A model generated the notes under the pieces. It saw only the letters and a list, made by a program, of their open reading frames with translations, had not been told where the DNA came from and searched no databases. A program made the translations under genes and the position numbers. Shown here piece after piece: positions 1 through 64,000 of a stretch of 64,000 nucleotides of DNA; position 1 is the stretch's first letter, and every line of letters begins with the position of its first letter. The DNA is from Candidatus Nomurabacteria bacterium. Lineage in GTDB: Bacteria > Patescibacteriota > Minisyncoccia > Phycocordibacterales > UBA918. Where the stretch lies: assembly GCA_020632095.1 (NCBI GenBank), contig JACKGF010000001.1, positions 70,549-134,548 of the forward strand, read 5' to 3'.

Positions 1-74
1 ACAATATTTGAATGAAAGTGAAAGAAAGCGAAAGGCCGTAAATTAAAAAATATGATGTGATATTATATTCGAAT

Positions 75-254
75 ATGCAAATGTTCGGATTAGTATCTTT
101 ACTGCTCGTGATTGCTATAGCGGCCATGTGGTTGACTGCTGGTATGGGAGGGACAGTAACAGTGCAAAATGATGATGGTACGGTTACTACACAGTCTGGT
201 TACGTTGAGGCGGTTGATCAGGCGGAAGATGCGGCTAGGATGATGGAGCAGTAG
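75..254 (+). CDS. small hydrophobic protein, hypothetical. The ORF track starts at GTG 57; the first ATG is at 75.
   Basis: ORF of 60-65 aa with one predicted TM segment (GLVSLLLVIAIAAMWLTAG), followed by a hairpin terminator at 268-308. Confidence 0.3.
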   Translation: MQMFGLVSLLLVIAIAAMWLTAGMGGTVTVQNDDGTVTTQSGYVEAVDQAEDAARMMEQ

Positions 255-267
255 TATTTTGATTGTG

Positions 268-308
268 GAAATAGGTGGGGACGTTTTGCGAACCCACCTA
301 TTTTAATT
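268..308 (+). terminator. rho-independent terminator
   Basis: Stem gaaataggtggg / cccacctatttt with a 13-nt loop, followed by a T-run (ttttaattt). Confidence 0.45.
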
Positions 309-335
309 TGTCAATAATAATGCTAAGCTGAAGTC

Positions 336-527
336 ATGAAAATCATCAAATGCTACAATTGCGATTTGATTTTAAAAGCAAAAACTAAGCAAGAGATGTT
401 AAACCAACTCTATCTACACTACATGTCTGAGCATGAAAAAGTCATTCTTGGTGCAGACACAACTAAAAAAAAGCTTTGGATGGAAAAGTTTAACAAAGAT
501 TGGTCTGAAGCGCCCAAAGCCGAATAG
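336..527 (+). CDS. hypothetical small protein (63 aa)
   Basis: ATG-initiated ORF with Lys-rich sequence and a CxxC motif (CYNC) near the N-terminus. No family recognised. Confidence 0.3.
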   Translation: MKIIKCYNCDLILKAKTKQEMLNQLYLHYMSEHEKVILGADTTKKKLWMEKFNKDWSEAPKAE

Positions 528-604
528 GCGATAGTGCAAATTTATTGATTTCGGGTGTGTTACAATTTGTTAAGTTCATATAGATATCAGTCTAATTTAC
601 TATA

Positions 605-632
605 TTGCACATTTATTTTAATGTGTTATAAT
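605..632 (+). promoter_or_regulatory. sigma70-like promoter upstream of the CorC/CNNM gene
   Basis: -35 element ttgcac (605-610), 16-bp spacer, extended -10 element tgt-tataat (624-632). The ATG lies 25 nt downstream. Confidence 0.4.
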
Positions 633-656
633 CTGACAAATTTGATTCAATAATAA

Positions 657-1646
657 ATGGAATACTTAATATCGCTAGTCTTAGTGATTTTATCAGGGCT
701 CTTTTCGGGCTTAACACTAGGACTACTTTCACTCGACACACAGTCGTTACAGCGTCGTGCCAACCATGGAGACGCCCAAGCCGCCAAAATTTATCCAATT
801 AGACAGAAGGGTAATCTTTTGCTAACTACTCTTCTCTTGGGTAATGTTACTGTTAACACCACTCTTTCAATATTTTTAGGCAGTATTGCTTCTGGTTTAG
901 TAGCTGGCTTAACCGCTACTACTTTAATTGTTTTGTTTGGTGAAATATTCCCACAAGCCATTATTTCTAGACACGCTCTGTGGTTTGGATCAAGAACTAT
1001 TTGGTTTACAAAAGTGACCATTTTTGTATTTTATCCAATTGCTTGGCCAATTTCTAAAATATTGGATCATTTCTTAGGTAAAGAGTTACCAACTACTTAT
1101 ACAAGTAGAGAGCTGATGGATATTATCTCTGAACACGAAGATTCTGAGCATAGTACAATTGATGCTGATGAGGAGCGGATTGTGCACGGAGCACTGCAAT
1201 TTTCACATCTACGTGTACGAAATGTTATGACTGAAGCTGATCAGGTGGTTATGTGTGACGAGAACCAGCGACTAAACGACGATTTCTTTATTGAGATTAA
1301 TGGCTCTGGGTTTTCAAGAATACCAGTCTTCAGTGGTAATAGAAATAATATTGTTGGTATCTTGTACGTCAAAGATCTACTGATTGAACATGAGGATATT
1401 TCTGTTAAGGACACTGAAGAGGCTTTTGAAAAAGGTTATCTGAGAGTGAAAGGAGGGGAGTTGCTTGACTCTGTATTGGCTAAAATGTTGAAGTCAAAAC
1501 AACATATGGCGATTGTGAAGAATCAAAATAATCAATTCATTGGAGTTATTTCACTAGAAGACATTATAGAAGAAATTATTCAGCAAGAGATTGAAGATGA
1601 GGATGACGATGATGAATCTGAAGAAGAATTGATTGTAGGGAAATAA
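657..1646 (+). CDS. CNNM/CorC-family transporter-associated protein (DUF21 transmembrane domain + CBS pair + acidic C-terminal tail)
   Basis: N-terminal multi-TM DUF21/CNNM-type region, followed by two CBS-like segments (RVRNVMT..., IPVF...IVGILYVKDLL) and a D/E-rich tail. This is the typical TlyC/CorC architecture. Confidence 0.85.
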   Translation: MEYLISLVLVILSGLFSGLTLGLLSLDTQSLQRRANHGDAQAAKIYPIRQKGNLLLTTLLLGNVTVNTTLSIFLGSIASGLVAGLTATTLIVLFGEIFPQAIISRHALWFGSRTIWFTKVTIFVFYPIAWPISKILDHFLGKELPTTYTSRELMDIISEHEDSEHSTIDADEERIVHGALQFSHLRVRNVMTEADQVVMCDENQRLNDDFFIEINGSGFSRIPVFSGNRNNIVGILYVKDLLIEHEDISVKDTEEAFEKGYLRVKGGELLDSVLAKMLKSKQHMAIVKNQNNQFIGVISLEDIIEEIIQQEIEDEDDDDESEEELIVGK

Positions 1647-1650
1647 TAAA

Positions 1651-1682
1651 AAAGTGGACTGCATCGCAGTCCACTTTTTTAT
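1651..1682. terminator. bidirectional rho-independent terminator between convergent genes
   Basis: Perfect 12-bp stem aaagtggactgc / gcagtccacttt with a 3-nt loop, flanked by an A-run upstream and a T-run downstream. Confidence 0.6.
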
Positions 1683-1688
1683 TATTTC

Positions 1689-2384
1689 CTATACCCCCAG
1701 CTCTTTAAGTAGAGTTTCAAGCTCTATTCCCTGAATCTTCCGATATTGATTAGGTTTAAGTTTTTCGAGTGTGATATTAACGATCCTGACTCGCTTTAAT
1801 GATTGAACCTGATATCCAAGTGCCGCACACATGCGACGAATTTGGTGCTTTTTACCTTCAGTAATAATGATTGAAAAACGCTTGTCGTTACGGGGATTGG
1901 CTATAATTGTTGATGGTTTAGTGCGATATCCTTCTATATCAACGCCGGCTTCCATAGCGCGCTTAAACATACCTGAGAGTGGCTTGTCTACCAAGACGTC
2001 ATACTCTTTTTCATTATTTCGATCTGGTTCTAGTAGCGGGCCGGTTATGCGACCGTCATTAGAGAGAATAATCAAGCCTTCTGAGTCCTTATCAAGGCGA
2101 CCAACTGGGGCTACGTGAGTAATGCCATAGTCTTTAGCTAGACGGGTAGCGATATCAATCTCGCCAGCGGCTGGGGAGTGGGTAATGATACCGCGGCCTT
2201 TGTAATAGGCTAGGTAGGATTTTGATTTGGTTTTTCCAACTATTTCAACCTCATCAGTCTCTTCAACTTGTTGACCCATTTGGGCTTTTTTACCATTAAT
2301 TTTAACCTTCCCTTGTTCAATCAGAGTGTCTGACTCACGTCTTGAAGCCACGCCAGTGTGGGCGAGGTATTTGTTGATACGCAT
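1689..2384 (-). CDS. RsuA/RluB-family pseudouridine synthase (S4 domain + PSUS domain). The ORF extends to 2417; the likely start is ATG 2384 (MRINKYLA...).
   Basis: N-terminal S4 RNA-binding signature (MRINKYLAHTGVASRRESDTLIEQGKVKING) and a catalytic-aspartate region (VGRLDKDSEGLIILSNDG), collinear with E. coli RsuA. Confidence 0.8.
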   Translation of the reverse strand: MRINKYLAHTGVASRRESDTLIEQGKVKINGKKAQMGQQVEETDEVEIVGKTKSKSYLAYYKGRGIITHSPAAGEIDIATRLAKDYGITHVAPVGRLDKDSEGLIILSNDGRITGPLLEPDRNNEKEYDVLVDKPLSGMFKRAMEAGVDIEGYRTKPSTIIANPRNDKRFSIIITEGKKHQIRRMCAALGYQVQSLKRVRIVNITLEKLKPNQYRKIQGIELETLLKELGV

Positions 2385-2577
2385 CGGAAATTCCATAAGA
2401 CTTTGATTATAACACAAACAATTTTATTTGGCAACTTTTTCAAAAAAAGCAGTAAGAGAGGTTTTTGTATGTGTAATAAGGATTGGTTGAAGGTTTTGCT
2501 CTATATAAAAGAAAAAGCAGCGTCAGGGGTGTTATCCTGTCGCTGCTGTTGCCGGTTTATTCAACCGGAAAATGCTT

Positions 2578-3474
2578 CTACTTCGTTTTCGCGGCCTTGC
2601 CATTGCTGGTGCCCTTCATGCTGTTGCGCACCAGTTTGGCTTCGTCCGAGCGTTGACCCTTCTTACGCAGGTAGGCTGCGGGAGGTCCCTTTTTATCGTT
2701 GCTGGGCGTAGCGTCGGACGACACACCGCGGAACTGGAAGATGATGGCTGTCGAGTCATTGACGCCGTCGAGCATGTTGAAGACTTGCTTGCGCATGTCT
2801 TGCGTCATTGACAACTGACAGCCGGCCAGGTAGCGCCGAACGATGTCACGAGCTTCCACGTTCCCGATGACGCAGTCGAGATAATCGATCATGCCCTCGA
2901 GGAAGGTTTTGTCCGTGACGTTGTCGCCGTACCAGCCCTCGGCCAAGAGGACGCGAGTCGCAGCCATACTGGCGACGGTCAGGTTCTGTTGAACCAATTT
3001 GCCGTCGGTGCACATGATTTGCGACACGGAGCCGTTATTCAAAAGCACGTTCAGGTATTGACCTTCGGTGAACTGGTACAGTCCGCGCATCGGGTTTGAT
3101 TGCATGATACTCTCCGCAGTGCCGTAAGCACCGACGGTGAACTTCTCCTCCCACGGCTTGTTGCTCTTGCTGAGGTCGATCATGACCATGAGCGCCGAGG
3201 GATTGGTGTCCGAAGGAGCGACGAAGGTCAAGAACGGCTTGCTGTCGAAACGCGGGGTCACCGTGAACATTGCCGTCGAGAGCATGTACCCGCCCATGGT
3301 GTGGCAAGGGTGGTGCTTGTCGATGCTGATGGAACGGGTGCCGAACGTGAGGCGGTTGCCGACCAAGTTGATACCGTTGGTCAGAACGCCGTCGTCGCCG
3401 ATCGTGAAGCAGTCGACTTGAACGTTGGCTGCTTTTTTGGCGGTCTGGGCGGCGGTCTTGGTGACTTGAGTCAT
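2578..3474 (-). CDS. hypothetical protein (298 aa) encoded by a GC-rich, foreign-looking gene. It has Lys-rich N- and C-terminal tails.
   Basis: This is the longest ORF in a roughly 950-bp GC-rich patch, with a strong C-ending codon bias unlike its neighbours. A canonical AAGGAG lies 7 nt upstream of ATG 3474 (the ORF track starts at TTG 3492). No family recognised. Confidence 0.55.
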   Translation of the reverse strand: MTQVTKTAAQTAKKAANVQVDCFTIGDDGVLTNGINLVGNRLTFGTRSISIDKHHPCHTMGGYMLSTAMFTVTPRFDSKPFLTFVAPSDTNPSALMVMIDLSKSNKPWEEKFTVGAYGTAESIMQSNPMRGLYQFTEGQYLNVLLNNGSVSQIMCTDGKLVQQNLTVASMAATRVLLAEGWYGDNVTDKTFLEGMIDYLDCVIGNVEARDIVRRYLAGCQLSMTQDMRKQVFNMLDGVNDSTAIIFQFRGVSSDATPSNDKKGPPAAYLRKKGQRSDEAKLVRNSMKGTSNGKAAKTK

Positions 3475-3671
3475 GGTGAATCTCCTTTTCAAAGGTAAAA
3501 CCGTACTACGTTAAAGAGCTAACTTTTATACCTACTATCCTAGCACGCATCAGTGGATTTGTCAATAGAAACTGATTTGTTTTTCTGTCAAGACCAAGTT
3601 TAGAAAGGGGATTATGAGATACAAAAAAGCTTGTATCTGCATATAAATAATCGGTTTTCTGTAATTCATAT

Positions 3672-3714
3672 CAAAAAACAGGTGACTTAAGTAGCAAAAG
3701 CTACTTAAGTCACC
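3672..3714 (-). terminator. rho-independent terminator for the minus-strand gene 3765..4142
   Basis: Perfect 15-bp stem ggtgacttaagtagc / gctacttaagtcacc with loop aaaa. A T-run on the minus strand follows (A-run 3673-3679 on the plus strand). Confidence 0.5.
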
Positions 3715-3764
3715 GGTTAAATTTGGATGAATATGTTCCTTTTTATTTTTATTCGCTGTCGAGA

Positions 3765-4142
3765 CTACTCTGATTTTCGGATGACAAGATAGGTGAAGAG
3801 TCCGACTACGCTACCAACTATGACCCCCGCGCCAGTGACAACAACAAACATTGATGGAGTTCCTCCAGAGGTATATTGCCAAGCGAGTGAACTGACTGCT
3901 CCTCCAGTGACTGCACCAATAATTGTTCTTGCTCGGGCTGGGTGATTTCTGATCAGTCCGAGTATTTTTTTTGGAGTTGTGAGTAACGTGTAGCCACTTA
4001 TGAAATACACAGACAGCTCAGCCATTCCCATCGCTATTAGTATGATTACCACACCATGAATTAAACCGTAGCTCTCTGCTACAAAATACAAAGATAGTAC
4101 AACTACCAACAAGTAAGCTAATTGATGTGTATATTGTTTCAT
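3765..4142 (-). CDS. small integral membrane protein (about 4 TM), hypothetical
   Basis: A 125-aa ORF with four hydrophobic segments and its own terminator. Confidence 0.5.
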   Translation of the reverse strand: MKQYTHQLAYLLVVVLSLYFVAESYGLIHGVVIILIAMGMAELSVYFISGYTLLTTPKKILGLIRNHPARARTIIGAVTGGAVSSLAWQYTSGGTPSMFVVVTGAGVIVGSVVGLFTYLVIRKSE

Positions 4143-4295
4143 TGTTAGTCCTCTGTAGAAAGGAATGTCTCAATTTGAGAATTCAAATTGAGTGTACTGT
4201 AAAACAAATCTTATGTAACTATAGAAGTTTAGTGAGTGCAAGTCAAACAAACGACCATAGTAAGTGGTCGTTTGTTTGACGGTTTGATTTCTGTC

Positions 4296-4826
4296 TTAAA
4301 AACCAATCGCTGGGGTCAGGTAATACTGTAGTTCTGAGGGGTTGAGATGGGCTACAATGGTGTTTTTGCTATCAATCATGGTAAAGGGCAGGCGACTGAC
4401 TAGTAGGGAATAATCTTGGTTTGCGGTTTGCTCTGCTACTGGGACTTTTAGGAAGGTTACTAGGGTAAATTTGGCACCTTTACCGGCTGGTAGGTAATAT
4501 TGGTTGTCTTTAATGATAACGTCTTTATCTGTAGTGAAAGCTAGACTGGTAGTTTTTCCTTCTAGAATAGGTTCTTTTTCTTTATCCACTATCTTGTAAC
4601 CAATGTAGGGTGAATCGTCTGTCGCTTCAGTACCGCGGACAGCCCCGATTGGAATATATAATTCTCTGGTCGCAAACCCGAATTTATAGGTCACAGTGAA
4701 CATTATGGTTTCGTTGTTTATTCTTGTGGCGGTCTGGTCAGTGGTGAAATAGGCTTGTGAAATATTGGGTAATAAAAGCGCAAAAGCGAAAGTGCTGATA
4801 AATAGTTTCATTTTATTGATTTTCAT
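4296..4826 (-). CDS. secreted hypothetical protein (signal peptide)
   Basis: N-terminal MKINKMKLFISTFAFALLLPNISQA is a signal peptide. The rest looks beta-rich and matches no recognised family. Confidence 0.5.
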   Translation of the reverse strand: MKINKMKLFISTFAFALLLPNISQAYFTTDQTATRINNETIMFTVTYKFGFATRELYIPIGAVRGTEATDDSPYIGYKIVDKEKEPILEGKTTSLAFTTDKDVIIKDNQYYLPAGKGAKFTLVTFLKVPVAEQTANQDYSLLVSRLPFTMIDSKNTIVAHLNPSELQYYLTPAIGF

Positions 4827-4851
4827 GCGACTATTTTACTACATCTAGATT

Positions 4852-5436
4852 ATGGAACAACTACTGCAACTACCACCCAGTGATGAAGAATTGGTAAAAA
4901 AGACCCTAGAAGACAAAAACTTCTTTGGTGAGCTTGTTGATCGGTATGAAGCCAAGTTGACTCGTTATATAAATCGGCTCGGGATTCGTAATCCGGATGA
5001 TCAATTAGATGTTTTGCAGGAAATCTTTTTGAAAACCTACCGCAATCTAAATGCTTTTGATTCTTCATTAAAATTTTCCTCTTGGGTATACCGGATAGCG
5101 CACAACGAAGCTATTAGCTGGTACCGTAAAAAGAATGTCAGACCCGAAGGACATCTAATCGCGGAAAGTGAGGAAATTATTTCTTTTTTGTCGGCGGGGG
5201 AGGAAGTGGCTGATGTGGCTTTTGATAAATCTATCAATGCTAGTGTAGTTAACGAGGCTTTGGCTAAAATTGACGATAAATACCGCGAGGTATTGATCTT
5301 GCGCTTTTTTGAGCATAAGGAGTACGACGAAATATCTGACATTTTAAAAATACCAGTTGGCTCGGTCGGAACTCTGATTCATCGTGGCAAAAAACAATTA
5401 GCCAATGTCCTAAACCCAGATGCCTTACGTATATAA
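4852..5436 (+). CDS. ECF-subfamily RNA polymerase sigma-70 factor (sigma-24 type)
   Basis: Region 2 (LQEIFLKTYRNLNAFD...FSSWVYRIAHNEAISWYRKK) and region 4 HTH (REVLILRFFEHKEYDEISDILKIPVGSVGTLIHRGKKQL). Confidence 0.85.
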   Translation: MEQLLQLPPSDEELVKKTLEDKNFFGELVDRYEAKLTRYINRLGIRNPDDQLDVLQEIFLKTYRNLNAFDSSLKFSSWVYRIAHNEAISWYRKKNVRPEGHLIAESEEIISFLSAGEEVADVAFDKSINASVVNEALAKIDDKYREVLILRFFEHKEYDEISDILKIPVGSVGTLIHRGKKQLANVLNPDALRI

Positions 5437-5450
5437 GAACAAGAAACATT

Positions 5451-6371
5451 ATGAATTCTGAAACTCAACAATCAAAAAAACCACTTAAAGAAACGCTTTT
5501 TGCTCGGATTGAGGAGGGTAATGTATGTCCGCGTTCCAGATGGGTTTATTTCTGTCAGGAGTGTATGGTGTGGACGGCGTGGGTGATTTCGGTTTTGATT
5601 GGTTCGCTCGCGGTAGCAATTTCTGTTTTTGTGGTGACTCATCACCAGTATGCATTATATGAAGCAACCCATGAGAATTTCCTGACTTTTATGGTTGAGG
5701 TGTTGCCTTACGTGTGGCTGATCGCTTTTGCTGTCATGGTTTATGTAGCGGTGTTTAATCTTAGACACACAAAACACGGTTATCGATATTCAATTACAAT
5801 GATTTTGTCGAGTAGTATAATATTAAGTTTTGCTGGAGGTTCAGCTTTGCAGTATTTTGGTCTTGGTTATCAGATTGATAATATTTTAGGTTATCAAATG
5901 TCGATGTATATGTCTCAAGACAAATTGGAAAGAAAGATGTGGCAAGCGCCAGAAGAAGGACGATTGGTGGGGAAACAAGTAGCCAAGACTGTTGCGTCAA
6001 CTACGATAGTTATTTTTGAAGATATGATGGGTGACCGGTGGCAGATGAATATTAGTGAATTGTCTGACTTAGATATGGAACATCTTGCTTCTGGACAAAC
6101 TGTGCGGTTGCTGGGAGAAGCTACTAATTCAGAATTCAAAATATTTCATGCCTGTGGCGCTTTTCCTTGGATGGTGAATGTTTCAGTCGACGAAATGAGC
6201 AAAGAGAGACAAATATTTGTTGAACAATTATATACACACATGAAAAAAGAAGAACAAAGGTTAGCTTTGATTGAAGAAATGGAGAAAGAAAGTGACCAAG
6301 ATGCTATGCCGATATTTCGCAGTGTTTGCGCCAATATTGCCGCCGCTAGACGAATGCCTGCTCGACAATAG
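5451..6371 (+). CDS. membrane protein co-transcribed with the ECF sigma factor; putative anti-sigma factor
   Basis: Starts 15 nt after the sigma gene stop. It has a 45-aa cytoplasmic N-terminus with a Cys cluster (CPRSRWVYFCQEC), then several TM helices. The anti-sigma role is inferred from position only. Confidence 0.4.
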   Translation: MNSETQQSKKPLKETLFARIEEGNVCPRSRWVYFCQECMVWTAWVISVLIGSLAVAISVFVVTHHQYALYEATHENFLTFMVEVLPYVWLIAFAVMVYVAVFNLRHTKHGYRYSITMILSSSIILSFAGGSALQYFGLGYQIDNILGYQMSMYMSQDKLERKMWQAPEEGRLVGKQVAKTVASTTIVIFEDMMGDRWQMNISELSDLDMEHLASGQTVRLLGEATNSEFKIFHACGAFPWMVNVSVDEMSKERQIFVEQLYTHMKKEEQRLALIEEMEKESDQDAMPIFRSVCANIAAARRMPARQ

Positions 6372-6528
6372 GTAAGAGTTGTTATTGTAGGCCACGTAGA
6401 TTTGGCGGGGAGAGTTTTTCAATTAAAACGCTTGTATTTTTATAGTACTGTAGTACAGTTTGACAAACACGACAGTGGGAAAGCTCCGTGATTATTTACG
6501 CAACGTCTATCAGCTAAGCTTTTGTCTT

Positions 6529-9411
6529 ATGAATATTACTTCCCTTACTCATCGTAATGTTTCCGCGCGATTTTTTGCGGGAATAACTATCTTATCGTTA
6601 TTAATGAGTGCCGTGCCAGTAGCTTTTTATACGGCAACGGCTGCTACAGATTTGGTTGGTCCAGCTAGTAAAACTATTAATGCTACCGACCCTTATGGGT
6701 CTGGCGTAGTGGATGCTTCAGTTTTTTCAAACCTTACTTTTTCGTTTGATTATGACTCAACTGAACTAGATGGTACTGACGATAGTTTCACTTATGGTTG
6801 GAGGGATGCTGGTGGTGACAAAGATCTTGGCACAGTGGTTGGCTTGGTAGGAGCGACAGCGGCTGAGATTGATTCAATATCGGTACCGCTACCTGCTGAG
6901 GCTTTGGTGGCTGATCTGGAAGTGTATGTCTACTCAACAGCGATTCCTGGTAATGAAAGTGATGAAGTTAAGTTGAGTAATATTTTGGTAGCAGGTGATT
7001 TGACTCCTGTGCCAGTAACTGCTGAACTAAGGATTGTAAAAGAGGTAGCAGGAGGCACAGCAGTGCCGGCTGATTGGGAAATGACCGCTACGGCCGATGG
7101 AAATGAGTATGATTTTACAGACAATGGAGATTCTGAGGAATTTCACGCGGTTGCAGCTGATTTGCCTTATATAATGAGTGAGTCTGAAGTGGCCGACTAT
7201 GAACTAACTTCGATTGAGTGTGATGGTGGAACTCAAGATGGTTCCGAAATAACTCTAGCAGAGGACGAGTCTGTAACATGTGTTTTCATAAATACATACA
7301 AAGTGATAGAAGTGATAGATGATACAGAAGATACGGTAGTTTATGGATGTATGGACGAGACTGCTAATAATTACAACGCTGACGCAACTGAAGCGGGAGA
7401 AGTTGTGTGTACTTATGATGAAGATACTGAGGATGAAGGTTCAAACGAAGAAGATAATGGTGGAGGTAACAACAACGGAGGATATGATTGGTCTTTGTGT
7501 GAAGACGGGCCTGATTGGCTTGATAATCCATACTGGGCTCATCCAGGCAAGAAAAAAGATGGTAGTGACATAACTGATCCAAATCGAACCAACCCAAATG
7601 TTGTTCTTGGTGAACCAGATTGGACCAGTGGTGGTATAACTGGTTTCTATTCACTAGGATTTGGCGGTTTCTTCATTGTTGATTTCTACAACTACGTACT
7701 TGACGTTGATGGGGTCGACCTAACTATTCATGAAGCCACTAACGGTAATTATCCGTTAGAACAAGCTGAGGTGTGGGTGAGTCAGACGGGTGGAGATTGG
7801 AAGTATGTTGGTCTAGCTGATAATACAGCTCCGGACCGAGTGACAAGTCTTGATTTCTCAAACACAGGCCTGCCGTGGATTCAGTTTGTGAAGTTGGTAG
7901 ACGTGTCTGATCCCGACCTACACAATAATGACGCTGACGGCTTTGACCTAGATGCTGTGGGAGCCACTATGGCTGTCTGTAGTGAACCGGGAAAGGTTTG
8001 TCCAGATGATGAATGTTTGGCTGAAGTGGAAGCTCGGGTGGTGCTTCAAGCTGGGGAGGTGATTGCAAATAATGGAGATGGTAATCTTAAACCACAAGTG
8101 ATTTTGGGTGACGGTTCAGTCGTGCCTTTTGGACAATGGTTTAAGTTATCTGAAGCTCAAAATCCGGGTGATTCAGCCGAATGGATTGATGACCCAAGTA
8201 CTGTGACTGATTACGCAAATCCTGAGGATTTGGAAGGGTTGTTTGTTAGTCGGGAAGGAAATGGGAAGGTTAGAGTAGCTTTGTATGGCTTCCACAACCC
8301 AGGCGGAGACGCAAATTACGAATCTTTGCGGGCAACTATTGAATTTAATGATGCAACTGTGAAGAGTGGAGCAACTCATCAAATCAATGGTAATTTCAAG
8401 CTTGAAAACCACTCTGAAACAGATAAAGTGGTCTCAAACGATAACTTCGATTCATTTTCAGAATTAGAAGATTTGACTGGGGTTGACTTCGATTTCTGGG
8501 TTGATACAAAAGCTGATGGAATTGTGGTTACACTAGACGACGAAAAGGCGGTTGAGTGCGATGACGATACAGACCCGCGCGACCCGGTAGATGATAATGA
8601 AGAAACCTACCTGATTGGTGGTTACAAATATGAAGTTGACGGTGAGAATAATACTCCTAAGGCTGGCTGGAATATCTATGCCTATAATAACGATGACGCA
8701 ACCTCACTAGCGACTACTACAGATAGTAATGGTGCCTATTACTTTGATGTTGAGGCGGGGGACTGGGAAATTACTGAAGAAGTACTAGCTGACTGGGATC
8801 AGGTTTCAGTTTGGCAAAATGGCGAAATTGTAGAAACAGAAGGCGAAAATGTTGGTTATTGTGAATTTGATTTATTTTCTGAAGAAGGCTTTTATCACTG
8901 TGACTTCTACAACGAATACGTCGGCTCGTCTGACGACGATAACGGAGACGAAGATGTGAATGAAAATGATGAAGGTGATAGCAGTAATGACGAGGATACA
9001 AATCGAAGAGGTGGATCAAGTTCAGGAACTAAACTACGTCACACAACTCAAGTTCCAACTCCAACTCCAACTCCTTACGTACTCGGAGCTTCAACTTCGC
9101 AGTGTGGAATGCTGTTGCATGATTACATGAAGATTGGTTCTGTTAATAAACCTTACGAAGTGAGAATGTTGCAATATTTCCTAAACGGACAAGGATTTTA
9201 CGTACCGGTGACCGGATTCTTTGGTCCGCTGACAGATAAAGCTGTTAAAGATTTCCAAATGTCATATCAAGCTGAAGTGCTCACCCCTTGGCAAAAAGCC
9301 GGTATTGTTGACCACAACAATCCAACCGGATATGAATACTTGTTGACTAGATGGAAGATAAATAATATTTTCTGTCCGGGTAGTGAACCACTACCAGAAT
9401 TGGTTCCGTAG
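6529..9411 (+). CDS. large secreted acidic surface protein with a C-terminal peptidoglycan-binding (PG_binding_1-like) domain. The ORF track starts at TTG 6460; the first ATG is at 6529.
   Basis: Signal anchor MNITSLTHRNVSARFFAGITILSLLMSAVPVAFYTATAA. The body is D/E/T-rich and beta-rich, followed by a TPTPTPTP linker. The C-terminus (VRMLQYFLNGQGFYVPVTGFFGPLTDKAVKDFQ) matches the PG_binding_1 consensus. Confidence 0.6.
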   Translation: MNITSLTHRNVSARFFAGITILSLLMSAVPVAFYTATAATDLVGPASKTINATDPYGSGVVDASVFSNLTFSFDYDSTELDGTDDSFTYGWRDAGGDKDLGTVVGLVGATAAEIDSISVPLPAEALVADLEVYVYSTAIPGNESDEVKLSNILVAGDLTPVPVTAELRIVKEVAGGTAVPADWEMTATADGNEYDFTDNGDSEEFHAVAADLPYIMSESEVADYELTSIECDGGTQDGSEITLAEDESVTCVFINTYKVIEVIDDTEDTVVYGCMDETANNYNADATEAGEVVCTYDEDTEDEGSNEEDNGGGNNNGGYDWSLCEDGPDWLDNPYWAHPGKKKDGSDITDPNRTNPNVVLGEPDWTSGGITGFYSLGFGGFFIVDFYNYVLDVDGVDLTIHEATNGNYPLEQAEVWVSQTGGDWKYVGLADNTAPDRVTSLDFSNTGLPWIQFVKLVDVSDPDLHNNDADGFDLDAVGATMAVCSEPGKVCPDDECLAEVEARVVLQAGEVIANNGDGNLKPQVILGDGSVVPFGQWFKLSEAQNPGDSAEWIDDPSTVTDYANPEDLEGLFVSREGNGKVRVALYGFHNPGGDANYESLRATIEFNDATVKSGATHQINGNFKLENHSETDKVVSNDNFDSFSELEDLTGVDFDFWVDTKADGIVVTLDDEKAVECDDDTDPRDPVDDNEETYLIGGYKYEVDGENNTPKAGWNIYAYNNDDATSLATTTDSNGAYYFDVEAGDWEITEEVLADWDQVSVWQNGEIVETEGENVGYCEFDLFSEEGFYHCDFYNEYVGSSDDDNGDEDVNENDEGDSSNDEDTNRRGGSSSGTKLRHTTQVPTPTPTPYVLGASTSQCGMLLHDYMKIGSVNKPYEVRMLQYFLNGQGFYVPVTGFFGPLTDKAVKDFQMSYQAEVLTPWQKAGIVDHNNPTGYEYLLTRWKINNIFCPGSEPLPELVP

Positions 9412-9427
9412 GGAAGGGGAGTAAAAC

Positions 9428-9455
9428 AAAAGGCCCTATACACAGGGTCTTTTTG
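9428..9455 (+). terminator. possible rho-independent terminator
   Basis: Stem aaaggccct / agggtcttt (one G-U pair) with loop atacac, followed by ttttgttt. Confidence 0.35.
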
Positions 9456-9463
9456 TTTACCTA

Positions 9464-9492
9464 TTGACAAAATGGCAAAAAAGTACTATAAA
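9464..9492 (+). promoter_or_regulatory. sigma70-like promoter giving a leaderless or near-leaderless transcript for the CAP-domain gene
   Basis: Perfect -35 ttgaca (9464-9469), 17-bp spacer, -10 tataaa (9487-9492). ATG 9501 lies 8-9 nt downstream of the -10 and there is no SD. Confidence 0.4.
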
Positions 9493-9500
9493 TATACAAT

Positions 9501-10691
9501 ATGTCAAGCCTAAATCCGAATAAATACGGATTAGACACACTACAAAAAATCTCCATGTCGCTGATGGGGGTTTTGGTACTGATAACTTTTATTGGAGCCA
9601 ATCTGCAGGCTGTTTTCTGGCAGTCATCCAATTGGTTGGTTTCTACCGTTTTACCCGCTGTGGTGGTTGATTTAACTAATCAAGAACGAGCCGATGTTTC
9701 TGCTCAACCATTGCAACGAAGTTCAGTCTTGGATGCTGCGGCAAAGATGAAGGCCGAAGATATGGCCAAAAATGAATATTTTGCTCACTTTAGTCCGACT
9801 GGAGTGTCTCCTTGGTACTGGTTTGATAAATCTGGCTATGTTTATGCTCACGCGGGAGAAAATTTAGCTATTCATTTTACTGATTCTTCAGAAGTGGTTG
9901 AAGCGTGGATGAATTCTCCGGCCCACCGTGAAAACATTGTTAATGGTAAGTTTACCGAAATCGGAGTTGGTACAGCTAAAGGAAAATTTGAAGGTTATGA
10001 TACGGTTTATGTGGTGCAGTTGTTTGGCACACCAGCGGTGGCTCCGGTTGCAAAAGCTACCAAGCCTCCAGTAGAAACAACGAAAGTTTCACCAGTGGTT
10101 GAGTCACCAACCTTGGCGGTAGCAGAAACTCCGGTTGAATCAGAGATAATCGTCTTTGATACACCAGCTGTGCAAGTAAGTAGTAACGAAGTCCCTGTCC
10201 CGGCCACAAAAAGTGAGCTGGCTGTAGAGCAAGTGGAAGTTAATAATGAAGTTGCGGTAGTTGAGTCAGTGTCCTTACCTGAAGTGGTAGTTGAGGAGGT
10301 GGCTGTACCGGTAACTGAAACTGCTTCCGAACCGGTTTTTGTGGAAAGTAACCAAGAACAGCCTATATCTGATCCTTCTGATGAAGTGATGGTGATTGAA
10401 TCACTAGCCATCACTACTTCCTCTGGATTGGCTGTAGCTAATACGGTTACCCCGAATAATGATTCAGGTAAGGCTGGCTTCGCTTCAGTCGCCACTCAAC
10501 CAAACCAGCTTCTACAGTCAATCTACATGATTCTTGGTTTCTTAGTGCTTATCATGCTCACTATCTCAATCGTGGTCGAAGCAAGACGTCTCCACTACAC
10601 ACAAGTGGCCTATGGTTTAGTTTTAATATTTGGTATGGGTGGACTGTGGTTTGTGAATTCACTGCTAACATCAGGGGCCGTTATCCTTTAA
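9501..10691 (+). CDS. CAP/SCP/PR-1-like domain protein with N-terminal TM, Val/Glu/Pro-rich linker and C-terminal TM
   Basis: CAP-domain hallmarks are present: LTNQERA..., AAKMKAEDMAKNEYFAHF, and NSPAHRENIVNGKFTEIGVG (the HxxNIL-type motif). Confidence 0.7.
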   Translation: MSSLNPNKYGLDTLQKISMSLMGVLVLITFIGANLQAVFWQSSNWLVSTVLPAVVVDLTNQERADVSAQPLQRSSVLDAAAKMKAEDMAKNEYFAHFSPTGVSPWYWFDKSGYVYAHAGENLAIHFTDSSEVVEAWMNSPAHRENIVNGKFTEIGVGTAKGKFEGYDTVYVVQLFGTPAVAPVAKATKPPVETTKVSPVVESPTLAVAETPVESEIIVFDTPAVQVSSNEVPVPATKSELAVEQVEVNNEVAVVESVSLPEVVVEEVAVPVTETASEPVFVESNQEQPISDPSDEVMVIESLAITTSSGLAVANTVTPNNDSGKAGFASVATQPNQLLQSIYMILGFLVLIMLTISIVVEARRLHYTQVAYGLVLIFGMGGLWFVNSLLTSGAVIL

Positions 10692-10696
10692 GTTTC

Positions 10697-10728
10697 AAAA
10701 ACCTTTCGGTTAACCGAAAGGTTTTTTA
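10697..10728 (+). terminator. rho-independent terminator
   Basis: Stem aaaaacctttcgg / ccgaaaggttttt with loop ttaa and a T-run. Confidence 0.6.
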
Positions 10729-10809
10729 GGTGTCGTGTGAAAAATTTTGTGTGGTTATACTTTAAATTATTGCTAGCGCTCTTTTGTCTGCAGCAGTATA
10801 CTATTTATA

Positions 10810-11253
10810 ATGAGTAAAACTTCTGAGACAAAAGTTTCTTCAGTGTCTCCGGCTGTAATCGGACCTGAAAATAAGCGAAATCTCTACGCCTCGCAACCGG
10901 CTGCCGGCTTCCCCGCTCCTGGCGATGATTTAGTAGAAAAAGCTTTAGACTTGAATGATTTATTGATTGATAACCCTACCGCTACTTTTTTTGTGCGGGT
11001 GTCTGGCGACTCGATGGAAGATGCCAAGATATTTGCTGGTGATATTTTAGTGATTGATCGGTCAGTTGAGCCAAAATCAGGCATGATTGTAGTAGCGGCT
11101 GTTTATGGTGAGCTAGTGGTGAAAATCCTGCAAAAAACCAACTCCGGATTAGCGCTAATCTCAGCCAGCGAAAACTACGAACCAATTTTAATCAATGATG
11201 AAGAAGGCTGCTTTATCTGGGGTGTGGTTGTAGGTAGTGCACGGGTTTTTTAA
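10810..11253 (+). CDS. umuD: UmuD-like S24 peptidase (LexA C-terminal-domain fold without a DNA-binding domain)
   Basis: Ser-Lys dyad context (FFVRVSGDSMED...GDILVIDRS...GELVVKIL) and a candidate Ala-Gly cleavage site (PAAGFP). The N-terminus has no wHTH, so this is not LexA. Confidence 0.75.
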   Translation: MSKTSETKVSSVSPAVIGPENKRNLYASQPAAGFPAPGDDLVEKALDLNDLLIDNPTATFFVRVSGDSMEDAKIFAGDILVIDRSVEPKSGMIVVAAVYGELVVKILQKTNSGLALISASENYEPILINDEEGCFIWGVVVGSARVF

Positions 11254-11399
11254 CCCCTCACCCCTCAAGCCCTCTCAACCAAAAAGTTAACAAATCTCCA
11301 TCCTTAAACCAATGTCCACACTGCGGATATTGGTTTTTCTTGTACCCACTATAAATATACGTACCAATAAATCCCCTTCCTGTTTGATACAATATTCTA

Positions 11400-14300
11400 A
11401 TGAGACGATCGACCGTCGGTTTTTGTGTAATGTTATTGGCTGTTTTTGGTGTCACGGCTGTTACGCTCCAACCAGATTTTGTCATTCAAGATTTTACCTT
11501 ACGTTCTTCACCTATTCCAGCTATCCTCTATCAACAACCTCTCCTGCAAGCCTCCAGCAACGTACCTACCCCAACCCCAGCTTCCAATCTGGTCTCGATT
11601 CAGTCTCAAGGAGTTACTCAAGCCGATCTCAACAATCGTATTACCGGTCTACTTCTACATATGCACTGGTTATTGAATGATAGAGGACAATCAGCTACTG
11701 TCTCTACCACTCGCACTAACTCTTCCGAATCAAAACGAATCGACCGTCTCGAACGCCAAATCTTCAGTTTCATGGACGAATCAGACGATGATCGCTCAGA
11801 CTTGTCTGACGATATCACTAACGGTGGCTCTTTCCTCAATCCAACTCTCACTACAGCTACTCTCAATGGCACCACCACCGCCGGAGCATTCATTGTGAAT
11901 GGTCGGCTCGGCGTCGGTACTTCTTCACCAGTCGAGCGACTATCAATCAACGGCGCTGTCTATCTAGCCGACACCACTCCCACCAACTCCGCCTCCCGTC
12001 TATACAACACCGCTGGTGGTCTCTATTGGAATGGTTCCTTAGTTGCTGGTGGAGCAGTTGGTAGCTGGACTGGTAGTGGTGGTAATGTTTATCGAGCGAG
12101 TGGGAATGTGGGGATTGGGACGAGTGCACCTGACAAGTTGTTGCATATAAAATCACAGTCCGGTGTTTATCGGTCCCAGATTAGTATAGATGATTCCGCT
12201 AATAATAGTGGATATGCGCGGATAGATTATAATACTGATGATTCAATAAGCTGGAATGCCGGTGTTTATTCAACAAATAGTAGTCCAGATAGAGGGTTTG
12301 CTGTTTCAAATAATTATTCTGGATGGAAGGATCTGCTTAGTGTGAGCCCAAATGGTAATGTTGGCATCGGCACCACCTCATCCCTTGCCAAACTCTCTGT
12401 TAAAGGCAGTGGAACCGGCACCGGCCGTGCTTTTAGTATTACTGATTCTACCAACGTAGAAAAGTTCACTGTGCTGGATAATGGGAAAGTTGTACTGAGT
12501 GGTCGGCAGACTATATACAACGCCGACGCAACTGGTTTTTTAAACTCACTGTACTTTGGTGACGGAGGAGGAAGTTTGTCTCATACATCAGGTAGTGAAG
12601 GGTACGACAATACAGCTGTAGGTATAGGTGCTCTTTATTTTAATACTATTGGTTCTAGTAATACTGCAAATGGCTTAAATAGTTTGTACAGTAACACTAC
12701 AGGCAGTAATAACTCTGCAAATGGCGTAAATAGTTTATTTTATAATACTACAGGCAACAACAATACGGCCAATGGATTCCGTACATTGGAAGCAAACACT
12801 ATCGGTTATAACAATACCGCCAATGGAGCGTATGCTCTTTTGCTTAATACGACCGGAAGCCAAAATACAGCGAACGGTATAACCTCTCTCTATTCTAATA
12901 CCACAGGTTCTAACAACGTGGCTAATGGTATGGAGTCTCTCTACTGGAATACCGTAGGTTACGACAACACTTCAAATGGCGCATATTCACTTTACTTCAA
13001 CATCACTGGTTATTCCAATACCGCAAATGGAAAGCATGCACTTTACTCTAACACTTCTGGATATTACAACACAGCAAACGGAGTTAATGCCGGTCGTTAT
13101 CTTGCAGACGGCACAACAGCCAACCAAACTTCAAGCAACTCCGTGTTTGAGGGTTATGACACCAGAGCTTTAACTGCTAGTGGAACAAATGAAATCGTCA
13201 TTGGAGCCAGCGCCATTGGAAACGGAAGTAACAGCGCCACTCTGGGTAACGATTCTATAACAAAGACGATATTGAAAGGGAGTGTAGGCATCGGCACCAC
13301 TTCACCCCTCGCCAAGCTCTCTGTTACAGGCAGTGGTACCGGCACCGGCCGCGCTTTTAGTATCACTGATTCTGCTAATGCAGAAAAGTTCACTGTACTG
13401 GATAATGGGAATTTAGGGATTGGGACGTCAGTGCCAGAAGGTAAACTCACAGTGAACGGTTCTACAAGTGATACTCCTGGGTCAAATTCACTCTTAACTC
13501 TGTACGCAGGTACTGGGAAATGGGTACAGCGAATTGATTCATCTGGTAACTTAAATTTTGATTCCAACAACGGTGCTAGTATGTACTCCTGGGTGACGAT
13601 AAATAGAGTTGGCAACGTCGGCATCGGCACCACTTCACCCCTCGCCAAACTCTCTGTTAAAGGCAGTGGTACCGGCACCGGCCGCGCTTTTAGTATTACT
13701 GATTCTACCAACGTAGAAAAGTTCACTGTACTGGATAATGGGAATGTGGGGATTGGTACTTCAATTCCTACTGTTCCTTTAGAAGTAATAGCAAAAAGTC
13801 TTAATAAAGGATTGAGAATAACTCGTGACTCCACCAATAACAGTACATTGGAATTTGCAGAAATCGGTGGCATACAGGCGCGTATTTATGGTATCGGTGC
13901 ATCGTCTGCAGGACAGATGGCTTTCCTTACTGGGTCTGGGGGTGGATCTGAGGCAATGAGAATTACTGATACAGGCAATGTTGGTATAGGTACTTCAAGT
14001 CCTAAGACTGCCCTACAAGTCGGAGTGTCAACAGATAATTACGGAGTTTCAGCCTTCACTAAATTGTATACTTCGGGAGGCGGGATACGTGTCGGTTCAG
14101 CGTCTGGGAGCGATTATGGTTATAGAATCGTGAGGGATCCAGGAAGTATATTTGCTCCGGAGTTAAACGGGGATCTTGTATTCATCGGTGATCAAGCGAA
14201 TTCTTTTGGTAATTATGCGTTTTTAAACCAATCAGGCAGTGTTCTCTTAAGAATCCTTGGTGGTGGCAACGTCGGCATCGGCACCACCTCACCCCTTGCT

Positions 14301-16604
14301 AAGCTCTCTGTTAAAGGCAGTGGTACTGGCGCTGGCCGTGCTTTTAGTATCACCGATTCTGCTAATGTTGAAAAATTCACTGTGTTGGATAATGGGAATG
14401 TTGGGATTGGGGCTTCCGTCCCTGGAGCAAAACTAGATATTATTGATGAGTCTCAGCAAGGGTTGCTAACGGCGTTGCGACTAGGAGGTCAAGTTGCCGA
14501 TGATGGGGGTCGTTCTATTGATTTTAGTACGGCAAGTGCACTGAATACTTTTCTTACTGGCGCTCGAATTTCTGGGGTAAGGCACGGCGGTGCTTGGGGG
14601 TCACTCAGATTTTCTACACTAGGAGCTGACGGTCTCCAAGAGCGAGTCCGGTTTAGTCCAGATGGTAGTGTTGGTATTAGTACGACAACTCCGAATGCAA
14701 GACTTTCGATTGTGGGGTCTGGTGCTTCGGTTGTTACCAAGGCACTTCTTGTTTCGGATTCGAATAATGTGCCTTATGTTGTTGCGCATGATGAAGGGGG
14801 AGTTACTATTGGAAAACAAATGATTGTCACTTCCTTGTATACACTTGATGTTGGTGGTTCAGGCGATCAGTTTATTCGGTTAAAATCAATGGATAATGCT
14901 GGAAACGCTGGTGTTAATTTTAGTGGCGCAGGAGACAGGGGTTCCATTTATGGAACATTCGACTACAATATTAAAATAGAACCTAATGCACAGTATGGTT
15001 ATGCAGATGTGATTATAAATCCCAAAAATGGAAGCGCTACTCGGCTTGGTATACTCGATTCAACCCCTGACTTCGGTATTGAATCAGCCGCCACTTCCTC
15101 AAAAGGGTATTTCGGTATTTCGTCTACAGCCGGTGCTGATGGCGATATTTTCATGATTGATCCGAGTGGGAATATGGGAGTTGGGACGACTAGTCCAGGG
15201 GCGAAGTTGGATGTTGCAGGTAATGTATTGTTAGGACGAGGTGGCTTAATAGATACTCAACGCACTCTTTCAATAACTGGGGCAAAGCAAAGCTCTGGTG
15301 CAGACTACGCTCGTGTCGACTTTAAGAACTACGATCAAAATGGATCGTTAGGTGAATATGTTGGTGCCAGAATTAGTTCAGAAAATGCTGCTGGAGCAGA
15401 ATACGGCGACTTACGCTTTTGGACCCGCTCATCAACAATGCGAACCAATCCAGATATGATACTAAATAGTGCAGGAAACGTCGGCATCGGCACCACTTCA
15501 CCACTTGCCAAACTCTCTATTGCTGGTAATGGAACCGGCACCGGCCGCGCTTTTAGTATTACTGATTCTACCAACGTAGAAAAGTTCACTGTACTGGATA
15601 ATGGGAATGTGGGGATTGGGACAACGACGCCGGGGGCTAAGTTGGCAATTAGTGGCGGTAATATTAGGCTTGATAGTGATAGGAAACTTGAGTGGAATTA
15701 TGGATGGGAATATCTTTATGCAAATACATCTTCGGGAAACATCACTGCTTCTGTGAGAACAGGTTTAATTGTTAATGCGGACAACAACGATAACGACCTT
15801 CCTACGCATGTTGAATTTTCGGTACGATCAGGAAGTGCATTATCGGAGTTGTTTAGAATACAAAAGAACGGTAACGTCGGCATCGGGACCACCTCCCCCA
15901 ACAGCGCCCTCGACGTCATTGGTACTATTCAAGCTTCAAACCTACTCGGTGGGGCGGTCAATCTCACCACTGACGCCAACGGAAACATTATACGCGACCC
16001 ATCTGACGCTCGATTGAAGGAAAACATTCAAGAAATCTCTAATCCTCTCGATAAACTACTTAGTCTTCATGGTGTCTCGTATCAATGGAAAGACAAAGAG
16101 CGCTTTGGTGAACAGACAGAAATCGGATTTATTGCTCAAGAAGTTGACTCAATCCTACCTGAAGTAGTGCGCAAAGGCGGTGAATACTTCTCCCTCAACA
16201 CCCGCAACATTTTAGCGGTGGTAATAGAAGGCTTTAAGGAATTGTACGCCAAAGTAATGAGAAATTCCGATAAGATTGATTTGCTTGAACAGCAAAATGC
16301 ATCTTTAGAGCAAAATAATGTCGAACTAGAAACCCGACTCGAAGCCCTGGAAGCTCAGCTAAATGTTACTCCACCGGCACCGGTAGTGGTAGAAGATGAA
16401 GATGAACCGGAACAAGAAGAAACGAATCAGGATGAAGGGTCTGATAGTGCGAACCAAGAGGAAACAGAAGTTGCTGAAGAAGATGGTCTCGAGCCGATAG
16501 AAATAGTTCAAGATGAAGTGGAAGAAGAAACGCCCGCACTTACTACAGAGGAGCCTGAGGCGGATGAAGCTGAAGTTGTGCCAGAGACTGAAATTTCTGA
16601 ATAG
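11400..16604 (+). CDS. 1734-aa phage tail-fibre-like repeat protein with a C-terminal peptidase-S74 intramolecular chaperone domain, then a coiled coil and an acidic tail
   Basis: The repeated motif NVGIGTTSPLAKLSVKGSGTGTGRAFSITDSTNVEKFTVLDNGNVGIGT occurs at least 6 times. The C-terminal signature DARLKENIQEISNPLDKLLSLHGVSYQWKD...EIGFIAQEVDSILPEVV matches PF13884 / peptidase S74. Confidence 0.75.
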   Translation: MRRSTVGFCVMLLAVFGVTAVTLQPDFVIQDFTLRSSPIPAILYQQPLLQASSNVPTPTPASNLVSIQSQGVTQADLNNRITGLLLHMHWLLNDRGQSATVSTTRTNSSESKRIDRLERQIFSFMDESDDDRSDLSDDITNGGSFLNPTLTTATLNGTTTAGAFIVNGRLGVGTSSPVERLSINGAVYLADTTPTNSASRLYNTAGGLYWNGSLVAGGAVGSWTGSGGNVYRASGNVGIGTSAPDKLLHIKSQSGVYRSQISIDDSANNSGYARIDYNTDDSISWNAGVYSTNSSPDRGFAVSNNYSGWKDLLSVSPNGNVGIGTTSSLAKLSVKGSGTGTGRAFSITDSTNVEKFTVLDNGKVVLSGRQTIYNADATGFLNSLYFGDGGGSLSHTSGSEGYDNTAVGIGALYFNTIGSSNTANGLNSLYSNTTGSNNSANGVNSLFYNTTGNNNTANGFRTLEANTIGYNNTANGAYALLLNTTGSQNTANGITSLYSNTTGSNNVANGMESLYWNTVGYDNTSNGAYSLYFNITGYSNTANGKHALYSNTSGYYNTANGVNAGRYLADGTTANQTSSNSVFEGYDTRALTASGTNEIVIGASAIGNGSNSATLGNDSITKTILKGSVGIGTTSPLAKLSVTGSGTGTGRAFSITDSANAEKFTVLDNGNLGIGTSVPEGKLTVNGSTSDTPGSNSLLTLYAGTGKWVQRIDSSGNLNFDSNNGASMYSWVTINRVGNVGIGTTSPLAKLSVKGSGTGTGRAFSITDSTNVEKFTVLDNGNVGIGTSIPTVPLEVIAKSLNKGLRITRDSTNNSTLEFAEIGGIQARIYGIGASSAGQMAFLTGSGGGSEAMRITDTGNVGIGTSSPKTALQVGVSTDNYGVSAFTKLYTSGGGIRVGSASGSDYGYRIVRDPGSIFAPELNGDLVFIGDQANSFGNYAFLNQSGSVLLRILGGGNVGIGTTSPLAKLSVKGSGTGAGRAFSITDSANVEKFTVLDNGNVGIGASVPGAKLDIIDESQQGLLTALRLGGQVADDGGRSIDFSTASALNTFLTGARISGVRHGGAWGSLRFSTLGADGLQERVRFSPDGSVGISTTTPNARLSIVGSGASVVTKALLVSDSNNVPYVVAHDEGGVTIGKQMIVTSLYTLDVGGSGDQFIRLKSMDNAGNAGVNFSGAGDRGSIYGTFDYNIKIEPNAQYGYADVIINPKNGSATRLGILDSTPDFGIESAATSSKGYFGISSTAGADGDIFMIDPSGNMGVGTTSPGAKLDVAGNVLLGRGGLIDTQRTLSITGAKQSSGADYARVDFKNYDQNGSLGEYVGARISSENAAGAEYGDLRFWTRSSTMRTNPDMILNSAGNVGIGTTSPLAKLSIAGNGTGTGRAFSITDSTNVEKFTVLDNGNVGIGTTTPGAKLAISGGNIRLDSDRKLEWNYGWEYLYANTSSGNITASVRTGLIVNADNNDNDLPTHVEFSVRSGSALSELFRIQKNGNVGIGTTSPNSALDVIGTIQASNLLGGAVNLTTDANGNIIRDPSDARLKENIQEISNPLDKLLSLHGVSYQWKDKERFGEQTEIGFIAQEVDSILPEVVRKGGEYFSLNTRNILAVVIEGFKELYAKVMRNSDKIDLLEQQNASLEQNNVELETRLEALEAQLNVTPPAPVVVEDEDEPEQEETNQDEGSDSANQEETEVAEEDGLEPIEIVQDEVEEETPALTTEEPEADEAEVVPETEISE
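12357..12485 (+). repeat. intragenic near-identical ~130-bp direct repeat, copy 1
   Basis: The sequence aatgttggcatcggcaccacctcatcccttgccaaactctctgttaaaggcagtgg...ctggataatggg is shared at over 90% nucleotide identity with copies 2-5. Confidence 0.8.
13284..13409 (+). repeat. intragenic ~130-bp repeat, copy 2
   Basis: Near-identical to copy 1. GC content is higher than the surrounding gene body. Confidence 0.8.
13614..13755 (+). repeat. intragenic ~130-bp repeat, copy 3
   Basis: Near-identical to copy 1. Confidence 0.8.
14268..14410 (+). repeat. intragenic ~130-bp repeat, copy 4
   Basis: Near-identical to copy 1. Confidence 0.8.
15477..15620 (+). repeat. intragenic ~130-bp repeat, copy 5. 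A partial sixth copy lies at about 15876-15905.
   Basis: Near-identical to copy 1. Confidence 0.8.
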
Positions 16605-16630
16605 GAAATACTATATATCAAGCAAACGAG

Positions 16631-16665
16631 AAAACGGCCAGCCCCTAAGGGTTGGCCGTTTTTCT
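16631..16665. terminator. bidirectional terminator between convergent genes
   Basis: Stem aaaacggccagccc / gggttggccgtttt (one G-U pair) with loop ctaa, flanked by an A-run and a T-run. Confidence 0.55.
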
Positions 16666-16669
16666 TAAA

Positions 16670-16957
16670 TCACATCTGATTGGGCCAACGTAGTGAGGTA
16701 TGCAAGATACGAATTATGTAAATTTCATCTTCACTTACCTTGTAGGCAATAATATAAGGAGTATTAGAAAGTACCAGTTCTCGAGTATTCTTTACGGGAC
16801 CGATGCGACCTGAAAGTGGAGCGTTTAAGAGTTGAGTATGTATCGCATTGTAAATACGGGTTACCACTTTTATTGCAGCCACTTTATTGTCACGTTCTAT
16901 GTATGAATGAATTATTTCTAAGTCGTGTTTAGCCGGTTTAGTCCAATGTATTTCCAT
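16670..16957 (-). CDS. RelE/ParE-family type II toxin
   Basis: A 95-aa basic protein with the RelE/ParE-like pattern (IEIHWTKPAKHDLEIIHSYI...YRIIY-like tail). It sits 3 nt downstream of an RHH antitoxin gene. Confidence 0.7.
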   Translation of the reverse strand: MEIHWTKPAKHDLEIIHSYIERDNKVAAIKVVTRIYNAIHTQLLNAPLSGRIGPVKNTRELVLSNTPYIIAYKVSEDEIYIIRILHTSLRWPNQM

Positions 16958-16960
16958 AGG

Positions 16961-17209
16961 TTATTTGAGAGACTTTATCCAAGCGGCCACCTCATCGTCA
17001 CTCACAAGTTCTCCACGATCAGCTGCAGCGACACCACGTTCGATTTCTCCAGATAGCCAATCTTGATGAGAAACGTACTGCTCTAGTGCTTCTGCTACCA
17101 AAGAAGAGCGACTACGATTAGTCGCTTTAGCTAGTCGTGCTAGTCGAGTACGAGTCTCGGCGTCAGTCCGCACGGAGATAATCGCATCATTTTTAGTTTT
17201 TGTACTCAT
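16961..17209 (-). CDS. RHH (CopG/ParD-like) antitoxin. The ORF extends to 17239; the likely start is MSTKTK at 17209.
   Basis: Ribbon-helix-helix region (ISVRTDAETRTRLARLAKATNRSRSSLVAEALEQYV), paired with the toxin directly downstream. Confidence 0.6.
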   Translation of the reverse strand: MSTKTKNDAIISVRTDAETRTRLARLAKATNRSRSSLVAEALEQYVSHQDWLSGEIERGVAAADRGELVSDDEVAAWIKSLK

Positions 17210-17375
17210 ATGTATACATATTACTACAAATAATATCATTATTCAATAATTAGAAATTAGATCGTGGACGAAGCATAGTTTTCAACAAAATTAAGTGTTA
17301 AAAAGGTGGTATCTCCAAAGCCGCCTTTTTAATACACCTCTTGCGCCCCCCCTACACTTGCTAGAATATACACAT

Positions 17376-18938
17376 ATGATTCGAACTTTCTTCAAAGGAC
17401 TCGGGCTGTGTCTACTACTCGGTTTCTTCACCACCACCCACGCCGCTGTCACTCCAGACGCACCTACCAACTTCATCACTACTTGGAACACAGAAAACTC
17501 CGGCACCAGCGCCAACAACCAAATCACCATCCCCGGCACTGGTGCCGGATACAACTACGAAATTTACTGGGAAAACCTCGCCAGTTCCACCATGAATGGT
17601 ACTACCAGTGTTATTACCACCAGTTCACACACTTTAACTTTCCCTGAGCCTGGTATTTATGAGGTGCAGGCGAGTGGGACTTTCCCTCAAATATACTTCA
17701 ATAACGTTGGCGACAAAGATAAGATTCTAACAGTGGAGCAGTGGGGGGATATTGCTTGGGTGAGTATGCGCTTTGCATTTAGGGGTTGTAGCAATTTACG
17801 TGTGCTGGCTACCGATGCTCCTGATTTGAGTGGGGTGACTGATATGGCATATATGTTCAATCTCGCTGCTTCTTTTAATGAACCAATCAATCACTGGAAT
17901 GTATCAAATATTACTGATATGCAAGGTGTATTTCATAGGGCGTACAAGTTTAACCAACCACTTGATAATTGGGATGTGTCTAGTGCTGTAGATATGCATT
18001 CTTTGTTTGCTTATTCTGCATTTAACCAGAATATAAATAATTGGGATATCTCAAAAGTAAAGGTTATTTCATCAATGTTTTTGTTTAATGCGCAATTTAA
18101 CCAACCATTAAACAATTGGAACACTGCCAGTGTTACTAGTATGCGAGCCACATTTCTCGGCGCTCCGTTCGATCAAGATTTGTCTTCCTGGGATATGGCT
18201 AGTATTGCAACTAGTTCTGCTGGTAACGGAGCTTTTAATGGTTTGGAGTTAATGTTCCTAAACTCTGCTCTCTCCACCCAAAACCTCGACTCCACCCTCA
18301 CATCCTGGGCCGCCCAATCCCTTCAATCAGACGTCCCTTTCCACCTCGGCCTAAAAACATACTCCGCCACCGGCGCCGCCGCCCTAGCCACCCTCCGCAA
18401 CACATACAACTGGGATATAACCGAACAATACCAAGCAGAGTACCGCTCGTCATCAGACGCTATCTTAGAAGGTACAAGTATCCAGTCACCCTTAGACCTA
18501 AATTCCACTACCACAGCCGTCACTATCGTTCCTAAAAAACATTGTACCTTCATACAATGGAGTGACGGTAACACCGATAACCCTAGAACAGACGTCATGA
18601 CTGACAACATTAGTGTAGTCGCTGAACTCTCCTGTTCTGCCAGTCAAAGTACCAGCGCCCGTACCCAAGCTATCAAGTCAATCCAGTTCGGTAATCCTGC
18701 CCAAGCTGAAGATATTCTAAATAAACACAATATCACCCTTGATACTGTTACCAGCACCCCAAAGACAACCTTCACTCCACCCGAAACCCTAGCCGAATCA
18801 CTGGCTTTAGTGAAAGACATTCCAAAGCATTTACCAAACCTTGACCCAGTCAAAGACAAGGAGGTGATAGAGAAGCTAATCAGTATCTTTGAGGAGTTGG
18901 TGGAGTTGTTGCGGAAGTTGGAAGTGCTTAAGGGGTAG
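17376..18938 (+). CDS. DUF285 (Mycoplasma-type FNQ/WDVS repeat) secreted surface protein. The ORF track starts at GTG 17295; the first ATG is at 17376.
   Basis: Signal peptide MIRTFFKGLGLCLLLGFFTTTHA. At least six tandem repeats of the DUF285 type (FNEPINHWNVSNITDMQGVF / FNQPLDNWDVSSAVDMHSLF / FNQNINNWDISKV...). Confidence 0.65.
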   Translation: MIRTFFKGLGLCLLLGFFTTTHAAVTPDAPTNFITTWNTENSGTSANNQITIPGTGAGYNYEIYWENLASSTMNGTTSVITTSSHTLTFPEPGIYEVQASGTFPQIYFNNVGDKDKILTVEQWGDIAWVSMRFAFRGCSNLRVLATDAPDLSGVTDMAYMFNLAASFNEPINHWNVSNITDMQGVFHRAYKFNQPLDNWDVSSAVDMHSLFAYSAFNQNINNWDISKVKVISSMFLFNAQFNQPLNNWNTASVTSMRATFLGAPFDQDLSSWDMASIATSSAGNGAFNGLELMFLNSALSTQNLDSTLTSWAAQSLQSDVPFHLGLKTYSATGAAALATLRNTYNWDITEQYQAEYRSSSDAILEGTSIQSPLDLNSTTTAVTIVPKKHCTFIQWSDGNTDNPRTDVMTDNISVVAELSCSASQSTSARTQAIKSIQFGNPAQAEDILNKHNITLDTVTSTPKTTFTPPETLAESLALVKDIPKHLPNLDPVKDKEVIEKLISIFEELVELLRKLEVLKG

Positions 18939-19062
18939 ATAAATAGCTTTTCCAGTTATTGAATAGAAGGATAGGTAAACAGCTCTCATAGGGTTGTTTT
19001 TTATTGGCTTACTCTGCAGATGAGGTGCGTAAGAAACAAGTATCTTGTGCGTCATAGTCAGT

Positions 19063-20262
19063 ATGACAACACACTCACAACCAAGCTTGCTATTACAGCT
19101 TTACGTCGGATTGATATTAATAGGTTTTTTCTTGGTGCCGGCGGTGGCGCAAGGAGCTAGTGCTGAGGTGGGAGCTTGGGTTCCTTGGTGGTCTGAGGAG
19201 GCCGGGGCTAAAAGTGCCACTGACAATATTAAAGATTTAGATATAATTTACCCTTTCGTATTTGAGGTAAATTCTGATGGCACACTTAAGAATCGGGTAG
19301 ATTTTAGTGATTCACATTGGAAAAATTTATTCAGAAAAGCCAATTCTAGCCGAGTAGACATTATTCCGACCATTGCTTGGTTTGATGGGGACCAGATTCA
19401 CGCTGTTTTGAGTGATAAAACTGCCCGTAAGGAGCATATTGCTGAAATTTCAGACATGGTGAAAAAGAATAGGTTTGCAGGGGTTAATATTGATTATGAA
19501 GAAAAAAACAGCGAAACTATTGACGACTACTCACTATTTCTTAAAGAGTTGAAAAGGGCTTTGGGCAAGAAAAACCTTACTTGTACGATAGAAGCCCGCA
19601 CCCCACCAGATTCACGCTGGAAAGAAATTCCGACTGAAATTAAGTATGCCAATGACTACCGGGCAATGAATAAGTACTGTGATTGGGTAGAGATTATGGC
19701 TTATGACCAACAACGGGCTGATTTAAAGCTGAATGACGAAAGACGAGGGGTACCATATATGCCAGTAGCGGATAAGGATTGGGTAGAAAAAGTGATTAAG
19801 TTGGCGGTAGAAGACATAGATAACGATAAAATTATGTTAGGAGTAGCTACTTATGGACGAGCTTGGGATGTAACAGTGGCTCCCGATTGGTACCGAGACT
19901 ACAAGAAAGCGGCTACTTTGAACCAACCACGCATTCTTGAATTGTCCAAGAAATACAACTCACCAATCGGTCGTACTGACGGTGGGGAAGCGGTAATCAC
20001 ATATTTTCCTGACGATTCTCCGTACAAAGTGTTTAATCAATTACCAACTCCAGCCGGCACTCCAAAAGGCTTTGAAGCGGCCGCTAAGGCACTCTTAGTA
20101 GCTAATTTAGCTAAGGTTGAGGTACCAGTCCGTTTTATCACTTGGAGCGACGCTATAGCGATACAAGATAAGGTTGATTTAGTGAAGAAATATAAGCTTA
20201 AGGGGACAGCTGTCTTTAAGGTTGATGGGGAAGAGGATAAAGCAATTTGGAAGCTGTTTTAA
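19063..20262 (+). CDS. secreted GH18-like (chitinase/peptidoglycan-hydrolase-like TIM-barrel) protein. The ORF track starts at TTG 19045.
   Basis: Signal peptide. [10 protein letters not shown] aligns to the GH18 DGxDxDWE catalytic motif, with Asn in place of the middle Asp. A downstream YD/MAYD region is also present. Confidence 0.55.
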
Positions 20263-20276
20263 GGTTTGATAAAGGA

Positions 20277-20325
20277 AAATCCCCATACAAAATGCGAAGC
20301 ATTCTGTATGGGGATTTTTGTTGTT
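20277..20325 (+). terminator. rho-independent terminator
   Basis: About 20-bp stem aaaatccccatacaaaatgc / gcattctgtatggggatttt (one mismatch) with loop gaa and a T-run. Confidence 0.6.
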
Positions 20326-20490
20326 TAAGGTGTACAATCAAGCACTCTCGAAAACCGGAAAATATTTTTCCGTCACGAAAGATTTAGCTGGTCGAGTCGT
20401 GCCCTCGTTTCCTTTTTGCTGGTGAACAAATTGATAGCCTGGTAGGTCTTTTTTTTTGCTTGTTACCCCGCACGATTCTTGCTGCAGGTT

Positions 20491-20961
20491 TTACATTTTG
20501 CTATAAAATTCTGCCAACTCCTCGTAAACATGTTTCTTTAATTTGGTAGTGTTTGCGATAGCTTCGGGAAAAGTAGTCCAGCGGAAGTCAGAAAATTCAT
20601 CGTCGGTTGCCTCGGACAAGTTAATTTCTTTGTCAGGCTTTAGTTCTAAAAAGAACCAGCGGTGGGCTTGGCCAAAGCGGGAAATAGTGGAATCAATTAC
20701 AGAGTTGTCATCTTGATAAACTGTCCACCTAGGCATTTCAATAACAGATGAAAAGTCTTCAATCGTGAGCCCAACCTCTTCTTTAAGTTCTCTCCACAGT
20801 GTCTCTTCTACACTCTCACCAAGATCAACTCCTCCCTGTTGGAACTGCCAGACACCAATTGGATAGGCAGCTCTTTGAAACAAGGCCACTTCATTCTTTT
20901 GATTATAAATAACCGTTCCTACTCCAGCTCTAAAAAATCGAGTGCTCATAGAGTGAAGCAT
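20491..20961 (-). CDS. NUDIX hydrolase, RppH-like (RNA pyrophosphohydrolase family)
   Basis: Nudix box GGVDLGESVEETLWRELKEEVGL. The WQFQQGG and RWFF motifs are collinear with E. coli RppH. Confidence 0.75.
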   Translation of the reverse strand: MLHSMSTRFFRAGVGTVIYNQKNEVALFQRAAYPIGVWQFQQGGVDLGESVEETLWRELKEEVGLTIEDFSSVIEMPRWTVYQDDNSVIDSTISRFGQAHRWFFLELKPDKEINLSEATDDEFSDFRWTTFPEAIANTTKLKKHVYEELAEFYSKM

Positions 20962-20990
20962 AGCATGTAAATTGCTATACTATAATTTAT

Positions 20991-22247
20991 ATGAAAACCT
21001 GGATTGGGGTGTTGGATTGCAATAATTTCTTTGTATCGTGCGAACGGTTGTTTCGTCCGGACTTACGTAACAAACCAGTGGTGGTACTGTCGAGTAATGA
21101 TGGTTGTGTGGTGGCACGCTCACAAGAGGTAAAGGACATGAATGTCCCTATGGGTGTCCCTTACTTTAAGATAAAAGACACGCTAAAAAAGGCTGATTCT
21201 ACAACCTTTTCTTCACACTTTGCTTTATACCGAGATATTTCTAGAAGAGTGTTTGAGGTGATGCGTGATGAGCTCGAAAACGTTGAACAATACTCGATTG
21301 ACGAGGCTTTTTTCTTATTCAAGGGTTCTGAAAAAGCAGTGTCTGAGCTAGCAAAAAGAGTGAGAGCGGCAGTTGAATTGCAGGTTGGGATACCAGTTTC
21401 AGTCGGGGTGGGTTACTCAAAAACTCAAGCCAAGTATGCCAATTTTTTAGCTAAAAAGAGTAAAGGAGTGTGTGTTTTGAATTCAAGAAAGTGGTTAAAA
21501 ATTGCTCCAGAAGTACCCTTATCAAGGCTTTGGGGAGTGGGCAGGAGACTGGATCTTAACTACAAAAAACATGGTTTGTTGACTGTGGCAGATGTGTTAA
21601 CAGCTGACAATTCACGTCTGGATCAGTTGTTTGGAATAGTAGGAATGCGATTAAAACAAGAGTTGTCTGGCGTAGCAATCTATGGGTTTGAGGGTAGGAT
21701 TGATGTTAAACAAAGCATTACGAGCTCGCGGTCATTTGGAAATACTACCAATGATTTACCAGTTTTGGCTGATGCTTTGGCTTATCATACTCGTCATGCG
21801 TTAGTAGATTTGCGAGCTATGGCAAGATATGTTTCGGTAGTGACAGTGTCAATTGGGACTAGCAGATATGGAGATTTTTTACTAAAAGGGAGGTCTAAGA
21901 AGATATTTTTGGAGAAACCAACTAATGATACTTTGGTTGTTTTAAAAGAGGTAAATAAGGCCTTGGTAGAGTTATTTGAGTCTGGCGTGCCGTACAAAAA
22001 AGCGGGGGTTACTTTGTCGCAGTTTAGTCCAATTGATGCCTATCAAAACAGTTTATTTTCTAATAACAACGAATCAGTAACCCAGTCATTGATGCCTGTT
22101 TTAGATTCGATAAATCTCAAGGCTGGCAGGGAAGTGGTGCTGGTCGGCAGTCGTCTGCAGAGTAATAATTGGCAGTCTTTATCAGACTCAAAATCACCAG
22201 CCTATACGACAAGATGGAAAGATTTGTTTACAGTGAAGGCAAAATAA
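20991..22247 (+). CDS. umuC: Y-family translesion DNA polymerase (UmuC/DinB-like)
   Basis: N-terminal palm motif LDCNNFFVSCE (compare DCDAFYASVE), SIDEAFF, and a little-finger region. It is divergent from the NUDIX gene across a 29-bp spacer. Confidence 0.8.
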   Translation: MKTWIGVLDCNNFFVSCERLFRPDLRNKPVVVLSSNDGCVVARSQEVKDMNVPMGVPYFKIKDTLKKADSTTFSSHFALYRDISRRVFEVMRDELENVEQYSIDEAFFLFKGSEKAVSELAKRVRAAVELQVGIPVSVGVGYSKTQAKYANFLAKKSKGVCVLNSRKWLKIAPEVPLSRLWGVGRRLDLNYKKHGLLTVADVLTADNSRLDQLFGIVGMRLKQELSGVAIYGFEGRIDVKQSITSSRSFGNTTNDLPVLADALAYHTRHALVDLRAMARYVSVVTVSIGTSRYGDFLLKGRSKKIFLEKPTNDTLVVLKEVNKALVELFESGVPYKKAGVTLSQFSPIDAYQNSLFSNNNESVTQSLMPVLDSINLKAGREVVLVGSRLQSNNWQSLSDSKSPAYTTRWKDLFTVKAK

Positions 22248-22561
22248 TATAACCGACATTTGTACTAGATGGCCGCAAAAGCAATTGTCCCTGTCTTTGG
22301 TAAAATGGTAGGCCTGGTATAGCTTTTTTAAAGGAACAAAGGTCAGAGGCAAAAGGTTATCAACAGTGAGTTTAGGACACTTTGTTAAAGACTTTGTATA
22401 ATGGTCGTAGATCGGTTGAAGTGATGAAGAAATACAAAGGCTGAGATTTTATCTTACATACGTAATTCACCATCATCTCCACAGAAACTTCAACCGAGAA
22501 AACTTTCGCGTGTACAACGTAAAAGTGAAATAGTTATTTAATAAATAAAAAAATAAATATC

Positions 22562-23716
22562 ATGTTCGCAATTCCAACAAATGTTGGCGTTACGCAACGA
22601 GTGGTCGCGACACTTGTTGCATGTGCATTGGTTCTATTCTCTGTCGGAGTTTATAACACAGCACAAGCAGCTAACCTCACTAATATTAGTGACACTTTAT
22701 CAAACTCTGATGTAAGTGTAGTGTCTGACCACACTATTAACTTTACGATACCGGCTGGATCAGCTGGTGTTGCAGCCGGGGGAGGAACTATCGTTGTGAC
22801 CTTCCCAGCAGGATTTAACATGGGATCAGTCGCCTTCGGTGATATCGATCTAAGTGTTAACTCAGTTGACCAAGCACTTTTAGCTGCTCCAGCTGGAGCA
22901 TCTTGGGGTGCAGTTGTAGCTGGCCAGGTTCTCACACTAACTTCAGGTTCAGCTGGTGCAGCAGCTACAGATCCAATTGTAATTAAGATCGGAACAAACG
23001 CAGCTGGTGGTGCAAACCAAATTACCAATCCAACTGCAGGGTCATACGAAATAGTAGTAACAGCGGGGGCAGATACGGGTCGCACACGCGTAGCAATCAT
23101 CGATAATGTGTTAGTAACAGCAATTGTTAACACTACCTTTGATTTTACAATCACAGGACTAGCTACCTCAACAGCTGTAAACGGAACCTCAACCACAGGT
23201 TCAACTACTGCTACAGAAATTCCTTTCGGAGTTCTGGTAGCTGGTGAAACCAAGACTCTAGCTCAACAATTAAACGTTACAACAAACGCAGCAAATGGTT
23301 ATGTTGTAACAGTTGAACAAGACGGTAATCTTCGTTCTTCAACAGGTGCTGATATTGATGGATTCATCGATGGAGCATACACCGACACTCCAACTGACTG
23401 GGACGCAAACCTACCTTCAAACTCACTACTTAATGAAAACACTTGGGGTCACTGGGGTATAACTTCAACTGACGGTAACTTGCAGGGAGGTGGTACAGCG
23501 TTTACTGCAGCTGACCAATACATCGCTGCTAGTACAACTCCACGAGTAATCATGGCTCACAACGACCCGTCTGATGGTACGACTGGAACCGCAGATGCAA
23601 CAGGTGACGATGTTGGTGAAACTTTCATTGGATATCAGATCCAGATCACACCACTTCAAGAGGCGGCTGATGACTATCAGACAACTCTAACCTACATCGC
23701 AACTCCTACTTTCTAA
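22562..23716 (+). CDS. secreted Ala/Gly/Thr-rich hypothetical surface protein. Its N-terminal domain is paralogous to that of 25418..27325.
   Basis: Signal peptide. The motif DTLSNSDVSVVSDHTINFTIPAGS...TFPAGF is shared with DTLSDSGPLEQANHTFDFVLN...ITPPAGF in the later gene. Confidence 0.5.
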   Translation: MFAIPTNVGVTQRVVATLVACALVLFSVGVYNTAQAANLTNISDTLSNSDVSVVSDHTINFTIPAGSAGVAAGGGTIVVTFPAGFNMGSVAFGDIDLSVNSVDQALLAAPAGASWGAVVAGQVLTLTSGSAGAAATDPIVIKIGTNAAGGANQITNPTAGSYEIVVTAGADTGRTRVAIIDNVLVTAIVNTTFDFTITGLATSTAVNGTSTTGSTTATEIPFGVLVAGETKTLAQQLNVTTNAANGYVVTVEQDGNLRSSTGADIDGFIDGAYTDTPTDWDANLPSNSLLNENTWGHWGITSTDGNLQGGGTAFTAADQYIAASTTPRVIMAHNDPSDGTTGTADATGDDVGETFIGYQIQITPLQEAADDYQTTLTYIATPTF

Positions 23717-23742
23717 TTTGAATTAATTGGATATGTAAACAT

Positions 23743-23772
23743 AAAAACCTCTCCTTGAGAGGTTTTTATGTT
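23743..23772 (+). terminator. rho-independent terminator
   Basis: Stem aaaaacctct / agaggttttt with loop ccttg and a T-run. Confidence 0.55.
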
Positions 23773-23857
23773 TTTACATATTTCTGTACATAACAAAGTA
23801 AATGTCTGGTTTTTAATGATAATATAGTTAAGTTAATTTAAATTTGAACGCTAAAAT

Positions 23858-24946
23858 ATGTTTCCAGTCTCGTTATCTATTTCAATCATAAAAATAGGAA
23901 GAATTACAGGTCTGACTTTTGTGGTTCTGCTACTATCTTTTTTTATCGTGGGCTTCGCAGAGGCTCAGGAGGCAGGTGTCAGTATTACACCCGCTACTAT
24001 TGAAGAGACTTTGGATCCTGGTGTTAGTAATGATTATAAACTAACAGTTGAAAATCTTGATAATAATCCGCAAAAGTTTTATTTGTTTACTCGTAACATT
24101 AGTGGAGTAAAAGAAGGAGGGGTTCCAATTTTTGCTAAAGATGACTTGGAAAAAACTGGCTACGAGTTGTCTGATTGGATAACTTTATCTGCTGCAGAGA
24201 TTGATATTCCTGGGCACGGGAAGGCTGGAGTGAGTTATACCATTAATGTACCTGAAAATGCTTCTCCTGGTAGTCACTTTGGAGGAGTTTTTATTTCGGT
24301 TGATCCACCAAAGATGGAAAGTAGTGGAGCGGCGGTTGGTTATCAGGTGGCAAACATTATTAGTATTCGGGTATCTGGTGAAGCGATTGAGAAAGCTAGT
24401 ATCAGACAATTCTCTACCTCTAAGTATCTATATGGTTCTCAAAATGTTGAATTTTCTGTTCGGATTGAAAATGCAGGAAACGTTTTAGTTAGACCGGCCG
24501 GTCCGCTTGAGGTGTTTAATATGCTTGGTAACGAAGTGGGGACTATACAGTTTAATGAGGGAAGAGCTGGAGTTTTTCCTAACGATACGCGTGAGTTTTC
24601 TGACATTAAATGGGAAGGTGATTCGGTTGGTTTTGGTAGATATGAAGCGGTGCTAAGTGCTAGTTATGGTGATAGTGGCGCTAAGAAGACCATGTCTAGC
24701 ACTGTTACGTTTTGGATTTTACCGATGAATATAATTGGTCCAGCTCTCGGTATCTTGGCATTTATCCTCCTTGTCGCGTTTGTTGTTGTTAGATTGTACA
24801 TAAGAAGATCACTGGCCCATTTGAATCAAGGTAGGAGAATGGTTCGTAGTCGCAAAAAAGGTTCGTCGGCTACTCTTCTGGTCGTGGTGGTAATGCTTAC
24901 TGTTACAGCCTTGTTCCTTATTGTGTTACTGGCATTGTTTGCGTAA
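23858..24946 (+). CDS. surface protein with N-terminal signal and C-terminal TM anchor plus basic tail; hypothetical
   Basis: Signal/TM, a beta-rich ectodomain, then a C-terminal TM followed by RLYIRRSLAHLNQGRRMVRSRKKG. The architecture resembles 61446..62399. Confidence 0.5.
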   Translation: MFPVSLSISIIKIGRITGLTFVVLLLSFFIVGFAEAQEAGVSITPATIEETLDPGVSNDYKLTVENLDNNPQKFYLFTRNISGVKEGGVPIFAKDDLEKTGYELSDWITLSAAEIDIPGHGKAGVSYTINVPENASPGSHFGGVFISVDPPKMESSGAAVGYQVANIISIRVSGEAIEKASIRQFSTSKYLYGSQNVEFSVRIENAGNVLVRPAGPLEVFNMLGNEVGTIQFNEGRAGVFPNDTREFSDIKWEGDSVGFGRYEAVLSASYGDSGAKKTMSSTVTFWILPMNIIGPALGILAFILLVAFVVVRLYIRRSLAHLNQGRRMVRSRKKGSSATLLVVVVMLTVTALFLIVLLALFA

Positions 24947-24957
24947 GGTGTTATAGA

Positions 24958-25374
24958 ATGGTGTTTGTTATGCAGTATTCCAACTATCATCGAGTTCTGA
25001 GAGTGTCTGCGGTTGTGGTGGCGGTTGTTCTGCTTTTTGAAAGCGGGTTAGTCAGTGACGCTACGGTGAGAATTTCACAAGACACACATTTATACTTAGC
25101 TAATGCTATCGGGATGACAGCCAAAGTTCAACCGACTGAACTTAATCAATTGACTGCCGCTCTGACAGCCAAAGAGAAAGAATTAGCGGCTCGTGAAGCA
25201 GCTTTGTCTGAGCGTGAGATTGCTGTGGATTTTTCCGGTGGTGCCGACGGTAATGAAAAAGCCACCTATCTACTGGCTAGTATTTTGTTTATTTTATTAG
25301 TTTTAATATTGCTCAATTACGTTCTTGATTATATAAGAATTCGTGATGAACGGACTGAGGTAAAAACTGTGTAA
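24958..25374 (+). CDS. small membrane protein with coiled-coil segment; hypothetical
   Basis: N-terminal TM, an AKEKELAAREAALSEREIA segment, and a C-terminal TM. Confidence 0.4.
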   Translation: MVFVMQYSNYHRVLRVSAVVVAVVLLFESGLVSDATVRISQDTHLYLANAIGMTAKVQPTELNQLTAALTAKEKELAAREAALSEREIAVDFSGGADGNEKATYLLASILFILLVLILLNYVLDYIRIRDERTEVKTV

Positions 25375-25417
25375 TGCTCTAAATATTTAGTTGTCGACTA
25401 AGGTACAATGTATAGAC

Positions 25418-27325
25418 ATGAAAGCGGTGTACGAAAAATGGACACTTTGGCTAGTGATTTTCTTCTTTGTAATAGTTGGAGTCTTTGTGTTTTCTCCACA
25501 GGTTACTAATGCTCTCAAGATCAATGAGTACAAAGACACTCTTAGTGACTCAGGTCCGCTTGAGCAAGCTAACCATACTTTTGACTTTGTTTTAAATACT
25601 GATGTATCACCAGGTGGAATTTTTGAAATTACTCCGCCAGCCGGTTTTACTGTTCTTTCGACTACTACTTTCGCTGAAAGAAACGTTGAACTCTTGGTTA
25701 ATGGGTCGGCTCGAACCGCGGGTACTGTAGCTGCACCAGGAGTAGATCAGGTAGAAATTACGGCTGGTTCACCGGGATTTTTTAGATACACACTGGCTCC
25801 GGATTCCGGGTTAACATCGGGCAGTCGTCTTAAGTTTAAAATCGGAAATCATACCTCAAATTCAGTAATGTCATCAGTCACCTTTAGTACATCTACTGGG
25901 ACCACTACTAATCCAGGAGATGTTGAACCGATAGTAAATTCGGGCATAACAGGCAAGCATGATGTTAAATTGGAAGTTTATGACGGTGGTTTAGTAGCAA
26001 ATGCTAACTTCGTGATTTTTTTAAATGAGAAGGTTAGTGTACCAAATATTGACACTACTGAGGAAATTCCACCTTTTCGCTTTGGCGGTTCGCCGACCAG
26101 TTCGGTGGGAGGAACTACTCTTTTTGTGGAGATCGGTTTAGAAACTGATGAGTTTGCGATCTGTAAATATAGTACAGTTGCCGATATTCCTTTTGGGTCT
26201 ATGTCAGATACTTTTTCTAACACTGGTCTAGTTTTTCATACCACTGTTGTACAGGTAGTTCCAAATTCATTAGCGCAGTTTTATGTTAGATGTATTGACG
26301 ATGAAGGAAATTTCAATATTGACGATTACTTAATTGCGTTTACCGTTAATGATATACCGACTGGAACGTCGAATACTGATGGTAATGTGGACGGAGATGG
26401 CACAGGTACTGGAAATGATGGTACTGGCTCAGGTGGTGGCGGTGGCGGGACGAGCGGTTCTTCTGATGGAGAAGCTCCAACTGAAGGTGGTACTAGTGGC
26501 GGTGGCGGATCAGGAGGTGGAGGAGGAGGTGGTTCAGGTGGTGGCTCTGGATCAACGGCTGGGGGCGGTTTCGAAAGTACAAGTGCACCCTATAGAAGTG
26601 GTGATGGTAGAGTAATTATTTCTGGATATGCCTATCCAAATAGCACAGTCAGTATTTTGGTTGATGGAAATTTCTTTGATACCACGAAAGCAAGTAATTT
26701 AGGTGTATACTCAATTACTTTAGATGAAATTGCTCGCGGAGTTTATACTTTTGGGGTTTATGCCCAAGGTTCTAACAATATAAAATCATCAACTTTTAGT
26801 ACCTCCTTTACTGTAACAGGTGCAAGAACTTCTGCTCTTGGTAATATCAACGTCTCTCCATCAATTCTGGTGGCTCCAAATCCTGTTCAACCAGGAGAGG
26901 TACTTACTGTATCCGGTTTTTCTTTACCAAATGCAAAAGTGACAATTCAAAATGGACGTCTAAAATCCAGTGTAGCAAATAAAGAATATGAGGTTCAGTC
27001 AGACAGCCAAGGTCGCTGGTCTACTACGATTGATACCACAGGCTTTACGGTGGATACATATCAAGTTAGAGCTAAGGCCGAACAGGAGGGTGGAGCAGTG
27101 ACTCATTATTCTGACTATACTTTTTACGGAGTGGGTCAGAAGGCAGATTTACCAATTAATACTGATTTGAATCGAGATGGTAAGGTTAATCTAATCGACT
27201 TCTCAATTATGCTTTTCTGGTGGAACACAAATGGTGGAGATTCAGATCCACCAGCAGATATTAACCGGGACGGGAAGGTGAGTTTGACGGATTTTTCTAT
27301 ACTTCTTTTCAATTGGACTGGGTAG
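25418..27325 (+). CDS. secreted protein with Gly-rich linker, Ig-like domains and a C-terminal dockerin-like double repeat. The ORF track starts at TTG 25391.
   Basis: Signal anchor. Poly-Gly/Ser linker, then C-terminal DLNRDGKVNLIDFSIMLF...DINRDGKVSLTDFSILLFNWTG (two DxNxDGxVNxxD repeats of the dockerin type). Confidence 0.6.
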   Translation: MKAVYEKWTLWLVIFFFVIVGVFVFSPQVTNALKINEYKDTLSDSGPLEQANHTFDFVLNTDVSPGGIFEITPPAGFTVLSTTTFAERNVELLVNGSARTAGTVAAPGVDQVEITAGSPGFFRYTLAPDSGLTSGSRLKFKIGNHTSNSVMSSVTFSTSTGTTTNPGDVEPIVNSGITGKHDVKLEVYDGGLVANANFVIFLNEKVSVPNIDTTEEIPPFRFGGSPTSSVGGTTLFVEIGLETDEFAICKYSTVADIPFGSMSDTFSNTGLVFHTTVVQVVPNSLAQFYVRCIDDEGNFNIDDYLIAFTVNDIPTGTSNTDGNVDGDGTGTGNDGTGSGGGGGGTSGSSDGEAPTEGGTSGGGGSGGGGGGGSGGGSGSTAGGGFESTSAPYRSGDGRVIISGYAYPNSTVSILVDGNFFDTTKASNLGVYSITLDEIARGVYTFGVYAQGSNNIKSSTFSTSFTVTGARTSALGNINVSPSILVAPNPVQPGEVLTVSGFSLPNAKVTIQNGRLKSSVANKEYEVQSDSQGRWSTTIDTTGFTVDTYQVRAKAEQEGGAVTHYSDYTFYGVGQKADLPINTDLNRDGKVNLIDFSIMLFWWNTNGGDSDPPADINRDGKVSLTDFSILLFNWTG

Positions 27326-27500
27326 GGTATACAGCTTGGCTTATGCGATTCGGGTTTACGTTCCAGCAGAATTAAGTAAGCAAAGGGAGGGAGTGAGTTT
27401 GACGGATTTTTCTATACTTCTTTTCAATTGGACTGGGTAGGGTATACAGCTTGGCTTATGCGTTCGGGTTTACGTTCCAGCGAATTAAGTAAGCAAAGGA
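27281..27500 (+). repeat. tandem duplication (2 copies of ~113 bp) spanning the stop codon of 25418..27325
   Basis: The unit gagtttgacggatttttctatacttcttttcaattggactgggtagggtatacagcttggcttatgcg(a)ttcgggtttacgttccagc(a)gaattaagtaagcaaagg occurs at 27281-27388 and again at 27395-27500. Confidence 0.8.
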
Positions 27501-27627
27501 ACGTAGTGACTATTGCGAACTTATGTCAGAATTTGCTCTGCCCTTGGGCAAATTCTGACTGCTCTAGGCAAAGCAAATCTCGGCAGCTTGCTACATGCTT
27601 TTTTCTCCTTTGGAAGTCTAAAAATCT
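27426..27627 (+). repeat. ~200-bp repeat, near-identical to 63615..63815
   Basis: Both copies read aattggactgggtagggtatacagcttggcttatgcgttcgggtttacgttccagcgaattaagtaagcaaaggaacgtagtgactattgcgaac...ctcctttggaagtctaaaaatc. They differ by a single T indel. Confidence 0.85.
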
Positions 27628-27793
27628 GCTACAAGTTATGCTACTCGTATTTTTAAATTTCACTACGTCCTGAAAAGCTTGGCTTATAAGTTCACTTTGC
27701 ATAGTAAAAATTAGTCGTAGTTATGCTACTCGTATTTTTAAACAAAGCAAATCTCAAACTAAATTCACAATAGTCACTACGTTCCTTTGTTCA
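27490..27793. mobile_element. MITE-like non-coding element (~304 bp) bounded by ~26-bp terminal inverted repeats
   Basis: Left end caaaggaacgtagtgactattgcgaa (27494-27519). Right end ttcacaatagtcactacgttcctttg (27764-27789) is its reverse complement at 25/26 positions. The interior has no ORF, a 10-bp hairpin, and an internal direct repeat ttatgctactcgtatttttaaa. Confidence 0.4.
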
Positions 27794-28270
27794 TTTATCA
27801 AATTGGACTGGGTAGGGTATACAGTTTGGCTTATGCGTTGGAGTTTACGTTCCTTGGCTTATACGTTCCTTTGTTCGGGTTTACGCTTATGCGTTCGGGT
27901 TTACGTTCCAGCGAATTAAGTAAGCAAAGGAACGTAGTGGTCAGAATTTGCTCAAGGCAGAGCAAATTCTGACATACAAAATTATAGTCATTACATTCCT
28001 TAATTTTTGCAACTATTGCGAACTTGTATCAGAATTTGTTGCTGAGAAATAATGCCTGAAGAGATTGTGTTTACGTTGTAAAAACTCATCTAAAATTAGT
28101 ACTGTTAACTATACTAATTTTTAACCAGTAATTTAGAGTTGGTTTGTTTTTGTGTGAGATAGAGGATTTTGCGATTTAGTCTAGGTAAACAAGAATAATG
28201 AGATTGAGTAATTTTTGTATACAAGTAGTCGCTTGCGTTTGGTTTACGTTCTTGTGATTTGCTTAGATGG
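27794..28270. repeat. degenerate, rearranged copies of the same intergenic repeat family
   Basis: Repeated motifs gcgttcgggtttacgttcc, gcgttggagtttacgttcc and gcgtttggtttacgttctt; hairpin gtcagaatttgctc/gagcaaattctgac at 27936-27975; partial TIR at 28009-28024. Confidence 0.6.
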
Positions 28271-28322
28271 GGCTGTGGGTAAGCTTGAAAATATTTAGTA
28301 TTCACTTGTATAATGTATTGGT

Positions 28323-28796
28323 ATGTCCTTTCTTCAAAGACTCAAAGGCCGCGGTGTTAGAAACGATGAAGCTTCATTGCAGTCTGATGCTGAGGAGACC
28401 GCTGTCGACAAAGTCGCACAGCTTCATGTTGATGTTTACCAAACCGAGAGAATGATTGTTGTGTATGCTCAATCAGCTGGCGCAGATATGAATGACGTTC
28501 ATGTTTCAATTGAAGGTGATGCCGATATCGTATTAATTGAAGGGAAACGAGTTAGACCAGAATATATTGTATTTCCAAGAAAAGTAGTTAAGGGTGCGTT
28601 TGTAGCCGAGGAGTGTGTCTGGGGAGATTTTTATCGCAGAATCATTTTACCAGAAAGTGTTAATATAGATAAAGCTGAGGCAAAGATTAAGAACGGTGTT
28701 TTAATATTAGTTTTACCATTACTCAAGCCAAACGAAAAAGAAAAGGTTCAGTTAAAAGTAGTTGGAAGTCCAAATCCAAGGAAGCGAAGCAGTTAA
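28323..28796 (+). CDS. Hsp20/alpha-crystallin-family small heat-shock protein
   Basis: Alpha-crystallin domain pattern: LHVDVYQTERMIVVYAQSAG...DVHVSIEGDADIVLIEGKR...GDFYRRIILPESVNIDKAEAKIKNGVLILVLP. Confidence 0.8.
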   Translation: MSFLQRLKGRGVRNDEASLQSDAEETAVDKVAQLHVDVYQTERMIVVYAQSAGADMNDVHVSIEGDADIVLIEGKRVRPEYIVFPRKVVKGAFVAEECVWGDFYRRIILPESVNIDKAEAKIKNGVLILVLPLLKPNEKEKVQLKVVGSPNPRKRSS

Positions 28797-28813
28797 TCTT
28801 TTTAGTTCTTGTT

Positions 28814-30355
28814 ATGTTGCACCTTTTGAAAAAATCTACGCACCTGATAGCTACAATATTTTTTGTTGTTATATTTGTATTTCTACCACGTACTTATGTA
28901 GAAGCGGCTGATTTACTTCTGTCTCCAGGCACTGGTTCTTACTCAGCCGGTCAAACTTTTACAGCGACCGTTAGAGTGGTCCCTTCAGGCGATAGTGTCA
29001 ACGCCGTTGAAGCGGCATTAACTTTCGACCCGTCGGTTTTGTCAGTGGTTAGTGTTAGTAAAGATGGTTCGGTTTTTTCTCTTTGGACAACAGAGCCAGC
29101 TTTTTCAAATTCAAAAGGCACAATTGAGTTTGGTGGAGGAAGTCCTACTCCTTTCACTAATACTTCAAACATTTTAAATGTTACCTTTAGAACAGTTAAA
29201 GAAGGAGCGGGAGCGGTATCTTTTTCAAAAGGCTCAGTTCTGGCAGCTGATGGTAAAGGAACTGATGTCTATAAAAATTCCACTGGTGCTACCTATACTG
29301 TTGCTGCCGCCACTACCCCATCTCCAACTCCAACTCCATCTCCAACTCCAACTCCTAAGCCTGAAGAAACTACTGATTCAGGGGATGGAGGGGAAGCAAT
29401 TATTTTTGGTGACCCACCGCGCCCACCAGAAATTGGCTCTCAAACTTTTCTTGAACCTGAGGTTTGGTACAACATAACTAAAGGCATCTTCACTTGGACA
29501 CTACCATTTGATGTGAGTGAAGTGGCCGTTGAGATTTCAGATAATCCAGAAAATGTACCTCAAGACAATAAAGAAGCAATTAAAGTTCCTCCTGTCGAAG
29601 AATTTGCAATTTCACCTGAGGTGATTAAGGACGGTGTGCAGTACGTTAGTATTAATTTCAAAAACCAGGTTGGATGGGGAGCGGTAGTAAACCGTAAGCT
29701 TCAAATTGACACGACTGCTCCAGAACCGTTTGCAATTAATGTTAGAGCTGGTACAACTCAAAATTCATTCCCACTACTTAATTTCGAGGCTCGTGACGTA
29801 ACTTCAGGAATTCAGTATTACGATATGACTGTAGCTGATAAGGAGCCACTTCGAATTACTCCCGACGAAGCTCGTCTTGGATACATGTTGAAGGAACTTG
29901 AGGATGGTACCTATACAATAAAAGTGATTGCTACCGACATGGCCGGTAATACTCGAGAAAGTAGTGTCGCAGTCTTGATCACAGCCGGTTGGGTAAAGCC
30001 TGTTGAGGTGGTTGATGAAGGTTCTTTCTGGGACTTCCTGACAGCACTCAATTTATTTATTTTCTTCTTGCTTGTTGTGATTGTTCTGCAGGTAGTCTAC
30101 TTCTGGTACGAACACAAAGCTTTAAAGGAAAAGGAAGAAAAGTTACGAAGAGAGACACGTGAGATTCAGGACCAGATGGAGAAAATATTTTCAGCTTTGC
30201 GTGATGAAATTTACGACCAAATTAACACCATCACTAAACGAAAAAGATTATCTGCCAAGGAAAAGGAGGCTGTTGAAGGATTGACTCAGGCCCTAGAAGT
30301 GTCAGAAACCTTGATAGAGAAGGAAATCAATGATGTGAAGACAATTCTTAAGTAA
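28814..30355 (+). CDS. surface protein with signal/TM, TP-repeat linker, a TM helix and a C-terminal cytoplasmic coiled coil; hypothetical
   Basis: N-terminal hydrophobic anchor, TPSPTPTPSPTPTPKP linker, the TM helix LTALNLFIFFLLVVIVLQVVYFWY, then a K/E-rich coiled coil. Confidence 0.5.
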   Translation: MLHLLKKSTHLIATIFFVVIFVFLPRTYVEAADLLLSPGTGSYSAGQTFTATVRVVPSGDSVNAVEAALTFDPSVLSVVSVSKDGSVFSLWTTEPAFSNSKGTIEFGGGSPTPFTNTSNILNVTFRTVKEGAGAVSFSKGSVLAADGKGTDVYKNSTGATYTVAAATTPSPTPTPSPTPTPKPEETTDSGDGGEAIIFGDPPRPPEIGSQTFLEPEVWYNITKGIFTWTLPFDVSEVAVEISDNPENVPQDNKEAIKVPPVEEFAISPEVIKDGVQYVSINFKNQVGWGAVVNRKLQIDTTAPEPFAINVRAGTTQNSFPLLNFEARDVTSGIQYYDMTVADKEPLRITPDEARLGYMLKELEDGTYTIKVIATDMAGNTRESSVAVLITAGWVKPVEVVDEGSFWDFLTALNLFIFFLLVVIVLQVVYFWYEHKALKEKEEKLRRETREIQDQMEKIFSALRDEIYDQINTITKRKRLSAKEKEAVEGLTQALEVSETLIEKEINDVKTILK

Positions 30356-30445
30356 GCAAACGAGCGTAGCGACTATTGCGAACTTAGTTCTCAATTTGCC
30401 CCTTTCTTAGGGCAAATTGCTAGAACGTAAACCCGAACGCAAACG
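30353..30445 (-). repeat. inverted-orientation copy of the structured repeat unit, overlapping the stop codon of 28814..30355
   Basis: Conserved arm gcaaacgagcgtagcgactattgcgaacttag, then hairpin caatttgccc/gggcaaattg enclosed by gttct/agaac, then ctagaacgtaaacccgaacgcaaacg. This is the reverse complement of the unit seen at 63521-63614. Confidence 0.75.
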
Positions 30446-30659
30446 AAAAACAATATACCAATTCAACTCAGCCTTCCTGTCGATACTTCCTTAGGGTGGT
30501 CAAAATTTGCCCAAAGACAGAGTAAATCCTGATAGTTGTCCTGTGTATTTCTGGGATTCAACTATTAGTTAATAGCGGGTATAATTTAGGTATTGCAAAG
30601 AATAAAAATTGTGGCGAATAATAAAAATAGCCCTGTTTTTGACTAATAAATGAGGATAA

Positions 30660-30733
30660 CCGCGAGGGCATGAAGGGCCCTCGCGGTATACTTATAATAG
30701 GTCCAGATTCTATCTGGACGGAGGTAATTTCGA
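30660..30733 (+). promoter_or_regulatory. structured 5' region of the giant gene: GC-rich hairpin, -10-like tataat, then a second hairpin abutting a GGAGG Shine-Dalgarno
   Basis: 10-bp stem ccgcgagggc/gccctcgcgg (30660-30686); tataat at 30693-30698; hairpin gtccagat/atctggac (30701-30719); GGAGG at 30720-30724, 9 nt before ATG 30734. Confidence 0.4.
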
Positions 30734-33700
30734 ATGTATAAAGTAGACAAGAAAAGCCACAAAATATTGATTTTTTCAATCCTAGTTTCACTGATCATTT
30801 TCAGTGCGTATTTTGTGCACGCTCAGTTTTTCAGTAATGCTTACGTGGTTAGAACGATAAATGTTTTTCCGTCTGTGGTTGAGTCAGAGGGCTGGAATAA
30901 TGTTGAAACAATAACATTCCAAAACCTTGGAGAGTATGCCTTACTGCAGGAATTTAACACGATAAACTCTGCTACTTTAGATGAAGATTACTGGAGTCAT
31001 GATACTGGTACAAGTACGTCTGGTACACCTGAACCAGTAGTAAATGATAATGATGTTGAGGTAACTCCAGTGCCAGAAGTAGAGTTTGAATTTTCAGTCC
31101 CAAGTACCGGTGATTCAGTTGTACCGCAAGACATGATTGATTATGAAGTGCCAGTTGTGAGCCAAACTTCAACTGAGGATGTTCAGATTGTGGTTCCAGA
31201 ACCAGAAGTGGTTTTACCAGAAGAAGAGGCGGTTGAGTCTGGTACAACTACTGTTTTGAGGCGGGCGGGCTCATTATTTTCGTTGGCAGTTTCAACAGTT
31301 ACATCCTTACTTGATGGATCATCAAGTACAGAAGCAGTAAACCCTAGCGTTTCTCTTGGTGTAGCAGCTGAAGATTCAACTGCTTTGTCCGATGAAGTAA
31401 TTGAAACAACAATAGACGAAGCTGAGGTAGTGGAAGTTGTTCCAGAACCTAAAGTCCTAACCACTGAAGATGTTGTTGAAGACCCGGTTAATGAAGTTGT
31501 AGAAATTTCAGCTCCAGAAGAAAGTATTCCTTCCACTACTGTATCAATAGACACAGAGAAATTAGTTGAGGATATTCCAGTGGTTGAGACTGATCCAGTG
31601 GTTGAAACTATTGATGAGGTGGTAGATTTACCTGATGTCCTAGATATTATTTCTGATTCATTGACTAGCGTAGAGAGTGATGCTCATGTTGCATGTACTG
31701 ATGATTGTCAGCCATTTACTATTACATTGTCAGATTTCGGTTATCCGATTGGTGAAGGAGTGGAAGTAACCGGAGCCCAACTGCGACTATCTGTCGGAGC
31801 TGAAAAGAAACAAAGTCGAGAGCGAATCCCGTCACTTGACATTCGCTACACTATTGATGATGGTCAGACCTGGAATTCAGCCGGGTTGATCCTGATTGAG
31901 GATCAGGTTTCCAGTGGTATAAACGGGGGTTATTATTTGTTTGCGTTACAGGAGGTGATTAGTCAAGAGACTTTAAACACTCTAAAGGTAGAAATTTCGT
32001 ATCAAGATAATCCAGAGATAGTCAAAGGGTTGTTTGTTGAAAGTGCATGGTTGGAATTGTTTACCCTTGAAGCACCAGAGGAGCCGGTTTCAAGTGACAT
32101 TCTTGAATTGTTAGCCAATGATGGTTACGACGATACTTTAATGTCTGGAGATAAACTAATCTCACCAGAAGGAGATAAGATAGAATTTGATTTTACTGAC
32201 GATAACAAAAACGAAACTCTAATCATAAAGTCTGATAAAGTTTCTTATAGTGGTTTGTCTGAAGTAACAACCTACTTCAGTGTTACAAATACAACTGATG
32301 CTGATGATGAATTTTCACTTCAGACATATTTCCCAAGCGGAGTTGGTGAGGTTAAAAATATAGAAGTCTATAACCGCAACAAGCCTCGTGATGCGGTAAT
32401 TCCGGAGTATCGACCTTATGTCTATAACTGTGAAGCAGGTTGGGAGTATGCTGGTGAGTTTGTTCCTCAGACTTTGGAGGAATTATCGCAAAAATTAGCC
32501 GAATCATTAAGTGAAGAAGTAGATAATGGGTCACTGGTTGAACCTGATGTTCAGGTGGGTGTTCCTGAAGAGACAATTGAAACAAGTGTTGACGAAGGTG
32601 TTGAAACTAAAGATGTGCCGAGTCCTGCGGCTGATTCAAGCTCAGAAATAGAGGTAGATTTTGCTATACCAGAAACATCTCCTGCAGATGAAGCTAGTTT
32701 TGATGAGACTATTACCAACAACACTACAACAGTATTAAATTTACTAAATACGACTTCTAAGCTGTTACAGTCTGACATTATTACTACGACTGATGAGGCG
32801 TTGGTTAATGATGTGCAAACCGATCCAGTTGTTAATCTTAGTGAATCTGGTGATGAAAAAGTGCCAGCTTACACTTGTCGAAATACAAATGTAGTTAGAG
32901 AGTGTGATGAGCTTGATGGAGAAAATACAGCTTGCTTAGTTAAGCAAGTGAAAGTTGATGAGCATCCAGTCACTCAGTATGCCCCTGGATGGGATAAGGT
33001 GGACTTGGAAACTGGTGGTTTACCAAAGGCTAGTTTATTGCGTCGAATGGCTGAGTTTGTTGGTTTTGGTCCAGATAAAAAAGAAGTTCCTGACGCGTTT
33101 GAGGTTCGTTCTCATACGGGTAAGCAATATGTTGTTAAGGCTGGTGAGACCAAGTACTTCAAGATGGATATTTCATTCCCACCATTTAGTAATGGGGAAT
33201 ATTGGATTGAGGCAATTGGTGATAGTGAGTACGGGTTGCTCGATCCTTTTTGGTCTAGTCAGTGGCAATATCGTATGCCGATTAGGGTGCCAAATCCGAC
33301 TGGTTCGTCACAGTCTGAATACCAGATGTTCTTTGAACTAGATAGCTCTTTGACGGATTTTTGGAGTAATGTAAACAGTGACGGTTCAGATGTAAGGTTT
33401 GTACAAGAGGTGGTAAAAGGCAATCTGGTAGATGAAAATAATCCAGAATTCGATAATCCATACGATAAAGATTGGACGGGACGTATGGCGATTACAATTC
33501 CAGCCACTAGTGTCAGTACTGGATTAGCTGATTTCCCGGTGTACATTGATATGTCAACCCTCGGTCCGGCGTTCTGGAGTGGGGTTGCTTCTGATGGCCG
33601 AGATATTCGCATTACTAAACAGGATGGTGTATCTGAGTTGCCGTATGATTTGGTAGAGATTGATACAACAGCTGAGACTGGTGAGTTGCACTTCCTAGCT

Positions 33701-36700
33701 AATGCTCTCAGTAGTGTTTCTGATAACACCTTCCATATTTATTACAACAATCCTTCCGCTACTGCTTACGCGTCTACCAGTCAGTATGGCTCACAAGCTG
33801 TTTGGGCAAATTATGAAGCGGTCTATCACTTCTCTGACGACCCGACGGCAGTGACAAATGTTATTACTGACTTCACTGGTAATGGACAGGAACTAGAAGT
33901 AGAAGGAGCGGCTTTGGCTACCACTACTGGTGCCATGGGAACAGCTCTTGATATGACTGGTTCGACTGGAGTCTTGCGTGACGTGGGAGACGATTGGGGA
34001 TGGACAGCTGGTGACGACTTGGTTTCTTCTGGTCTATACTTCCAGTCAGCTGTTTCTGGTGAAGCACTTTGGGAATTTGGTTCTACTGCTAATCCAAATT
34101 GGGCTGGTTATATGCCTTGGTATGCCAACGCTGATCCAACGATTGGTCGCGGTTACATGTATTTTGGCTTAAACCAAAATGGCACCTGGAACCGGAACAC
34201 AGCAGTTTGGCATCACTTCACCACCATTGCACCGTCAACGGCTGGTAATCTTCATGGTATTTATGATAATGGTGTACTTGAACTTAGTGGTACTCAGAAT
34301 GTGACAGATCCATCCAACCTTGGTGGTTTACAGGTTGGTCGATGGACAACCGGTGGTTCATATAACGGTATTATTGACGAATTGCGCTTTGCCGCAGACG
34401 ACACGGTTTATACTCCGGGTTGGATCAGTACTGAACACCTAAACCAGACAGACCCGACAACCTTTTATTCAACTAGTACCAAGTTAACTGGAGGGGGAAG
34501 TAGGGAAGGTTGGTATTCAACTAGTTGGGAAAATCGAACCAAATTCACTTTAGCTCAATCATCTGACTTGACTGATTTTCCTGTTTACCTAGACCTAGCT
34601 ACTTTGGGAGATGATTTCTTCAATAATGTGGCTAGTGATGGACGTGACATTCGTATTACAAATGGGGACAATACTGCAGAACTACCGTTTGAACTCGTTT
34701 CAATTGATACTGGAGCTAAAACAGGGGAGTTATACTTCAAGACCGATCTAACCGCCGACGCTTCGACTGACTACTATATTTATTACAACAACAGTGATGC
34801 CGCTGCCTACGCTAAGACCGCTATTTATGGTGCAGAAAATGTCTGGACAAATGGTTACGTGGCAGTGTATCACTTGGAAGAAGATATGGCTGGTATTAGT
34901 AATGCTAATGTTTACAAAGATTCCACTTCTAATCAGTACGATGGTGATGATGAAAACAGTTCAGACGGAAAGCTGGGATTGTTTGGCGCTGGTCAGGAGT
35001 TTGGTGATAGTCAGAATGACTACTTGAGCTTACCAAAAGAAGTGCTGGACGGTACGACCAATGTGTCGGTTTCTTGGTGGCACAACTCTTCAACTACTGG
35101 TGATATGACTATTACCAGTGGAGCTAATAGTAGTGATGCAAATGAATTCTGGGATAGATTAAATAATAACAATCGTGTTTACATATATTCTCAAGGTCAG
35201 CAAGAGTTAGCTACTATCGATAATAGCGATACCTATAATGATGGCACATGGCAGTACTACATGACTATTCGTGACTACGATGCCCAATACAAATCAATGG
35301 TGCGCAACGGCGTACTAGATGCGCAAAGTCCGATTGTATCTAATCCAGTCATTGCGGCTCATACGATTGACAACGGTGGTTTGGTTATTGGTCAGGATCA
35401 GGACTCGGTCGGGGGAGGATTTTCATCGTCTGAAAACTTTGAAGGTTTCCTTGATGAGCTTCGCTATGCGGATGTGGTTCGCGACCCGAGTTGGGCAGCG
35501 GCTGAGTATGAGAACATGGCTAATCAGTCTAGCTTCATCTCTACTTCAACCGCCGAAACCTTGTCCGCCACCAATTTTGTAGAGCTTGATTTTTGGATTC
35601 AACACTTCGATGACACAGCTGACGAGGCTGATATTTGGGTGCAACTGGAGTCACTACCAGCTGGCGAAGATACTATCATTTATATGTACTATGGTAATAG
35701 TGGGGCGGCTAGCGCTAGTGATGAGTTGGCTACCTTCTCGTACAGTACTTCAACTGATATCTATTATGTGGTTGATGACAGTGGAGCTTCTAGTGTAACT
35801 GTGGAAAGTCTGGTTGATAATAATGAGGTCGCTATTGATGGTGGTACTCCGGTTAGTTTAAATCAAGGCGAAAGTACAACTTTTGGTACTTTTACTGGAG
35901 CTTCGGTGATTAGTGTACTAGGTCCGATTTCAGGAACTGTCACCGGTGCTTCGTCAGATGGTAGTGATATGATTGTACCAATTAGTTTTGCTACCACTAC
36001 GTTTGCCATACCAACCAACCGTAATACTAATCGTTGGTATATTGTCTCACCCTTTGCTAGTTCAACCATTAGAACCTATATCGCAGCCGCTGGCTCACCG
36101 TCGCAAACCCTCAATGCTGCGACTGGTACAGTTGTGACTTCCACGACTGAGGTGCCTAACTCAGGTCAAGGAGTTGATGGTAGTGGTTTAGTAATTGACG
36201 CTACTGCACCGGTTTTAGCTATTCATCGAAGTACCAACCCAGGTGATGGTCTTACCTTATATCCTCCAACCAATCGCGATTTGTTCGGTGTCACTTCTAA
36301 CTTTATGCACGTGTCAGCTTTGGCTAGTAACTCTGACCCAACTGTTACTTGTTCGACTGGGGCGGGAGGAACGATTACTGGTATAACCAGAGGTGATCAT
36401 GAGGCGGATGCTTCTTGTACCGCGGCCGCCGAGGGGGCAGGTAGTGCGGTTAGACTTAGTGGACAAGCTAGTCCAATAACCGCTCTCCAACAAGCTGACT
36501 CAGATGGTACTGATTCTTCTATGTATTGGCCACAACATGAGTTTGGTACTCGCTACGCCATGACCAACTCAACTGGTTATGTGGCTGTGGTCTGTTCACC
36601 TCGTTTTGGTTCGGTTGACCTGGAGGTTCAAGACACACTGGGTAATACTGTTAGTACTGGTACTTGTACGCCATCAGGTTCTAATCCAGGGAAAGCTTAC

Positions 36701-39700
36701 TTCAACAACGGTAACGGTACAGATGGTGACGCTGTTAACTATACAGGTGGACACCAAATTGTATCTACTAACGGTGAGCCTTTCTACATGATGTACGAAG
36801 ATGTGTCAGTCGATCAAGATGAGAAAAATGCGGCTGGACCAGTTCAGGGTCGCAAGTTCGATGGTATTGTGCGGGACATCTATCAGTTTGGAAATCAAGA
36901 AATCGCTAACCCGACTGAATATGAACAATTATCATATCTTTGGTACCAGAACAGTCTTAGTAACACTCCAACGAGTACTTGGGAGAATAGTCCGGGTGAA
37001 TATTTGGTTGAAGCACAAAATATTACTGGTGCTGGAGCGGTAGATAATGGTGATGTTTTAAGATTGCGCATCAATGCTGTAGGTAGTAACGCTACTGCTA
37101 CTGCTAATACCCAAGCTTTCAATCTGCAGTACGCTGCTGCTTCAACTGGCCAATGTAGTACTGCGACTGCCTGGAATGATGTCGGTCAGCAAGGTAGTAC
37201 CACAGCGGTCTTTAATGGTTATAACAACTCAGGTGTTGCTGATGGAGAAGATTTAGTCACTTCAACTCTAGCCTCAACGACTGTGCTTGGTACCTATGAA
37301 GAGCGTAATTACTCAGATTTTATTCCTAGTCAAGTTAATCCGGGTGACGTGGTGGAGTGGGATTGGGTGATTACTGCTAATGATATCGCGGTCAACTCCA
37401 ACTATTGCTTCCGTATGGTTAAGGCCACGGGAGAGGTTTTTGAAACATACACTGCTTATCCAGAGTTGGAAACAGTAGGGCCACCAAGTACTCCAGTTAA
37501 TTTACTATTCTTTGATAACGAAAATACAGCTGTTTTAACACCAGTGCTAGAATTTTATGCTATTGATAACTCTAATGATGATATTAATTACCAAATCCAA
37601 ATTGACGATGATTATGACTTTAGTTCTGTTGTCTTGGATAAGAATTCAGACACTAACTTCCTGCAGTTCGAAAACCTTGCAGTCCCATCTGATAAGTCAC
37701 CATTTAATTCTGGTCAACGGGTGAGGTTTACTGGATTGACTGGACTGACCCCGACCACTACATATTATTGGCGGGTGCGAGCTGATGACCCTGGAGGTTC
37801 CGCAACTACTAGTGATTGGTCAGAACCATTTAGTTTTACTACCGATACGACTGTTACTGTTAGTGAATGGATGCAAACCACTGGTCGACAGTTTGATACT
37901 AACTCCTTAACTAGTCTTTCTACTAGTTCAGGTGCTGTCACGATGATTGGTTCGACTGGTCAAATGACAAGTACACCGATTTACTTCAATAATGGTTCAG
38001 TTGGAAATGCTTGGGGTGAAGTCAGTTGGAATGATACTGAAACTTCTGGCACGATACTAATAAGTGTTCAATACAACAACAATGGTTCTTGGACTCTCGT
38101 TCCGGATTCACTGATTCCTGGAAATAGTCTTGGTACTTCAACTTCACCAATCAACCTACTTGAATTAGATACATCTACCTACGGACAAATTCGGTTAGTT
38201 GCTAATTTTGCTGGAACTACTTTATCTTTACAGGATTGGAAGGTTAAGTGGGGATTACGAGTCGAGACACCAGACTTGGGTGACTTATTTGATAATCAGA
38301 AAACACCTGATCTGTTACCAGTATTTGATTTTGTGTCATCTGATCCACAAGGAGATGATTTGGAGTACGAAATCTCATTTAGTACTGACTACAATTTTAT
38401 TACTAGTTCCAGTACGTATAACTCATCGGTTGATGCCGGATTTATTGACACAGTTGCCGGGACATCAAGCTCTCCTTTCGGTTCTGGAAATAGAGTAACC
38501 TACACCAAACAAGCCGGTAGTCCATTTGTCGATGGAAATACCTATTGGTGGCGAGTACGAGCTAAAGACCCTAATGGTGGAGATTCATGGTCACCGTGGT
38601 CTGTACAAGATTCATTTACAGTTGATGTAGCCACGACATTGTCAACTTGGTTCCAGACTACTCGAGCTCAGTTTAGCCAAGGTGTGTTGGACGGAACTAT
38701 TGCCACCTCGGGTGGAGCAGTGATTGTGTCTGAGGATATAGGTGAATATGGTACAGCCACTTTGACCAACAATAACTGGTTGACTATCAATACTCAACGT
38801 GACTACACCAATATGGTAGTAACAGCTTCCCCAGAGTACGCTGGGCCACTATGGAGTGGTGCAAGAACGCCTCGAGTGCGTAACAAGACCTCAAACAGTT
38901 TCGAAATTAAGGTGGATGATTACACCGATGCTTTCTCTGGCTCAACTGTGGTTGATTATATGGTTATGGAGGCAGGTGATTGGATTATTCAAGATGGGGG
39001 AAGTGGGGTTAGAATCTTAGCCGATACAGTATCAGTCAGTGGAGTACAAAATCAACCATACGCAAATAATGTCGGTACTGACATAACTTTTTCACCGGCC
39101 TTCTCCGCAGCACCGGTTGCTCTAACGACTGTCTCTAGCGATAATGAAACGGCTTGGGTAGCTACTAATGTGGATGACGGGACAACTAGTACAGCTGAAG
39201 TCACAACTACCAATATGGGTATTGCCCTTTCCTTAAGTCGTTCTGGTACTACCCACTCAACACCAGAGGATGTGGACTACATGGTAATAGAGCCTGGTTC
39301 TGGTACCAACAAAGGAGTTAAGTTTAAAAGTATGAACTCGACTGATAATGTCGATGATTACCAAACAAACGGTGGTTATGGGCAAGCATTGGCGGCTGGT
39401 TTTTCTGTAGCTCCTGGTGTAACAGTGATTGCAAACAACGGTACTGACGGTGGTGACGGTGGTTTTGCCTACAAAAACCTATCTGGTTCCCAAACCGCCG
39501 GTTCACTTTTCATGAGTATTCACGAAATGGGAGCCACAGCTGATCAACACACGCAAGAAATAGTGTCTATTATGGCGTTTGAGAATAGTTCTGGTCTGAT
39601 TGCTCGATTGAACGCAGGTAACCTTAGTGGAACTTTTGCTGGAGAGGATATTATCTTTAGTGACGGAGCGGGGCCAAAATTTGATAATTTTGCGTGGAAT

Positions 39701-42700
39701 GATTCGACTCCAGCTACTAGCGAGATTCTCTATCAGATTGAATATGAAGTAAGTGATGGTGTTTACGCTTTAATTCCTGATTCCCAAATTCCAGGAAACA
39801 GTACCGGTACAACAACCAGCCCGATTGATTTAACCAATGTTGATATCGATGCGTATCCGATTATTCGGGCGTTCGCTACTTTAACTTGTGGTGGGGGTAG
39901 CTGTCCGCAATTAGATGATTGGCAGTTGGAGTGGAGTGAGGGAGTGAATATGTCTGGTACCTTAAAAGAGTATGATCGGACGACAAACGTGGCGACTGGT
40001 ACGGTGAAGGTAGCGGTTAACGGTAGTCCGGTGGCAGGTACTGGTTCGGTGGTAGCTGGGGTATGGACATTTAATAATGTTACCGCTTTTAACGGTGATA
40101 TTATTAATGTTTGGGTTGATGGTGCAGCTGAGTCTGAGGAGGCAGTAGCGGCCTTTGTGTATGATGGTCTGGGTGATATTTCAGGAGTTGAGTTATTCGA
40201 ACAACATCTTTCTATTTCGTCTGATGAAGACGGGACGGTAACTAACGCTCTTCTGGCGCTTTATGATAATTCTGTTTCTGCGAATGAAGATATCTTTTAT
40301 GAAGTGGACGCCTCAAATAATCTAGTGGTTTGCGGGGTGGGGTCTTGTGCTGATGCTAATATTTACGTTGGTCCAGGGGACAAATACATAGCTTCAGCAG
40401 TGACAGCAGTGTCAGTGACGGCTCACGATTTGATAAACGATGGTTCGATTGAACTTGATACCAACACTTTTAATATTTCTGGTTCATGGGACAACAATGC
40501 TACTTCTTCAACTGATACTGCAACCATCAATATGACGGCGGCTACGGGGACTGAGAGTGTGAGTAGTACCGAAACGCCACTCAAATTCCATAATATGAGC
40601 TTTGGTAGTGGAGCCGGTGATGCTACTTTCACTATCCCAACCGATTTAGATCTTTCAGGTAACCTAACTGTAGCTAGTGGAACGCTAGATCGAGGTAGTT
40701 ATAAAATAAATCTAGCAGGCAGTCTTTTGACTGGGGCAGGTGGCTATTGGGTAGGGACAGCTACCACCACTTTTGACGGAGGAAGTGGAAAAACTTGGAC
40801 TGATAATAACCCTGTCAAACAAAATGTTGGTGACGTGGTGATTGATGGGGCCAGTGCTTTCGTTTCAGTTACGACAGATGTAGCCGCCTATGACGTTACA
40901 ATTGGTTACAATGATACTTTGGCAGGAGGTTCTGCTCATACAATATATGTAGCTGGTGATTGGACCAATAACGGAACTTTCAACGCAGGCACTAGTAGAG
41001 TTGAGATAGTTGTAGATGATAGGACATACCCACCTGTGGTACCTGGTTCAGCAGATTGGTACGCTGATAGTAATTTTGATAAGCGGTTAGCGGTGGTAGT
41101 GGACAGTAATGAAGTACCGGGTACTCTGACTGATTTTCCAATTTTTGTTGATTTATCAACTCTCGGTAATTCATTTTGGACTGACGTGGCTGGTAATGGA
41201 AAAGATATTAGAGTCACCAGTGATGATGGTCAAACCGAATTACCACATGATTTGGTGGCTATCGATAATACCGCTAAGACTGGTGAATTACACTTCTTGG
41301 CTGATAGTGTTAGTGGTTCTACTTCTACTACATTCTATATTTACTTTGATAATCCAAGTGCTACTGCTCCGTCAGCTGGTAGTCAGTACGGTTCAGAAGC
41401 TGTTTGGAAGGGTTATGAAGCAGTTTGGCACTTTAATGAAGTTCCGTCGCTCGGAGCGACGCTTCATGATGCTACTGGTAACGGTCGAAACTTGGTGGTT
41501 GATACCGAAGCTTTGGCTACTACTAGTGGTCAGATGGGAGTAGCGGTTGATTTAGCTGGTTCAACTGGTATTTTGACTGACGACGATTATTCTTGGACAG
41601 CTGGAGATAAGTTGGTTTCAAGTGGTTGGTACTATCAAGCGGCGGCCAGTACGGAAGCGTTGTGGTCATGGGGAACAAGTAATGATTACATCTTCATGCC
41701 TTGGTACAGTGGTACTACCGGTTACTTCCGTTTCGGTTCATCGGCTGGAGGAACTAACTATGTAATCTCGCCTCGTAACGGAACTATTTGGCACCACTTT
41801 AGTACCCTTGCTCCGACCAGTACAGGGGCTACTATGAATGTTTACGAGGATTCAATCTTGCGTGACACTACTCCACTGCAGGTTGATGATCCAACGGCTG
41901 GACCGTTGCAGATTGGTCGTTACCAAACAGCTGGTTCATTGGAGGGAAGTATTGATGAACTGCGTTTTTCTACCACTACCCAGTCAACAAATTGGGTGCA
42001 AGCAGAATATTCAAACCAAAAGCACCCAACCATATTTTATGCTACAACATCGGTTCAGACTTATGTGCCAGACTTAGTGATTGACGAGGCGACTCACGAT
42101 ATTCTAGCTGGGGGCTCTTCGTTCTATGATTTATACTTTAACGATGCTACTACTTCACCGGCTTTTGTTAGTACTTCAGCAGTAGTGTCTAATGACTTTA
42201 CTATTGCTAGCGGTACGGTGGCTTTGCCAACTGGAAAACTGACAATTGGCGGTTCTTTCCTAAATACCGGTTATTTCATGCATAATAATAGCGAAATAGA
42301 ATTTAATGGTGCTGGGGCTGAAACTATCACGCTAAGCGGAACTGATTTCTTTAATGTTTTGTATGACGTTACCTTTAGTGGAAGTGGATCATGGGTAATT
42401 ACTGATACAAACGCTACTACTAGTAATGACTTTATTATTAATAGCGGAACAGTTACTTTCCCAAGTGGGGTATTAAATATTGGCGGAACCCTTGATGTTA
42501 ATAGTGGAGGGTTTAATGCGAATGGCGGTACAGTTTACTTTACTTCAGCCGTTAATGAGTCAGTCGTTACTCTAGGTTCTTCGTTCAATAATGTAATATT
42601 TGGCTCTTCAGAGCCTGCTGAACAGTGGTATGACCAAGCTTGGAATTATCGTACCGCCATAGTGATTGCCTCATCCAGTGTTTATTCAACTCTGACTGAT

Positions 42701-45700
42701 TTTCCAGTTTATGTTGACTTGTCAACACTCGGAACTGATTTTTGGGATAATGTAACACTCGACGGTCGCGGGTTGAGAATGACACAAGGTGACGGAATAA
42801 CCGAAGTTCCGATTGACTTAGTGTCAATCAACGTGGGAGCCCAGACTGGCGAGCTACACTTCTTAGCTAACCAGTTATCATCAACTGCGGATACGACATT
42901 TTACCTATACCATAACAACTCAGATGCTTTAACGGCTGAGGCAGACAGTACTTATGGTTCACAGGCGGTATGGGCTGGCTACGCTGCTGTCTACCACTTC
43001 AATGACGACCCAACTTTAGGTGTGACTGATGAGTCTGGTCACGGTAAGGATTTGTCGCCGCTTGTTGGTACACCAGTGATATCAACGGGGAAGATAGGTA
43101 ATGCTCTCGACACAACTGGTAGTAGTATTTTGATGGGTGATTCAGATTGGACTTGGACAGCTGGAGAAGATTTAGTTTCTTCCGGTTGGTATTATCAGAC
43201 AGCGGTTGATGCGGGAGCTTTGTGGCAGTGGGGGGATGCTACTGGTAGCAATAATGATACTTGGTTGGCTTTCATGCCTTGGTATACTGGCACGACTGGT
43301 TACCACCGCTTTGGTGTAACGACTGGCGACACCTATTCTTTTGCTCGGACTGGAACTGAGTGGCACCATTTCACCACCAACGGTATGGCTACTCCAGGTC
43401 TAACTAATGAAATTTTTGAAGATGCCTTAGTGCGTGACACTCTAACTCAAACAGTAACAAATCCAACTAATACTGGATTAAAGGTGGGACGTTATCAAAC
43501 CGGTAATTACTATAATGCCTTAATTGATGAGTTGCGTTTTGCTACTACCTCAAGAAGTTACGAGTGGGTACAGACTGAGTATGCCAACCAAAGTGATGCT
43601 AGCTCGTTCTATACCAGTAATACTGAAACTTATCTCGAAGTGGTGCCGTCATTTACCTTAAACGAATCGGTGACCGATGTGGATGGTGATGTCACAATTC
43701 AGTATGCCAACCTAGTGTCTCCAAGTAGTAACTTTAAAATTGGGGGTTCCGCCTTGAACATATTTAGTTCATACGATCCAAATAACGCTACTACTACATT
43801 TGACAGTACTGATACTGGTGAAACTGTGCAGTTTGGAGTGGGAGCATTCTATAACCTGGCATTTGATGGAGTCGGTGGTGGTTGGACAATTGCGACTACT
43901 ACTGTGAATAATGACGCCTCGCTGCTAAATGGATATGACTTTACTCTCCAGTCGGGAACAGTCTTGTCTGTTGGCGGACGCTTTACTAATGACTTCAACG
44001 CTGCTTCAACTACTTGGGCTGGAACAACTCTTTCTTTGTCTGGCGGAGACTACACTGTTACTCATAGATTAGACTCTGGCGATGATTATGCAAAGGTGAT
44101 TGTTTCTGGTGATTCTGACATTGTTATCTGGAATTCTAGTATCAGTACTTCAAGTGTGCGAGATAACTCATCACTTTATTTGCCAGATTATGGTGGGTCA
44201 AATGGATTGTTGCGTATTTACGGTGAGTACACTCGTTCTAGTGGAACTGAATACTGGAGTTATGCAACTGATTTTGATGGTACTGATTTGACTGGCGGTG
44301 GTGAAAGACCGGTGACCGTTGAGATTGGTCGAGCGGCCGAGGTAACTATGGCCACTGGCACTACTTTATCTATTATTGGAGACTCGGCAGCGTCAACGAC
44401 AATTGATGCGATCACTGGTATTTACGACTTAACGGTCAATGCTGGTACTCTAGACGCTACTTATTTCACTGTCACTGGAGCTGGTCCAGAAGGTTTGCAT
44501 TTGACTAATGGAACAATTTTGAATCAGCTTAGTTCGGCTGAGTTTAATGTAGCAGGGGGTAGAAGTGGTATTACGGCTGATGCAGATACCATTAACGCCC
44601 AGCCTTCAACTGAATTTTCTTTGGTTAATTTTGCTACCTCATCATTTACCAGTATTTACGAACCAGCTTGGACTGAGCAAGTAGTAGTAACTATTCAGTC
44701 TTCAGTGGTGACCGAGGATTTAACTAACTATCCAGTTTATATCAACTTGGCTGACCTAGGTGACACTTTCTGGAGTAACGTTCAAAGTGACGGTCGTGAT
44801 ATTAGAGTGACTACCAATAAGGGTATTGAGTTGCCGATTGATTTGGTAGAAATTAACGCAGTAGCTAAAACTGGCGAGTTGCACTTCCTAGCTTCAAATA
44901 TTTCTTCTAACGAAAATACTGCCTTCTATATTCACTTCGGTAATCCATCTGCTACTGCTTATGCACAAAGTGACGAGTATGGAGCTAATGCAGTATGGAT
45001 TGGTTACGAAGCGGTTTATCACTTCAATGAAGACCCTACCGTCAGAATCACTGACGTATCTGGTAATGGTCGTGATCTGTTGCCGACTGTGGGTACAGCT
45101 GCAACTACCACTGGTCTTTTGGGTACAGCGATTGACACCACTGCTGGTAACGTCCGTTTGGAAAACACTGGTTGGACATGGACACCAGGTGAAGATTTAA
45201 TTTCAAGTGGGTTATATTTCCAGAGTGCTTTTGACACGGGAGCCTTGTGGCAGTTTGGTAGTGGAAATGGAACAAACAACGGCTCTTATCTAGCTTTTCT
45301 GCCGTGGTATGACAATGCTACTAGAGGCTATCATTACTTCGGTATCACAACGGGTGGTGATTATAACTTCGCTCGTAATAACACGATTTGGCATCACTTT
45401 ACTACCATTGGTCGAGCAGCTGATGGGGCCCTTAATGAATTCTATCAAGACAACATTTTGCGCGATACGGTTGCCCAAATAACTTCTTCTGCAAATCCAA
45501 CCAATACCGGGTTGCGAATCGGTGCTTATCAAACAACTACCTATATGGATATTGATATTGATGAACTACGGTTTGCTACCACTACTCGTTCAGCTGGTTG
45601 GATTGATACTCAATATCGCAACCTTACTAATCGTTCCACCTTCTACGCGACTAGTTCAGCTCAGACTACAACTTACAACGTAACTGCCGACGGAGTCCCA

Positions 45701-48700
45701 TCAACTTTCTGGCGTTTCTCAGGCGGAATCGGCGATCTGTATGGTGAAGCTTTTGACAATGATGATGGTGATCCAGGTTCTATTCAATGGGATGATAGTA
45801 ACTTCGCTATTTCAATTTCCGGTACAGTTTATAGTGATGATGGTGTAACTCCGGCTACCGCTCCACTCTGTAACAATTCAACCGAGGTTGTTACAGTGGT
45901 GCTTGATGGGGTCACTACCTATACTGCACCTTGTGATCCGCTGGACGGAACCTTTACAGTTAGTGGTATTTCTTATACTGGTGAGCCGCAAATCGTAACT
46001 TACATTAATAGTGAGGCAACTGCTTCACAAGTGAATGTTGGAATCTATGACGAAATTACTGGTAATGGAAATGTAACAAGTAACTTAATGACAGTGTCTC
46101 GACCAGCGGTAGTTGATGGTTCTGTCCTAGTACTCATTGCTGGTAAGGATGACGATATAAACTTCAACGCGCCACCAGCTGGCTGGGTAGCGGTAGATGT
46201 GCTTGGAAACACTACTGGTGACAATATTACTACTGGTATTTGGTACAAGGTGGTGGCAACTGCGGGTACTGAGCCAGCTACCTACGATTTTTCAGTGACT
46301 GACGCCGGGGAAGGTTTTAGTTATTGGATGGGAAGTTTGATTAATGTGGATACCAGTACTCCGATTGATGTAGCTAGTGTTTGGTCAAAACTGCAAAACC
46401 AGACTGACCCAGTGGCTCAGGGAATCAATACAGTCACCAATGGTGCTTTGGTATTGTCTGCTTGGTACTCATATATTGATACAGAAACTGTTGCCCCAAT
46501 CTACGACTGGTCAGCTAGAGCGGAAAATATTCTTGATTCTGCTAACAACAACCTTACTGTCGTATCGCGCTTAATGACGACTGCTGGTGATACAGGAAGT
46601 ACCTCGATTAGTGGCGTGATAAGTACACGTGAGACTCATGTTGGACAATTTGCTTTCCGACCGGCCAGCTCACCAACCGCCACTGGTACGATGGTAGCAG
46701 CAGCTGTCACCAAAACTCCGCTTGGAAGTACAGGAGCTCCGTATGAGACTGTTGAGTTACGAGACCAAAGAAATGGTTTTGGTACTGTTCTTAATGGTGC
46801 TAATATTGTGGTCAATCGGCCCGCCGTACAAAATGGTGACGTGATGTTTGCAATTATTGGTAAGGAAGATGATTTCAGTATTACACCACCTGCTGGTTGG
46901 GTGATTGGTGCGGATAGATTGGAAGCTACCGGTAATGATATGTATAGTGCCATCTGGTATCACGAAGTTACCAATGCTGGTAGTGAACCGGCTACTTACG
47001 ATTTCTTAAGCAATGATGACACGATCGAGGAATATTCTTATTGGGTGGGTTCTTTCTCTGGTGTCGATACTACTAATGTCTTTGATGTCACTCCAGCTTG
47101 GAGTAACTTACAAAATGATTCCTCACCAGCGGCTCCAACCTTAACTACTACCAAAGCCGGAGCTTACGTACTAGCGGCTTGGTATGTGATTGATGATGGG
47201 GCTATGGATATGCCAGCTGCACCATGGAAGACTTTGGCTCAGGACTTGCAAGTAGCCAATCGGCTACTTGCAGTGTCTGGTCGGCCAATGCCAACAGTGG
47301 GAGCTACGGGTGCCGCCGTATTGACTGGGGGAAGTGTCGATGACGTCAATGTTGGTCAATTTGCTATTCGTCCAGCGCCAGTATCAGTAGCCAGCAATAT
47401 TACCGATATGGATTTGTATCAAGATCGTGTGATTGTCCGACATGAGGATATTCTGCCGCTGACCATTGCTGACATGACTGTTTTTGATAATGGTGATGAT
47501 AGCGACTTACCGTTTACCGCTTCTACTGGGTCACCAGACTTACTAACAGTTCTTTCCGGTAGTGGTTTAGTAGTTTGGAATAATCGAACTTTTGACTCTG
47601 GTGGACAAGTTGTTTTGGCTGGTGCCGGAGCGACTAGTGCGGATGGTTCATTGTTGGTCAATCAATCAGGAATCTTTAAAGCTAATGGTTCGGACGGAGT
47701 TTCTATTGGAGGTTCACTGTATCTTGATACAAGCGGTAGTTTTGTTGGAGCAACTAGTAATGTTGATTTTACTGCTACTAATGCTGGTCAAACAATCGGT
47801 GCAGCTGGCAGTGCGACTATTACCTTCAACGATATCAGCTTCAGTGGTGTGGATGGAAATTGGGCTGTACAAACCCCAATTGTTTCGGAGACTGGTATTA
47901 ATGTTGCAACTGGTACGTTGTCTGGAACCAATAATATTACGGTCAATACGGGTTCATTTAAAGGAAATGGTACCGTAAATATGACTGGAGGAACTACCTT
48001 GGTTAAGCGCGCAAATACGTTTGGTGGTACGACTCCTTGGACTCTATATAACTTAACTCTTGGCGATGGAACACATAGCGAGATTACTACACCGGCTACA
48101 AACGCTACAACTACTGTTAGTAATGTATTAACAATTGCCACTTCACACTTCCTAAACGCTTATGGTTCAGTTTGGGACTTGCAAGGAAGCGGTAACCCAT
48201 TTGTCGAAAACGGAACATTTGTAGAAGCTACTAGTACGGTTCGTTATAGTGGAGCGACACCAAATATTAAGCGTACAGCCTACTATAACCTAGTAGTTGA
48301 TAACGACGGGGCCAGTACTGTTGTAGCAACTGCACCGACTACTGGTTTACAGGTACTTAAGAACTTCACGGTTGGAGCACTAGGAACATCAACTATTAAT
48401 GTCACAACCAATGATCCGACTTTTGGAGTGGGAGGCAAGGTATATATCGGAACAAAAGGAACTTTGATCGCAAGTAACTCACAAACATTAACCGCTCAAG
48501 GTGATTGGGAAAATGATGGAACCTTTACTTCTAGTGGTGGTACCGTTGCTTTCACCAAGTCTTCCGGTAGTGCGACTATCGCCGCTGGAAACTCTACGTT
48601 CGGTAATGTAAGTATCACCGGAACAGCCAACTATACAATTTCAGAAAATGCGACCACTACCGGTAGTCTAACTCTTAGTGCTGGTACCTTTACTTTGGCT

Positions 48701-51700
48701 AGTGGTCAGAGATTAGCGGTGGGTGGTAGTTTTTCTTCGACTATGTCAAATGTAAATACTACTTGGACTGGTACAACTTTGTATTTGTATAGTGGTACTT
48801 CATACACTATTAATGCCAAAACAAAATCTGAAACCTTTGAAAATATTATTACGGGAGATGGTACACATCCTAGAGTTTGGAATGCAACTACGACATCTGT
48901 AGTAACAGACGGAGCCAGTTCACTCTACTCGATGAATCATCAGGGAGTAGTTGGGTCACTTATGATCTATGGTGATTATGTTAACTCTTCATACAGTGAT
49001 TACTGGGATTACGCTAAGAACTTTGATGGAGTAGCTCTTGGTTCTTCAAGACAAGCAGTGGTGACAATTGAAAATGGTGGTTCAGTAAAATATCAAGGTG
49101 GTAGTTTGGAACTTGTTGGATCTACTACCGCATCTACTACAGTGGCGGTTGAAGGTGGCTCTGGTACCTATGACTTTACAATTGGCGGTACTACGGCAGT
49201 GAATATGAATTATTATCAATTCCGGAATACAACCATTGATGGTCTTGTCTTTACGGGTGCGCCTAGTGTCTCAGATATTTCTCACGGAGATTTTGAGGTG
49301 GCGATTGATGGTGGTTCTACTATGACGGTGGGAGGAGCCGTTATAACGGCTAATCCGGCCTTGAACTTCACTGGTATCAGAATGGCGACTACGACGGCTA
49401 TTAATGCTTATAACGTGACAGCGACTGGTACCAGTGCTAGTGCTTGGCGGTTTGTAAATGTGGTTGGAAACCTTGATGGTGAAGCAAAGGATAATGATCC
49501 AGGGGGAGATCCGGGTTATGTTACTTGGCAAGATTCAGCAGCGATTATTAATATTTCTGGCACGGTCTATAGTGATGAAGGGTCTAGTGTTTCAGCTGCT
49601 TGCGATGGTACTACCAATAACGTGATTTTGAGTGTTCACGGTCTATCAATTGCTTCAACCACTTGTAACGGTGATGGGTTAGGTGGAGGAACTGGTGACT
49701 ACTCTTTCGTTGGTGTTAATTTCGGCTTAGGAAATACCTTAACTGTTTACATCGGTGGTGAGACAGAAAAGGCAGCGACTGTGACAAAGGATCCGATTTC
49801 ATCTCTAAGTAATATGGACTTGTATGAAAATCGAGTGATTGTACGTCACGAAAGTGCAGCGGCTATGACTATTGCCGCGATGTCAGTGTGGGATAGTTCA
49901 GATGATGCTGATATTCCATTTACGGCTGTAAATGCGGGTACAGACACTCTAGACTTGCCAGCCGACTTTAAATTGTTGGTTTGGGATAGTAAGAAATTTA
50001 CTCCAGCTGGTAATGTAACTGTGCCAGGGGGTGGTTCTGGTAGTGCCTTTGATGGAACCATCGAACTTCAAGACAACGCTCTGTTCACTGCAGCCAATGG
50101 TGAAACACACACCTTTGGCGGAAGCTTCATTAGTGGCACTAATGCTGTCTTTAACGCTGCTCAGTCTTCCGTGACCTTCACCTCTGCGGTGGCTGGCCGA
50201 ACTATAAACATTAATAATGATGATTTCTACAATCTGACCTTCAATGGGGCTGGTGATTGGACAATAACTGACTCTCTAATAAATGTTGGGGGTAATCTTA
50301 CTATTACGGCTGGTGATATTGTGCTGCCGACTGGTGCAACAACTATTACTGGTTCGTTCAATAATAATGGCGGAACCTTTAATGCTAATGGCGGCTCTCT
50401 AGTCTTCAACTCCACAGCTTCAGGCAAGACTGTTAAGTTTGGTGGTTCTGACGCTAACACCGTTCGCTTTGCTGGTACTGCAGGTACTTGGACAATGTCT
50501 GACACAAATGCCACTGCTACAGACTCATTTACTGTAGCGACAGGAACAGTCACTTTGCCAACTGGCGTGCTGACGGTGGGAGATGATTTTGTGGTCAAAT
50601 CGGCTGTGACTCACGCTGGTGGTGAAGTTAAGGTAACTGGTACCGGAGGAGGAAATCTGGTCACTTTGGCGGCTAGTACGCTTGGGTCTTTGACTATTGA
50701 TGCAGGGGCTGGTGATTACACTCTGACTGATGCTTCTGCTGCTTTGACTAAAAATCTAACAATTCAAAGTGGTAGCTTTACAGTCGGGACAGGCACTCTT
50801 TCTGTTGGAGGTTCATTCGATGCTTCAGCTGGAACCTTTACGCAAACTGCTGGAACGGTGTTGTTTAACTCAAGTGATACAGGAGAGATTATCAATGCGG
50901 GTGCCAACATCTTCTATAACCTAGTACTGGCTGGAGCTGGTGGTGGCTGGACGATTGTTGAAAATGCTACCACTACTAATAACTTTACTCTGAGTCTCGG
51001 TTCATCCTTTACCTTAAGTTCCGGAAAAATATTAAGCATCGGTGGAGTATTTACCAATACTCTTGGTGGCTCTGCCACCAACTGGACTGGTTCAACTTTG
51101 GCACTACGCAGTGGTACTGAGTATGAAACAAATGTTAAAACTACACCGGTTGAGTATTACGACACCTTGATCCTTGATCCTAATACTGATATCAGTAGTT
51201 GGAATTCAGTAGCGACCACGACAGTTATACCAAGTACTTCATCATGGTACTCACAAGATCATGGCAGTGTTGATGGAAGTCTTTATGTTTACGGTGATTA
51301 CCATATTGCTACCACCACTGAGTACTGGAGTCGAGCGACTGATTTTGATGGGGTGGCGCTTGGTTCACCACGAGCTGTATCAGTAAAAATTGCAGATGGT
51401 TCGGTTATTACGGTAGAGGGTGGAGGACTGAGAATAATCGGTACAGCCGCTGCGACTTCAACCGTCGCCAATCAAGGTTCTGGTGACTACACCTTCAAGG
51501 TTAAGGGCGGAATATTCAATGCTAGTTATTATTCATTTAGAAATCTTGATATTGACGGTCTAAGGCTAAGTGGTGCACCAACTATTACCTCTTTAAGTAA
51601 TGGAGACTTTGCTCAGGCTGAAAATTCATCAAAATTAATCACTGCCTCATCAACTGTTATTAATGCCAATGCTTCTCTGGTCATAACTGATACATCTTTT

Positions 51701-54133
51701 GCCAATGCTGGTTATACAGGGGGAACAAACATCGCTCTTAATGCAACAACCACGAATAGTTGGTCGGTGACTGGTGCATACGGAAACTTATGGGGAGAAG
51801 CCTATGACATCGACGGAACAGATGACTGTAGTTCAATTCGTTGGGACGATAGTGCTTGTCTCTTGACTGAACAAACCACTTTCCGCTGGAGGAATGATGA
51901 TGGAGGGGAAGGGGCACCAGCCAGTACTTGGTATAACGGAAGTTGGAGCGCTCGAAAACGAGTCAGAGTAATTAACGCCGATCCTACTGCTTACACTGAT
52001 GTGGCCGTTAAACTAACCGTAGCGTACGATTCTGATATGCAGACAGACTTTGATGAATTACGATTTACCGATAGTTCTGGTACTAATATTATTCCGCACT
52101 GGATAGAGAGTTACACTACAGGTGTAACAGCCCAAGTCTGGGTTAAAGTACCAACTCTAGCCACCAGCAGTGCGACTGAGATATTTATGTACTACGGTAA
52201 CGTATCGGCTACCTCAACTAGTGATCCAAGTAACGTGTTTGAGATTTACGATGATTTTGAGGACGATGACATTGTTGAGTATTCAGGGGATACATCTTTG
52301 TTTAACACGGCTGGAACCTTTGCTTATGGGGGAGGTTTTGGCCTTGATACAGCTGGACACGAAAGCTCTAAAGCGACAGATGGTATTGCGCGAACTGATA
52401 TTACAGTTGCTCAGGGTCAAATTATTCGCTTTATGCAGTATGTTGATACAGGAGTCGGTTCTGGCGATGAGGTTTGTACTTTGTTTGGTGTGCAGTCTCC
52501 GGTGACTATAAATAATAACTACGCTGTTTGTATCGAGCAGTATGGTGTGGATAGAATATCTCTGGTTAAAAATGCTCAAAACGCTGATACTTCTGGTACT
52601 GTCTTAGCTTCCGCTAATGTTTCTTATAGTACCGGTTGGTACGAGGTTGAAGTGGACTGGAAAACAACTAACCAAATGGATGTGTCATTATTTAATTCTG
52701 CTGGAACATTAGTTGCTACTACATCTGCAATCGACAGTACGTATACTTCAGGAGGAATCGGATTTACTTATTGGGGTCAGAACGGTGGTTGGGATAGTTA
52801 TGTATCGTGGCCACGCACTAAGACAAAGCCAACTGCCTATTTCGGTGCGGAGCAAGTAACAGGAGGAGCTACTTGGGCGGCTGCTCAGGACACAGCGGTT
52901 GGAGGCTTTGCTTTTGGTGCTGTGGCTCGGCTTCGAATTGGTGTAGAGAATACAGGTTTACCGATTACTAACCAAAACTTCAGATTGGAATTTGCACCAA
53001 AATTAACTGCTCCAAGTTGTGAGGGGGTAGATGCTGGATCGTTTGTGGCGGTGCCAAATGTGGCTAGCTGTGGTTCGTCTGCAATTTGTATGAAAGCCTC
53101 AGCGCATATTAGTGACAATGCTAACACTACTGATCATTTGCTAACTGAGGCGGGATTATTTGTGGCAGGTAAGACAGTGACAAATAGTAGTAATCAGACC
53201 TCAAATCTCAATATTGACCAAAATCGTTACACCGAGCTTGAATACGCTATTACTCTGACTGTTAATGCTACTAACGACGCTTATTGTTTCCGAGTGACTG
53301 ATGGTGGCTCGAGTTTGGATTCATACGCCAAATTAGCTGAACTGACTCTGGCTTTTGATCCAGTATTGGGTGCTGTATCGTTAAATAATGGTATGGACAT
53401 TGCTCTTTCTCCTGGTGCTACAACTACAATCATAGCTACAACAACTGTTTCAGATTATAACGGTGTGGCTGACTTGAATGTGGCAACCACCACTTTCTAC
53501 AAAACATCAGCTACTGCCAGCTGTACTCCTGATAATAATAATTGTTATGTTGCCTCTAGTACTGCCTGTGTGTTCTCTGACTGTACAGCTACCAGTTGTA
53601 CCCTTACTTGTAGCGCTGACTTCCAATTCCATGCTGACGCGACTGATGCGGACGGAGGTGAAGAATGGTTTGCCTTTATGGAAGTATCAGATATGTCGGG
53701 GGCAACAGACTTTGATACATCAATGGGAGTTGAAGTTTTGACACTTCGAGCCCTTGAGGTGCAAAATGCAATTGGTTACGGAACAGTTGATATCAATCAA
53801 AACACTGGAACCTACAATCCATCAGTTTCGCTACAGAACTATGGTAATGAGGCTATTGATGTCCAGATTGCTGGTACGGATATGACCGACGGGGTAGCGT
53901 CAGTTATTCCAGCCTCAGAGCAATTGTTCTCAACTTCAACCTTCGATTATGTTTCTTGTAGTAGCTGTAACTCATTGTCAGTCACTGGTACTAATGTTGA
54001 GGTCGATTTGAGTAAACCAGTGGTAGATACGCCATATGTGTCAGATGATATTTACTGGGGAATTGAAGTACCGTTTGGTACTGCTAGTAACCCGCACAGT
54101 GGTGTAAATACCTTTACCGCAATTTCTGATTAG
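30734..54133 (+). CDS. giant (7799 aa) secreted adhesin-like surface protein: six DUF2341+LamG (Laminin_G_3-like) modules, FN3/Ig-like domains, beta-helix-like repeat tracts, tandem ~290-aa modules and a Cys-rich C-terminal domain
   Basis: The ORF is uninterrupted, with an SD and N-terminal signal anchor MYKVDKKSHKILIFSILVSLIIFSAYFVHA. Recurrent modules read TDFPVY[IV]D[LM]STLG..FW..V..DGRDIR[IV]T...ELP.DLV.ID..A.TGELHFLA...YY.N....A...S.YG..AVW..Y.AV.HF, followed by a jelly-roll ending IDELRFA. Module starts fall near nt 33.5, 34.6, 41.1, 42.7 and 44.7 kb, with a variant near 52.0 kb. The FN3-like motifs WRVRADDPGG and WRVRAKDPNGG are also present. Confidence 0.85.
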   Translation: MYKVDKKSHKILIFSILVSLIIFSAYFVHAQFFSNAYVVRTINVFPSVVESEGWNNVETITFQNLGEYALLQEFNTINSATLDEDYWSHDTGTSTSGTPEPVVNDNDVEVTPVPEVEFEFSVPSTGDSVVPQDMIDYEVPVVSQTSTEDVQIVVPEPEVVLPEEEAVESGTTTVLRRAGSLFSLAVSTVTSLLDGSSSTEAVNPSVSLGVAAEDSTALSDEVIETTIDEAEVVEVVPEPKVLTTEDVVEDPVNEVVEISAPEESIPSTTVSIDTEKLVEDIPVVETDPVVETIDEVVDLPDVLDIISDSLTSVESDAHVACTDDCQPFTITLSDFGYPIGEGVEVTGAQLRLSVGAEKKQSRERIPSLDIRYTIDDGQTWNSAGLILIEDQVSSGINGGYYLFALQEVISQETLNTLKVEISYQDNPEIVKGLFVESAWLELFTLEAPEEPVSSDILELLANDGYDDTLMSGDKLISPEGDKIEFDFTDDNKNETLIIKSDKVSYSGLSEVTTYFSVTNTTDADDEFSLQTYFPSGVGEVKNIEVYNRNKPRDAVIPEYRPYVYNCEAGWEYAGEFVPQTLEELSQKLAESLSEEVDNGSLVEPDVQVGVPEETIETSVDEGVETKDVPSPAADSSSEIEVDFAIPETSPADEASFDETITNNTTTVLNLLNTTSKLLQSDIITTTDEALVNDVQTDPVVNLSESGDEKVPAYTCRNTNVVRECDELDGENTACLVKQVKVDEHPVTQYAPGWDKVDLETGGLPKASLLRRMAEFVGFGPDKKEVPDAFEVRSHTGKQYVVKAGETKYFKMDISFPPFSNGEYWIEAIGDSEYGLLDPFWSSQWQYRMPIRVPNPTGSSQSEYQMFFELDSSLTDFWSNVNSDGSDVRFVQEVVKGNLVDENNPEFDNPYDKDWTGRMAITIPATSVSTGLADFPVYIDMSTLGPAFWSGVASDGRDIRITKQDGVSELPYDLVEIDTTAETGELHFLANALSSVSDNTFHIYYNNPSATAYASTSQYGSQAVWANYEAVYHFSDDPTAVTNVITDFTGNGQELEVEGAALATTTGAMGTALDMTGSTGVLRDVGDDWGWTAGDDLVSSGLYFQSAVSGEALWEFGSTANPNWAGYMPWYANADPTIGRGYMYFGLNQNGTWNRNTAVWHHFTTIAPSTAGNLHGIYDNGVLELSGTQNVTDPSNLGGLQVGRWTTGGSYNGIIDELRFAADDTVYTPGWISTEHLNQTDPTTFYSTSTKLTGGGSREGWYSTSWENRTKFTLAQSSDLTDFPVYLDLATLGDDFFNNVASDGRDIRITNGDNTAELPFELVSIDTGAKTGELYFKTDLTADASTDYYIYYNNSDAAAYAKTAIYGAENVWTNGYVAVYHLEEDMAGISNANVYKDSTSNQYDGDDENSSDGKLGLFGAGQEFGDSQNDYLSLPKEVLDGTTNVSVSWWHNSSTTGDMTITSGANSSDANEFWDRLNNNNRVYIYSQGQQELATIDNSDTYNDGTWQYYMTIRDYDAQYKSMVRNGVLDAQSPIVSNPVIAAHTIDNGGLVIGQDQDSVGGGFSSSENFEGFLDELRYADVVRDPSWAAAEYENMANQSSFISTSTAETLSATNFVELDFWIQHFDDTADEADIWVQLESLPAGEDTIIYMYYGNSGAASASDELATFSYSTSTDIYYVVDDSGASSVTVESLVDNNEVAIDGGTPVSLNQGESTTFGTFTGASVISVLGPISGTVTGASSDGSDMIVPISFATTTFAIPTNRNTNRWYIVSPFASSTIRTYIAAAGSPSQTLNAATGTVVTSTTEVPNSGQGVDGSGLVIDATAPVLAIHRSTNPGDGLTLYPPTNRDLFGVTSNFMHVSALASNSDPTVTCSTGAGGTITGITRGDHEADASCTAAAEGAGSAVRLSGQASPITALQQADSDGTDSSMYWPQHEFGTRYAMTNSTGYVAVVCSPRFGSVDLEVQDTLGNTVSTGTCTPSGSNPGKAYFNNGNGTDGDAVNYTGGHQIVSTNGEPFYMMYEDVSVDQDEKNAAGPVQGRKFDGIVRDIYQFGNQEIANPTEYEQLSYLWYQNSLSNTPTSTWENSPGEYLVEAQNITGAGAVDNGDVLRLRINAVGSNATATANTQAFNLQYAAASTGQCSTATAWNDVGQQGSTTAVFNGYNNSGVADGEDLVTSTLASTTVLGTYEERNYSDFIPSQVNPGDVVEWDWVITANDIAVNSNYCFRMVKATGEVFETYTAYPELETVGPPSTPVNLLFFDNENTAVLTPVLEFYAIDNSNDDINYQIQIDDDYDFSSVVLDKNSDTNFLQFENLAVPSDKSPFNSGQRVRFTGLTGLTPTTTYYWRVRADDPGGSATTSDWSEPFSFTTDTTVTVSEWMQTTGRQFDTNSLTSLSTSSGAVTMIGSTGQMTSTPIYFNNGSVGNAWGEVSWNDTETSGTILISVQYNNNGSWTLVPDSLIPGNSLGTSTSPINLLELDTSTYGQIRLVANFAGTTLSLQDWKVKWGLRVETPDLGDLFDNQKTPDLLPVFDFVSSDPQGDDLEYEISFSTDYNFITSSSTYNSSVDAGFIDTVAGTSSSPFGSGNRVTYTKQAGSPFVDGNTYWWRVRAKDPNGGDSWSPWSVQDSFTVDVATTLSTWFQTTRAQFSQGVLDGTIATSGGAVIVSEDIGEYGTATLTNNNWLTINTQRDYTNMVVTASPEYAGPLWSGARTPRVRNKTSNSFEIKVDDYTDAFSGSTVVDYMVMEAGDWIIQDGGSGVRILADTVSVSGVQNQPYANNVGTDITFSPAFSAAPVALTTVSSDNETAWVATNVDDGTTSTAEVTTTNMGIALSLSRSGTTHSTPEDVDYMVIEPGSGTNKGVKFKSMNSTDNVDDYQTNGGYGQALAAGFSVAPGVTVIANNGTDGGDGGFAYKNLSGSQTAGSLFMSIHEMGATADQHTQEIVSIMAFENSSGLIARLNAGNLSGTFAGEDIIFSDGAGPKFDNFAWNDSTPATSEILYQIEYEVSDGVYALIPDSQIPGNSTGTTTSPIDLTNVDIDAYPIIRAFATLTCGGGSCPQLDDWQLEWSEGVNMSGTLKEYDRTTNVATGTVKVAVNGSPVAGTGSVVAGVWTFNNVTAFNGDIINVWVDGAAESEEAVAAFVYDGLGDISGVELFEQHLSISSDEDGTVTNALLALYDNSVSANEDIFYEVDASNNLVVCGVGSCADANIYVGPGDKYIASAVTAVSVTAHDLINDGSIELDTNTFNISGSWDNNATSSTDTATINMTAATGTESVSSTETPLKFHNMSFGSGAGDATFTIPTDLDLSGNLTVASGTLDRGSYKINLAGSLLTGAGGYWVGTATTTFDGGSGKTWTDNNPVKQNVGDVVIDGASAFVSVTTDVAAYDVTIGYNDTLAGGSAHTIYVAGDWTNNGTFNAGTSRVEIVVDDRTYPPVVPGSADWYADSNFDKRLAVVVDSNEVPGTLTDFPIFVDLSTLGNSFWTDVAGNGKDIRVTSDDGQTELPHDLVAIDNTAKTGELHFLADSVSGSTSTTFYIYFDNPSATAPSAGSQYGSEAVWKGYEAVWHFNEVPSLGATLHDATGNGRNLVVDTEALATTSGQMGVAVDLAGSTGILTDDDYSWTAGDKLVSSGWYYQAAASTEALWSWGTSNDYIFMPWYSGTTGYFRFGSSAGGTNYVISPRNGTIWHHFSTLAPTSTGATMNVYEDSILRDTTPLQVDDPTAGPLQIGRYQTAGSLEGSIDELRFSTTTQSTNWVQAEYSNQKHPTIFYATTSVQTYVPDLVIDEATHDILAGGSSFYDLYFNDATTSPAFVSTSAVVSNDFTIASGTVALPTGKLTIGGSFLNTGYFMHNNSEIEFNGAGAETITLSGTDFFNVLYDVTFSGSGSWVITDTNATTSNDFIINSGTVTFPSGVLNIGGTLDVNSGGFNANGGTVYFTSAVNESVVTLGSSFNNVIFGSSEPAEQWYDQAWNYRTAIVIASSSVYSTLTDFPVYVDLSTLGTDFWDNVTLDGRGLRMTQGDGITEVPIDLVSINVGAQTGELHFLANQLSSTADTTFYLYHNNSDALTAEADSTYGSQAVWAGYAAVYHFNDDPTLGVTDESGHGKDLSPLVGTPVISTGKIGNALDTTGSSILMGDSDWTWTAGEDLVSSGWYYQTAVDAGALWQWGDATGSNNDTWLAFMPWYTGTTGYHRFGVTTGDTYSFARTGTEWHHFTTNGMATPGLTNEIFEDALVRDTLTQTVTNPTNTGLKVGRYQTGNYYNALIDELRFATTSRSYEWVQTEYANQSDASSFYTSNTETYLEVVPSFTLNESVTDVDGDVTIQYANLVSPSSNFKIGGSALNIFSSYDPNNATTTFDSTDTGETVQFGVGAFYNLAFDGVGGGWTIATTTVNNDASLLNGYDFTLQSGTVLSVGGRFTNDFNAASTTWAGTTLSLSGGDYTVTHRLDSGDDYAKVIVSGDSDIVIWNSSISTSSVRDNSSLYLPDYGGSNGLLRIYGEYTRSSGTEYWSYATDFDGTDLTGGGERPVTVEIGRAAEVTMATGTTLSIIGDSAASTTIDAITGIYDLTVNAGTLDATYFTVTGAGPEGLHLTNGTILNQLSSAEFNVAGGRSGITADADTINAQPSTEFSLVNFATSSFTSIYEPAWTEQVVVTIQSSVVTEDLTNYPVYINLADLGDTFWSNVQSDGRDIRVTTNKGIELPIDLVEINAVAKTGELHFLASNISSNENTAFYIHFGNPSATAYAQSDEYGANAVWIGYEAVYHFNEDPTVRITDVSGNGRDLLPTVGTAATTTGLLGTAIDTTAGNVRLENTGWTWTPGEDLISSGLYFQSAFDTGALWQFGSGNGTNNGSYLAFLPWYDNATRGYHYFGITTGGDYNFARNNTIWHHFTTIGRAADGALNEFYQDNILRDTVAQITSSANPTNTGLRIGAYQTTTYMDIDIDELRFATTTRSAGWIDTQYRNLTNRSTFYATSSAQTTTYNVTADGVPSTFWRFSGGIGDLYGEAFDNDDGDPGSIQWDDSNFAISISGTVYSDDGVTPATAPLCNNSTEVVTVVLDGVTTYTAPCDPLDGTFTVSGISYTGEPQIVTYINSEATASQVNVGIYDEITGNGNVTSNLMTVSRPAVVDGSVLVLIAGKDDDINFNAPPAGWVAVDVLGNTTGDNITTGIWYKVVATAGTEPATYDFSVTDAGEGFSYWMGSLINVDTSTPIDVASVWSKLQNQTDPVAQGINTVTNGALVLSAWYSYIDTETVAPIYDWSARAENILDSANNNLTVVSRLMTTAGDTGSTSISGVISTRETHVGQFAFRPASSPTATGTMVAAAVTKTPLGSTGAPYETVELRDQRNGFGTVLNGANIVVNRPAVQNGDVMFAIIGKEDDFSITPPAGWVIGADRLEATGNDMYSAIWYHEVTNAGSEPATYDFLSNDDTIEEYSYWVGSFSGVDTTNVFDVTPAWSNLQNDSSPAAPTLTTTKAGAYVLAAWYVIDDGAMDMPAAPWKTLAQDLQVANRLLAVSGRPMPTVGATGAAVLTGGSVDDVNVGQFAIRPAPVSVASNITDMDLYQDRVIVRHEDILPLTIADMTVFDNGDDSDLPFTASTGSPDLLTVLSGSGLVVWNNRTFDSGGQVVLAGAGATSADGSLLVNQSGIFKANGSDGVSIGGSLYLDTSGSFVGATSNVDFTATNAGQTIGAAGSATITFNDISFSGVDGNWAVQTPIVSETGINVATGTLSGTNNITVNTGSFKGNGTVNMTGGTTLVKRANTFGGTTPWTLYNLTLGDGTHSEITTPATNATTTVSNVLTIATSHFLNAYGSVWDLQGSGNPFVENGTFVEATSTVRYSGATPNIKRTAYYNLVVDNDGASTVVATAPTTGLQVLKNFTVGALGTSTINVTTNDPTFGVGGKVYIGTKGTLIASNSQTLTAQGDWENDGTFTSSGGTVAFTKSSGSATIAAGNSTFGNVSITGTANYTISENATTTGSLTLSAGTFTLASGQRLAVGGSFSSTMSNVNTTWTGTTLYLYSGTSYTINAKTKSETFENIITGDGTHPRVWNATTTSVVTDGASSLYSMNHQGVVGSLMIYGDYVNSSYSDYWDYAKNFDGVALGSSRQAVVTIENGGSVKYQGGSLELVGSTTASTTVAVEGGSGTYDFTIGGTTAVNMNYYQFRNTTIDGLVFTGAPSVSDISHGDFEVAIDGGSTMTVGGAVITANPALNFTGIRMATTTAINAYNVTATGTSASAWRFVNVVGNLDGEAKDNDPGGDPGYVTWQDSAAIINISGTVYSDEGSSVSAACDGTTNNVILSVHGLSIASTTCNGDGLGGGTGDYSFVGVNFGLGNTLTVYIGGETEKAATVTKDPISSLSNMDLYENRVIVRHESAAAMTIAAMSVWDSSDDADIPFTAVNAGTDTLDLPADFKLLVWDSKKFTPAGNVTVPGGGSGSAFDGTIELQDNALFTAANGETHTFGGSFISGTNAVFNAAQSSVTFTSAVAGRTININNDDFYNLTFNGAGDWTITDSLINVGGNLTITAGDIVLPTGATTITGSFNNNGGTFNANGGSLVFNSTASGKTVKFGGSDANTVRFAGTAGTWTMSDTNATATDSFTVATGTVTLPTGVLTVGDDFVVKSAVTHAGGEVKVTGTGGGNLVTLAASTLGSLTIDAGAGDYTLTDASAALTKNLTIQSGSFTVGTGTLSVGGSFDASAGTFTQTAGTVLFNSSDTGEIINAGANIFYNLVLAGAGGGWTIVENATTTNNFTLSLGSSFTLSSGKILSIGGVFTNTLGGSATNWTGSTLALRSGTEYETNVKTTPVEYYDTLILDPNTDISSWNSVATTTVIPSTSSWYSQDHGSVDGSLYVYGDYHIATTTEYWSRATDFDGVALGSPRAVSVKIADGSVITVEGGGLRIIGTAAATSTVANQGSGDYTFKVKGGIFNASYYSFRNLDIDGLRLSGAPTITSLSNGDFAQAENSSKLITASSTVINANASLVITDTSFANAGYTGGTNIALNATTTNSWSVTGAYGNLWGEAYDIDGTDDCSSIRWDDSACLLTEQTTFRWRNDDGGEGAPASTWYNGSWSARKRVRVINADPTAYTDVAVKLTVAYDSDMQTDFDELRFTDSSGTNIIPHWIESYTTGVTAQVWVKVPTLATSSATEIFMYYGNVSATSTSDPSNVFEIYDDFEDDDIVEYSGDTSLFNTAGTFAYGGGFGLDTAGHESSKATDGIARTDITVAQGQIIRFMQYVDTGVGSGDEVCTLFGVQSPVTINNNYAVCIEQYGVDRISLVKNAQNADTSGTVLASANVSYSTGWYEVEVDWKTTNQMDVSLFNSAGTLVATTSAIDSTYTSGGIGFTYWGQNGGWDSYVSWPRTKTKPTAYFGAEQVTGGATWAAAQDTAVGGFAFGAVARLRIGVENTGLPITNQNFRLEFAPKLTAPSCEGVDAGSFVAVPNVASCGSSAICMKASAHISDNANTTDHLLTEAGLFVAGKTVTNSSNQTSNLNIDQNRYTELEYAITLTVNATNDAYCFRVTDGGSSLDSYAKLAELTLAFDPVLGAVSLNNGMDIALSPGATTTIIATTTVSDYNGVADLNVATTTFYKTSATASCTPDNNNCYVASSTACVFSDCTATSCTLTCSADFQFHADATDADGGEEWFAFMEVSDMSGATDFDTSMGVEVLTLRALEVQNAIGYGTVDINQNTGTYNPSVSLQNYGNEAIDVQIAGTDMTDGVASVIPASEQLFSTSTFDYVSCSSCNSLSVTGTNVEVDLSKPVVDTPYVSDDIYWGIEVPFGTASNPHSGVNTFTAISD

Positions 54134-54138
54134 TTAGT

Positions 54139-55728
54139 ATGTATCCTATGAATTTAAAAAAGTGGCGTGATACACTAATAGCTATGAGGAAAGTTTTGAA
54201 TTTGTTCTTGGTGCCAGTGATATGTCTTGCTCTGGTGTTATTATCAATGCCAGTTTTTACTGTATCGGCTGAGGATAGTACTGCTCCAGAAATCAGTAAC
54301 GTTCAGTTGATTGATGTATCGGACACTAGTGTAACTGTAACCTGGGAAACGGATGAAGATGCTGATTCTTTGGTTAACTATGGATTGCAACCGGATTACG
54401 GAATTGTACGTATTCCAGTAGCTGATCGCACCTCCCATTCAATTACTCTTAGTGACCTTGATCCGGGCAGGGTTTACTACTTTAGAGTGGTTTCGGCTGA
54501 TGAAAGTGGTAATCAGGGTATTTCGGCGGACTATCGAGTACAAACTTCTGGTACGCCACAAACGGGTGAGGGAGAAGGTACTGGACAGGCTGCCGCTGAA
54601 GGGGCTGGTAAAGGACCTCAGGATGGTATTGGTGATGGAGGTAGTTCAAATAATAATAGTGATTTAGCTACCCAAGAAATTATTGAGAAGATAAATCAAA
54701 TTATTAATCCAAAACAGTTGCAAGAAATTCTTAATGAAACAGTCAAGGCAATTGAAGGGATAACAGAAGACCTGACTATCGTTGGTCCGCCAACAGTTAT
54801 CCCAGAAACCACCACAGCATTAATTAAATGGAATACAGACCGTGAAGCTTCGTCAGAAGTCCTTTTCTCTCCAACTAAAAGTTTCGACGGGACAAATTTT
54901 GAATTTTCACAACAATCAACTGGTGGAGATGTGACCGAGCATGAGATTAATGTTATTGGACTAGATGCTTTCACAGAATATAGTTTTAAGGTTATTTCAA
55001 CCGATGGTTATGGAATTAGGGGGGAGAGTAAGGTTTATAAATTTAAGACCAAAGCAACCGCACCAGGGATTCGTAATTTGCGAGTCCTTAAAGTAGAAGA
55101 AAACGCCGCTACTTTAGCTTGGGATACAAATGTACCGGCTAAAGCCTTGGTTGAATACCAGGATCAGACTACTGGGGCTCAGAACTCAGTTGGTCGACCA
55201 ACTCTGTCCACTTCTCACCAAATGCGCTTGGCTGATTTGACTTTGGGTACGCGGTACGTGGCTTTTGTGACAGCTGAAAACTCTGGCGGAGACCGAGTAA
55301 AAAGTCAGCCAATTCAGTTTATTACAGTGCGAGATATTGCCGCTCCGATTATCACTAACGTTACCAATGAGTCAACTCTTTTCCCTGGTAGTGAGTCAAG
55401 AATTCAGACTATTATTGAATGGGATACTGATGAACCAGCACTTTGTTTGATGACTTATCAAGAAGGTGTGGCGGGAGCTTCTGAGTCCTATACTATTGAA
55501 AAAGAGGTAATCTCATATATTGAAAAGCACGTGGAAGTGGTGGTAGATTTTGCACCAGCGACGGTTTATCAGTTTTATTTGACTTGTGAGGATGAGGCCG
55601 GTAATAGTATCAAGTCTGATAATTTTGTGTTGTTTACGCCGATTCAGGAGAAGAATATTATTGACTTGATATTGGAGAACTTCCAGTCAACCTTCGGTTG
55701 GGTTAAGAATATCAGCGGAGGAGGTTAG
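54139..55728 (+). CDS. membrane-anchored protein with four fibronectin type III-like domains
   Basis: Starts 5 nt after the giant gene stop. N-terminal TM, then repeated FN3 signatures (APEISNVQLIDVSDTSVTVTWETDEDADSLVNYG...YYFRVVSADESGN). Confidence 0.6.
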   Translation: MYPMNLKKWRDTLIAMRKVLNLFLVPVICLALVLLSMPVFTVSAEDSTAPEISNVQLIDVSDTSVTVTWETDEDADSLVNYGLQPDYGIVRIPVADRTSHSITLSDLDPGRVYYFRVVSADESGNQGISADYRVQTSGTPQTGEGEGTGQAAAEGAGKGPQDGIGDGGSSNNNSDLATQEIIEKINQIINPKQLQEILNETVKAIEGITEDLTIVGPPTVIPETTTALIKWNTDREASSEVLFSPTKSFDGTNFEFSQQSTGGDVTEHEINVIGLDAFTEYSFKVISTDGYGIRGESKVYKFKTKATAPGIRNLRVLKVEENAATLAWDTNVPAKALVEYQDQTTGAQNSVGRPTLSTSHQMRLADLTLGTRYVAFVTAENSGGDRVKSQPIQFITVRDIAAPIITNVTNESTLFPGSESRIQTIIEWDTDEPALCLMTYQEGVAGASESYTIEKEVISYIEKHVEVVVDFAPATVYQFYLTCEDEAGNSIKSDNFVLFTPIQEKNIIDLILENFQSTFGWVKNISGGG

Positions 55729-56076
55729 GTATAGGGGTTATATACAATTTTGTATCGCCATGTTCCAGCGATTTGGCCTTGGAATGAGCCAAATCGGGAA
55801 CTAAATTCGAAATAATCGCTCCCGCTCATTTTCTCATTTATTCGGTTGGGTTAAGAATATCAGCGGAGGAGGTTAGGTATAGGGGTTATATACAATTTTG
55901 TATCGCCATGTTCCAGCGATTTGGCCTTGGAATGAGCCAAATCGGGAACTAAATTCGAAATAATCGCTCCCGCTCATTTTCTCATTTATTCGGTTGGGTT
56001 AAGAATATCAGCGGAGGAGGTTAGGTATAGGGGTTATATACAATTTTGTATCGCCATGTTCCAGCGATTTGGCCTT
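55691..56076 (+). repeat. tandem array (about 2.6 copies of 148 bp), each copy carrying the last 36 nt plus stop of gene 54139..55728 and a structured hairpin
   Basis: Unit: ttcggttgggttaagaatatcagcggaggaggttag + gtataggggttatatacaattttgtatcgccatgttccag + hairpin cgatttggc/gccaaatcg + ggaactaaattcgaaataatcgctcccgctcattttctcattta. Copies start at 55691, 55841 and 55989. Confidence 0.85.
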
Positions 56077-56078
56077 GG

Positions 56079-56326
56079 AAGGGGAATAATATGAGTAAAA
56101 TATTTTATAGTATAGGATTTTTGACTGCGTTCGGGTTTACGTTCTAGTAATTTGCCCTAGGAAGGGGAATAATATGAGTAAAATATTTTATAGTATAGGA
56201 TTTTTGACTGCGTTCGGGTTTACGTTCTAGTAATTTGCCCTAGGAAGGGGAATAATATGAGTAAAATATTTTATAGTATAGGATTTTTGACTGCGTTCGG
56301 GTTTACGTTCTAGTAATTTGCCCTAG
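56079..56326 (+). repeat. perfect 3x tandem repeat of an 83-bp unit, each containing an SD-like GGAAGGGG and an 18-codon mini-ORF
   Basis: Unit: gaaggggaataat + ATG AGT AAA ATA TTT TAT AGT ATA GGA TTT TTG ACT GCG TTC GGG TTT ACG TTC TAG + taatttgccctag. The mini-ORFs lie at 56091-56147, 56174-56230 and 56257-56313 and encode MSKIFYSIGFLTAFGFTF. Confidence 0.85.
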
Positions 56327-56520
56327 GAAGGGGGCAAATTAAGAACTAAATTCACAATAGTCGCTACGCTCGTTTGTTCATTTAATCTTCGGTTGGGTTA
56401 AGAATATCAGCGGAGGAGGTTAGGTGCAGTGCTGATGTCCGGCGATCTGCACTTGGAGGGAGTGGGATGTGGAGTAGTTGGTAGATGTGGATTCAAACAT
56501 AAGGTTTTTTAGACATAAGA
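56327..56520 (+). repeat. further repeat-family copy plus a partial third copy of the upstream gene tail
   Basis: Conserved arm aagaactaaattcacaatagtcgctacgctcgtttgttcatttaatc, then cttcggttgggttaagaatatcagcggaggaggttagg (56386-56423), then hairpin gcagtgctgatgtccggcgatctgcac. Confidence 0.7.
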
Positions 56521-56535
56521 TGCAATAATAGTTAA

Positions 56536-57858
56536 ATGGCGAAACCTCTCATTGTTTGTCGTGATCTATCGATTATTTATAATCAAGGTAAATCAAACGA
56601 ATTTAAAGCCCTGCAGGGGGTAAATACAGATATTTTTGAAGGTGAATACATCATTCTTTTTGGTGCATCAGGTTCTGGTAAGTCAACTTTGATGTATTCA
56701 ATTCAAGGCTCTCTGCCACCTGGAGAGGGGACTCTGCTTATTAAGGGTGACGATATTTATTCTTACCCACCGTCCGAACGAGTCTACTTTCAGCGTTATG
56801 TTATGGGTATTATCTTTCAGTCTTTCAACCTGATTGGTTCACTATCAGTGCTTGATAATGTGGCTCTACCAATGATTTTTTGTGATGCTGACCGTACAAC
56901 GCGCGAAAGACGTGCACAGTCTTTGCTCGATAGGTTTGGGGTAGGTCACGTGTCACATAAGATTCCGGCTATGCTTTCTGGAGGTCAGCAACAACGTGTG
57001 TCAGTGGCTCGTTCGATGGTTAATGACCCTAAGATTTTATTGGCTGACGAACCGACCGGAAACCTCGACTCAGTTTCAACCCAACAGGTGATGGATAAAA
57101 TTGACGAAATTAACACCTTTGATCGACGGACTATTATTATGGTGTCACACAATGCTGCTCACTTGAGCTATGCACATCGCGTTTATTACTTGAAAGATGG
57201 CTTTATTGTACGTGAAGTGGTTAATCCACAGCGTAAACAAATTAAACCAGTTAAGGAAGGGGAGACGATTGTAACTGAATTAGAGCAATTAGCTCGCTTG
57301 TTTCCGTATGACTCAGTTGAGACTCTGCGGGTTAAGAGTTTAGTTAATTATCTAACTCAAGATTTCAGTTTCGATCAGATTATTCGTCTTGAACGAGCGA
57401 CGGGAATGTTTATTCAAGGGAAGGTTGATAGAGATGCTTATATTAAAAGTCTGGTTCTACCACTTGAAAGGGGTGGGGTGGAGGTTGATACGAAAGAAGC
57501 AAGGCGAATGGCTAGTGTGACAGAAAGTTTGATAAATAACGCTGACGATATTAGACGTTATCGAGCCAGAAAGGACAACAATAGTATTTTCTTTAGTCAG
57601 CATAAATTGGCCGAGCGTATCAGTGAACACTTGTCTCAAAAATATAATATCAAGCTAAATAAAGAGCAGAACACAAATATTACAGAATTAATCGCTGATA
57701 GAGTAACTGGTGTGATTGAGGATGACGATCTTAACCAACGTTTAATGAAAGGAGTTAAATCTGGTGGTCTCGGACTGAGTGAGAAAGAAGCTGATGATAT
57801 TACTAGGTATTTTGAGAAGGTTATTGCTCAAGGGGTTGATGTTAGTTATAAGAATTAG
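56536..57858 (+). CDS. ABC transporter ATP-binding protein (MacB/LolD/FtsE-like) with a ~210-aa C-terminal extension
   Basis: Walker A GASGSGKST, signature LSGGQQQRVSVARS, Walker B ILLADEPTGNLD, H-loop VSHN. The domain ends near residue 225 and is followed by an uncharacterised charged, helical extension. Confidence 0.85.
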   Translation: MAKPLIVCRDLSIIYNQGKSNEFKALQGVNTDIFEGEYIILFGASGSGKSTLMYSIQGSLPPGEGTLLIKGDDIYSYPPSERVYFQRYVMGIIFQSFNLIGSLSVLDNVALPMIFCDADRTTRERRAQSLLDRFGVGHVSHKIPAMLSGGQQQRVSVARSMVNDPKILLADEPTGNLDSVSTQQVMDKIDEINTFDRRTIIMVSHNAAHLSYAHRVYYLKDGFIVREVVNPQRKQIKPVKEGETIVTELEQLARLFPYDSVETLRVKSLVNYLTQDFSFDQIIRLERATGMFIQGKVDRDAYIKSLVLPLERGGVEVDTKEARRMASVTESLINNADDIRRYRARKDNNSIFFSQHKLAERISEHLSQKYNIKLNKEQNTNITELIADRVTGVIEDDDLNQRLMKGVKSGGLGLSEKEADDITRYFEKVIAQGVDVSYKN

Positions 57859-58140
57859 TGTCTGGGTATAATTTTATAGTGTATAGCGATGAAGTTTGTT
57901 TAGTGTGGGTGGTATTATAAATATAATGATGTGTAGTCTGTCAGACTTCCAACGTCCAGCAATTTCGTCTAGGAAGGTTTTTGCTGTAATTATTGGTGTA
58001 TATCAGGGAATTTAGTTTTGTTGGGGTGGTATTATAAATATAAATGCAAGGCGTTGGGGACGTCCAGGAATTCGCCCTAGGACAGGGGCGAATTCGGACA
58101 TAAATTCAAAATAATCGCTTCCGCTCATTTTTTCATTCAA
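57859..58140 (+). repeat. intergenic copy of the structured repeat family between the ABC ATPase and permease genes
   Basis: Direct repeats gtgggtggtattataaatataa (57905) and ggggtggtattataaatataa (58023). Hairpin gaattcgccc/gggcgaattc enclosed by gtcc/ggac (58062-58099). Conserved arm acataaattcaaaataatcgcttccgctcattttttcatt. Confidence 0.75.
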
Positions 58141-59355
58141 ATGCGAATACAAGATTTAGCACAATTATCAACTCGAATGTTTAAGACCAATCCGTTGCGT
58201 ACTTGGTTGACGATTTTAGGTATGGGGGTTGGTACGGGAGCGGTGGTGGTTTTGGTGGGGCTTGGTTTTGGCTTGCAGCAGATTATTTTGGAGCAGATTG
58301 TGTTTGGAGAAACTTTGCTTTCGCTCGGGGTTTCTTCTACCGGAGCGCAAGGACTAAGTCTTACTCCTGAGACGGTTGTAGAGTTTGAGAAAAATCCGGC
58401 TGTTCTTGACGCTGCACCATTAGCGCGTTTTCCAGCTCTTATAACTTACAAAGGCCTAACTGGTAATGTATTTGTGCAAGGCGTTGAGCCACCATACCTG
58501 CGCTACGCTGGTGTAACAGCGACTGAGGGAACTGTGTTTGAAGAAGCTGATGCCGGTGATACCAACTCAATTATGATTTCTCCAGCTACGCTAAAGCTGT
58601 TTGGTATTGCTGATGAAGATGTAAAAGCTTTTATTGGCCAAAAAGTTACACTAAAACTACTAGTTCCAGCTGATGATGGGACCGACAATGTAAACGAAAT
58701 TGTTATTGACAAAGAATATATCGTGCGCGGTGTTACTAAAGAGCAGGGAGTATTGAATGTCATGATGATGTTGCCAGAACTAAGAAATTACGTCGGAATA
58801 GAAGAATATGAAAGGATTCAAGTAAGAGTAGATTCAAATCAAAATCTGCCAATTGTGGAAGCAAAGTTAATTGAAGATGGTTATCGGGTAACCGCTTTGT
58901 CAAAGACAGTAGAACAAGCTTCAAAAATTTTCCAGGGAATTCAAGTGGTTTTGGCTACTTTTGGTGGAATTGCTTTGATTGTATCGGCGATTGGTATGTT
59001 TAATACCATGACAGTGACCTTGCTCGAACGCACCAAAGAGATTGGAATCATGCGTACCATTGGGGCGTCTCCCAACGACGTAAAGTACTTGTTTGTGTCT
59101 GAATCAGTCGTGGTGGGCTTTCTGGGGGGTGTGACCGGTATTTTAATGGGTGTTGTGCTCGGATTGTCTGTAAACTTATTACTCAACATTGTGGCCGGTC
59201 AATTTGGAGGGCAGTCTGTGAAGTTATTTTCGTTTCCGTTTAATTTTCTGGCTTTCATCACAATCTTCTCGGCCGCGGTTGGCTATTTGACTGGTATTTT
59301 CCCAGCCAGACGCGCCTCTACACTTAATCCTCTCGATGCGATTAGGTACGAGTAG
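58141..59355 (+). CDS. ABC transporter permease, FtsX/MacB family (N-terminal TM, large extracytoplasmic domain, C-terminal 3-TM FtsX domain)
   Basis: N-terminal helix LRTWLTILGMGVGTGAVVVLVGLGFG. The C-terminal FtsX signature ERTKEIGIMRTIGASPNDV is followed by three TM segments. Confidence 0.8.
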   Translation: MRIQDLAQLSTRMFKTNPLRTWLTILGMGVGTGAVVVLVGLGFGLQQIILEQIVFGETLLSLGVSSTGAQGLSLTPETVVEFEKNPAVLDAAPLARFPALITYKGLTGNVFVQGVEPPYLRYAGVTATEGTVFEEADAGDTNSIMISPATLKLFGIADEDVKAFIGQKVTLKLLVPADDGTDNVNEIVIDKEYIVRGVTKEQGVLNVMMMLPELRNYVGIEEYERIQVRVDSNQNLPIVEAKLIEDGYRVTALSKTVEQASKIFQGIQVVLATFGGIALIVSAIGMFNTMTVTLLERTKEIGIMRTIGASPNDVKYLFVSESVVVGFLGGVTGILMGVVLGLSVNLLLNIVAGQFGGQSVKLFSFPFNFLAFITIFSAAVGYLTGIFPARRASTLNPLDAIRYE

Positions 59356-59470
59356 AAAACACAAAGTTATACACAGTTTTTAAATTTTTATGTGTATAAC
59401 TCCATGCATTAAATAAAAGTTATCGGTACAATAGAGAGAAAGTTAGTTATTTATTTATATATTTATTATT

Positions 59471-61354
59471 ATGTCGTTCAATCACCAAGAGTTTCCTAAG
59501 TACATGCGTACAGCCGGAAAAATTACCGTAGTCACAGCCCTTACAGGTTTACTTGTTTTTGTTTTAGCATTTATTTTTGATGTTGGAACAAAGGAATTAA
59601 GTAAAGTTTCGGCGGCCGGGAATGCGACAACTACCCTGACCGTACTCAACACACCACCGGAATTTACCTTAAGCCCATATGAGGTCATAGGTTCAGCAAC
59701 TACGACTCCAACTAACTCTGGTGATACCATTTCATGGTCTGCGATTGGTAGTGATAGTAATGGGGCGCCATACTTCCTGCTAGTTTGTAGTACCAACGCA
59801 ACTCCGACTGCTAACCAAGCACCAGACGCCGGTAGTCTTGGAACGGTTCCTCCAAATTGCTATAGCTCTCCAACAACAACCCAGTGGGGAGTTTCTACTG
59901 GTACAGTTTCAGGGGCTTTAGCAACAGTATCGACAACGACTACTGAATCCGCACCATTCAATGAAGTAAATAACTGGTACGCTTGGGTGTGTGATGATGA
60001 TCCTGTCTTGCCTCGATGTAATGCTGTTCCTGAACAAGGTCTATACTCAACTAGTTCATCCCCATTTCACGTTAATAAGCGGCCAGTACTAACTGATTTC
60101 TACAACAACGGTCCGGTTGACCCAGGTGATACACTAACGTTTTATTCTACTTCTTCCGACCCAGACACTAACTATGACAACGGCATCACTTTAATTGTTT
60201 GTGGATCAAATTCATATAGTACAACTACTAATACATGTACAGCTGATTTCTTGGCTTCGTCTTCAATTCCTTTCACTGATGATGCTTATGCAACAGTTAC
60301 GATACCAGCTATTATGATCGATCAATCTTATAGTGCCTTTGGCTTCCTGGTTGATGAGTTCGGGCATGAAGCTGCTGCAAACCCAATTTCAGATCCATTT
60401 GATGTCAATAACGTTGCGCCGGTAGTTTCTGGTGGTGACATCAAGCTCAATGCTGGAGTTGACATGACTTTGACTCAACCTGGAACTGAGACAACTGGCT
60501 TTACACTTGATTTCAAAGTTAAGGACGCTAATAGTTGTTTGAACTCCGCCTCGTCTAGTGAAATAGTTGACTTTGATGTAGTTGTCTTCAGAGGAGCTGT
60601 TGGCACATCAACTTGTGATGGTACAGCAGGTTCGTATGATCCAAATGATTGTTATCCAAATGGACTAGCGACTACAACTTGGAATCTTACCTGTTCTGCT
60701 ACAACTACCTGTCTAAGTCCTTACCAAGATGAGATCGATTATGCTTGTACATTCCCATTGTGGTTCTTGGCTGATCCAACAGATTCATTGCCAGGACAGG
60801 TACCAGCTTTCTTAGATGCTGATATGTGGAGTGCTGGTGTAGCTGGAATTGATGACGATGGTCTAACTGGCTTTATGGCCACCACCTCAAGCCCAGTCGA
60901 AGTAATTAGTTTTAAGTCAATTGATATTCTGGCTAACGAAATTTCCTATGGAGCTATTGAACCTGGAAATGACACTGGTACCCTAAGCGCTACATCAACT
61001 CTATTGAATATTGGTAATGTAGGTCTTGACCAGCAAGCCCAAGGGGAATCAATGTGTGGAACTTTTTCAGTCGGAAATGAGTGTCCAGTGTCTGCTACCT
61101 CAACGATTCCTGAATCTGAACAAAAATTCTCATCGACTAGTTTGTCATATGCAAGTGGGCTAGCGGTGACTCTTTCTTCAACGACTGCAAACGAAGTTGA
61201 GCTCAATGTTAAGAAGACAGTTTCCACCTCAACACCAAAACAAGGTATTACTTATTGGGGTATAGCCGTTCCTGCCTCGATTACTTTGTCTGGAAGCTAC
61301 ACAGGAATGAACACGTTTACTGCGGTTACTGCTGAAGAGGCAGACTGGTACTAG
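59471..61354 (+). CDS. membrane-anchored secreted protein. Its C-terminal ~150 aa are homologous to the C-terminus of the giant protein.
   Basis: N-terminal TM anchor and a T/S-rich, Cys-containing ectodomain. The C-terminus ...EQKFSSTSLSYASG...ITYWGIAVPASITLSGSYTGMNTFTAVTAEEADWY aligns with the giant protein's ...EQLFSTSTFDYVSC...IYWGIEVPFGTASNPHSGVNTFTAISD. Confidence 0.55.
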   Translation: MSFNHQEFPKYMRTAGKITVVTALTGLLVFVLAFIFDVGTKELSKVSAAGNATTTLTVLNTPPEFTLSPYEVIGSATTTPTNSGDTISWSAIGSDSNGAPYFLLVCSTNATPTANQAPDAGSLGTVPPNCYSSPTTTQWGVSTGTVSGALATVSTTTTESAPFNEVNNWYAWVCDDDPVLPRCNAVPEQGLYSTSSSPFHVNKRPVLTDFYNNGPVDPGDTLTFYSTSSDPDTNYDNGITLIVCGSNSYSTTTNTCTADFLASSSIPFTDDAYATVTIPAIMIDQSYSAFGFLVDEFGHEAAANPISDPFDVNNVAPVVSGGDIKLNAGVDMTLTQPGTETTGFTLDFKVKDANSCLNSASSSEIVDFDVVVFRGAVGTSTCDGTAGSYDPNDCYPNGLATTTWNLTCSATTTCLSPYQDEIDYACTFPLWFLADPTDSLPGQVPAFLDADMWSAGVAGIDDDGLTGFMATTSSPVEVISFKSIDILANEISYGAIEPGNDTGTLSATSTLLNIGNVGLDQQAQGESMCGTFSVGNECPVSATSTIPESEQKFSSTSLSYASGLAVTLSSTTANEVELNVKKTVSTSTPKQGITYWGIAVPASITLSGSYTGMNTFTAVTAEEADWY

Positions 61355-61371
61355 TAAACAAATTAGACCAT

Positions 61372-61411
61372 AGCAACAACCACTGTTATACAGCAGTGGT
61401 TGTTGCTTTTT
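61372..61411 (+). terminator. rho-independent terminator
   Basis: Perfect 14-bp stem agcaacaaccactg/cagtggttgttgct with loop ttatacag and a T-run. Confidence 0.6.
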
Positions 61412-61445
61412 AGGGAATTTTTTTCGATAATAAGAGAACTTGTCC

Positions 61446-62399
61446 ATGAGATCTAACTTCCAAAAACTTTTGGTATTCAGCCTGTTGCTACCAGTGCTTT
61501 TTTTGAGTACGGGAGCATCAGAAGTATTTGCTGGATTTGGTATTACACCGCCTTATGTTAAGAATACAAGTCTGACGCGCAACTCTACATATGAGCAACA
61601 AATCCTTTTGGTAAGAGGGGAGACAAACATTGCGCAAAAGGCTGAAATTATTGTTGATGCTCCTGAAATCGCAGATTGGATTGAAGTGGTTGAAGGAGAC
61701 GAAATTAAGATGCCAAAAGGGGTTCAGAAAGTACCGATGACAGTTAGGGTTAAAGTGCCGAGTAATGCTGAGTTTAAAGACTACACAGGTTCGATTCGTA
61801 TTCGTACTTTACCTGATGATGATCAAGTGGCGGCAGGTGCGGTTAGCATCTCGCTCGGAGCTTTGGTTGATATTAGGTTATCAGTTATTGATAAAAAAAT
61901 TAAAGATTTTAGAGTAAGAAGAATCTCAGCTCCAGATTTAAATGCCGGACACAAATTACTTTGGATGTTTTTCCCTGGTAAAATTCGATTTGATATGTTG
62001 ATTGAAAATACTGGTAATGTAGACATTTCACCGTCTAAAGTTGAATTCAGAATTTTTGACCGAGCGGGAAAGGTACTGTTAGAAGAAACCAAGAATCTAG
62101 GAAAAATTAAAGAAATAGCTCCCTATGCTACAGAAAGTGTTGTGGCTGAATTACCAACCCGCCTGCCTGCTAATGGTTACATAGCGAGATACAAGATCTA
62201 TAACGGAGATGATATAAAGCAGGAAGGCGATTTAAGTCTTAATATTTTGCCGTACGGCACTCTTCAGCTGGCAGGATTTGGATTCTTTGGACTCTCAATT
62301 GCACACAAGATTTCAATATTACTCCCAGTATTTGCCTTAATGATTGCAGGTTTATACGTATGGCATGCCCGTCGAAAAAAGAAACTGGAGATTGTATAA
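61446..62399 (+). CDS. surface protein with signal peptide and C-terminal TM anchor plus basic tail; hypothetical. The ORF track starts at TTG 61440.
   Basis: Signal MRSNFQKLLVFSLLLPVLFLSTGASEVFA, a beta-rich ectodomain, and a C-terminal TM ILLPVFALMIAGLYVWHARRKKK. Similar architecture to 23858..24946. Confidence 0.5.
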   Translation: MRSNFQKLLVFSLLLPVLFLSTGASEVFAGFGITPPYVKNTSLTRNSTYEQQILLVRGETNIAQKAEIIVDAPEIADWIEVVEGDEIKMPKGVQKVPMTVRVKVPSNAEFKDYTGSIRIRTLPDDDQVAAGAVSISLGALVDIRLSVIDKKIKDFRVRRISAPDLNAGHKLLWMFFPGKIRFDMLIENTGNVDISPSKVEFRIFDRAGKVLLEETKNLGKIKEIAPYATESVVAELPTRLPANGYIARYKIYNGDDIKQEGDLSLNILPYGTLQLAGFGFFGLSIAHKISILLPVFALMIAGLYVWHARRKKKLEIV

Positions 62400-62401
62400 C
62401 T

Positions 62402-63505
62402 ATGCGTTATTTTGCATTTTCAATCCTCTGGATTTTAACCATAGGTTCACCACTTGTTGTAACTGCAGATTTCTCAGCCTCAACAACATTGACGCTAAGT
62501 ATCTGTGGAAACATGGTTGTTGATCCGGGAGAGCAGTGTGATGTAGTTGGTGAAACTGGGGTTTATAGTCAAACAATCGCAGGGAGACAGTGTACTCCGC
62601 AATGTAATTATGGTCCTTATTGTGGAGACGGTATTTTGCAAACAGCTCATTCTGAAGAATGTGATGATGGCAACAATGACAATGGCGACTTCTGTTCAGC
62701 TATTTGTAAAATTGAACCAGCTGGTTCTGGTGGAGGTGGCTCATCTGGAGGTAATTCGTCTGGTGGTGGAGGAAGTTCAGTAAAGCTTAACAATACACAA
62801 ATTAATGTGGTTGGTAGGGCTTATCCTTCAAGGACTATCAATTTCCTTAGAGATACTATTTCAATTGGCAATGTGCGTTCCGATAGTGATGGTAATTTTG
62901 AATTTTCGGCTGAATCATCACCTGGTACAGCTACACTTGGTATTTGGGCAACAGACAGTGCTAATAATCGTTCTATAACACTTAATAAAACTTTTGATGT
63001 GACACAAGGAGCGGTAACAAATATTAGGGGGATTGTTTTACCTCCGACCATCACTGTACCAAATCAGAAAGTTGATCCTGGTGCTCTAGTGGCTGTATCT
63101 GGACAAAGTGTTCCTAATAGTACGGTTGAACTTCATATTGATAATAGCTCATTGATTGAGAACACAACGTCAGGAGCCAATGGAAATTGGACAATAAATT
63201 TAGATACCAGCAAAATTTCGATTGCTGAGCATATTTTACGAGCTAGGACAATTGTCGGGACACCACCACTCACTGTACAAAGTAGCTTCAGTACCTCCTT
63301 GCAGTTATTTGTTGGGGTTGATGGAAAAGTGACCACGCCCTCAGATTTAAACCGTGATGGATCAATAAATCTAATTGACTTTTCAATCTTAATTTTCTGG
63401 TGGGGGACTGCTGGCGGTGACTCAAATCCGCCAGCTGATATTAATGCGAATGGTAAGGTAGGGTTGGAGGATTTTTCTATATTATTATTTAATTGGACTG
63501 GGTAG
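62402..63505 (+). CDS. secreted protein with Cys-rich repeat (CGDG...ECDDGN type), Gly/Ser linker, Ig-like domains and a C-terminal dockerin-like double repeat. The ORF track starts at 62360.
   Basis: Signal peptide. CGDGILQTAHSEECDDGNNDNGDFCSAIC matches the myxococcal-type cysteine-rich repeat pattern. The C-terminus DLNRDGSINLIDFSILIF...DINANGKVGLEDFSILLFNWTG is dockerin-like, and the C-terminal half is paralogous to 25418..27325. Confidence 0.6.
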   Translation: MRYFAFSILWILTIGSPLVVTADFSASTTLTLSICGNMVVDPGEQCDVVGETGVYSQTIAGRQCTPQCNYGPYCGDGILQTAHSEECDDGNNDNGDFCSAICKIEPAGSGGGGSSGGNSSGGGGSSVKLNNTQINVVGRAYPSRTINFLRDTISIGNVRSDSDGNFEFSAESSPGTATLGIWATDSANNRSITLNKTFDVTQGAVTNIRGIVLPPTITVPNQKVDPGALVAVSGQSVPNSTVELHIDNSSLIENTTSGANGNWTINLDTSKISIAEHILRARTIVGTPPLTVQSSFSTSLQLFVGVDGKVTTPSDLNRDGSINLIDFSILIFWWGTAGGDSNPPADINANGKVGLEDFSILLFNWTG

Positions 63506-64000
63506 GGTATACAGCTTGTTGTTTGCGTTGGAGTTTACGTTCCAGCGATTTGCTCTAGGCAAAGCAAATCGGGAACTAAATTCACAATAGTCACTACGTT
63601 CCTTTGTTCATTTAAATTGGACTGGGTAGGGTATACAGCTTGGCTTATGCGTTCGGGTTTACGTTCCAGCGAATTAAGTAAGCAAAGGAACGTAGTGACT
63701 ATTGCGAACTTATGTCAGAATTTGCTCTGCCCTTGGGCAAATTCTGACTGCTCTAGGCAAAGCAAATCTCGGCAGCTTGCTACATGCTTTTTCTCCTTTG
63801 GAAGTCTAAAAATCATAAGCAACTGCATAAGTAAAAATTAGTCTTAGCTATGCTACTCGTATTTTTACTCAAACCAAATTCAGCATAGTCGCTTCCGCTC
63901 TTTGCTTCATTTAAATTGGACTGGGTAGGGTATACAGCTTGTTGTTTGCGTTGGAGTTTACGTTCCAGCGATTTGCTCTAGGCAAAGCAAATCGGGAACT
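63486..64000 (+). repeat. array of repeat-family units beginning at the last 20 nt of gene 62402..63505 and running to the window edge
   Basis: Units begin with aattggactgggtagggtatacagcttg at 63490, 63615 and 63915. The hairpin cgatttgc/gcaaatcg is enclosed by gttcc/ggaac (63539-63576 and again 63948-63985). Conserved arm ggaactaaattcacaatagtcactacgttcctttgttcattta. Confidence 0.85.
63615..63815 (+). repeat. ~200-bp repeat near-identical to 27426..27627
   Basis: See 27426..27627. The same long variant of the unit, with the TIR-type arm inserted between gttccag and the hairpin. Confidence 0.85.

Follow-up and report, generated by a model that had tools for sequence, protein, structure and literature searches.

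In the stretch of Candidatus Nomurabacteria DNA analyzed here (64,000 nt; hereafter the window), the last codons of several genes, together with the stop codon, recur in arrays downstream of those genes, which raises the question of how a gene end comes to be repeated behind the gene to which it belongs. The initial annotation had listed such tails, and every one of them was found: AATTGGACTGGGTAG, the end of two dockerin genes, was present in 6 exact copies (at 27311, 27426, 27801, 63491, 63615, and 63914), against 0.01 expected, and the 36-nt tail of an FN3-domain gene, TTCGGTTGGGTTAAGAATATCAGCGGAGGAGGTTAG, in 4 copies (at 55693, 55841, 55989, and 56388), against 0 expected. The units of the arrays were copies and fragments of a non-coding element, E, of about 82–105 nt, which consisted of two adjacent hairpins (H1 and H2) followed by a short AACGC motif. 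A cmsearch analysis located 12 copies of E in the window, each within repeat regions.

Structure and distribution of element E

In an alignment of 34 copies of E, 96.7% of cells were paired, compared with 28–47% in slid controls, and compensatory changes were observed in 14 of 24 pairs of the helices. The stems of 54 distinct copies contained 73 G·U against 5 A·C combinations, and this large excess indicated that one specific strand of E folds. H1 and H2 were unlike each other, and the two ends of a single E also differed, one being an H1 arm and the other H2 with AACGC; the 5' end was sharp and the 3' side variable. Within-genome 'flavors' of the stem were present. TATA-like boxes (GGTATAC and TGGTATTATAAAT) were seen in the 3' extensions.

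E was conserved over 37 nt across many metagenome lineages, with 81 matches over 48 metagenome loci that were retrieved with a 23-nt motif (chance expectation, ~0.5). A scan of a genome collection with the 18-nt core GCGTTSGRGTTTACGTTC gave 74 single matches in unrelated phyla, where ~69 were expected by chance, and a scan of viral contigs gave no match. Relative to the flanking genes, which were housekeeping genes such as nusG, dnaK, and V-type ATPase genes, 29 copies were sense and 24 antisense; E thus occurred in both orientations with no transcription bias, and there was no bias relative to replication as judged by GC skew (29 versus 30). No family of Rfam 15 was matched in the window at the gathering score, only chance-level matches were obtained at E-values up to 10 in 27250–28100, and Rfam identified only tRNA in four E-bearing loci. 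In the literature on the candidate phyla radiation or Patescibacteria and on the E core sequence, no description of E was found. Within the scope of these Rfam 15 and literature searches, E is a previously undescribed two-hairpin repeat element.

A search for a mobilizing enzyme was negative throughout. The scanned reading frames of the window included no transposase, integrase, or reverse transcriptase, and tyrosine and serine recombinases were neither present in the window nor recurrent among the neighbors of E. A Pfam scan of 124 non-redundant proteins neighboring E gave no recurrent mobile-element enzyme, and an all-against-all comparison of 320 neighboring reading frames returned synteny groups only. 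Y1_Tnp had no match among the scanned reading frames of the window or among the families of the 124 neighboring proteins; near any copy of E, no transposase was found, including Y1 transposase, nor was TnpB. The window also contained no tRNA or tmRNA able to act as an att site.

Repeats behind the dockerin, cohesin, and FN3 genes

The array behind the first dockerin gene (region A) was composed of the following features.

25418–27325, + strand: dockerin-domain surface protein gene, 635 aa (Pfam Dockerin_1); its last 48 nt are tail copy 1
27278–27392, + strand: unit 1 of the ~115-nt tandem duplication, containing the native 48-nt tail, the 3' extension of an E(−) remnant, and the first ~12 nt of an E(+) arm
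27393–27440, + strand: orphan copy 2 of the 48-nt dockerin tail, including TAG (repeat match)
27484–27562, + strand, sense: E, left arm of the long 'TIR-like' unit (cmsearch, 74.4 bits)
27734–27799, − strand: truncated E, 5' end abutting tail copy 3 (cmsearch, 46.1 bits)
27801–27815, + strand: orphan copy 3 of the dockerin tail, 15–17 nt (exact match)
27816–27884, + strand: scrambled short-unit remnant, a mosaic of ACGTTCC, GCTTAT, and GGGTTTACG pieces
27937–28013, − strand: diverged E (cmsearch, 43 bits)

The product of 25418–27325 was 100% identical to P0121 (635 aa, Candidatus Nomurabacteria). The two tail copies reported for 27281–27500 were indeed a duplication, but the repeated tail was 48 nt long (27278–27325 = 27393–27440) and not 15 nt. 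It formed part of a ~115-nt tandem duplication spanning 27278–27506, in which 27278–27386 and 27393–27499 were 98% identical and the two copies differed by two indels. The junction lay at a GGGA/GTGA microhomology, and the duplication was missing from L077 and L140, two other assemblies of the same population; the slippage that had been offered as an alternative origin of the tails was thus supported for the copy at this place. The E arm at 27484–27562 formed a 55-nt inverted repeat with 27743–27797. At the site of the scrambled remnant, L077 and L140 have an intact unit plus tail. No clean tail copy abutting ancestral spacer was observed in region A.

Downstream, a single E overlapped the end of the cohesin-domain gene.

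30347–30428, + strand: E on the stop codon of the cohesin-domain gene 28814–30355 (cmsearch, 99.1 bits)

The TAA stop codon (30353–30355) corresponded to positions 7–9 of E, within its first helix, in agreement with the earlier placement of this stop in a conserved arm. The protein end, ...TILK*, was identical in E-free L141 and L142.

The FN3 locus carried two tandem arrays.

55693–55728, + strand: native 36-nt tail of the FN3-domain gene 54139–55728 (FGWVKNISGGG*; exact repeat)
55729–56080, + strand: rest of the 148-nt array, with E(−) at 55760–55842 and 55908–55990 and orphan tails at 55841–55876 and 55989–56024
56067–56333, + strand: 83-nt tandem array, 3.2 copies, 98% identical; each unit combines the 3' extension of E with one half of H2
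56305–56386, − strand: complete E, 5' end 1 nt from tail copy 4 (cmsearch, 101.1 bits)
56388–56423, + strand: orphan FN3 tail copy 4, followed directly by the ancestral FN3–ABC spacer (56426–56535)
58059–58141, − strand: E between the ABC ATPase and MacB-like permease genes (cmsearch, 84.6 bits)

Tandem Repeats Finder gave a period of 148 nt and 2.6 copies with 100% identity at 55693–56080, as had been estimated by inspection. The final unit of this array ended at the apex of hairpin H2, where the junctions of the 83-nt units also sat. The exact FN3 repeat was 39 nt (55692–55730 = 56387–56425), and the E ahead of tail copy 4 belonged to a subfamily other than that of the E copies in the first units. 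The last ~50 nt of the spacer at 56426–56535 resembled, by eye and not in an alignment, the E-free spacer of L130. No database record was found for the exact FN3 protein sequence with either start codon; for the Hsp20, ABC, and dockerin proteins, exact records were obtained. The spacer between the ABC ATPase and MacB-like genes also holds E in L086, L093, L102, L107, and L113, and is 2–29 nt in E-free relatives.

A second dockerin gene lay near the end of the window.

62360–63505, + strand: second dockerin-domain gene (Pfam); its last 15 nt are the same tail as that of the first dockerin gene
63491–64000, + strand: array in the order tail, short unit, tail (63615), long unit, tail (63914), short unit

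This array contained E(−) at 63537–63616, E(+) at 63673–63751, E(−) at 63859–63915, and E(−) at 63962–63999, the last of which runs towards the window end, and its unit lengths were 124 and 299 nt. The 'TIRs' of the long unit (55–58-nt arms) were two copies of E in inverted order. Short and long units measured 110–300 nt and had no reading frames.

Comparison with relatives showed that the tails are native gene sequence and no part of E. In E-free dockerin orthologues the protein ends in LLFNWTG*, and the spacers behind the genes (51 and 96 nt) lack E. The C-terminus FGWVKNI[SG]G... was kept in the twelve FN3 homologues read, of many hundreds found, with a terminal glycine run of varying length, and the FN3–ABC spacer was E-free and 56–69 nt long in L130 and L132–L137, compared with 807 nt here. 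Overall, spacers were 51–96 nt in E-free relatives and 807–997 nt in the window. The same C-termini followed by these short spacers indicated that the arrays are lineage-specific insertions; the E-free orthologous spacers at the dockerin and FN3 loci are the empty sites for which a comparison had been proposed, and the tails do mark insertions at gene 3' ends. The earlier view that the tails sit in repeat units held in that they are repeated together with the units, but they lie outside E. That the elements supply the stop codons was contradicted by the NWTG*, GGG*, and ILK* protein ends, which are identical or nearly so in relatives without E; only the stop triplet of 28814–30355 lies inside the first helix of E.

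Origin of the repeated gene tails

When the 5' flank of E was compared with the next 250 nt, a direct repeat of at least 9 nt flanking E was detected in 14 of 63 distinct copies, compared with 3.4% in controls. The repeat lengths were 10, 11, 12, 12, 13, 15–17, 19, 21, and 36–39 nt, and in independent cases the upstream copy lay within 0–4 nt of the 5' end of E. The duplicated targets were unrelated: the FN3 tail, the dockerin tail, the NusG tail, the dnaK head, a tRNA, and the flank of a probable 5S rRNA gene. Cases with a single E included L109 (dnaK head, 12 nt), L097 (19 nt, read as part of a tRNA gene), L082 (21 nt beside the probable 5S rRNA gene), L111 (NusG tail, 12 nt), and L104 from another genome (dockerin tail, 13 nt, both copies with ACA in place of the ACT found in the window). 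Among 641 reading frames, tails of at least 12 nt were repeated downstream in ~8 distinct cases, against ~0.08 expected. Among the 14 copies with such repeats, several belong to tandem arrays, in which flanking repeats would result from slippage by itself. Tandem duplications of gene tails also exist where E is absent (L092, 42 nt; the rplL tail in L082).

The account that we hold to be somewhat more probable than not combines a long, variable target duplication at insertion of E with subsequent slippage or unequal recombination. In this genome (Candidatus Nomurabacteria, Patescibacteria), whose intergenic spacers are very short, E would have spread into those spacers, tending to land directly behind stop codons in either orientation, and each insertion would come with a long target duplication of variable length (10–39 nt or more). 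Where the target was a gene 3' end, the gene-attached copy would retain the reading frame and the stop codon, and an orphan tail would be left beyond E. The hairpin-rich arrays would then grow, shrink, and scramble by microhomology-mediated slippage and unequal recombination between neighboring units, which would have multiplied tail-plus-unit modules (~115 nt at 27278–27506, 148 nt × 2.6, 83 nt × 3.2, and the 124/299-nt units). The flanking repeats would arise during the insertion itself, and the orphan tails are probably passive scars without function. Counting against a duplication linked to insertion are L131, in which E(−) is located at the same offset behind the FN3 stop codon without a second tail, the E-free tail duplications, the negative search for an inserting enzyme in the window and among the neighbors of E, and the lack of a clean join between tail and spacer in region A.

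Slippage could also account for the tails by itself, if E had inserted without target duplication and if slipped replication or a switch of template at the hairpins had later caused tandem duplications that happened to start inside the gene and were followed by partial deletions. The copy at 27278–27506 is exactly such an event, and the 98–100% identity within the 148-nt and 83-nt arrays, the junctions at hairpin apices and microhomologies, the scrambled mosaic at 27816–27884, and the E-free tandem duplication in L092 all fit this explanation. We nevertheless consider it rather unlikely as the whole story: a solitary E with flanking repeats (L109, L097, and L104; and L125 compared with the empty sites L083 and L084, the one filled/empty pair) requires a duplication followed by precise loss of one E, tail copy 4 of the FN3 gene runs directly into ancestral spacer and follows an E of another subfamily than that of the first units, and the upstream repeat abuts the 5' end of E in independent cases. 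The initial annotation had proposed, on equal terms with slippage, the duplicated att core of repeated site-specific insertions or cassette boundaries. In such a process of site-specific recombination, the tails would be integrase-duplicated att cores or integron-like cassette boundaries, and the units would have entered serially at one site. The repeated order of tail, unit, and tail, the 15-nt core common to the two dockerin paralogues, with a 13-nt version in L104, and a folded single strand that recalls integron attC sites would suit such a process. However, the flanking repeats change fully in sequence and length with the target while E stays constant, and flanking duplications of unrelated 10–39-nt sequences do not support an att core; no tyrosine or serine recombinase, and no integrase, was found in the window or recurred among the neighbors of E; E lies in both orientations beside nusG, dnaK, and V-type ATPase genes; and the 110–300-nt units have no reading frames. 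This made site-specific recombination very unlikely, and the integron or cassette reading was rejected because of the mixed orientation and housekeeping neighbors.

Two further explanations were judged yet more improbable. Orphan tails kept by selection, for example as donors for remodeling of the C-terminus or as RNA or DNA structure together with E, would be consistent with the ACA variant shared by both L104 copies and with the variable glycine run of the FN3 homologues. But copies identical to the native end offer no diversity, tail lengths range from 12 to 48 nt, gene heads and a tRNA fragment are duplicated likewise, and assemblies of one population disagree in unit number, which we read as gain and loss among strains; we regard this as highly improbable. 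A diversity-generating retroelement was also considered and rejected, as the tail copies were 100% identical with no adenine-specific mismatches and the window contained no reverse transcriptase. Tandem copies created or miscounted by the assembler are the least probable origin of all. Short-read contigs of the same population do break or vary in copy number exactly in these arrays: L075 has 1.6 and 2.2 copies of the 148-nt and 83-nt units compared with 2.6 and 3.2 here, and the architecture of region A differs in each of the window, L077, and L080, although the comparison assemblies, being short-read contigs, may collapse repeats. We read these differences as strain polymorphism. The order of tail, unit, and tail recurred in at least three independent assemblies of the population (L075, L077, and L140), with differing copy numbers, and this common layout indicated that it is not an artefact of one assembly. 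The two indels and distinct junction of the ~115-nt copies argue against a simple assembler duplication, and database entries place window-identical proteins on a contig of up to 997,259 nt (not among the exact-protein matches), consistent with a nearly closed source genome.

A more specific form of insertion can be envisaged, which we put forward as a quite doubtful proposal. E would be a mobile element of a new kind, its target selected by base pairing between the end of the gene (last codons plus stop) and the H1 3' arm; it would enter the site as one folded strand, of either DNA or RNA, with the help of an enzyme that makes widely and variably staggered cuts. Three observations would then be explained: the location of the stop codon at E positions 7–9, shared by 9 distinct loci; the use of the NusG and cohesin tails as the 5' strand of H1, opposite a 3' arm that matches them; and the co-variation at positions 6/37 and 10/33 of E.

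Comparison with known elements and implications

REP and REPIN sequences are 20–40-nt imperfect palindromes with a conserved 5' GTAG-type head and a species-specific sequence, and their genomes carry a RAYT (Y1 transposase) gene with the repeats on its flanks. E resembles REP, BIME, and REPIN sequences, which are described in general terms from Proteobacteria as RAYT-mobilized (PMC3116915, PMC3337134, PMC3184786), in being a short non-coding extragenic hairpin repeat of many copies, in both orientations, clustered in mosaics behind genes, with stem 'flavors' within a genome and inverted doublets that make larger hairpins (the 55–58-nt arms of the long unit). Unlike them, E is longer (~82 nt), with two unlike hairpins and a conserved loop in place of one palindrome; many metagenome lineages conserve its sequence, its position coincides exactly with stop codons, long direct repeats flank it, and no RAYT-like gene was found in the window. 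Like MITEs (Correia/NEMIS, RUP, and Rickettsia palindromic elements), E is small, non-autonomous, located at gene boundaries, flanked by target duplications, and able to overlap reading-frame ends. However, a single E has no terminal inverted repeats and shows a one-strand structural constraint with a sharp 5' and a variable 3' side, and its duplication is long and variable (10–39 nt or more), whereas that of MITEs is fixed at 2–10 bp.

Classical DDE transposases yield duplications of fixed length, which counts against the target-duplication reading for E. IS1634, described in a Mycoplasma, which is another reduced genome, and IS1549 are autonomous elements of 1.5–2 kb with a DDE transposase and short inverted ends. 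They have long, variable direct repeats of 8–514 bp by no known mechanism (PMC2266710). E shares with them the long target duplications of variable length, but no such transposase near E and no inverted ends are associated with it, although a transposase could act in trans from another part of the genome.

With integrative elements at gene or tRNA 3' ends (CIME/ICE arrays), in which the gene end is restored by a duplicated segment and elements accrete in tandem, the E arrays have in common the insertion at a gene 3' end and tandem units separated by a duplicated segment. Integrative elements bear an att identity block for one target and encode an integrase, and casposons make fixed duplications of 14–15 bp; at E, in contrast, each target has its own repeat, and neither the window nor the neighbors of E yielded an integrase. 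Integron attC sites carry R''/L''/L'/R' boxes (RYYYAAC ... GTTRRRY), follow every reading frame, stand in one orientation, and have intI and attI nearby; by inspection of its alignment, E has no R''/R' core boxes, and it occurs 29 times sense and 24 times antisense. The strand-specific hairpins, the sharp end next to the target, and an apparent co-variation, in which the internal 3' arm of H1 pairs with the NusG and cohesin tails just ahead of the insertion, are reminiscent of IS200/IS605 elements and PATEs. Those elements, however, have no target duplication, similar end hairpins, and a replication-biased orientation, whereas flanking repeats are enriched at E, H1 and H2 are unlike, and orientation to replication is even (29 versus 30).

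Patescibacteria have genomes of ~1 Mb, in which spacers span a few tens of bases and repeats are considered scarce. The present analysis removes att cores, cassettes, and element-supplied stop codons as readings of this locus; the repeated tails are real but probably passive scars. Short-read contigs of these organisms break at such arrays (L075, L076, L078–L081, L139, and L140), and gene callers as well as comparative analyses can be misled by the orphan gene ends. A structured, strand-specific repeat family that is found across many lineages, on stop codons, and with long variable duplications may represent a new mobility mechanism. If targets were indeed chosen by pairing, Patescibacteria would possess in E a programmable system for targeting stop codons.

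Repeated gene tails in the window

The initial annotation had claimed that repeat units duplicate the tails of upstream genes (their last nucleotides, stop codon included), and such repetition was found throughout. The tail AATTGGACTGGGTAG was present in six copies against 0.01 expected (27311, 27426, 27801, 63491, 63615, and 63914), and the 36-nt tail of the FN3 gene (54139-55728) in four against 0 expected (55693, 55841, 55989, and 56388). Tandem Repeats Finder returned the annotated array of about 2.6 FN3 copies (55693-56080, period 148 nt, 2.6 copies, 100% identity), whose 148-nt units were identical to each other, and an adjoining 83-nt array of 3.2 copies. At 27281-27500 the two copies were confirmed (27278-27386 versus 27393-27499, 98% identity), but the tail length of 15 nt was not, the duplicated tail being 48 nt.

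An assembly artefact, with the tandem copies created by the assembler, is unlikely. The tail-unit-tail order recurred in independent assemblies of the same population, which were retrieved via proteins identical to those of the window (L075/L077, L076, L078-L081, L139, and L140). One of these, L075, had 1.6 and 2.2 copies versus 2.6 and 3.2 in the window, although it may be collapsed at k = 141. Contigs of these short-read assemblies started or stopped inside arrays of the element E described below (L075, L076, L078-L081, L139, and L140), indicating that the E family breaks contigs of Patescibacteria metagenome assemblies.

Structure and genomic setting of element E

The units between tails are mosaics of a single non-coding element of about 82 nt, E. 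Its most conserved part, a 23-nt motif, was used as a metagenome query and identified 48 loci versus about 0.5 expected. Alignment of the E copies from these loci revealed two neighbouring hairpins: H1, UUGAAU-[GA]-GCAAA-(variable apex)-UAUUGC-[GA]-AUUUA, and H2, whose stem varied strongly and with co-variation. H2 had a CU bulge and a loop of the CCUAG type and was followed 3' by a short conserved motif, CAACGCC/AACGCA. Among 34 copies, 96.7% of paired cells were complementary versus 28-47% with slid partners, and 14 of the 24 base pairs showed compensatory changes. G·U exceeded A·C by 73 to 5 in 54 distinct copies, which identifies the strand reading TGAATGAGCAAACGAGCG... as the one that folds. 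A covariance model gave 81 matches across the 48 loci and 12 copies in the window, every one within the repeat regions:

E copies in the window (covariance model)
Minus strand: 55760, 55908, 56305, 58059, 63537, 63859, 63962, 27734, 27937
Plus strand: 27484, 30347, 63673

The "long" units with inverted arms of 55-58 nt were pairs of oppositely oriented copies. Some copies had an additional small hairpin between H1 and H2 (GCTGGAAAATAC...TATTTTCTGTA; L082:1411-1545, L096:2773-2859, L108:5888-5990, and L122:1066-1140). E matched none of the families in Rfam, and we found no description of it in the literature.

The genes flanking E had common core functions (nusG, dnaK, and genes for V-type ATPase and tRNA synthetases, among others), and across the metagenome loci no protein family recurred beside it other than through synteny. 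Transposases, integrases, and reverse transcriptases did not recur among 124 non-redundant neighbouring proteins, and none was found in the 64-kb window. Orientation was free relative to flanking genes (29 sense, 24 antisense) and unbiased relative to GC skew (29 versus 30). Placement was exact all the same: in nine distinct loci (12 including redundant ones), the stop codon of a co-oriented upstream gene occupied E positions 7-9, whereas positions 3-5, where a stop was equally available, were used once.

In six lineages E lay in the ABC-permease spacer against the permease start codon (window 58059-58141, L086, L093, L102, L107, and L113). Its H2 stem there was wholly different per lineage yet fully compensated, implying long-term structural selection or repeated replacement. 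At L111:3976-4058 (also L127), the 5' strand of H1 was formed by the last NusG codons, GTT AAG AAG GTT TAA, with the 3' arm of the first helix altered to match; in the E-free relative L103 these codons differed synonymously. Boxes resembling -10 elements lay in the 3' extensions of E (TGGTATTATAAAT, GGTATAC, and GATATAAT; window 57900-58050, 27326-27340, and 55729-55745; L125/L083 spacers) and may provide a substitute promoter for a gene that the insertion cut off from its own.

Native gene ends and proposed target duplication

Comparison with orthologous loci, the check suggested by the initial annotation, uncovered short E-free spacers. The order giant gene-FN3-ABC-permease was kept in the E-free relatives L130 and L132-L137, in which the FN3-ABC spacer was 56-69 nt (807 nt in the window) and the ABC-permease spacer 2-29 nt (about 300 nt in the window). 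After the fourth tail copy, the last ~50 nt of 56426-56535 resembled, by eye, the L130 spacer. Dockerin orthologues in L141 (75% identity) and L142 (70%; CP060229.1, 994,774 nt) ended in ...LLFNWTG*, with 51 and 96 E-free nt, respectively, from the stop to the Hsp20 gene versus 997 nt in the window. All 12 FN3 homologues read, from many hundreds of matches, ended in FGWVKNI[SG]G(G...). The cohesin protein (28814-30355) had the same end, ...ILK*, in the window as in L141 and L142; thus, the plus-strand E at 30347 lies on the native stop and left the protein unchanged. Two synonymous differences at this gene end improved pairing with the H1 3' arm. Because these ends are native in E-free relatives, the elements do not supply them, contrary to the initial proposal: the tails belong to the genes themselves, and the arrays were inserted.

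Among the FN3 homologues P0001-P0025, the C-terminus differed only in the residues after the conserved ...FGWVKNI(S/G) (...NISG, ...NIGG, ...NIGGG, ...NIGGGG, ...NIGGGGG, and ...NIGA), which hints at repeated remodelling of the gene end. The dockerin stop was TAG with E (window 27311-27325, L104) and TAA without it (L141:4821-4835, L142:4891-4905), but n = 2 on each side is too few for interpretation.

For 14 of 63 distinct copies, the 30 nt preceding the 5' end of E shared a perfect direct repeat of 9 nt or longer with the next 250 nt, versus 3.4% in mismatched controls. This repeat was the target's own sequence and differed from site to site:

Repeated targets flanking E
FN3 tail, window: 39 nt
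Dockerin tails, window: 15-17 nt; unrelated contig L104: 13 nt
NusG tail, L111/L127: 12 nt
dnaK head, L109: 12 nt
Head of another gene, L125: 11 nt of exact match, within a probably longer, diverged repeat
Apparent tRNA gene segment, L097: 19 nt
Sequence beside an apparent 5S rRNA gene, L082: 21 nt

The order was constant: repeat, E 5' end (0-4 nt off), E, a 3' extension that varied from 0 to 144 nt, and repeat. In the tail cases with E, the repeat stopped 0-2 nt past the stop codon, which together with the sense-oriented copies points to insertion directly behind stop codons. Downstream repeats of a tail (at least 12 nt) numbered about eight distinct cases in 641 reading frames versus about 0.08 expected. 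For the second E of L125, L083 and L084 were empty sites. L131 (80% identity) had a minus-strand E at the same offset 3' of the FN3 stop and no second tail, whereas the site was empty in L130 (86%), indicating either loss through a deletion from one tail repeat to the other or more than one gain there.

Other genes in the window were as follows. A single reading frame at 30734-54133 encoded 7799 aa with DUF2341, pentaxin, and LamG-like matches; its relatives (6529-8128 aa) were always upstream of the FN3-ABC-permease genes. The cohesin-domain protein, which has a (CCAACT)n Pro-Thr linker (29318-29355), adjoins two dockerin-domain proteins (25418-27325 and 62360-63505) in this ~1-Mb Patescibacteria genome, suggesting a cohesin-dockerin surface assembly. 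A UmuD-like S24 peptidase (10810-11253) and a UmuC-like Y-family polymerase (20991-22247) lay 10 kb apart in this very small genome. A 1734-aa protein (11400-16604) with a Peptidase_S74 (endosialidase chaperone) domain and five internal repeats of ~160 nt looks like a tail fibre.

Origin of the tail repeats

In the likeliest account, E would enter gene boundaries with a long target duplication of variable length; at a gene 3' end the gene would stay intact, with an orphan tail left past the element, and hairpin arrays would then grow and decay via slippage and unequal recombination. Slippage, one of the earlier proposals, accounts well for the ~115-nt duplication at 27278-27506, which is missing from L077 and L140, where the gene runs directly into the copy-2 version; its junction was a GGGA/GTGA microhomology between gene and plus-strand E arm. 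Region A, the array behind the dockerin gene, existed in three versions of unit content (window, L077 (= L140), and L080), with differences including a 16-nt deletion and, at 27816-27884, a scrambled mosaic in the window where another version had an intact short unit and tail. The 83-nt units broke at the H2 apex, as did the array where it switches from 148-nt to 83-nt units, and L096 and L098 had a partial E duplicated in tandem with no tails. A 42-nt gene tail was also duplicated in plain tandem independently of E (L092:1184-1267). As the whole history, slippage is a plausible but less likely alternative. Tail duplications of other form, also E-free, were seen at the rplL end on the L082 minus strand (15-23 nt plus an inverted copy) and at L124:6470-7560 (at least 60 nt, 1003 nt apart).

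The att core or cassette boundary of the initial annotation is an unlikely source. In integrative elements and casposons a duplicated segment restores the gene end, as proposed for E, but the repeat at E changes with the target while the element stays the same. A function for the orphan tails themselves is improbable too: the repeated targets included gene heads. IS1634 and IS1549 also generate long repeats of variable length (8-514 bp, mechanism not known; PMC2266710), although no transposase of that kind was found near E.

Constraint on the structure of one strand, combined with free orientation, would be easier to reconcile with a mobility intermediate, of single-stranded DNA or RNA, than with a role in cis within mRNA. 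In its behaviour E comes closest to REP/BIME/REPIN and MITEs but differs from them in having no terminal inverted repeats, a variable rather than fixed duplication length, no RAYT gene seen among the window reading frames and the 124 neighbouring proteins, and conservation between lineages. Given this resemblance without the defining features, we class E as a non-autonomous structured intergenic repeat, and the repeated tails are its scars.

Follow-up and report, generated by a model that had tools for sequence, protein, structure and literature searches.

A non-coding segment of ~304 bp lies at 27.5 kb in a 64,000-nt stretch of contig JACKGF010000001.1 from a Candidatus Nomurabacteria bacterium (this whole stretch is called the window), and its inverted arms raise the question of whether it is a transposable element in its own right. 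The original prediction took it for a MITE-like element (27490-27793) with 26-bp terminal inverted repeats (TIRs), one of a transposable family whose autonomous partner is not in the window. The arms (27494-27519 and 27764-27789) are reverse complements at 25 of 26 positions: CAAAGGAACGTAGTGACTATTGCGAA is present at 27494-27519 on the plus strand, and its reverse complement, with one mismatch, at 27764-27789. Other matches in the window occur at 63683-63708 (plus), 63581-63606 (minus) and 30357-30382 (plus, three mismatches), and none of 100 shuffles matched the arm sequence. The segment is real, but its borders had been placed off by ~4 nt on each side, and the inverted repeat lengthens to 55-nt arms (27486-27540 and 27743-27797) with a complementarity of 78%. 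The internal hairpin is present with a stem of 12 bp, not the 10 bp first given (formed by GTCAGAATTTGC at 27525-27536 and GCAAATTCTGAC at 27548-27559), and the internal direct repeat is an exact 24-nt pair (27634-27657 and 27719-27742). The right arm is, as had been noticed, identical to the 3′ tail of short units elsewhere (e.g. 63578-63614), and both arms are ends of members of one repeat family.

The basic unit of this family measures ~85 nt (85-115 nt) and consists of a hairpin P1, a linker (NTAAATTC), a hairpin P2 and then TCAYT. P1 combines a GTYC base and a conserved AG bulge with a variable stem of 8-10 bp and a CTAGGAA-type loop, and P2 is formed by XYAA...TTY′X′ around conserved internal loops. 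The 3′ end is well defined (TCAYT plus 1-3 nt), and terminal inverted repeats are lacking from the basic unit. This structure is borne out by covariation: in 75 sequences, compensatory changes occur at 15 of 20 pairs. Paired cells make up 97.1% against 76.7% in shuffles, 317 double changes stand against 13 one-sided ones, and the covariation score is 0.555, whereas sliding the partners leaves no more than 0.12. The hairpins contain hardly any G:U pairs. Copies of one genome differ by compensatory changes, and similarity in the variable P1 region is 0.69 within genomes versus 0.58 between genomes. Rfam 15 gave no match in the whole window at the gathering threshold, none at E ≤ 5 over 55600-58200, where four full units lie, and only chance-level eukaryotic matches at a permissive threshold over 27200-28400. 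Units contain no sigma-70-type promoter and no intrinsic terminator; upstream of P1, -10-like hexamers show no positional peak and the 5′ flanks have no consensus. A reverse-strand mini-ORF (ATG-AXY-AAA-CGA-GCG-TAG) was considered and rejected, its second codon falling in the covarying P2 stem and its stop being lost in insertion variants.

When the covariance model (CM) of the ~87-nt unit is applied to the 304-bp segment, the segment splits. It comprises three members of one repeat family nested in one another, with no transposon ends of its own. The segment and its surroundings comprise the following features.

27278-27507, plus strand: two 115-nt tandem units (27278-27392 and 27393-27507; repeat family D1)
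27474-27483, plus strand: P1 5′ arm GTTCCAGCGA of a host unit (10-mer shared with intact units)
27484-27567, minus strand: complete ~87-nt unit (CM R1 71 bits, E 1e-14; pattern matches)
27560-27582, plus strand: what is left of the P1 loop and 3′ arm, TGCTCTAGGCAAAGCAAATC..., from the disrupted host unit (identical to 63551-63570 of an intact unit)
27582-27752, plus strand: interior, a 'type B' relative with a longer 5′ domain and a P2-like tail (alignment with other genomes)
27729-27799, plus strand: tail-only copy with linker, P2 and TCATTTA (CM R1 46.8 bits)
27801-27815, plus strand: orphan dockerin gene end AATTGGACTGGGTAG (NWTG-stop), after the composite
27915-28013, no strand assigned: palindromic dimer of reverse-complemented tail, perfect hairpin and degenerate tail (CM 27932-28013 plus, 27915-27981 minus)

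The minus-strand unit interrupts P1 of the host unit at the foot of its 5′ arm; the same 10-mer begins intact P1 hairpins at 63539-63548, 55762-55771 and 55910-55919. The tail of the minus-strand unit spans 27486-27522 and includes the left arm, and its hairpin (27525-27559) has a perfect 12-bp stem. The exact tail of the plus-strand copy (27761-27797) includes the right arm (27764-27789). What looks like 26-bp TIRs are the tails of these two units. Its type B interior holds an ~85-nt internal duplication, marked by the 24-nt exact repeats, which is missing in the strain contig L001 and in a version at 63.7 kb (loci from other assemblies are cited by L numbers). These two interiors align with type B in L059, L113, L057 and L114, with 54 invariant columns, and the composite interior can be aligned over its whole length with type B relatives from four other genomes. 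In this arrangement, a plus-strand unit lies downstream of a dockerin gene, with a type B relative between its P1 and its tail.

The dockerin gene end itself is repeated. Each 115-nt tandem unit carries the last 48 nt of the gene, stop included, and the junction lies at an AAGG microhomology. The gene end AATTGGACTGGGTAG is found as a real gene end at 27311-27325 and 63491-63505, and again at 27426-27440, 63615-63629 and 63914-63928. The left-half copy that had been reported at 63668-63815 exists but was understated, since it continues to ~63912, and a search for further TIR-bounded copies returns it as a second full-length copy in the window (~63675-63912). In this second composite, a minus-strand unit (63673-63756) is followed by a type B interior, starting at 63771, and by a plus-strand tail that has diverged (63856-63915); 27418-27603 is 99% identical to 63607-63792 (repeat family D7). 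The remaining copies in the window are listed here.

30347-30433, minus strand: intact unit at the cohesin gene end (CM 95 bits)
55693-56425, plus strand: array after the FN3 gene (repeat search and CM)
58054-58141, plus strand: intact unit before the FtsX-type permease ORF 58141-59355 (CM 93.6 bits; Pfam)
63532-63616, plus strand: intact short unit between two dockerin gene-end copies (CM 91.7 bits)
63673-63915, no strand assigned: second composite copy (repeat search and CM)

The tail of the unit at 30347-30433 provides the TAA stop of the cohesin gene (28814-30355). The unit at 58054-58141 ends 3 nt ahead of the ATG of the FtsX-type permease gene, whose exact start is uncertain, as the gene call in L122 is shorter by 12 codons (392 aa). 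The array after the FN3 gene repeats the last 38 nt of that gene four times (at 55693, 55841, 55989 and 56388), has units at 55755-55842, 55903-55990 and 56300-56386, and shows tandem periods of 148 nt (2.6 times) and 83 nt (3.2 times) with junctions within the P1 loop. Its copy numbers are not the same in L122; L001, L004 and L122 are strain contigs of the same species, L001 coming from another sample. Array copy number thus differs between assemblies, which may in part come from repeat collapse by short-read assemblers. Short-read contigs of the same species break inside unit arrays. The window dimer at 27915-28013 lacks 16 nt that L004 carries, the dimer being intact in L004. For this neighbouring palindrome, the suggestion that inverted duplication of a unit gives rise to long forms finds support. 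The window has no tRNA or tmRNA genes.

The family is spread through the Patescibacteria (CPR). Among the matches listed, the tail pattern recovered more than 116 stretches, nearly all from Patescibacteria MAGs, and the CM search added a further 122 matches in 100 loci; the pattern gave no match in 2.9 million viral contigs. Literature searches on CPR repeats, MITEs and REP elements returned nothing relevant, and no described family was found to match. Pair and flank counts are based on ~130 tails in 116 loci among the matches listed. The majority of units stand alone or run in the same direction as one another, and direct and tail-in pairs are no rarer than tail-out pairs. Orientation relative to GC skew shows a weak bias (49:28, p = 0.02), to which the window runs opposite.

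The tail end of the unit is placed exactly at gene starts or stops. It lies ≤6 nt from an ORF boundary in 44 of 114 cases, as compared with 3 of 106 on the P1 side, and tails stand 2-6 nt before start codons. P1 lies 33-35 nt past same-strand stops in 6 of 20 cases, or in 7 if one at 38 nt is included. Relative to the flanking genes, units show no preferred orientation (24 same/same, 41 opposite/opposite and 39 mixed). Exact direct repeats of at least 12 nt (12-45 nt) flank 20 of 130 copies versus 2 of 222 controls (p = 9e-8). These flanking repeats, with an overall length of ~11-85 nt, duplicate gene ends, gene starts or the 5′ end of a tRNA, and are clear in only ~15% of copies. Around single units, the duplicated sequence is the start of DnaJ in L108, the start of pth together with its -10 box in L098, the 5′-most 17 nt of a tRNA in L092 and a gene end in L024 and L113. 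In all seven single-unit cases the intact gene is on the P1 side, which a symmetric target duplication would not predict. At the FN3-ABC and ABC-FtsX intergenic sites, the number and orientation of units differ among the window, L024, L062 and L054. Type A units sit inside type B at one identical position in four genomes, with no duplication whatsoever. Two other explanations of the repeated gene tips were rejected. A scaffold-plus-guide RNA (TnpB/omega-RNA-like) with the gene tip as guide disagrees with repeats that are in sense orientation, 11-85 nt long and preceded by no common motif at the upstream copies; translational bypass between identical gene ends disagrees with a landing copy that has the same stop codon.

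Collectively, the locus is best explained, with fair probability in our estimate, as a nested composite of a family of non-autonomous, probably mobile, structured repeats, on which slippage and recombination act secondarily. Insertion is what the flanking repeats suggest. Units would be copied in by a trans-acting enzyme that is not encoded nearby; insertion would be anchored at the tail end and would leave a long target duplication of variable length. This duplication would be what allows a unit to land in the tip of a gene without killing it. The hairpins probably act as single-stranded DNA, because G:U-type pairs are almost absent. Where several units come together, hairpin slippage or recombination would generate tandem arrays, palindromic dimers and composites, and traces of such secondary rearrangements are seen in the 115-nt tandem with its microhomology junction, in the 148- and 83-nt arrays and in the 16-nt indel between the window and L004. 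The earlier claim of a transposable family thus keeps its footprints of mobility for the family as a whole and loses the 304-bp segment as a MITE.

No partner enzyme was found in the sequence covered. By Pfam on all long ORFs, the window has no transposase, reverse transcriptase, HUH enzyme or recombinase, and the autonomous partner is missing from it, as had been claimed. No autonomous element with the same TIRs lies in the window or between the unit pairs of L044, L049, L054 and L069, where Pfam identifies the ORFs between pairs as ribosomal proteins, ThrRS, FtsX and ABC proteins. Clustering of 1278 ORFs from the 116 loci (8-kb samples per genome) gave only recurrent families that look like housekeeping ones, as judged by leading residues and by Pfam on a handful, and no RAYT gene was seen beside units in the same samples.

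An unlikely reading, with which the lack of a partner enzyme in the 116 loci agrees, holds that the units are immobile and constitute a host-functional structured motif of Patescibacteria at gene boundaries, the duplicated tips and arrays being produced only by hairpin slippage or recombination. The motif could be, for example, a signal for processing or stabilising mRNA, a 5′ or 3′ UTR element, or a site where single-stranded DNA serves in replication or recombination. Conservation of sequence and structure across a class-level radiation, together with the presence of units at matching intergenic positions in different genera (in L061, L072, L081 and L111 upstream of efp; between ABC and FtsX; and within the S10 operon between rplW and rplB), would fit host function as well as mobility. 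The exact spacing to start codons and same-strand stops points the same way, as do the compensatory differences within genomes, which look as if each copy were kept folded. A cis-acting RNA, however, is hard to reconcile with units that show no orientation preference relative to genes; almost no G:U pairs occur and neither a promoter nor a terminator signal is found. Nested copies destroy each other's P1, and, by CM, no unit copy exists in the first 27 kb of the window despite many intergenic regions. Finally, single units between duplicated gene starts or copies of a tRNA 5′ end resemble insertion scars.

It is very improbable that the 304-bp segment is a true MITE, moved whole through its 26-bp TIRs by a transposase encoded elsewhere, with the short units as its solo ends. 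The 25/26 match of the arms, for which the chance expectation is 0, and the second full-length copy at 63.7 kb speak for it. So do the ~105-nt palindrome of reverse-complemented tail, hairpin and tail in L004, whose architecture recurs in L107, and a tail-out pair 406 nt apart in L062, the only such pair within 450 nt besides the composite among the ~130 tails in 116 loci listed. Against this, no target-site duplication is found at the borders (GCGAAT and TCAAAT), and the flanks GTTCCAGCGAAT and TCAAATTGGACTG share no direct repeat. Every copy of the composite (at 27.5 kb, at 63.7 kb and in L001) stands after one and the same dockerin gene-end repeat, so that independent transposition is shown by none of them. 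Furthermore, the interior itself belongs to the repeat family, and the units, mostly solitary or directly oriented, have no TIRs of their own. A pattern specific to the composite junction had no match in JGI metagenomes, a weak test, since this organism is apparently missing from them. The simple explanation that the original prediction set against itself, neighbouring short units in opposite orientation, applies for the most part, although that explanation had been coupled to the lack of any other TIR-bounded copy, and one exists at 63.7 kb. A chimeric join of repeat-containing reads is hardly credible: same-species short-read contigs do end within arrays and the independent contigs L001 and L122 have other unit numbers, but the left 186 nt of the composite occur twice in the window (99%) and, with unchanged junctions, also in L001, which comes from a different sample, and unrelated genomes carry the same kinds of nesting.

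For the preferred reading of nested and probably mobile repeats, it is tempting to go further, albeit speculatively, and to propose that the unit represents a small mobile element of a class not yet described and limited to Patescibacteria. Such an element would be copied in by a process anchored at its 3′ end, either target-primed (SINE-like) or a new single-strand DNA route, with target duplications of ~11 to >80 nt, and would depend on a new or repurposed enzyme encoded elsewhere in the genome. If this were true, units could settle in the tips of essential genes and of tRNA and 5S rRNA genes in tiny, tightly packed genomes, and these genes would stay active. CPR genomes are small and usually thought to be poor in mobile DNA, and a structured repeat common to dozens of CPR lineages is unexpected. 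In practice, units break short-read assemblies and create spurious stop and start calls at the ends of genes, among them those at 30353-30355 (cohesin stop) and at 58141 (FtsX start). If units are mobile, their long and variable duplications imply an insertion chemistry almost without bacterial precedent; if they are immobile, they constitute a class-wide DNA or RNA signal in organisms that still cannot be cultivated on their own. With the covariance model and the flanking-repeat test, both mobility and a host signal can be tested directly on closed CPR genomes and metatranscriptomes.

Several known systems resemble the units in part. PATEs derived from IS200/IS605 have similar subterminal hairpins at both ends, insert 3′ of a fixed tetra- or pentanucleotide and make no target duplication; the units have one P1-type hairpin each, no 5′-flank consensus and long flanking repeats, and are not of this type. 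Integron attC arrays have R/L boxes (GTTRRRY), uniform orientation and nearby intI and attI, and are likewise rejected by a P1 foot of GTYCCAG, mixed orientations and a window with no integrase. Diversity-generating retroelements combine a ~100-nt TR/VR pair differing at adenines with a nearby reverse transcriptase; here, the gene-end duplicates are 15-48 nt long, identical or differing at non-A sites, and the window has no reverse transcriptase. TIGR arrays of CPR genomes, which also consist of hairpin units and to that extent recall the units that are sometimes arrayed, have variable dual spacers in unpaired regions and short conserved box C/D motifs, and lie beside a Tas gene with a Nop domain (PMC12045711; bioRxiv 10.64898/2026.09.09.750476). 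The CPR units are dispersed, their unpaired regions are conserved and no Nop-domain match occurs among the window ORFs, and a TIGR-Tas array is thus rejected. With MIRUs and pneumococcal BOX elements, the units share a modular build and tandem, copy-number-variable intergenic copies over flanking stops and starts; they differ in having no conserved mini-ORF (variants break the frame) and in their unrelated sequence and structure.

The MITEs Correia (Neisseria), RUP, ERIC and Nezha are likewise short intergenic elements that code for nothing and exist in many copies; they can provide stop codons and occur within transcription units, and the composite has TIR-like arms as they do. The CPR unit departs from them by the absence of TIRs and of a short target duplication of fixed length, and by unequal ends, the 3′ end being precise and the 5′ side variable. 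To our knowledge, IS1634/IS1549 is the sole bacterial precedent for target duplications both long and variable. These are DDE insertion sequences of 1.5-2 kb with TIRs, whereas CPR units are non-coding and ~85-115 nt long; no such transposase or TIR accompanies the units, and only the long, variable duplication is common to both. The direct repeats of IS1634/IS1549 are long and vary from 8 to 514 bp (PMC2266710).

SINE-type retroposition resembles the units in the absence of TIRs, the defined 3′ end, the variable target duplications and the presumed need for an enzyme encoded elsewhere. Tail-only copies could be 5′-truncated copies, and the tail end (reverse complement AATGA) has microhomology to start and stop codon contexts. 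In contrast to SINEs, the CPR unit has no poly(A) or simple-repeat tail and no partner reverse transcriptase was found; the scarcity of G:U pairs also argues against selection for an RNA fold. We know of no SINE-like element of this kind in bacteria. REP/BIME/REPIN elements, mobilised by RAYT Y1-HUH transposases, differ in other respects. A REP unit measures 20-40 nt with a GTAG-type tetranucleotide, and the CPR unit, at ~85 nt, is 2-3 times longer, has two hairpins with conserved unpaired bases and a GTYC foot with an AG bulge, and is conserved class-wide rather than within one group of species; REPs are not marked by long flanking duplications. The likeness is nevertheless broad. Both are small, non-coding, extragenic hairpin units present in many copies per genome, and as short extragenic imperfect palindromes found singly and in inverted doublets the CPR units agree with that part of the definition of REPs. 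Both also occur in tandem, cluster at gene ends and inside operons, and keep their structure through strictly Watson-Crick changes, which suggests recognition as single-stranded DNA.

The 304-bp segment at 27490-27793, originally predicted to be a MITE-like element with 26-bp terminal inverted repeats, is a by-product of a family of small structured repeats. When the window copies are aligned with matches found in other genomes, a unit (type A) of ~85 nt emerges, with the following successive parts:

Hairpin P1: foot GTYC; invariant C-AG bulge on the 5' side; variable 8-10-bp stem; loop usually CTAGGAA
Linker: NTAAATTC
Hairpin P2: XYAA-TAGTC-GC-T(N)AC-GC-TCGT-TTY'X'
3' end: TCAYT plus 1-3 nt

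Compensatory changes occur in 15 of the 20 unit pairs, with 317 double changes versus 13 one-sided. Paired cells amount to 97.1% in the unit versus 76.7% in shuffles, and the covariation score is 0.555 versus at most 0.12 with partners slid by one to three columns. G:U-type pairs are nearly absent from both hairpins, a situation unusual for RNA families, suggesting that the hairpins may act at the DNA level. Rfam 15 gave no family match, even at E<=5 over a stretch with four full units.

The window resembles a Patescibacteria (CPR) genome: most of its genes are on the plus strand, and they include a 7799-aa ORF and genes for dockerin and cohesin proteins. Scanned over the whole window with filters off, a covariance model of the unit (R1) retrieved eight complete copies and several partial ones, none in the first 27 kb. 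The predicted element occupies part of a 0.8-kb spacer, filled with repeats, that separates a dockerin gene (stop at 27325) from an Hsp20 gene, and similar clusters are found as follows:

30347-30433: after the cohesin gene
55693-56425: after the FN3 gene
57860-58141: after the ABC ATPase gene
63491 to window end: after the second dockerin gene

The 7799-aa ORF (30734-54133, + strand) is a single ORF with internal repeats and precomputed hits to DUF2341 and a faint pentaxin-like domain; repeat units occur on either side (30347-30433 and 55755 onward). The repeat-free first part holds a LexA-like S24 peptidase (10810-11253), a UmuC/DinB-type polymerase (20991-22247) and a ParE/RHH toxin-antitoxin pair (16670-17239). 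A 1734-aa protein (11400-16604, + strand), with five internal repeats of ~160 nt and a Peptidase_S74 (endosialidase chaperone) domain at its C-terminus, recalls phage tail fibres in its architecture, here in a cellular setting.

Among GTDB representative genomes, a degenerate pattern of the tail, the conserved 3' part of the unit, matched more than 116 stretches. Matches listed come almost all from Patescibacteria MAGs, labelled Kaiserbacteria, Paceibacteria/Paceibacterota, Nomurabacteria, Parcubacteria or 'Saccharibacteria', with up to eight or nine per genome among those listed; 2.9 million viral contigs gave none. R1 detects 122 copies in 100 of the tail-matched 8-kb loci (L-numbers). In the variable part of P1, copies from one genome resemble each other more than copies from different genomes do (0.69 versus 0.58, p = 2e-6); same-genome copies nonetheless differ by compensatory changes. 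A Kaiserbacteria genome (L067 and L120) carries a further ~95-nt tandem family, GCCAGCGACAATGGCGAATTTT...CCACCAACCTGTCTCTCTAA, built round a diverged reverse-strand tail fragment.

The two unit ends differ sharply in placement. An ORF boundary is found no more than 6 nt from the tail end in 44/114 cases and from the P1 side in 3/106 (p = 1e-11), with no preferred orientation found relative to neighbouring genes. What follows the tail is either, after 2-6 nt, a true start codon (efp, recR, ftsK, ABC and FtsX genes) or a convergent gene's stop codon, in many cases provided by the unit's own TCA or TTA, as in the cohesin gene (30353-30355). On the P1 side, 6 of 20 same-strand upstream stops occur 33-35 nt before P1 and a seventh at 38 nt. 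Genes next to units look like ordinary housekeeping genes, and one unit lies between rplW and rplB. At the Hsp20 gene (window 28290-28325), a TATAAT box stands 7-8 nt before the ATG, without Shine-Dalgarno, which suggests that transcripts in this organism may be leaderless; L098 and L092 have the same layout, which bears on how units 2-6 nt ahead of start codons could be tolerated. At 57860-58050, two degenerate unit remnants each follow GGTGGTATTATAAATATAA, an extended -10-like box, and the stop of the ABC gene is directly followed by a perfect TGGGTATAAT. Across genomes, P1 is not generally preceded by a promoter.

Sequences just past the tail and upstream of P1 share a perfect direct repeat, 12 nt or longer, in 20/130 copies versus 2/222 controls (p = 9e-8). 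Several cases are single units, and thus the flanking repeats are not simply tandem arrays. Duplicated stretches include:

L108: 14 nt, including the first 11 nt of dnaJ
L092: 17 nt from the 5' end of a tRNA
L098: ~49 nt, the -10 box and first 12 codons of pth
L024: the 3'-terminal 33 nt of the FN3 gene
L113: the 3'-terminal 15 nt of a dockerin gene

In the window, dockerin units are bracketed by 15-nt gene-end copies (~50 nt including diverged downstream spacer) and FN3 units by copies of the last 38 nt of the FN3 gene. A long duplication would explain why a unit can enter the tip of an essential gene without destroying it. In L098, an orphan pth N-terminus (MFYIVGLGNHGE; 4855-5000, minus-strand view) lies beyond the unit, and the pth start copies show seven nucleotide differences, all synonymous. 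Solely synonymous differences would not arise if a dead fragment decayed neutrally; they suggest that the functional copy was later changed by allelic replacement. In L039, the start of a unit coincides exactly with the 3' end of a second 5S rRNA copy, itself interrupted; as a 22-nt repeat and a canonical terminator are both found again ~400 nt away, the duplication spans a whole 5S gene.

Unit number and orientation vary in orthologous FN3-ABC and ABC-FtsX spacers across the window, L024, L062 and L054. FN3 arrays of the window comprise 148-nt (x2.6, 100% identical) and 83-nt (x3.2, 98% identical) repeats, the latter with junctions inside the P1 loop, and each has about one copy fewer in L122, a same-species contig from another sample. 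As short-read contigs of this species end within arrays, some between-assembly differences may reflect collapse rather than biology. A 115-nt tandem duplication (27278-27392/27393-27507) has AAGG microhomology at its junction. In four genomes (L057, L075, L087 and L094), type A occurs without duplication at one identical position in the 5' domain of type B, a longer relative, between ...TATTTC and TCCCCTAGG...; either this position is a strong homing site or the composite spreads as one piece.

The precise 3' end, variable duplications of ~11-85 nt, nesting and array variability indicate that the units are probably non-autonomous, mobile or recently mobile, and acted on in trans. No enzyme was found near units, and in the long window ORFs tested Pfam detected neither a transposase nor an integrase nor a reverse transcriptase, in line with the autonomous partner predicted to lie outside the window. 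Insertion would be anchored at the tail, with the second junction placed at a variable distance from the first and the hairpins recognised as single-stranded DNA. AATGA, the reverse complement of the tail end, fits ATGA start contexts and TGA stops alike; such a match would help explain abutment to gene boundaries once selection purges intragenic insertions. Target-primed reverse transcription, through a hypothetical RNA intermediate, would leave the same footprints. Mobility leaves unexplained the clear flanking repeats in only ~15% of copies, the intact gene on the P1 side in 7/7 single-unit cases and the synonymous pth differences in L098. A host-functional motif, i.e. a processing, stabilising or priming signal, would accord with class-wide conservation, fixed spacings and occupation of the same spacers in several genera, and is plausible, if the less likely reading.

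The predicted element and its surroundings comprise:

27474-27483 and 27560-27579, + strand: GTTCCAGCGA and TGCTCTAGGCAAAGCAAATC, P1 halves of an ordinary unit (intact unit at 63539-63570)
27484-27567, - strand: complete unit copy (R1), its tail being the left 'TIR'
27729-27799, + strand: tail-only copy (R1), the right 'TIR'
27915-28013: adjoining palindromic dimer (reverse-complemented tail, perfect hairpin, tail)

Given the matching P1 halves, the minus-strand copy sits within the 5' arm of the plus-strand P1; the rest of the interior, from 27582, is a third family member. Interiors of L001 and of the 63.7-kb copy align end to end with type B of four other genomes (54 invariant columns), and that of the window has an extra ~85-nt internal duplication, not found in these two. 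The predicted inverted arms are genuine (CAAAGGAACGTAGTGACTATTGCGAA at 27494-27519, reverse complement with one mismatch at 27764-27789), extend less perfectly to 55 nt and are absent from every shuffle of the window. The internal direct repeat is likewise recovered, as a 24-nt exact pair (27634-27657/27719-27742). The interior hairpin exists as a perfect 12-bp stem (27525-27559) instead of 10 bp, and the second copy, real but taken for a left half, spans ~63675-63912 with a diverged tail at its end. The suggestion that long forms arise by inverted duplication is supported by the palindromic dimer, intact in the strain contig L004 and present in an unrelated genome (L107). A discrete MITE has little chance of being the right description, since no direct repeat flanks the segment and its copies all occur in a single context; a nest of units describes it best. 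An assembly artefact is highly improbable, given that identical junctions are seen again elsewhere in the window and in another, independent sample.

To our knowledge, IS1634/IS1549 are the only bacterial precedent for long, variable duplications. These range from 8 to 514 bp (PMC2266710), but the elements differ in being DDE insertion sequences with TIRs. The unit family does not fit MITE, PATE, attC, DGR or TIGR arrays, and no description of it was found in Rfam 15 or full-text literature searches. It works most like REP/BIME/REPIN, whose hairpin units likewise stand alone, in tandem or as inverted doublets and are found in operons and arrays and at gene ends; however, it departs from their defining size and foot motif, and no associated RAYT gene was seen in the 8-kb samples of genomes. 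Collectively, the REP-like behaviour and the differences from known families place this apparently undescribed family with small structured non-autonomous repeats.

Follow-up and report, generated by a model that had tools for sequence, protein, structure and literature searches.

A complete gene for a 7799-residue modular protein of Paceibacteria, a putative glycan-binding surface fiber

This study examined whether a 23.4-kb reading frame of Candidatus Nomurabacteria bacterium represents a genuine gene and what kind of protein it encodes. The window, which is the whole stretch of DNA analyzed, comprises 64,000 nucleotides (GCA_020632095.1, JACKGF010000001.1:70549-134548), and positions are counted from its first letter. 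Direct reading of the sequence revealed 7799 codons and one stop, which is terminal only. This result confirmed the single uninterrupted frame described in an earlier note on this DNA, and the Shine-Dalgarno sequence claimed there was present as well.

30720..30724, + strand: Shine-Dalgarno GGAGG, 9 nt 5' of the ATG, read in the sequence
30734..54133, + strand: the giant gene, 7799 codons plus stop; product of 827 kDa, pI ~4.05, rich in Thr, Ser, Gly, Ala, and Val

At this base composition, the chance of 7799 stop-free codons was ~1e-209, and the other two forward frames contained 387 and 961 stops across the same interval. The tRNA and Rfam scans across the 64-kb window were empty, and the promoter and terminator scans revealed nothing above chance.

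The earlier note had regarded the gene as a likely site of assembly collapse or expansion, which our results contradicted. The longest exact DNA repeat within the gene was 18 nt, and the DNA of its paralogous modules shared at most 84% identity over at most 89 nt. P0161, a database protein of 7440 aa, was colinear with the giant from the signal peptide to the C-terminus at ~40-70% identity; four further loci (L006, L007, L010, and L013) each produced one gap-poor alignment of ~4080 aa to the giant at 61-67% identity, and the orthologous locus in GCA_041389005.1 spanned ~23.3 kb. Because the paralogous modules are too divergent in DNA and the orthologues are colinear, the supposed collapse risk is unsupported. 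It is exceedingly improbable that the giant is an assembly artifact, whether by chimeric joining or by collapse or expansion of a repeat. The internal modularity of the protein and the broken copies of the gene in the assemblies of several relatives would fit such an origin, but those breaks are frameshifts in an otherwise colinear gene or an N-run, the frame is colinear over its full length with independent genomes, and the longest exact repeat is so short. The giant gene is real and uninterrupted, and the copy in the window is complete.

Hydropathy analysis identified a sole hydrophobic segment in the giant, at aa ~7-35 (KILIFSILVSLIIFSAYFVHA|Q), and the orthologue P0161 has an equivalent N-terminus. 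The N-terminal export signal, initially described as a signal anchor, was borne out by this single segment. The features preceding the first repeated module were as follows.

30734..30826, + strand: Sec-type signal peptide or signal anchor (aa 1-31), from hydropathy; VHA|Q is a possible signal-peptidase site
30992..31648, + strand: acidic stretch 1 (aa ~87-305), Val/Glu/Pro/Thr/Asp-rich; no HSP to P0161
31649..32443, + strand: conserved stretch A (aa ~306-570), 43-65% identical to orthologues
32444..32869, + strand: acidic stretch 2 (aa ~571-712), from composition; no alignment to the full-length orthologue P0161
32870..33433, + strand: conserved stretch B (aa ~713-900), with a weak DUF2341-like match at ~840-891

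The initial description of an 800-aa acidic stalk was correct in its acidic character (D+E 22% and K+R 1.7% across aa 36-330) but not in proposing a single stalk, which is instead two acidic stretches split by conserved stretches A and B. Stretch A had no significant Pfam match, the best being CHB_HEX_C at E 0.066.

The stalk region is followed by repeated two-domain modules.

33461..34489, + strand: M1, DUF2341 + LamG-like jelly roll (aa 910-1252); PF10102 E 7e-06; ends IDELRFA
34505..35563, + strand: M2, DUF2341 + pentraxin-like jelly roll (aa 1258-1610); Pentaxin match; ends LDELRYA
35582..35740, + strand: further DUF2341 (aa 1617-1669); PF10102 E 5.5e-13
41066..42061, + strand: M3, DUF2341 + LamG-like (aa 3445-3776); PF10102 E 1.4e-05; ends IDELRFS
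42629..43630, + strand: M4, DUF2341 beta-sandwich + LamG/ConA-like jelly roll (aa 3966-4299), from self-comparison and an AlphaFold model
44645..45667, + strand: M5, DUF2341 + LamG-like (aa 4638-4978), from self-comparison

The presence of DUF2341, claimed at the outset, was established by Pfam PF10102, which matched the giant at 98.1 and 91.8 bits against a gathering cut-off of 23.4 bits and reached E 6.3e-22 at aa ~7105-7179. Protein self-comparison revealed that M1, M3, M4, and M5 are mutually ~43-58% identical and that M2 is divergent; M4 and M5 were accepted as DUF2341 because of their 45-58% identity to M1 and M3. In total, the giant has five canonical modules of the DUF2341+LamG type and two to three further DUF2341-like segments, one with a solid Pfam match; a sixth pair (DUF2341 + ConA-like), which is divergent, lies within the C-terminal module at aa ~7050-7380. 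The motif [IL]DE[LF]R[FY][AS] occurs five times (aa 1214, 1573, 3740, 4264, and 4942), and exact IDELRFA three times. The six pairs initially counted therefore stand, but not the IDELRFA ending assigned to each, and the sixth pair has no IDELR motif. Orthologues were compared for module number, as the earlier note had proposed, and the count of lectin-like modules was found to vary, with M5 missing from P0161 and from loci L008 and L011.

The second domain had been described as Laminin_G_3-like. Neither half of the protein returned the Pfam Laminin_G_3 model (PF13385) at E<=0.01, and searching M1 and M3 individually at E<=1 did not recover it either. M2 alone reached Pentaxin (PF00354), scoring 25.6 bits where the cut-off is 25; we regard Pentaxin as ConA-like and related. 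Direct PDB sequence searches of both halves returned just weak pentraxin matches, for M2. A module profile searched against PDB, however, matched 4qvs_A (1.3e-17), 5hon_A (1.4e-15), neurexin LNS (2e-11), and laminin LG (1.3e-05). The AlphaFold (AF2) model of M4 had a pLDDT of 90.4 and a pTM of 0.91, matched 5hon_A at a TMt of 0.73, and resembled carbohydrate- or ganglioside-binding jelly rolls, namely AbnA domain 4, BoNT/TeNT Hc, and the trans-sialidase lectin domain. Full-length module homologues at 30-36% identity carry PF13385. The profile search and the predicted structure support a LamG/ConA-type jelly roll in each module, so that the fold initially proposed is retained and the specific Pfam model is not. 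The same two-domain module also occurs by itself, in DUF2341 + Laminin_G_3 proteins of ~350-400 aa (P0112-P0147) that are 27-36% identical over ~95% of the module; these have a single module, whereas in the giant it is iterated five times within a far larger protein.

The modules are interspersed with other repeated units.

37508..38776, + strand: two FN3/Ig-like units (aa 2259-2420 and 2518-2681), 39% identical, with a W(R/W)VRA motif
42122..42613, + strand: tract of ~77-aa repeats (aa 3797-3960), from self-comparison
43652..44659, + strand: ~340-aa repeat unit U1 (aa 4307-4642), paralogous to aa 5929-6272 and 6700-7044
46037..47377, + strand: two tandem ~210-aa modules (aa 5102-5311 and 5340-5548), 44% identical; no Pfam model
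47393..51865, + strand: long repeat-rich tract (aa 5554-7044), shared by all orthologues examined

The proposed FN3-like domains were supported by Pfam matches to Ig_Rha78A_N (5e-12) and Pur_ac_phosph_N, and the label Ig/Cna-B-like gained no support in the Pfam or PDB sequence searches. The tandem pair was also recovered, with modules of ~210 aa each and not ~290 aa as first estimated; their relatives comprise 169 representative proteins at E<=1e-3, and Pfam searches of the stand-alone relatives returned nothing. The tracts described as beta-helix-like (aa ~3790-3960, 4290-4620, and 5556-7020) had no Pfam match at E<=1, and the ~340-aa unit profile matched only 2a5z_A in PDB, weakly (E 0.034). 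As we read the P0030 N-terminus and the tblastn coordinates, the Ice_binding matches in relatives fall in an N-terminal domain lacking in the giant. Approximately two-thirds of the giant has no family match, including aa 1670-2258, 2680-3440, 3797-3960, 4307-4642, and 5554-7044.

51881..54130, + strand: conserved C-terminal module (aa 7050-7799), DUF2341 sandwich + ConA/CBM66-like jelly roll + ~3 further beta-sandwiches

Prediction of individual modules, which the earlier note had recommended, yielded a confident jelly-roll model for the C-terminal module (pLDDT 92.6) as it did for M4. The jelly roll is CBM66-like, the ~3 further beta-sandwich domains are our reading of the strand pattern of the model, and the model also resembles S-layer and macroglobulin-type strings of beta-sandwiches. 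Both modeled parts are predicted to be all-beta. The Cys-rich C-terminal domain noted previously was evident, with 16 of the 36 Cys residues within the last ~770 aa.

Relatives of the C-terminal 750 aa are encoded in 426 species genomes. Among the 80 loci retrieved from these genomes, the names were mostly of the Patescibacteria/Paceibacteria type, and the closest relatives are named Nomurabacteria, Kaiserbacteria, Paceibacterota, and the like. Counting only distinct loci with a full 10-kb upstream flank (n=57), the frame was uninterrupted across all 10 kb in 53. Database entries labeled 'DUF2341 domain-containing protein' from Paceibacterota, Kaiserbacteria, and Parcubacteria (e.g., P0001, P0002, and P0009; loci CP060229.1 and JACKGI010000002.1) are direct orthologues, 45-73% identical to the giant over the C-terminal 750 aa and with the same downstream genes; most are fragments of 700-1300 aa caused by contig ends or frameshifts, whereas the present copy is complete. 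On sequence grounds, the giant belongs to an uncharacterized family of giant proteins (~7400-7800 aa) of ultra-small Paceibacteria (Parcubacteria-type CPR/Patescibacteria). Proteins of this size were initially called rare; that holds for proteins at large, whereas within this lineage the giant gene is conserved. Our literature searches found no description of the family or its cluster.

Two other readings were considered. The many ~1000-aa homologues of the C-terminal module might indicate that the giant is a fusion of a normally short protein; this was rejected because the N-termini of these homologues are internal repeat without signal peptides and the upstream frames in species genomes are uninterrupted for 10 kb. 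Only the L003/L041 type has a C-terminal gene that truly stands apart and has a signal peptide of its own. We likewise rejected a conserved programmed frameshift at ~1000 aa from the C-terminus, where L001, L002, and L005 all change frame, because these shifts do not fall at the same position and are absent from most genomes.

The neighborhood of the giant gene is also conserved.

25391-27325, + strand: upstream dockerin protein, kept in relatives
28323-28796, + strand: upstream HSP20, kept in relatives
28814-30355, + strand: upstream cohesin protein, kept in relatives
54139..55728, + strand: FN3-repeat protein, 529 aa, signal/TM; downstream in 60/61 loci
56536..59355, + strand: MacB/LolCDE-type ABC pair, 440-aa ATPase + 404-aa MacB_PCD+FtsX permease; 61/61 loci
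59471..61354, + strand: p627, with an N-terminal hydrophobic segment; 58/61 loci
61440..63505, + strand: p319 (signal peptide, no family) + p381 (Cys-rich repeat + Big_6 + dockerin); these two end the conserved cluster

The order giant, FN3 protein, MacB-type ABC, p627, p319, and dockerin protein was kept in 54-61 of the 61 loci. The FN3 gene begins 5 nt after the stop of the giant, and an 800-nt repeat-filled spacer parts the FN3 and ABC genes, which therefore need not be co-transcribed. The ABC pair is ~46-90% identical across loci (71-90% in most), and NCBIfam groups its permease with MacB and LolC/E. Residues 322-620 of p627 are 30% identical to aa 7546-7798 of the giant. The window also contains a GH18 gene.

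We compared the giant with known giant surface proteins. Patescibacteria proteins of >4000 aa with DUF2341 or FhaB domains (PMC11809585) resemble it in type of lineage, size, and multiple DUF2341 domains: the giant exceeds 4000 aa, carries DUF2341, and has a Patescibacteria-type origin, the lineage being taken from the names of its closest relatives. That set includes FhaB proteins, whereas no FhaB domain was found in the giant, Pfam and NCBIfam matched no N-terminal TPS/haemagglutination activity domain, and the NCBIfam search of the giant returned no matches. In contrast to the giants of that study (PMC11809585), for which no full-length homologues were found, the present one has an orthogroup in 426 species genomes, and both its C-terminal module and its gene neighborhood are fixed. 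The RTX/T1SS adhesins SiiE, LapA, and MpIBP are likewise very large, acidic, mostly beta, and modular, with binding modules on an extender. The giant, however, lacks RTX repeats (one isolated GGxGxD match and no HemolysinCabind Pfam match) and a C-terminal T1SS signal and has an N-terminal Sec-type signal; its neighboring ABC is of the MacB/LolCDE type and not the HlyB type, and its domains are heterogeneous and not ~100 near-identical Ig repeats. Ebh/Embp, the Apilactobacillus Giant1-5 (PMC12863079), and a 7651-aa Mobiluncus adhesin (PMC10619420) are modular surface fibers of comparable size and are Sec-exported in monoderm-type cells. Unlike these Gram-positive giants, the present protein has a different domain repertoire and neither an LPXTG sorting signal nor a C-terminal membrane anchor, the motif LPX[TSA]G being absent throughout and no hydrophobic segment occurring at the C-terminus. 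The Omnitrophota giants (bioRxiv 10.1101/2023.11.21.568195) are also giant genes of ultra-small or predatory uncultivated bacteria, from curated metagenomes, but those proteins are much larger, running to tens of thousands of aa, and are associated with the degradation of cell walls, whereas our searches found no degradative domain in the giant. The giant is a good example of an already known kind of protein, not a new kind.

Judged from domain content, the most economical reading is a carbohydrate-binding adhesin or fiber, as the earlier note had suggested. We consider it probable that the giant is a conserved cell-surface protein of Paceibacteria, forming a long fiber with glycan-binding lectin-like modules for attachment. 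The protein would be exported by Sec and may be retained in the envelope through an uncleaved signal anchor or through contacts of its C-terminal module with co-conserved neighbors. Projecting as a long fiber, it would bind glycans on a host cell or surface through its lectin-like modules, and this binding may mediate the attachment that ultra-small, metabolically dependent bacteria are thought to rely on. The distal binding tip is the variable part of many adhesins, and the C-terminus is the most conserved part of the giant; its orientation and binding end are therefore uncertain. Counting against an adhesin, LamG/ConA folds occur in non-adhesive proteins too, and a conserved linkage to a MacB-type ABC is unusual for simple adhesins. 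Among 149 Patescibacteria proteins of >4000 aa, 82 contain FhaB and/or DUF2341 domains, and those with FhaB are inferred to act in adhesion or host interaction (PMC11809585). The ConA-like lectins of Patescibacteria are similarly thought to mediate attachment (PMC12911398).

The conserved cluster raises the possibility, which we regard as rather unlikely, that the giant is a component of an envelope machine and not a free-standing adhesin. The tentative proposal is that the MacB-type ABC uses ATP for extracytoplasmic work by mechanotransmission, as do MacB, LolCDE, and FtsEX; it is equally doubtful that the targets or intermediaries of this work are the giant, the FN3 protein, and p627, as in fiber extension, release, remodeling, or host-envelope extraction. 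The order of the FN3, ATPase, permease, p627, p319, and p381 genes persists in 54-61 of the 61 loci while the C-terminal module of the giant diverges to 45%, and no other part of the cluster is as well conserved as the ABC pair (identity up to 90%). The 5-nt gap, the last ~250 aa that the giant has in common with p627, and the NCBIfam placement of the permease point in the same direction. Synteny alone, however, does not show physical or functional coupling, the 800-nt spacer interrupts the cluster, and our literature searches turned up no account of a system like this. One seven-gene, hitherto undescribed, Paceibacteria-wide envelope apparatus uniting the giant lectin fiber, the FN3 protein, the MacB-type ABC mechanotransducer, the membrane-anchored p627, p319, and the dockerin protein is a speculative grouping that we would not expect to hold. 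If it did, ATP hydrolysis by the ABC would be coupled to fiber deployment or to action on a host cell, which could include acquiring host envelope material. Paceibacteria are lipid- and nucleotide-auxotrophic and need such material.

The acidic protein with its predicted all-beta, multi-domain parts might alternatively be structural, giving the cell surface its shape or protection as an S-layer-like coat, a sheath, or a spacer of the envelope, without a specific binding role. The resemblance of the C-terminal model to S-layer and macroglobulin-type strings, the deposition of 4qvs_A, the best PDB profile match of the module, as 'S-layer domain-containing protein', and the strong conservation of the family across many species are consistent with this role. 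It is nonetheless improbable: S-layer proteins are normally much smaller and abundant, a monomer of 7800 aa is an unlikely lattice unit, six lectin-type modules that vary in number among orthologues suit binding over packing, and Pfam searches of the giant found no SLH or other wall-binding domain. Still less probable is a cellulosome-like polysaccharide-degrading scaffold or enzyme with the LamG/ConA modules as carbohydrate-binding modules or glucanases, even though cohesin and dockerin proteins flank the gene, the window holds a GH18 gene, and the fold matches include AbnA domain 4 and CBM66. Pfam, NCBIfam, and PDB sequence searches of the whole protein found no catalytic domain, the GH16-type motif E-[ILV]-D-[ILV]-x-E is absent, and the giant itself has no cohesin or dockerin. 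A type IV pilus-associated, PilY1-like tip adhesin, the role suggested for DUF2341 proteins encoded in archaeal pilus loci, is disfavored and highly improbable. DUF2341 has been linked to pilus-tip adhesins (PMC4858521), the homologue P0094 joins a prepilin N-methylation domain to DUF2341, and the M4 model bears a weak resemblance to the lectin module of PilC, a minor pilin (7oa8); however, the giant lacks the prepilin cleavage motif (G|[FM]T[LI][IV]E), and no pilin or pilus-assembly gene occurred among the scanned window ORFs of at least 150 aa or the conserved neighbors.

Paceibacteria genomes are ~1 Mb, and the closest complete relative, CP060229.1, is 0.99 Mb; at ~1 Mb, the 23.4-kb gene would represent ~2.4% of the genome, and the surface-protein island (~22.5-63.5 kb of the window) ~4%. 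Because hundreds of species bear this cost and keep both the C-terminal module and the neighbors fixed, the giant is a prime candidate for the molecule by which these mostly uncultivated bacteria contact hosts or surfaces. The size and ubiquity of the family are under-appreciated because protein databases hold mostly fragments of 700-1300 aa. Several of its domains (~210-aa tandem module, ~340-aa repeat unit, and C-terminal module) lack a family model, and the copy described here provides a clean full-length reference for the family.

The open reading frame at positions 30734-54133 on the + strand of the window comprises 7799 codons with a sole stop at the end, and a Shine-Dalgarno sequence, GGAGG, lies 9 nt 5' of the ATG. 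A stop-free run of this length has a probability of approximately 1e-209 by chance, as calculated from the base composition of the gene; the remaining two forward frames contain 387 and 961 stops, and the GC fractions at codon positions 1, 2, and 3 are 0.50, 0.48, and 0.33. The product, designated the giant protein, has a mass of 827 kDa and a pI of approximately 4.05, with abundant Thr, Ser, Gly, Ala, and Val. Hydropathy analysis revealed only one hydrophobic segment (aa ~7-35), followed by a putative signal-peptidase site between VHA and Q. The uninterrupted frame, the ribosome-binding site, and the N-terminal hydrophobic signal claimed in the earlier note were thus confirmed. These results, together with the domain analyses below, demonstrated that the gene is real and intact and that its product is an acidic protein bearing a Sec signal and six lectin-type modules, the modelled parts of which are all-beta.

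We determined the layout of the giant protein from its self-comparison in chunks and from motif positions.

Features of the giant protein, encoded on the + strand (aa numbering)
aa ~840-891: weak DUF2341-like match
aa 910-1252: M1, DUF2341 and jelly roll
aa 1258-1610: M2, DUF2341 and jelly roll, divergent
aa 1617-1669 and ~7105-7179: extra DUF2341 copies
aa 2259-2420 and 2518-2681: two FN3/Ig-like units (Pfam Ig_Rha78A_N, 5e-12; Pur_ac_phosph_N)
aa 2391-2506 and 2945-3067: paralogous segment pair, from self-comparison
aa 3445-3776: M3, DUF2341 and jelly roll
aa 3966-4299: M4, DUF2341 and jelly roll
aa 4638-4978: M5, DUF2341 and jelly roll
aa 3797-3960, 4307-4642, and 5554-7044: repeat tracts, with three ~340-aa paralogous units among them
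aa 4981-5068 and 6226-6312: two ISGTVYSD units
aa 5102-5311 and 5340-5548 (window 46037-47377): two tandem ~210-aa modules, 44% identical

M1, M3, M4, and M5 share ~43-58% pairwise identity. The motif IDELRFA, said to close each module, is exact in three of M1-M5, but the others end in LDELRYA or IDELRFS. The two tandem paralogous modules are present as described, although the size of ~290 aa was too large, and the Pfam matches bear out the FN3-like domains. The "beta-helix" and "Cna-B" labels received no support from Pfam or PDB sequence searches. An acidic stalk of about 800 aa had also been described; the acidic sequence exists, but as two stretches (aa ~87-305 and ~571-712; D+E ~22%) that do not align to the orthologue and that alternate with conserved stretches (aa ~306-570 and ~713-900; 43-65% identity to orthologues).

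The Pfam score for DUF2341 was far over threshold, as anticipated. Laminin_G_3 was absent from both halves of the protein at E<=0.01 and from M1 or M3 alone at E<=1, and M2 alone touched Pentaxin at threshold; the family-level label Laminin_G_3 therefore fails as tested. A profile of the five modules and 29 database homologues, searched against the PDB, matched LamG-type structures (4qvs_A, 1.3e-17; 5hon_A, 1.4e-15; neurexin, 2e-11; laminin LG, 1.3e-05). In the AlphaFold model of M4 (pLDDT 90.4, pTM 0.91), the C-terminal ~220 residues superposed on carbohydrate- or ganglioside-binding jelly rolls, including AbnA domain 4 (TMt 0.73), the clostridial neurotoxin Hc lectin-like subdomain, the trans-sialidase lectin domain, and the PilC lectin module. 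PF13385 does occur in homologues that cover ~96% of the module at 30-36% identity. On the profile search, the model, and these homologues, the predicted LamG/ConA superfamily fold nevertheless holds.

The C-terminal module (aa 7050-7799) was modelled as all-beta (pLDDT 92.6). From its strand pattern, we read these 750 aa as a predicted DUF2341 sandwich, a ConA/CBM66-like jelly roll resembling 4b1m (TMt ~0.6), and approximately three further beta-sandwich domains; the last hold 16 of the 36 Cys of the protein, in agreement with the Cys-rich C-terminal domain noted earlier. The sandwich and jelly roll form a sixth DUF2341-lectin pair after M1-M5, and the original count of six is therefore acceptable. 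The ~210-aa tandem module defines a real domain family without a Pfam model: 169 representative proteins were found at E<=1e-3, many of them stand-alone (225-260 aa), and Pfam searches of ten members yielded no match to that domain and FN3 elsewhere in one.

An assembly artefact is one of the weaker explanations of the gene, which had been called a likely site of assembly collapse. That expectation was not supported: no DNA repeat among the paralogous modules exceeds 84% identity or 89 nt, no tandem repeats occur within these modules, and the longest exact repeat in the gene is 18 nt. The paralogous modules are old.

Approximately 85 near-full-length homologues of the C-terminal module (41-73% identity) were found under the names Kaiserbacteria, Paceibacterota, Parcubacteria, or Minisyncoccia. 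The majority measure only 700-1300 aa, but these lengths are misleading: the N-termini consist of internal repeat sequence and lack a signal peptide, and some of the genes are broken by frame changes or an N-run. The colinear gene in GCA_041389005.1 (~23.3 kb) has ~16 frame changes; among loci in other genomes bearing relatives of the module, L002 and L005 have two or three and L004 an N-run. Many frame changes split the orthologues in L001/L009/L086 (JAWKSR010000001.1; ~16 in 10 kb in L001), L002, L005, and L087, which therefore appear in protein databases as series of 50-1200-aa "genes"; indel errors of sequencing or assembly seem a likelier explanation than pseudogenes.

When contigs were surveyed with one genome per species, at least 426 species genomes encoded a relative of the C-terminal module. 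Names among the best 80 loci were mostly Patescibacteria-type, the closest being Ca. Nomurabacteria HK-STAS-PATE-30 (73%), PATE-25 (72%; complete chromosome CP060229.1, 994,774 bp), and UBA3466 (70%). Full 10-kb upstream flanks were available for 57 distinct loci; in 53 of them, the module-bearing frame was open across all 10 kb and hence encodes at least 4080 aa. The sole real exception is the L003/L041 type, in which a separate ~1282-1290-aa gene encodes the C-terminal module together with a signal peptide of its own and an ice-binding-like domain. This contig (JBLIMJ010000001.1, Ga0535658_0000208) was deposited as "Acidimicrobiales bacterium"; because it carries a complete Paceibacteria-type cluster (49-79% identity), the bin label is probably wrong.

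L006, L007, L010, and L013 each gave one ~4080-aa alignment to aa ~3720-7799 (61-67% identity). The full-length orthologue P0161 (7440 aa) is colinear with the giant protein from signal peptide to last residue, the chief difference being the absence of M5. M5 is also absent from the more distant L008 and L011; in L016, L032, L046, and L081, M3-M5 find no colinear match and the tandem modules are missing. All six retain aa ~5550-7799. Module number therefore varies between lineages, as the orthologue comparison proposed in the earlier note was meant to reveal.

An FN3-repeat protein gene begins 5 nt past the stop, followed by a MacB/LolCDE-type ABC pair (a 440-aa ATPase and a 404-aa MacB_PCD+FtsX permease) and the genes for p627, p319, and p381, the last with a Cys-rich repeat, Big_6, and dockerin. 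A hydrophobic N-terminal segment opens every non-ABC member. This order was conserved in 54-61 of the 61 loci for which the downstream sequence reached 9 kb or more, including where C-terminal module identity falls to 45%. Conservation is highest in the ABC pair (up to 90% identity). ABC ATPase models match only aa ~1-240 of the ATPase (window 56536-57858), leaving the C-terminal ~200 aa outside; a length of 440 aa is also seen in L002, L003, and L005, with 435 aa in L001 and 448 aa in L004. The p627 gene (window 59471-61354) occurs in 58 of the 61 loci; its product matches no Pfam or NCBIfam family and shares a paralogous domain with the giant protein, formed by the C-terminal ~300 aa of p627 and the last ~250 aa of the giant (30% identity, E 7e-18). 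Upstream genes also kept in relatives encode DinB, p384, WxL-interacting-like, dockerin, HSP20, and cohesin proteins. These findings demonstrated that the gene is one of a widespread orthogroup of giant genes in which both the C-terminal module and the neighbourhood are fixed.

We infer that the giant protein is a surface fibre or adhesin binding glycans on host or substrate. Of the earlier phrase "carbohydrate-binding adhesin or fibre", the lectin-type modules and the export signal stand, and adhesion and binding themselves are what we propose. The protein would be tethered by an uncleaved signal anchor or by the conserved C-terminal module with its co-conserved partners. This reading agrees with published views: Patescibacteria have very large DUF2341/FhaB proteins, and the FhaB-containing giants of that survey were inferred to act in adhesion or host interaction (PMC11809585), and their ConA-like lectins serve attachment (PMC12911398). 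The most conserved part, however, is the C-terminus rather than a variable tip, and a MacB-type ABC transporter is encoded in tight linkage with the gene; neither point fits a simple adhesin, and both raise the main rival, that the protein is part of a conserved envelope apparatus. A structural coat, a cellulosome-like enzyme scaffold, and a pilus tip adhesin are weaker alternatives; Pfam, NCBIfam, and PDB sequence searches found no catalytic domain across the whole protein, and a motif search found no LPXTG, prepilin, RTX-array, or GH16-type motif.

The literature already records giant surface proteins with DUF2341 in Patescibacteria, and orthologue fragments stand in databases as "DUF2341 domain-containing protein". 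The new elements are the conserved orthogroup of the giant gene, a clean full-length reference copy, and the seven-gene conserved cluster, of which no description was found in the incompletely searchable literature, an absence of evidence only.

A large part of the + strand of the window is a surface-protein island (6460-30355 and 62360-63505) encoding SpaA-like/PG_binding, CAP, DUF285, GH18, WxL-interacting-like, dockerin (two), and cohesin proteins. This gene content points to an assembly of cohesin and dockerin proteins on the cell surface in a CPR bacterium. Amid these genes, a 1734-aa open reading frame (window 11400-16604) carries Peptidase_S74 at aa 1535-1591 (E 6e-20), an intramolecular chaperone of the endosialidase/tail-fibre type that is characteristic of the trimeric tail fibres or spikes of phages.

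Tandem repeats fill the 800 nt that separate the FN3 and ABC genes (window 55700-56430). The terminal ~30 nt of the FN3 gene (GGGTTAAGAATATCAGCGGAGGAGGTTAGG) are found repeatedly, at 55700, 55848, 55996, and 56397, alongside three ~63-nt units at ~56085-56330; two identical 34-aa minus-strand frames are a by-product. The 24-mer GGACTGGGTAGGGTATACAGCTTG has six copies in 27315-27830 and 63488-64000 (chance expectation 0), in arrays beginning at the 3' end of the dockerin-containing genes 25391-27325 and 62360-63505. The core GTTCCAGCGATTTG is common to the ~90-nt units of these arrays and the repeats at 55.7-56.1 kb. The GGACTGGGTAGGGTATACAGCTTG repeats match no Rfam family; they may represent REP/MITE-like elements, repeats of the small-RNA or terminator kind, or scars left by cassette exchange at the 3' end.
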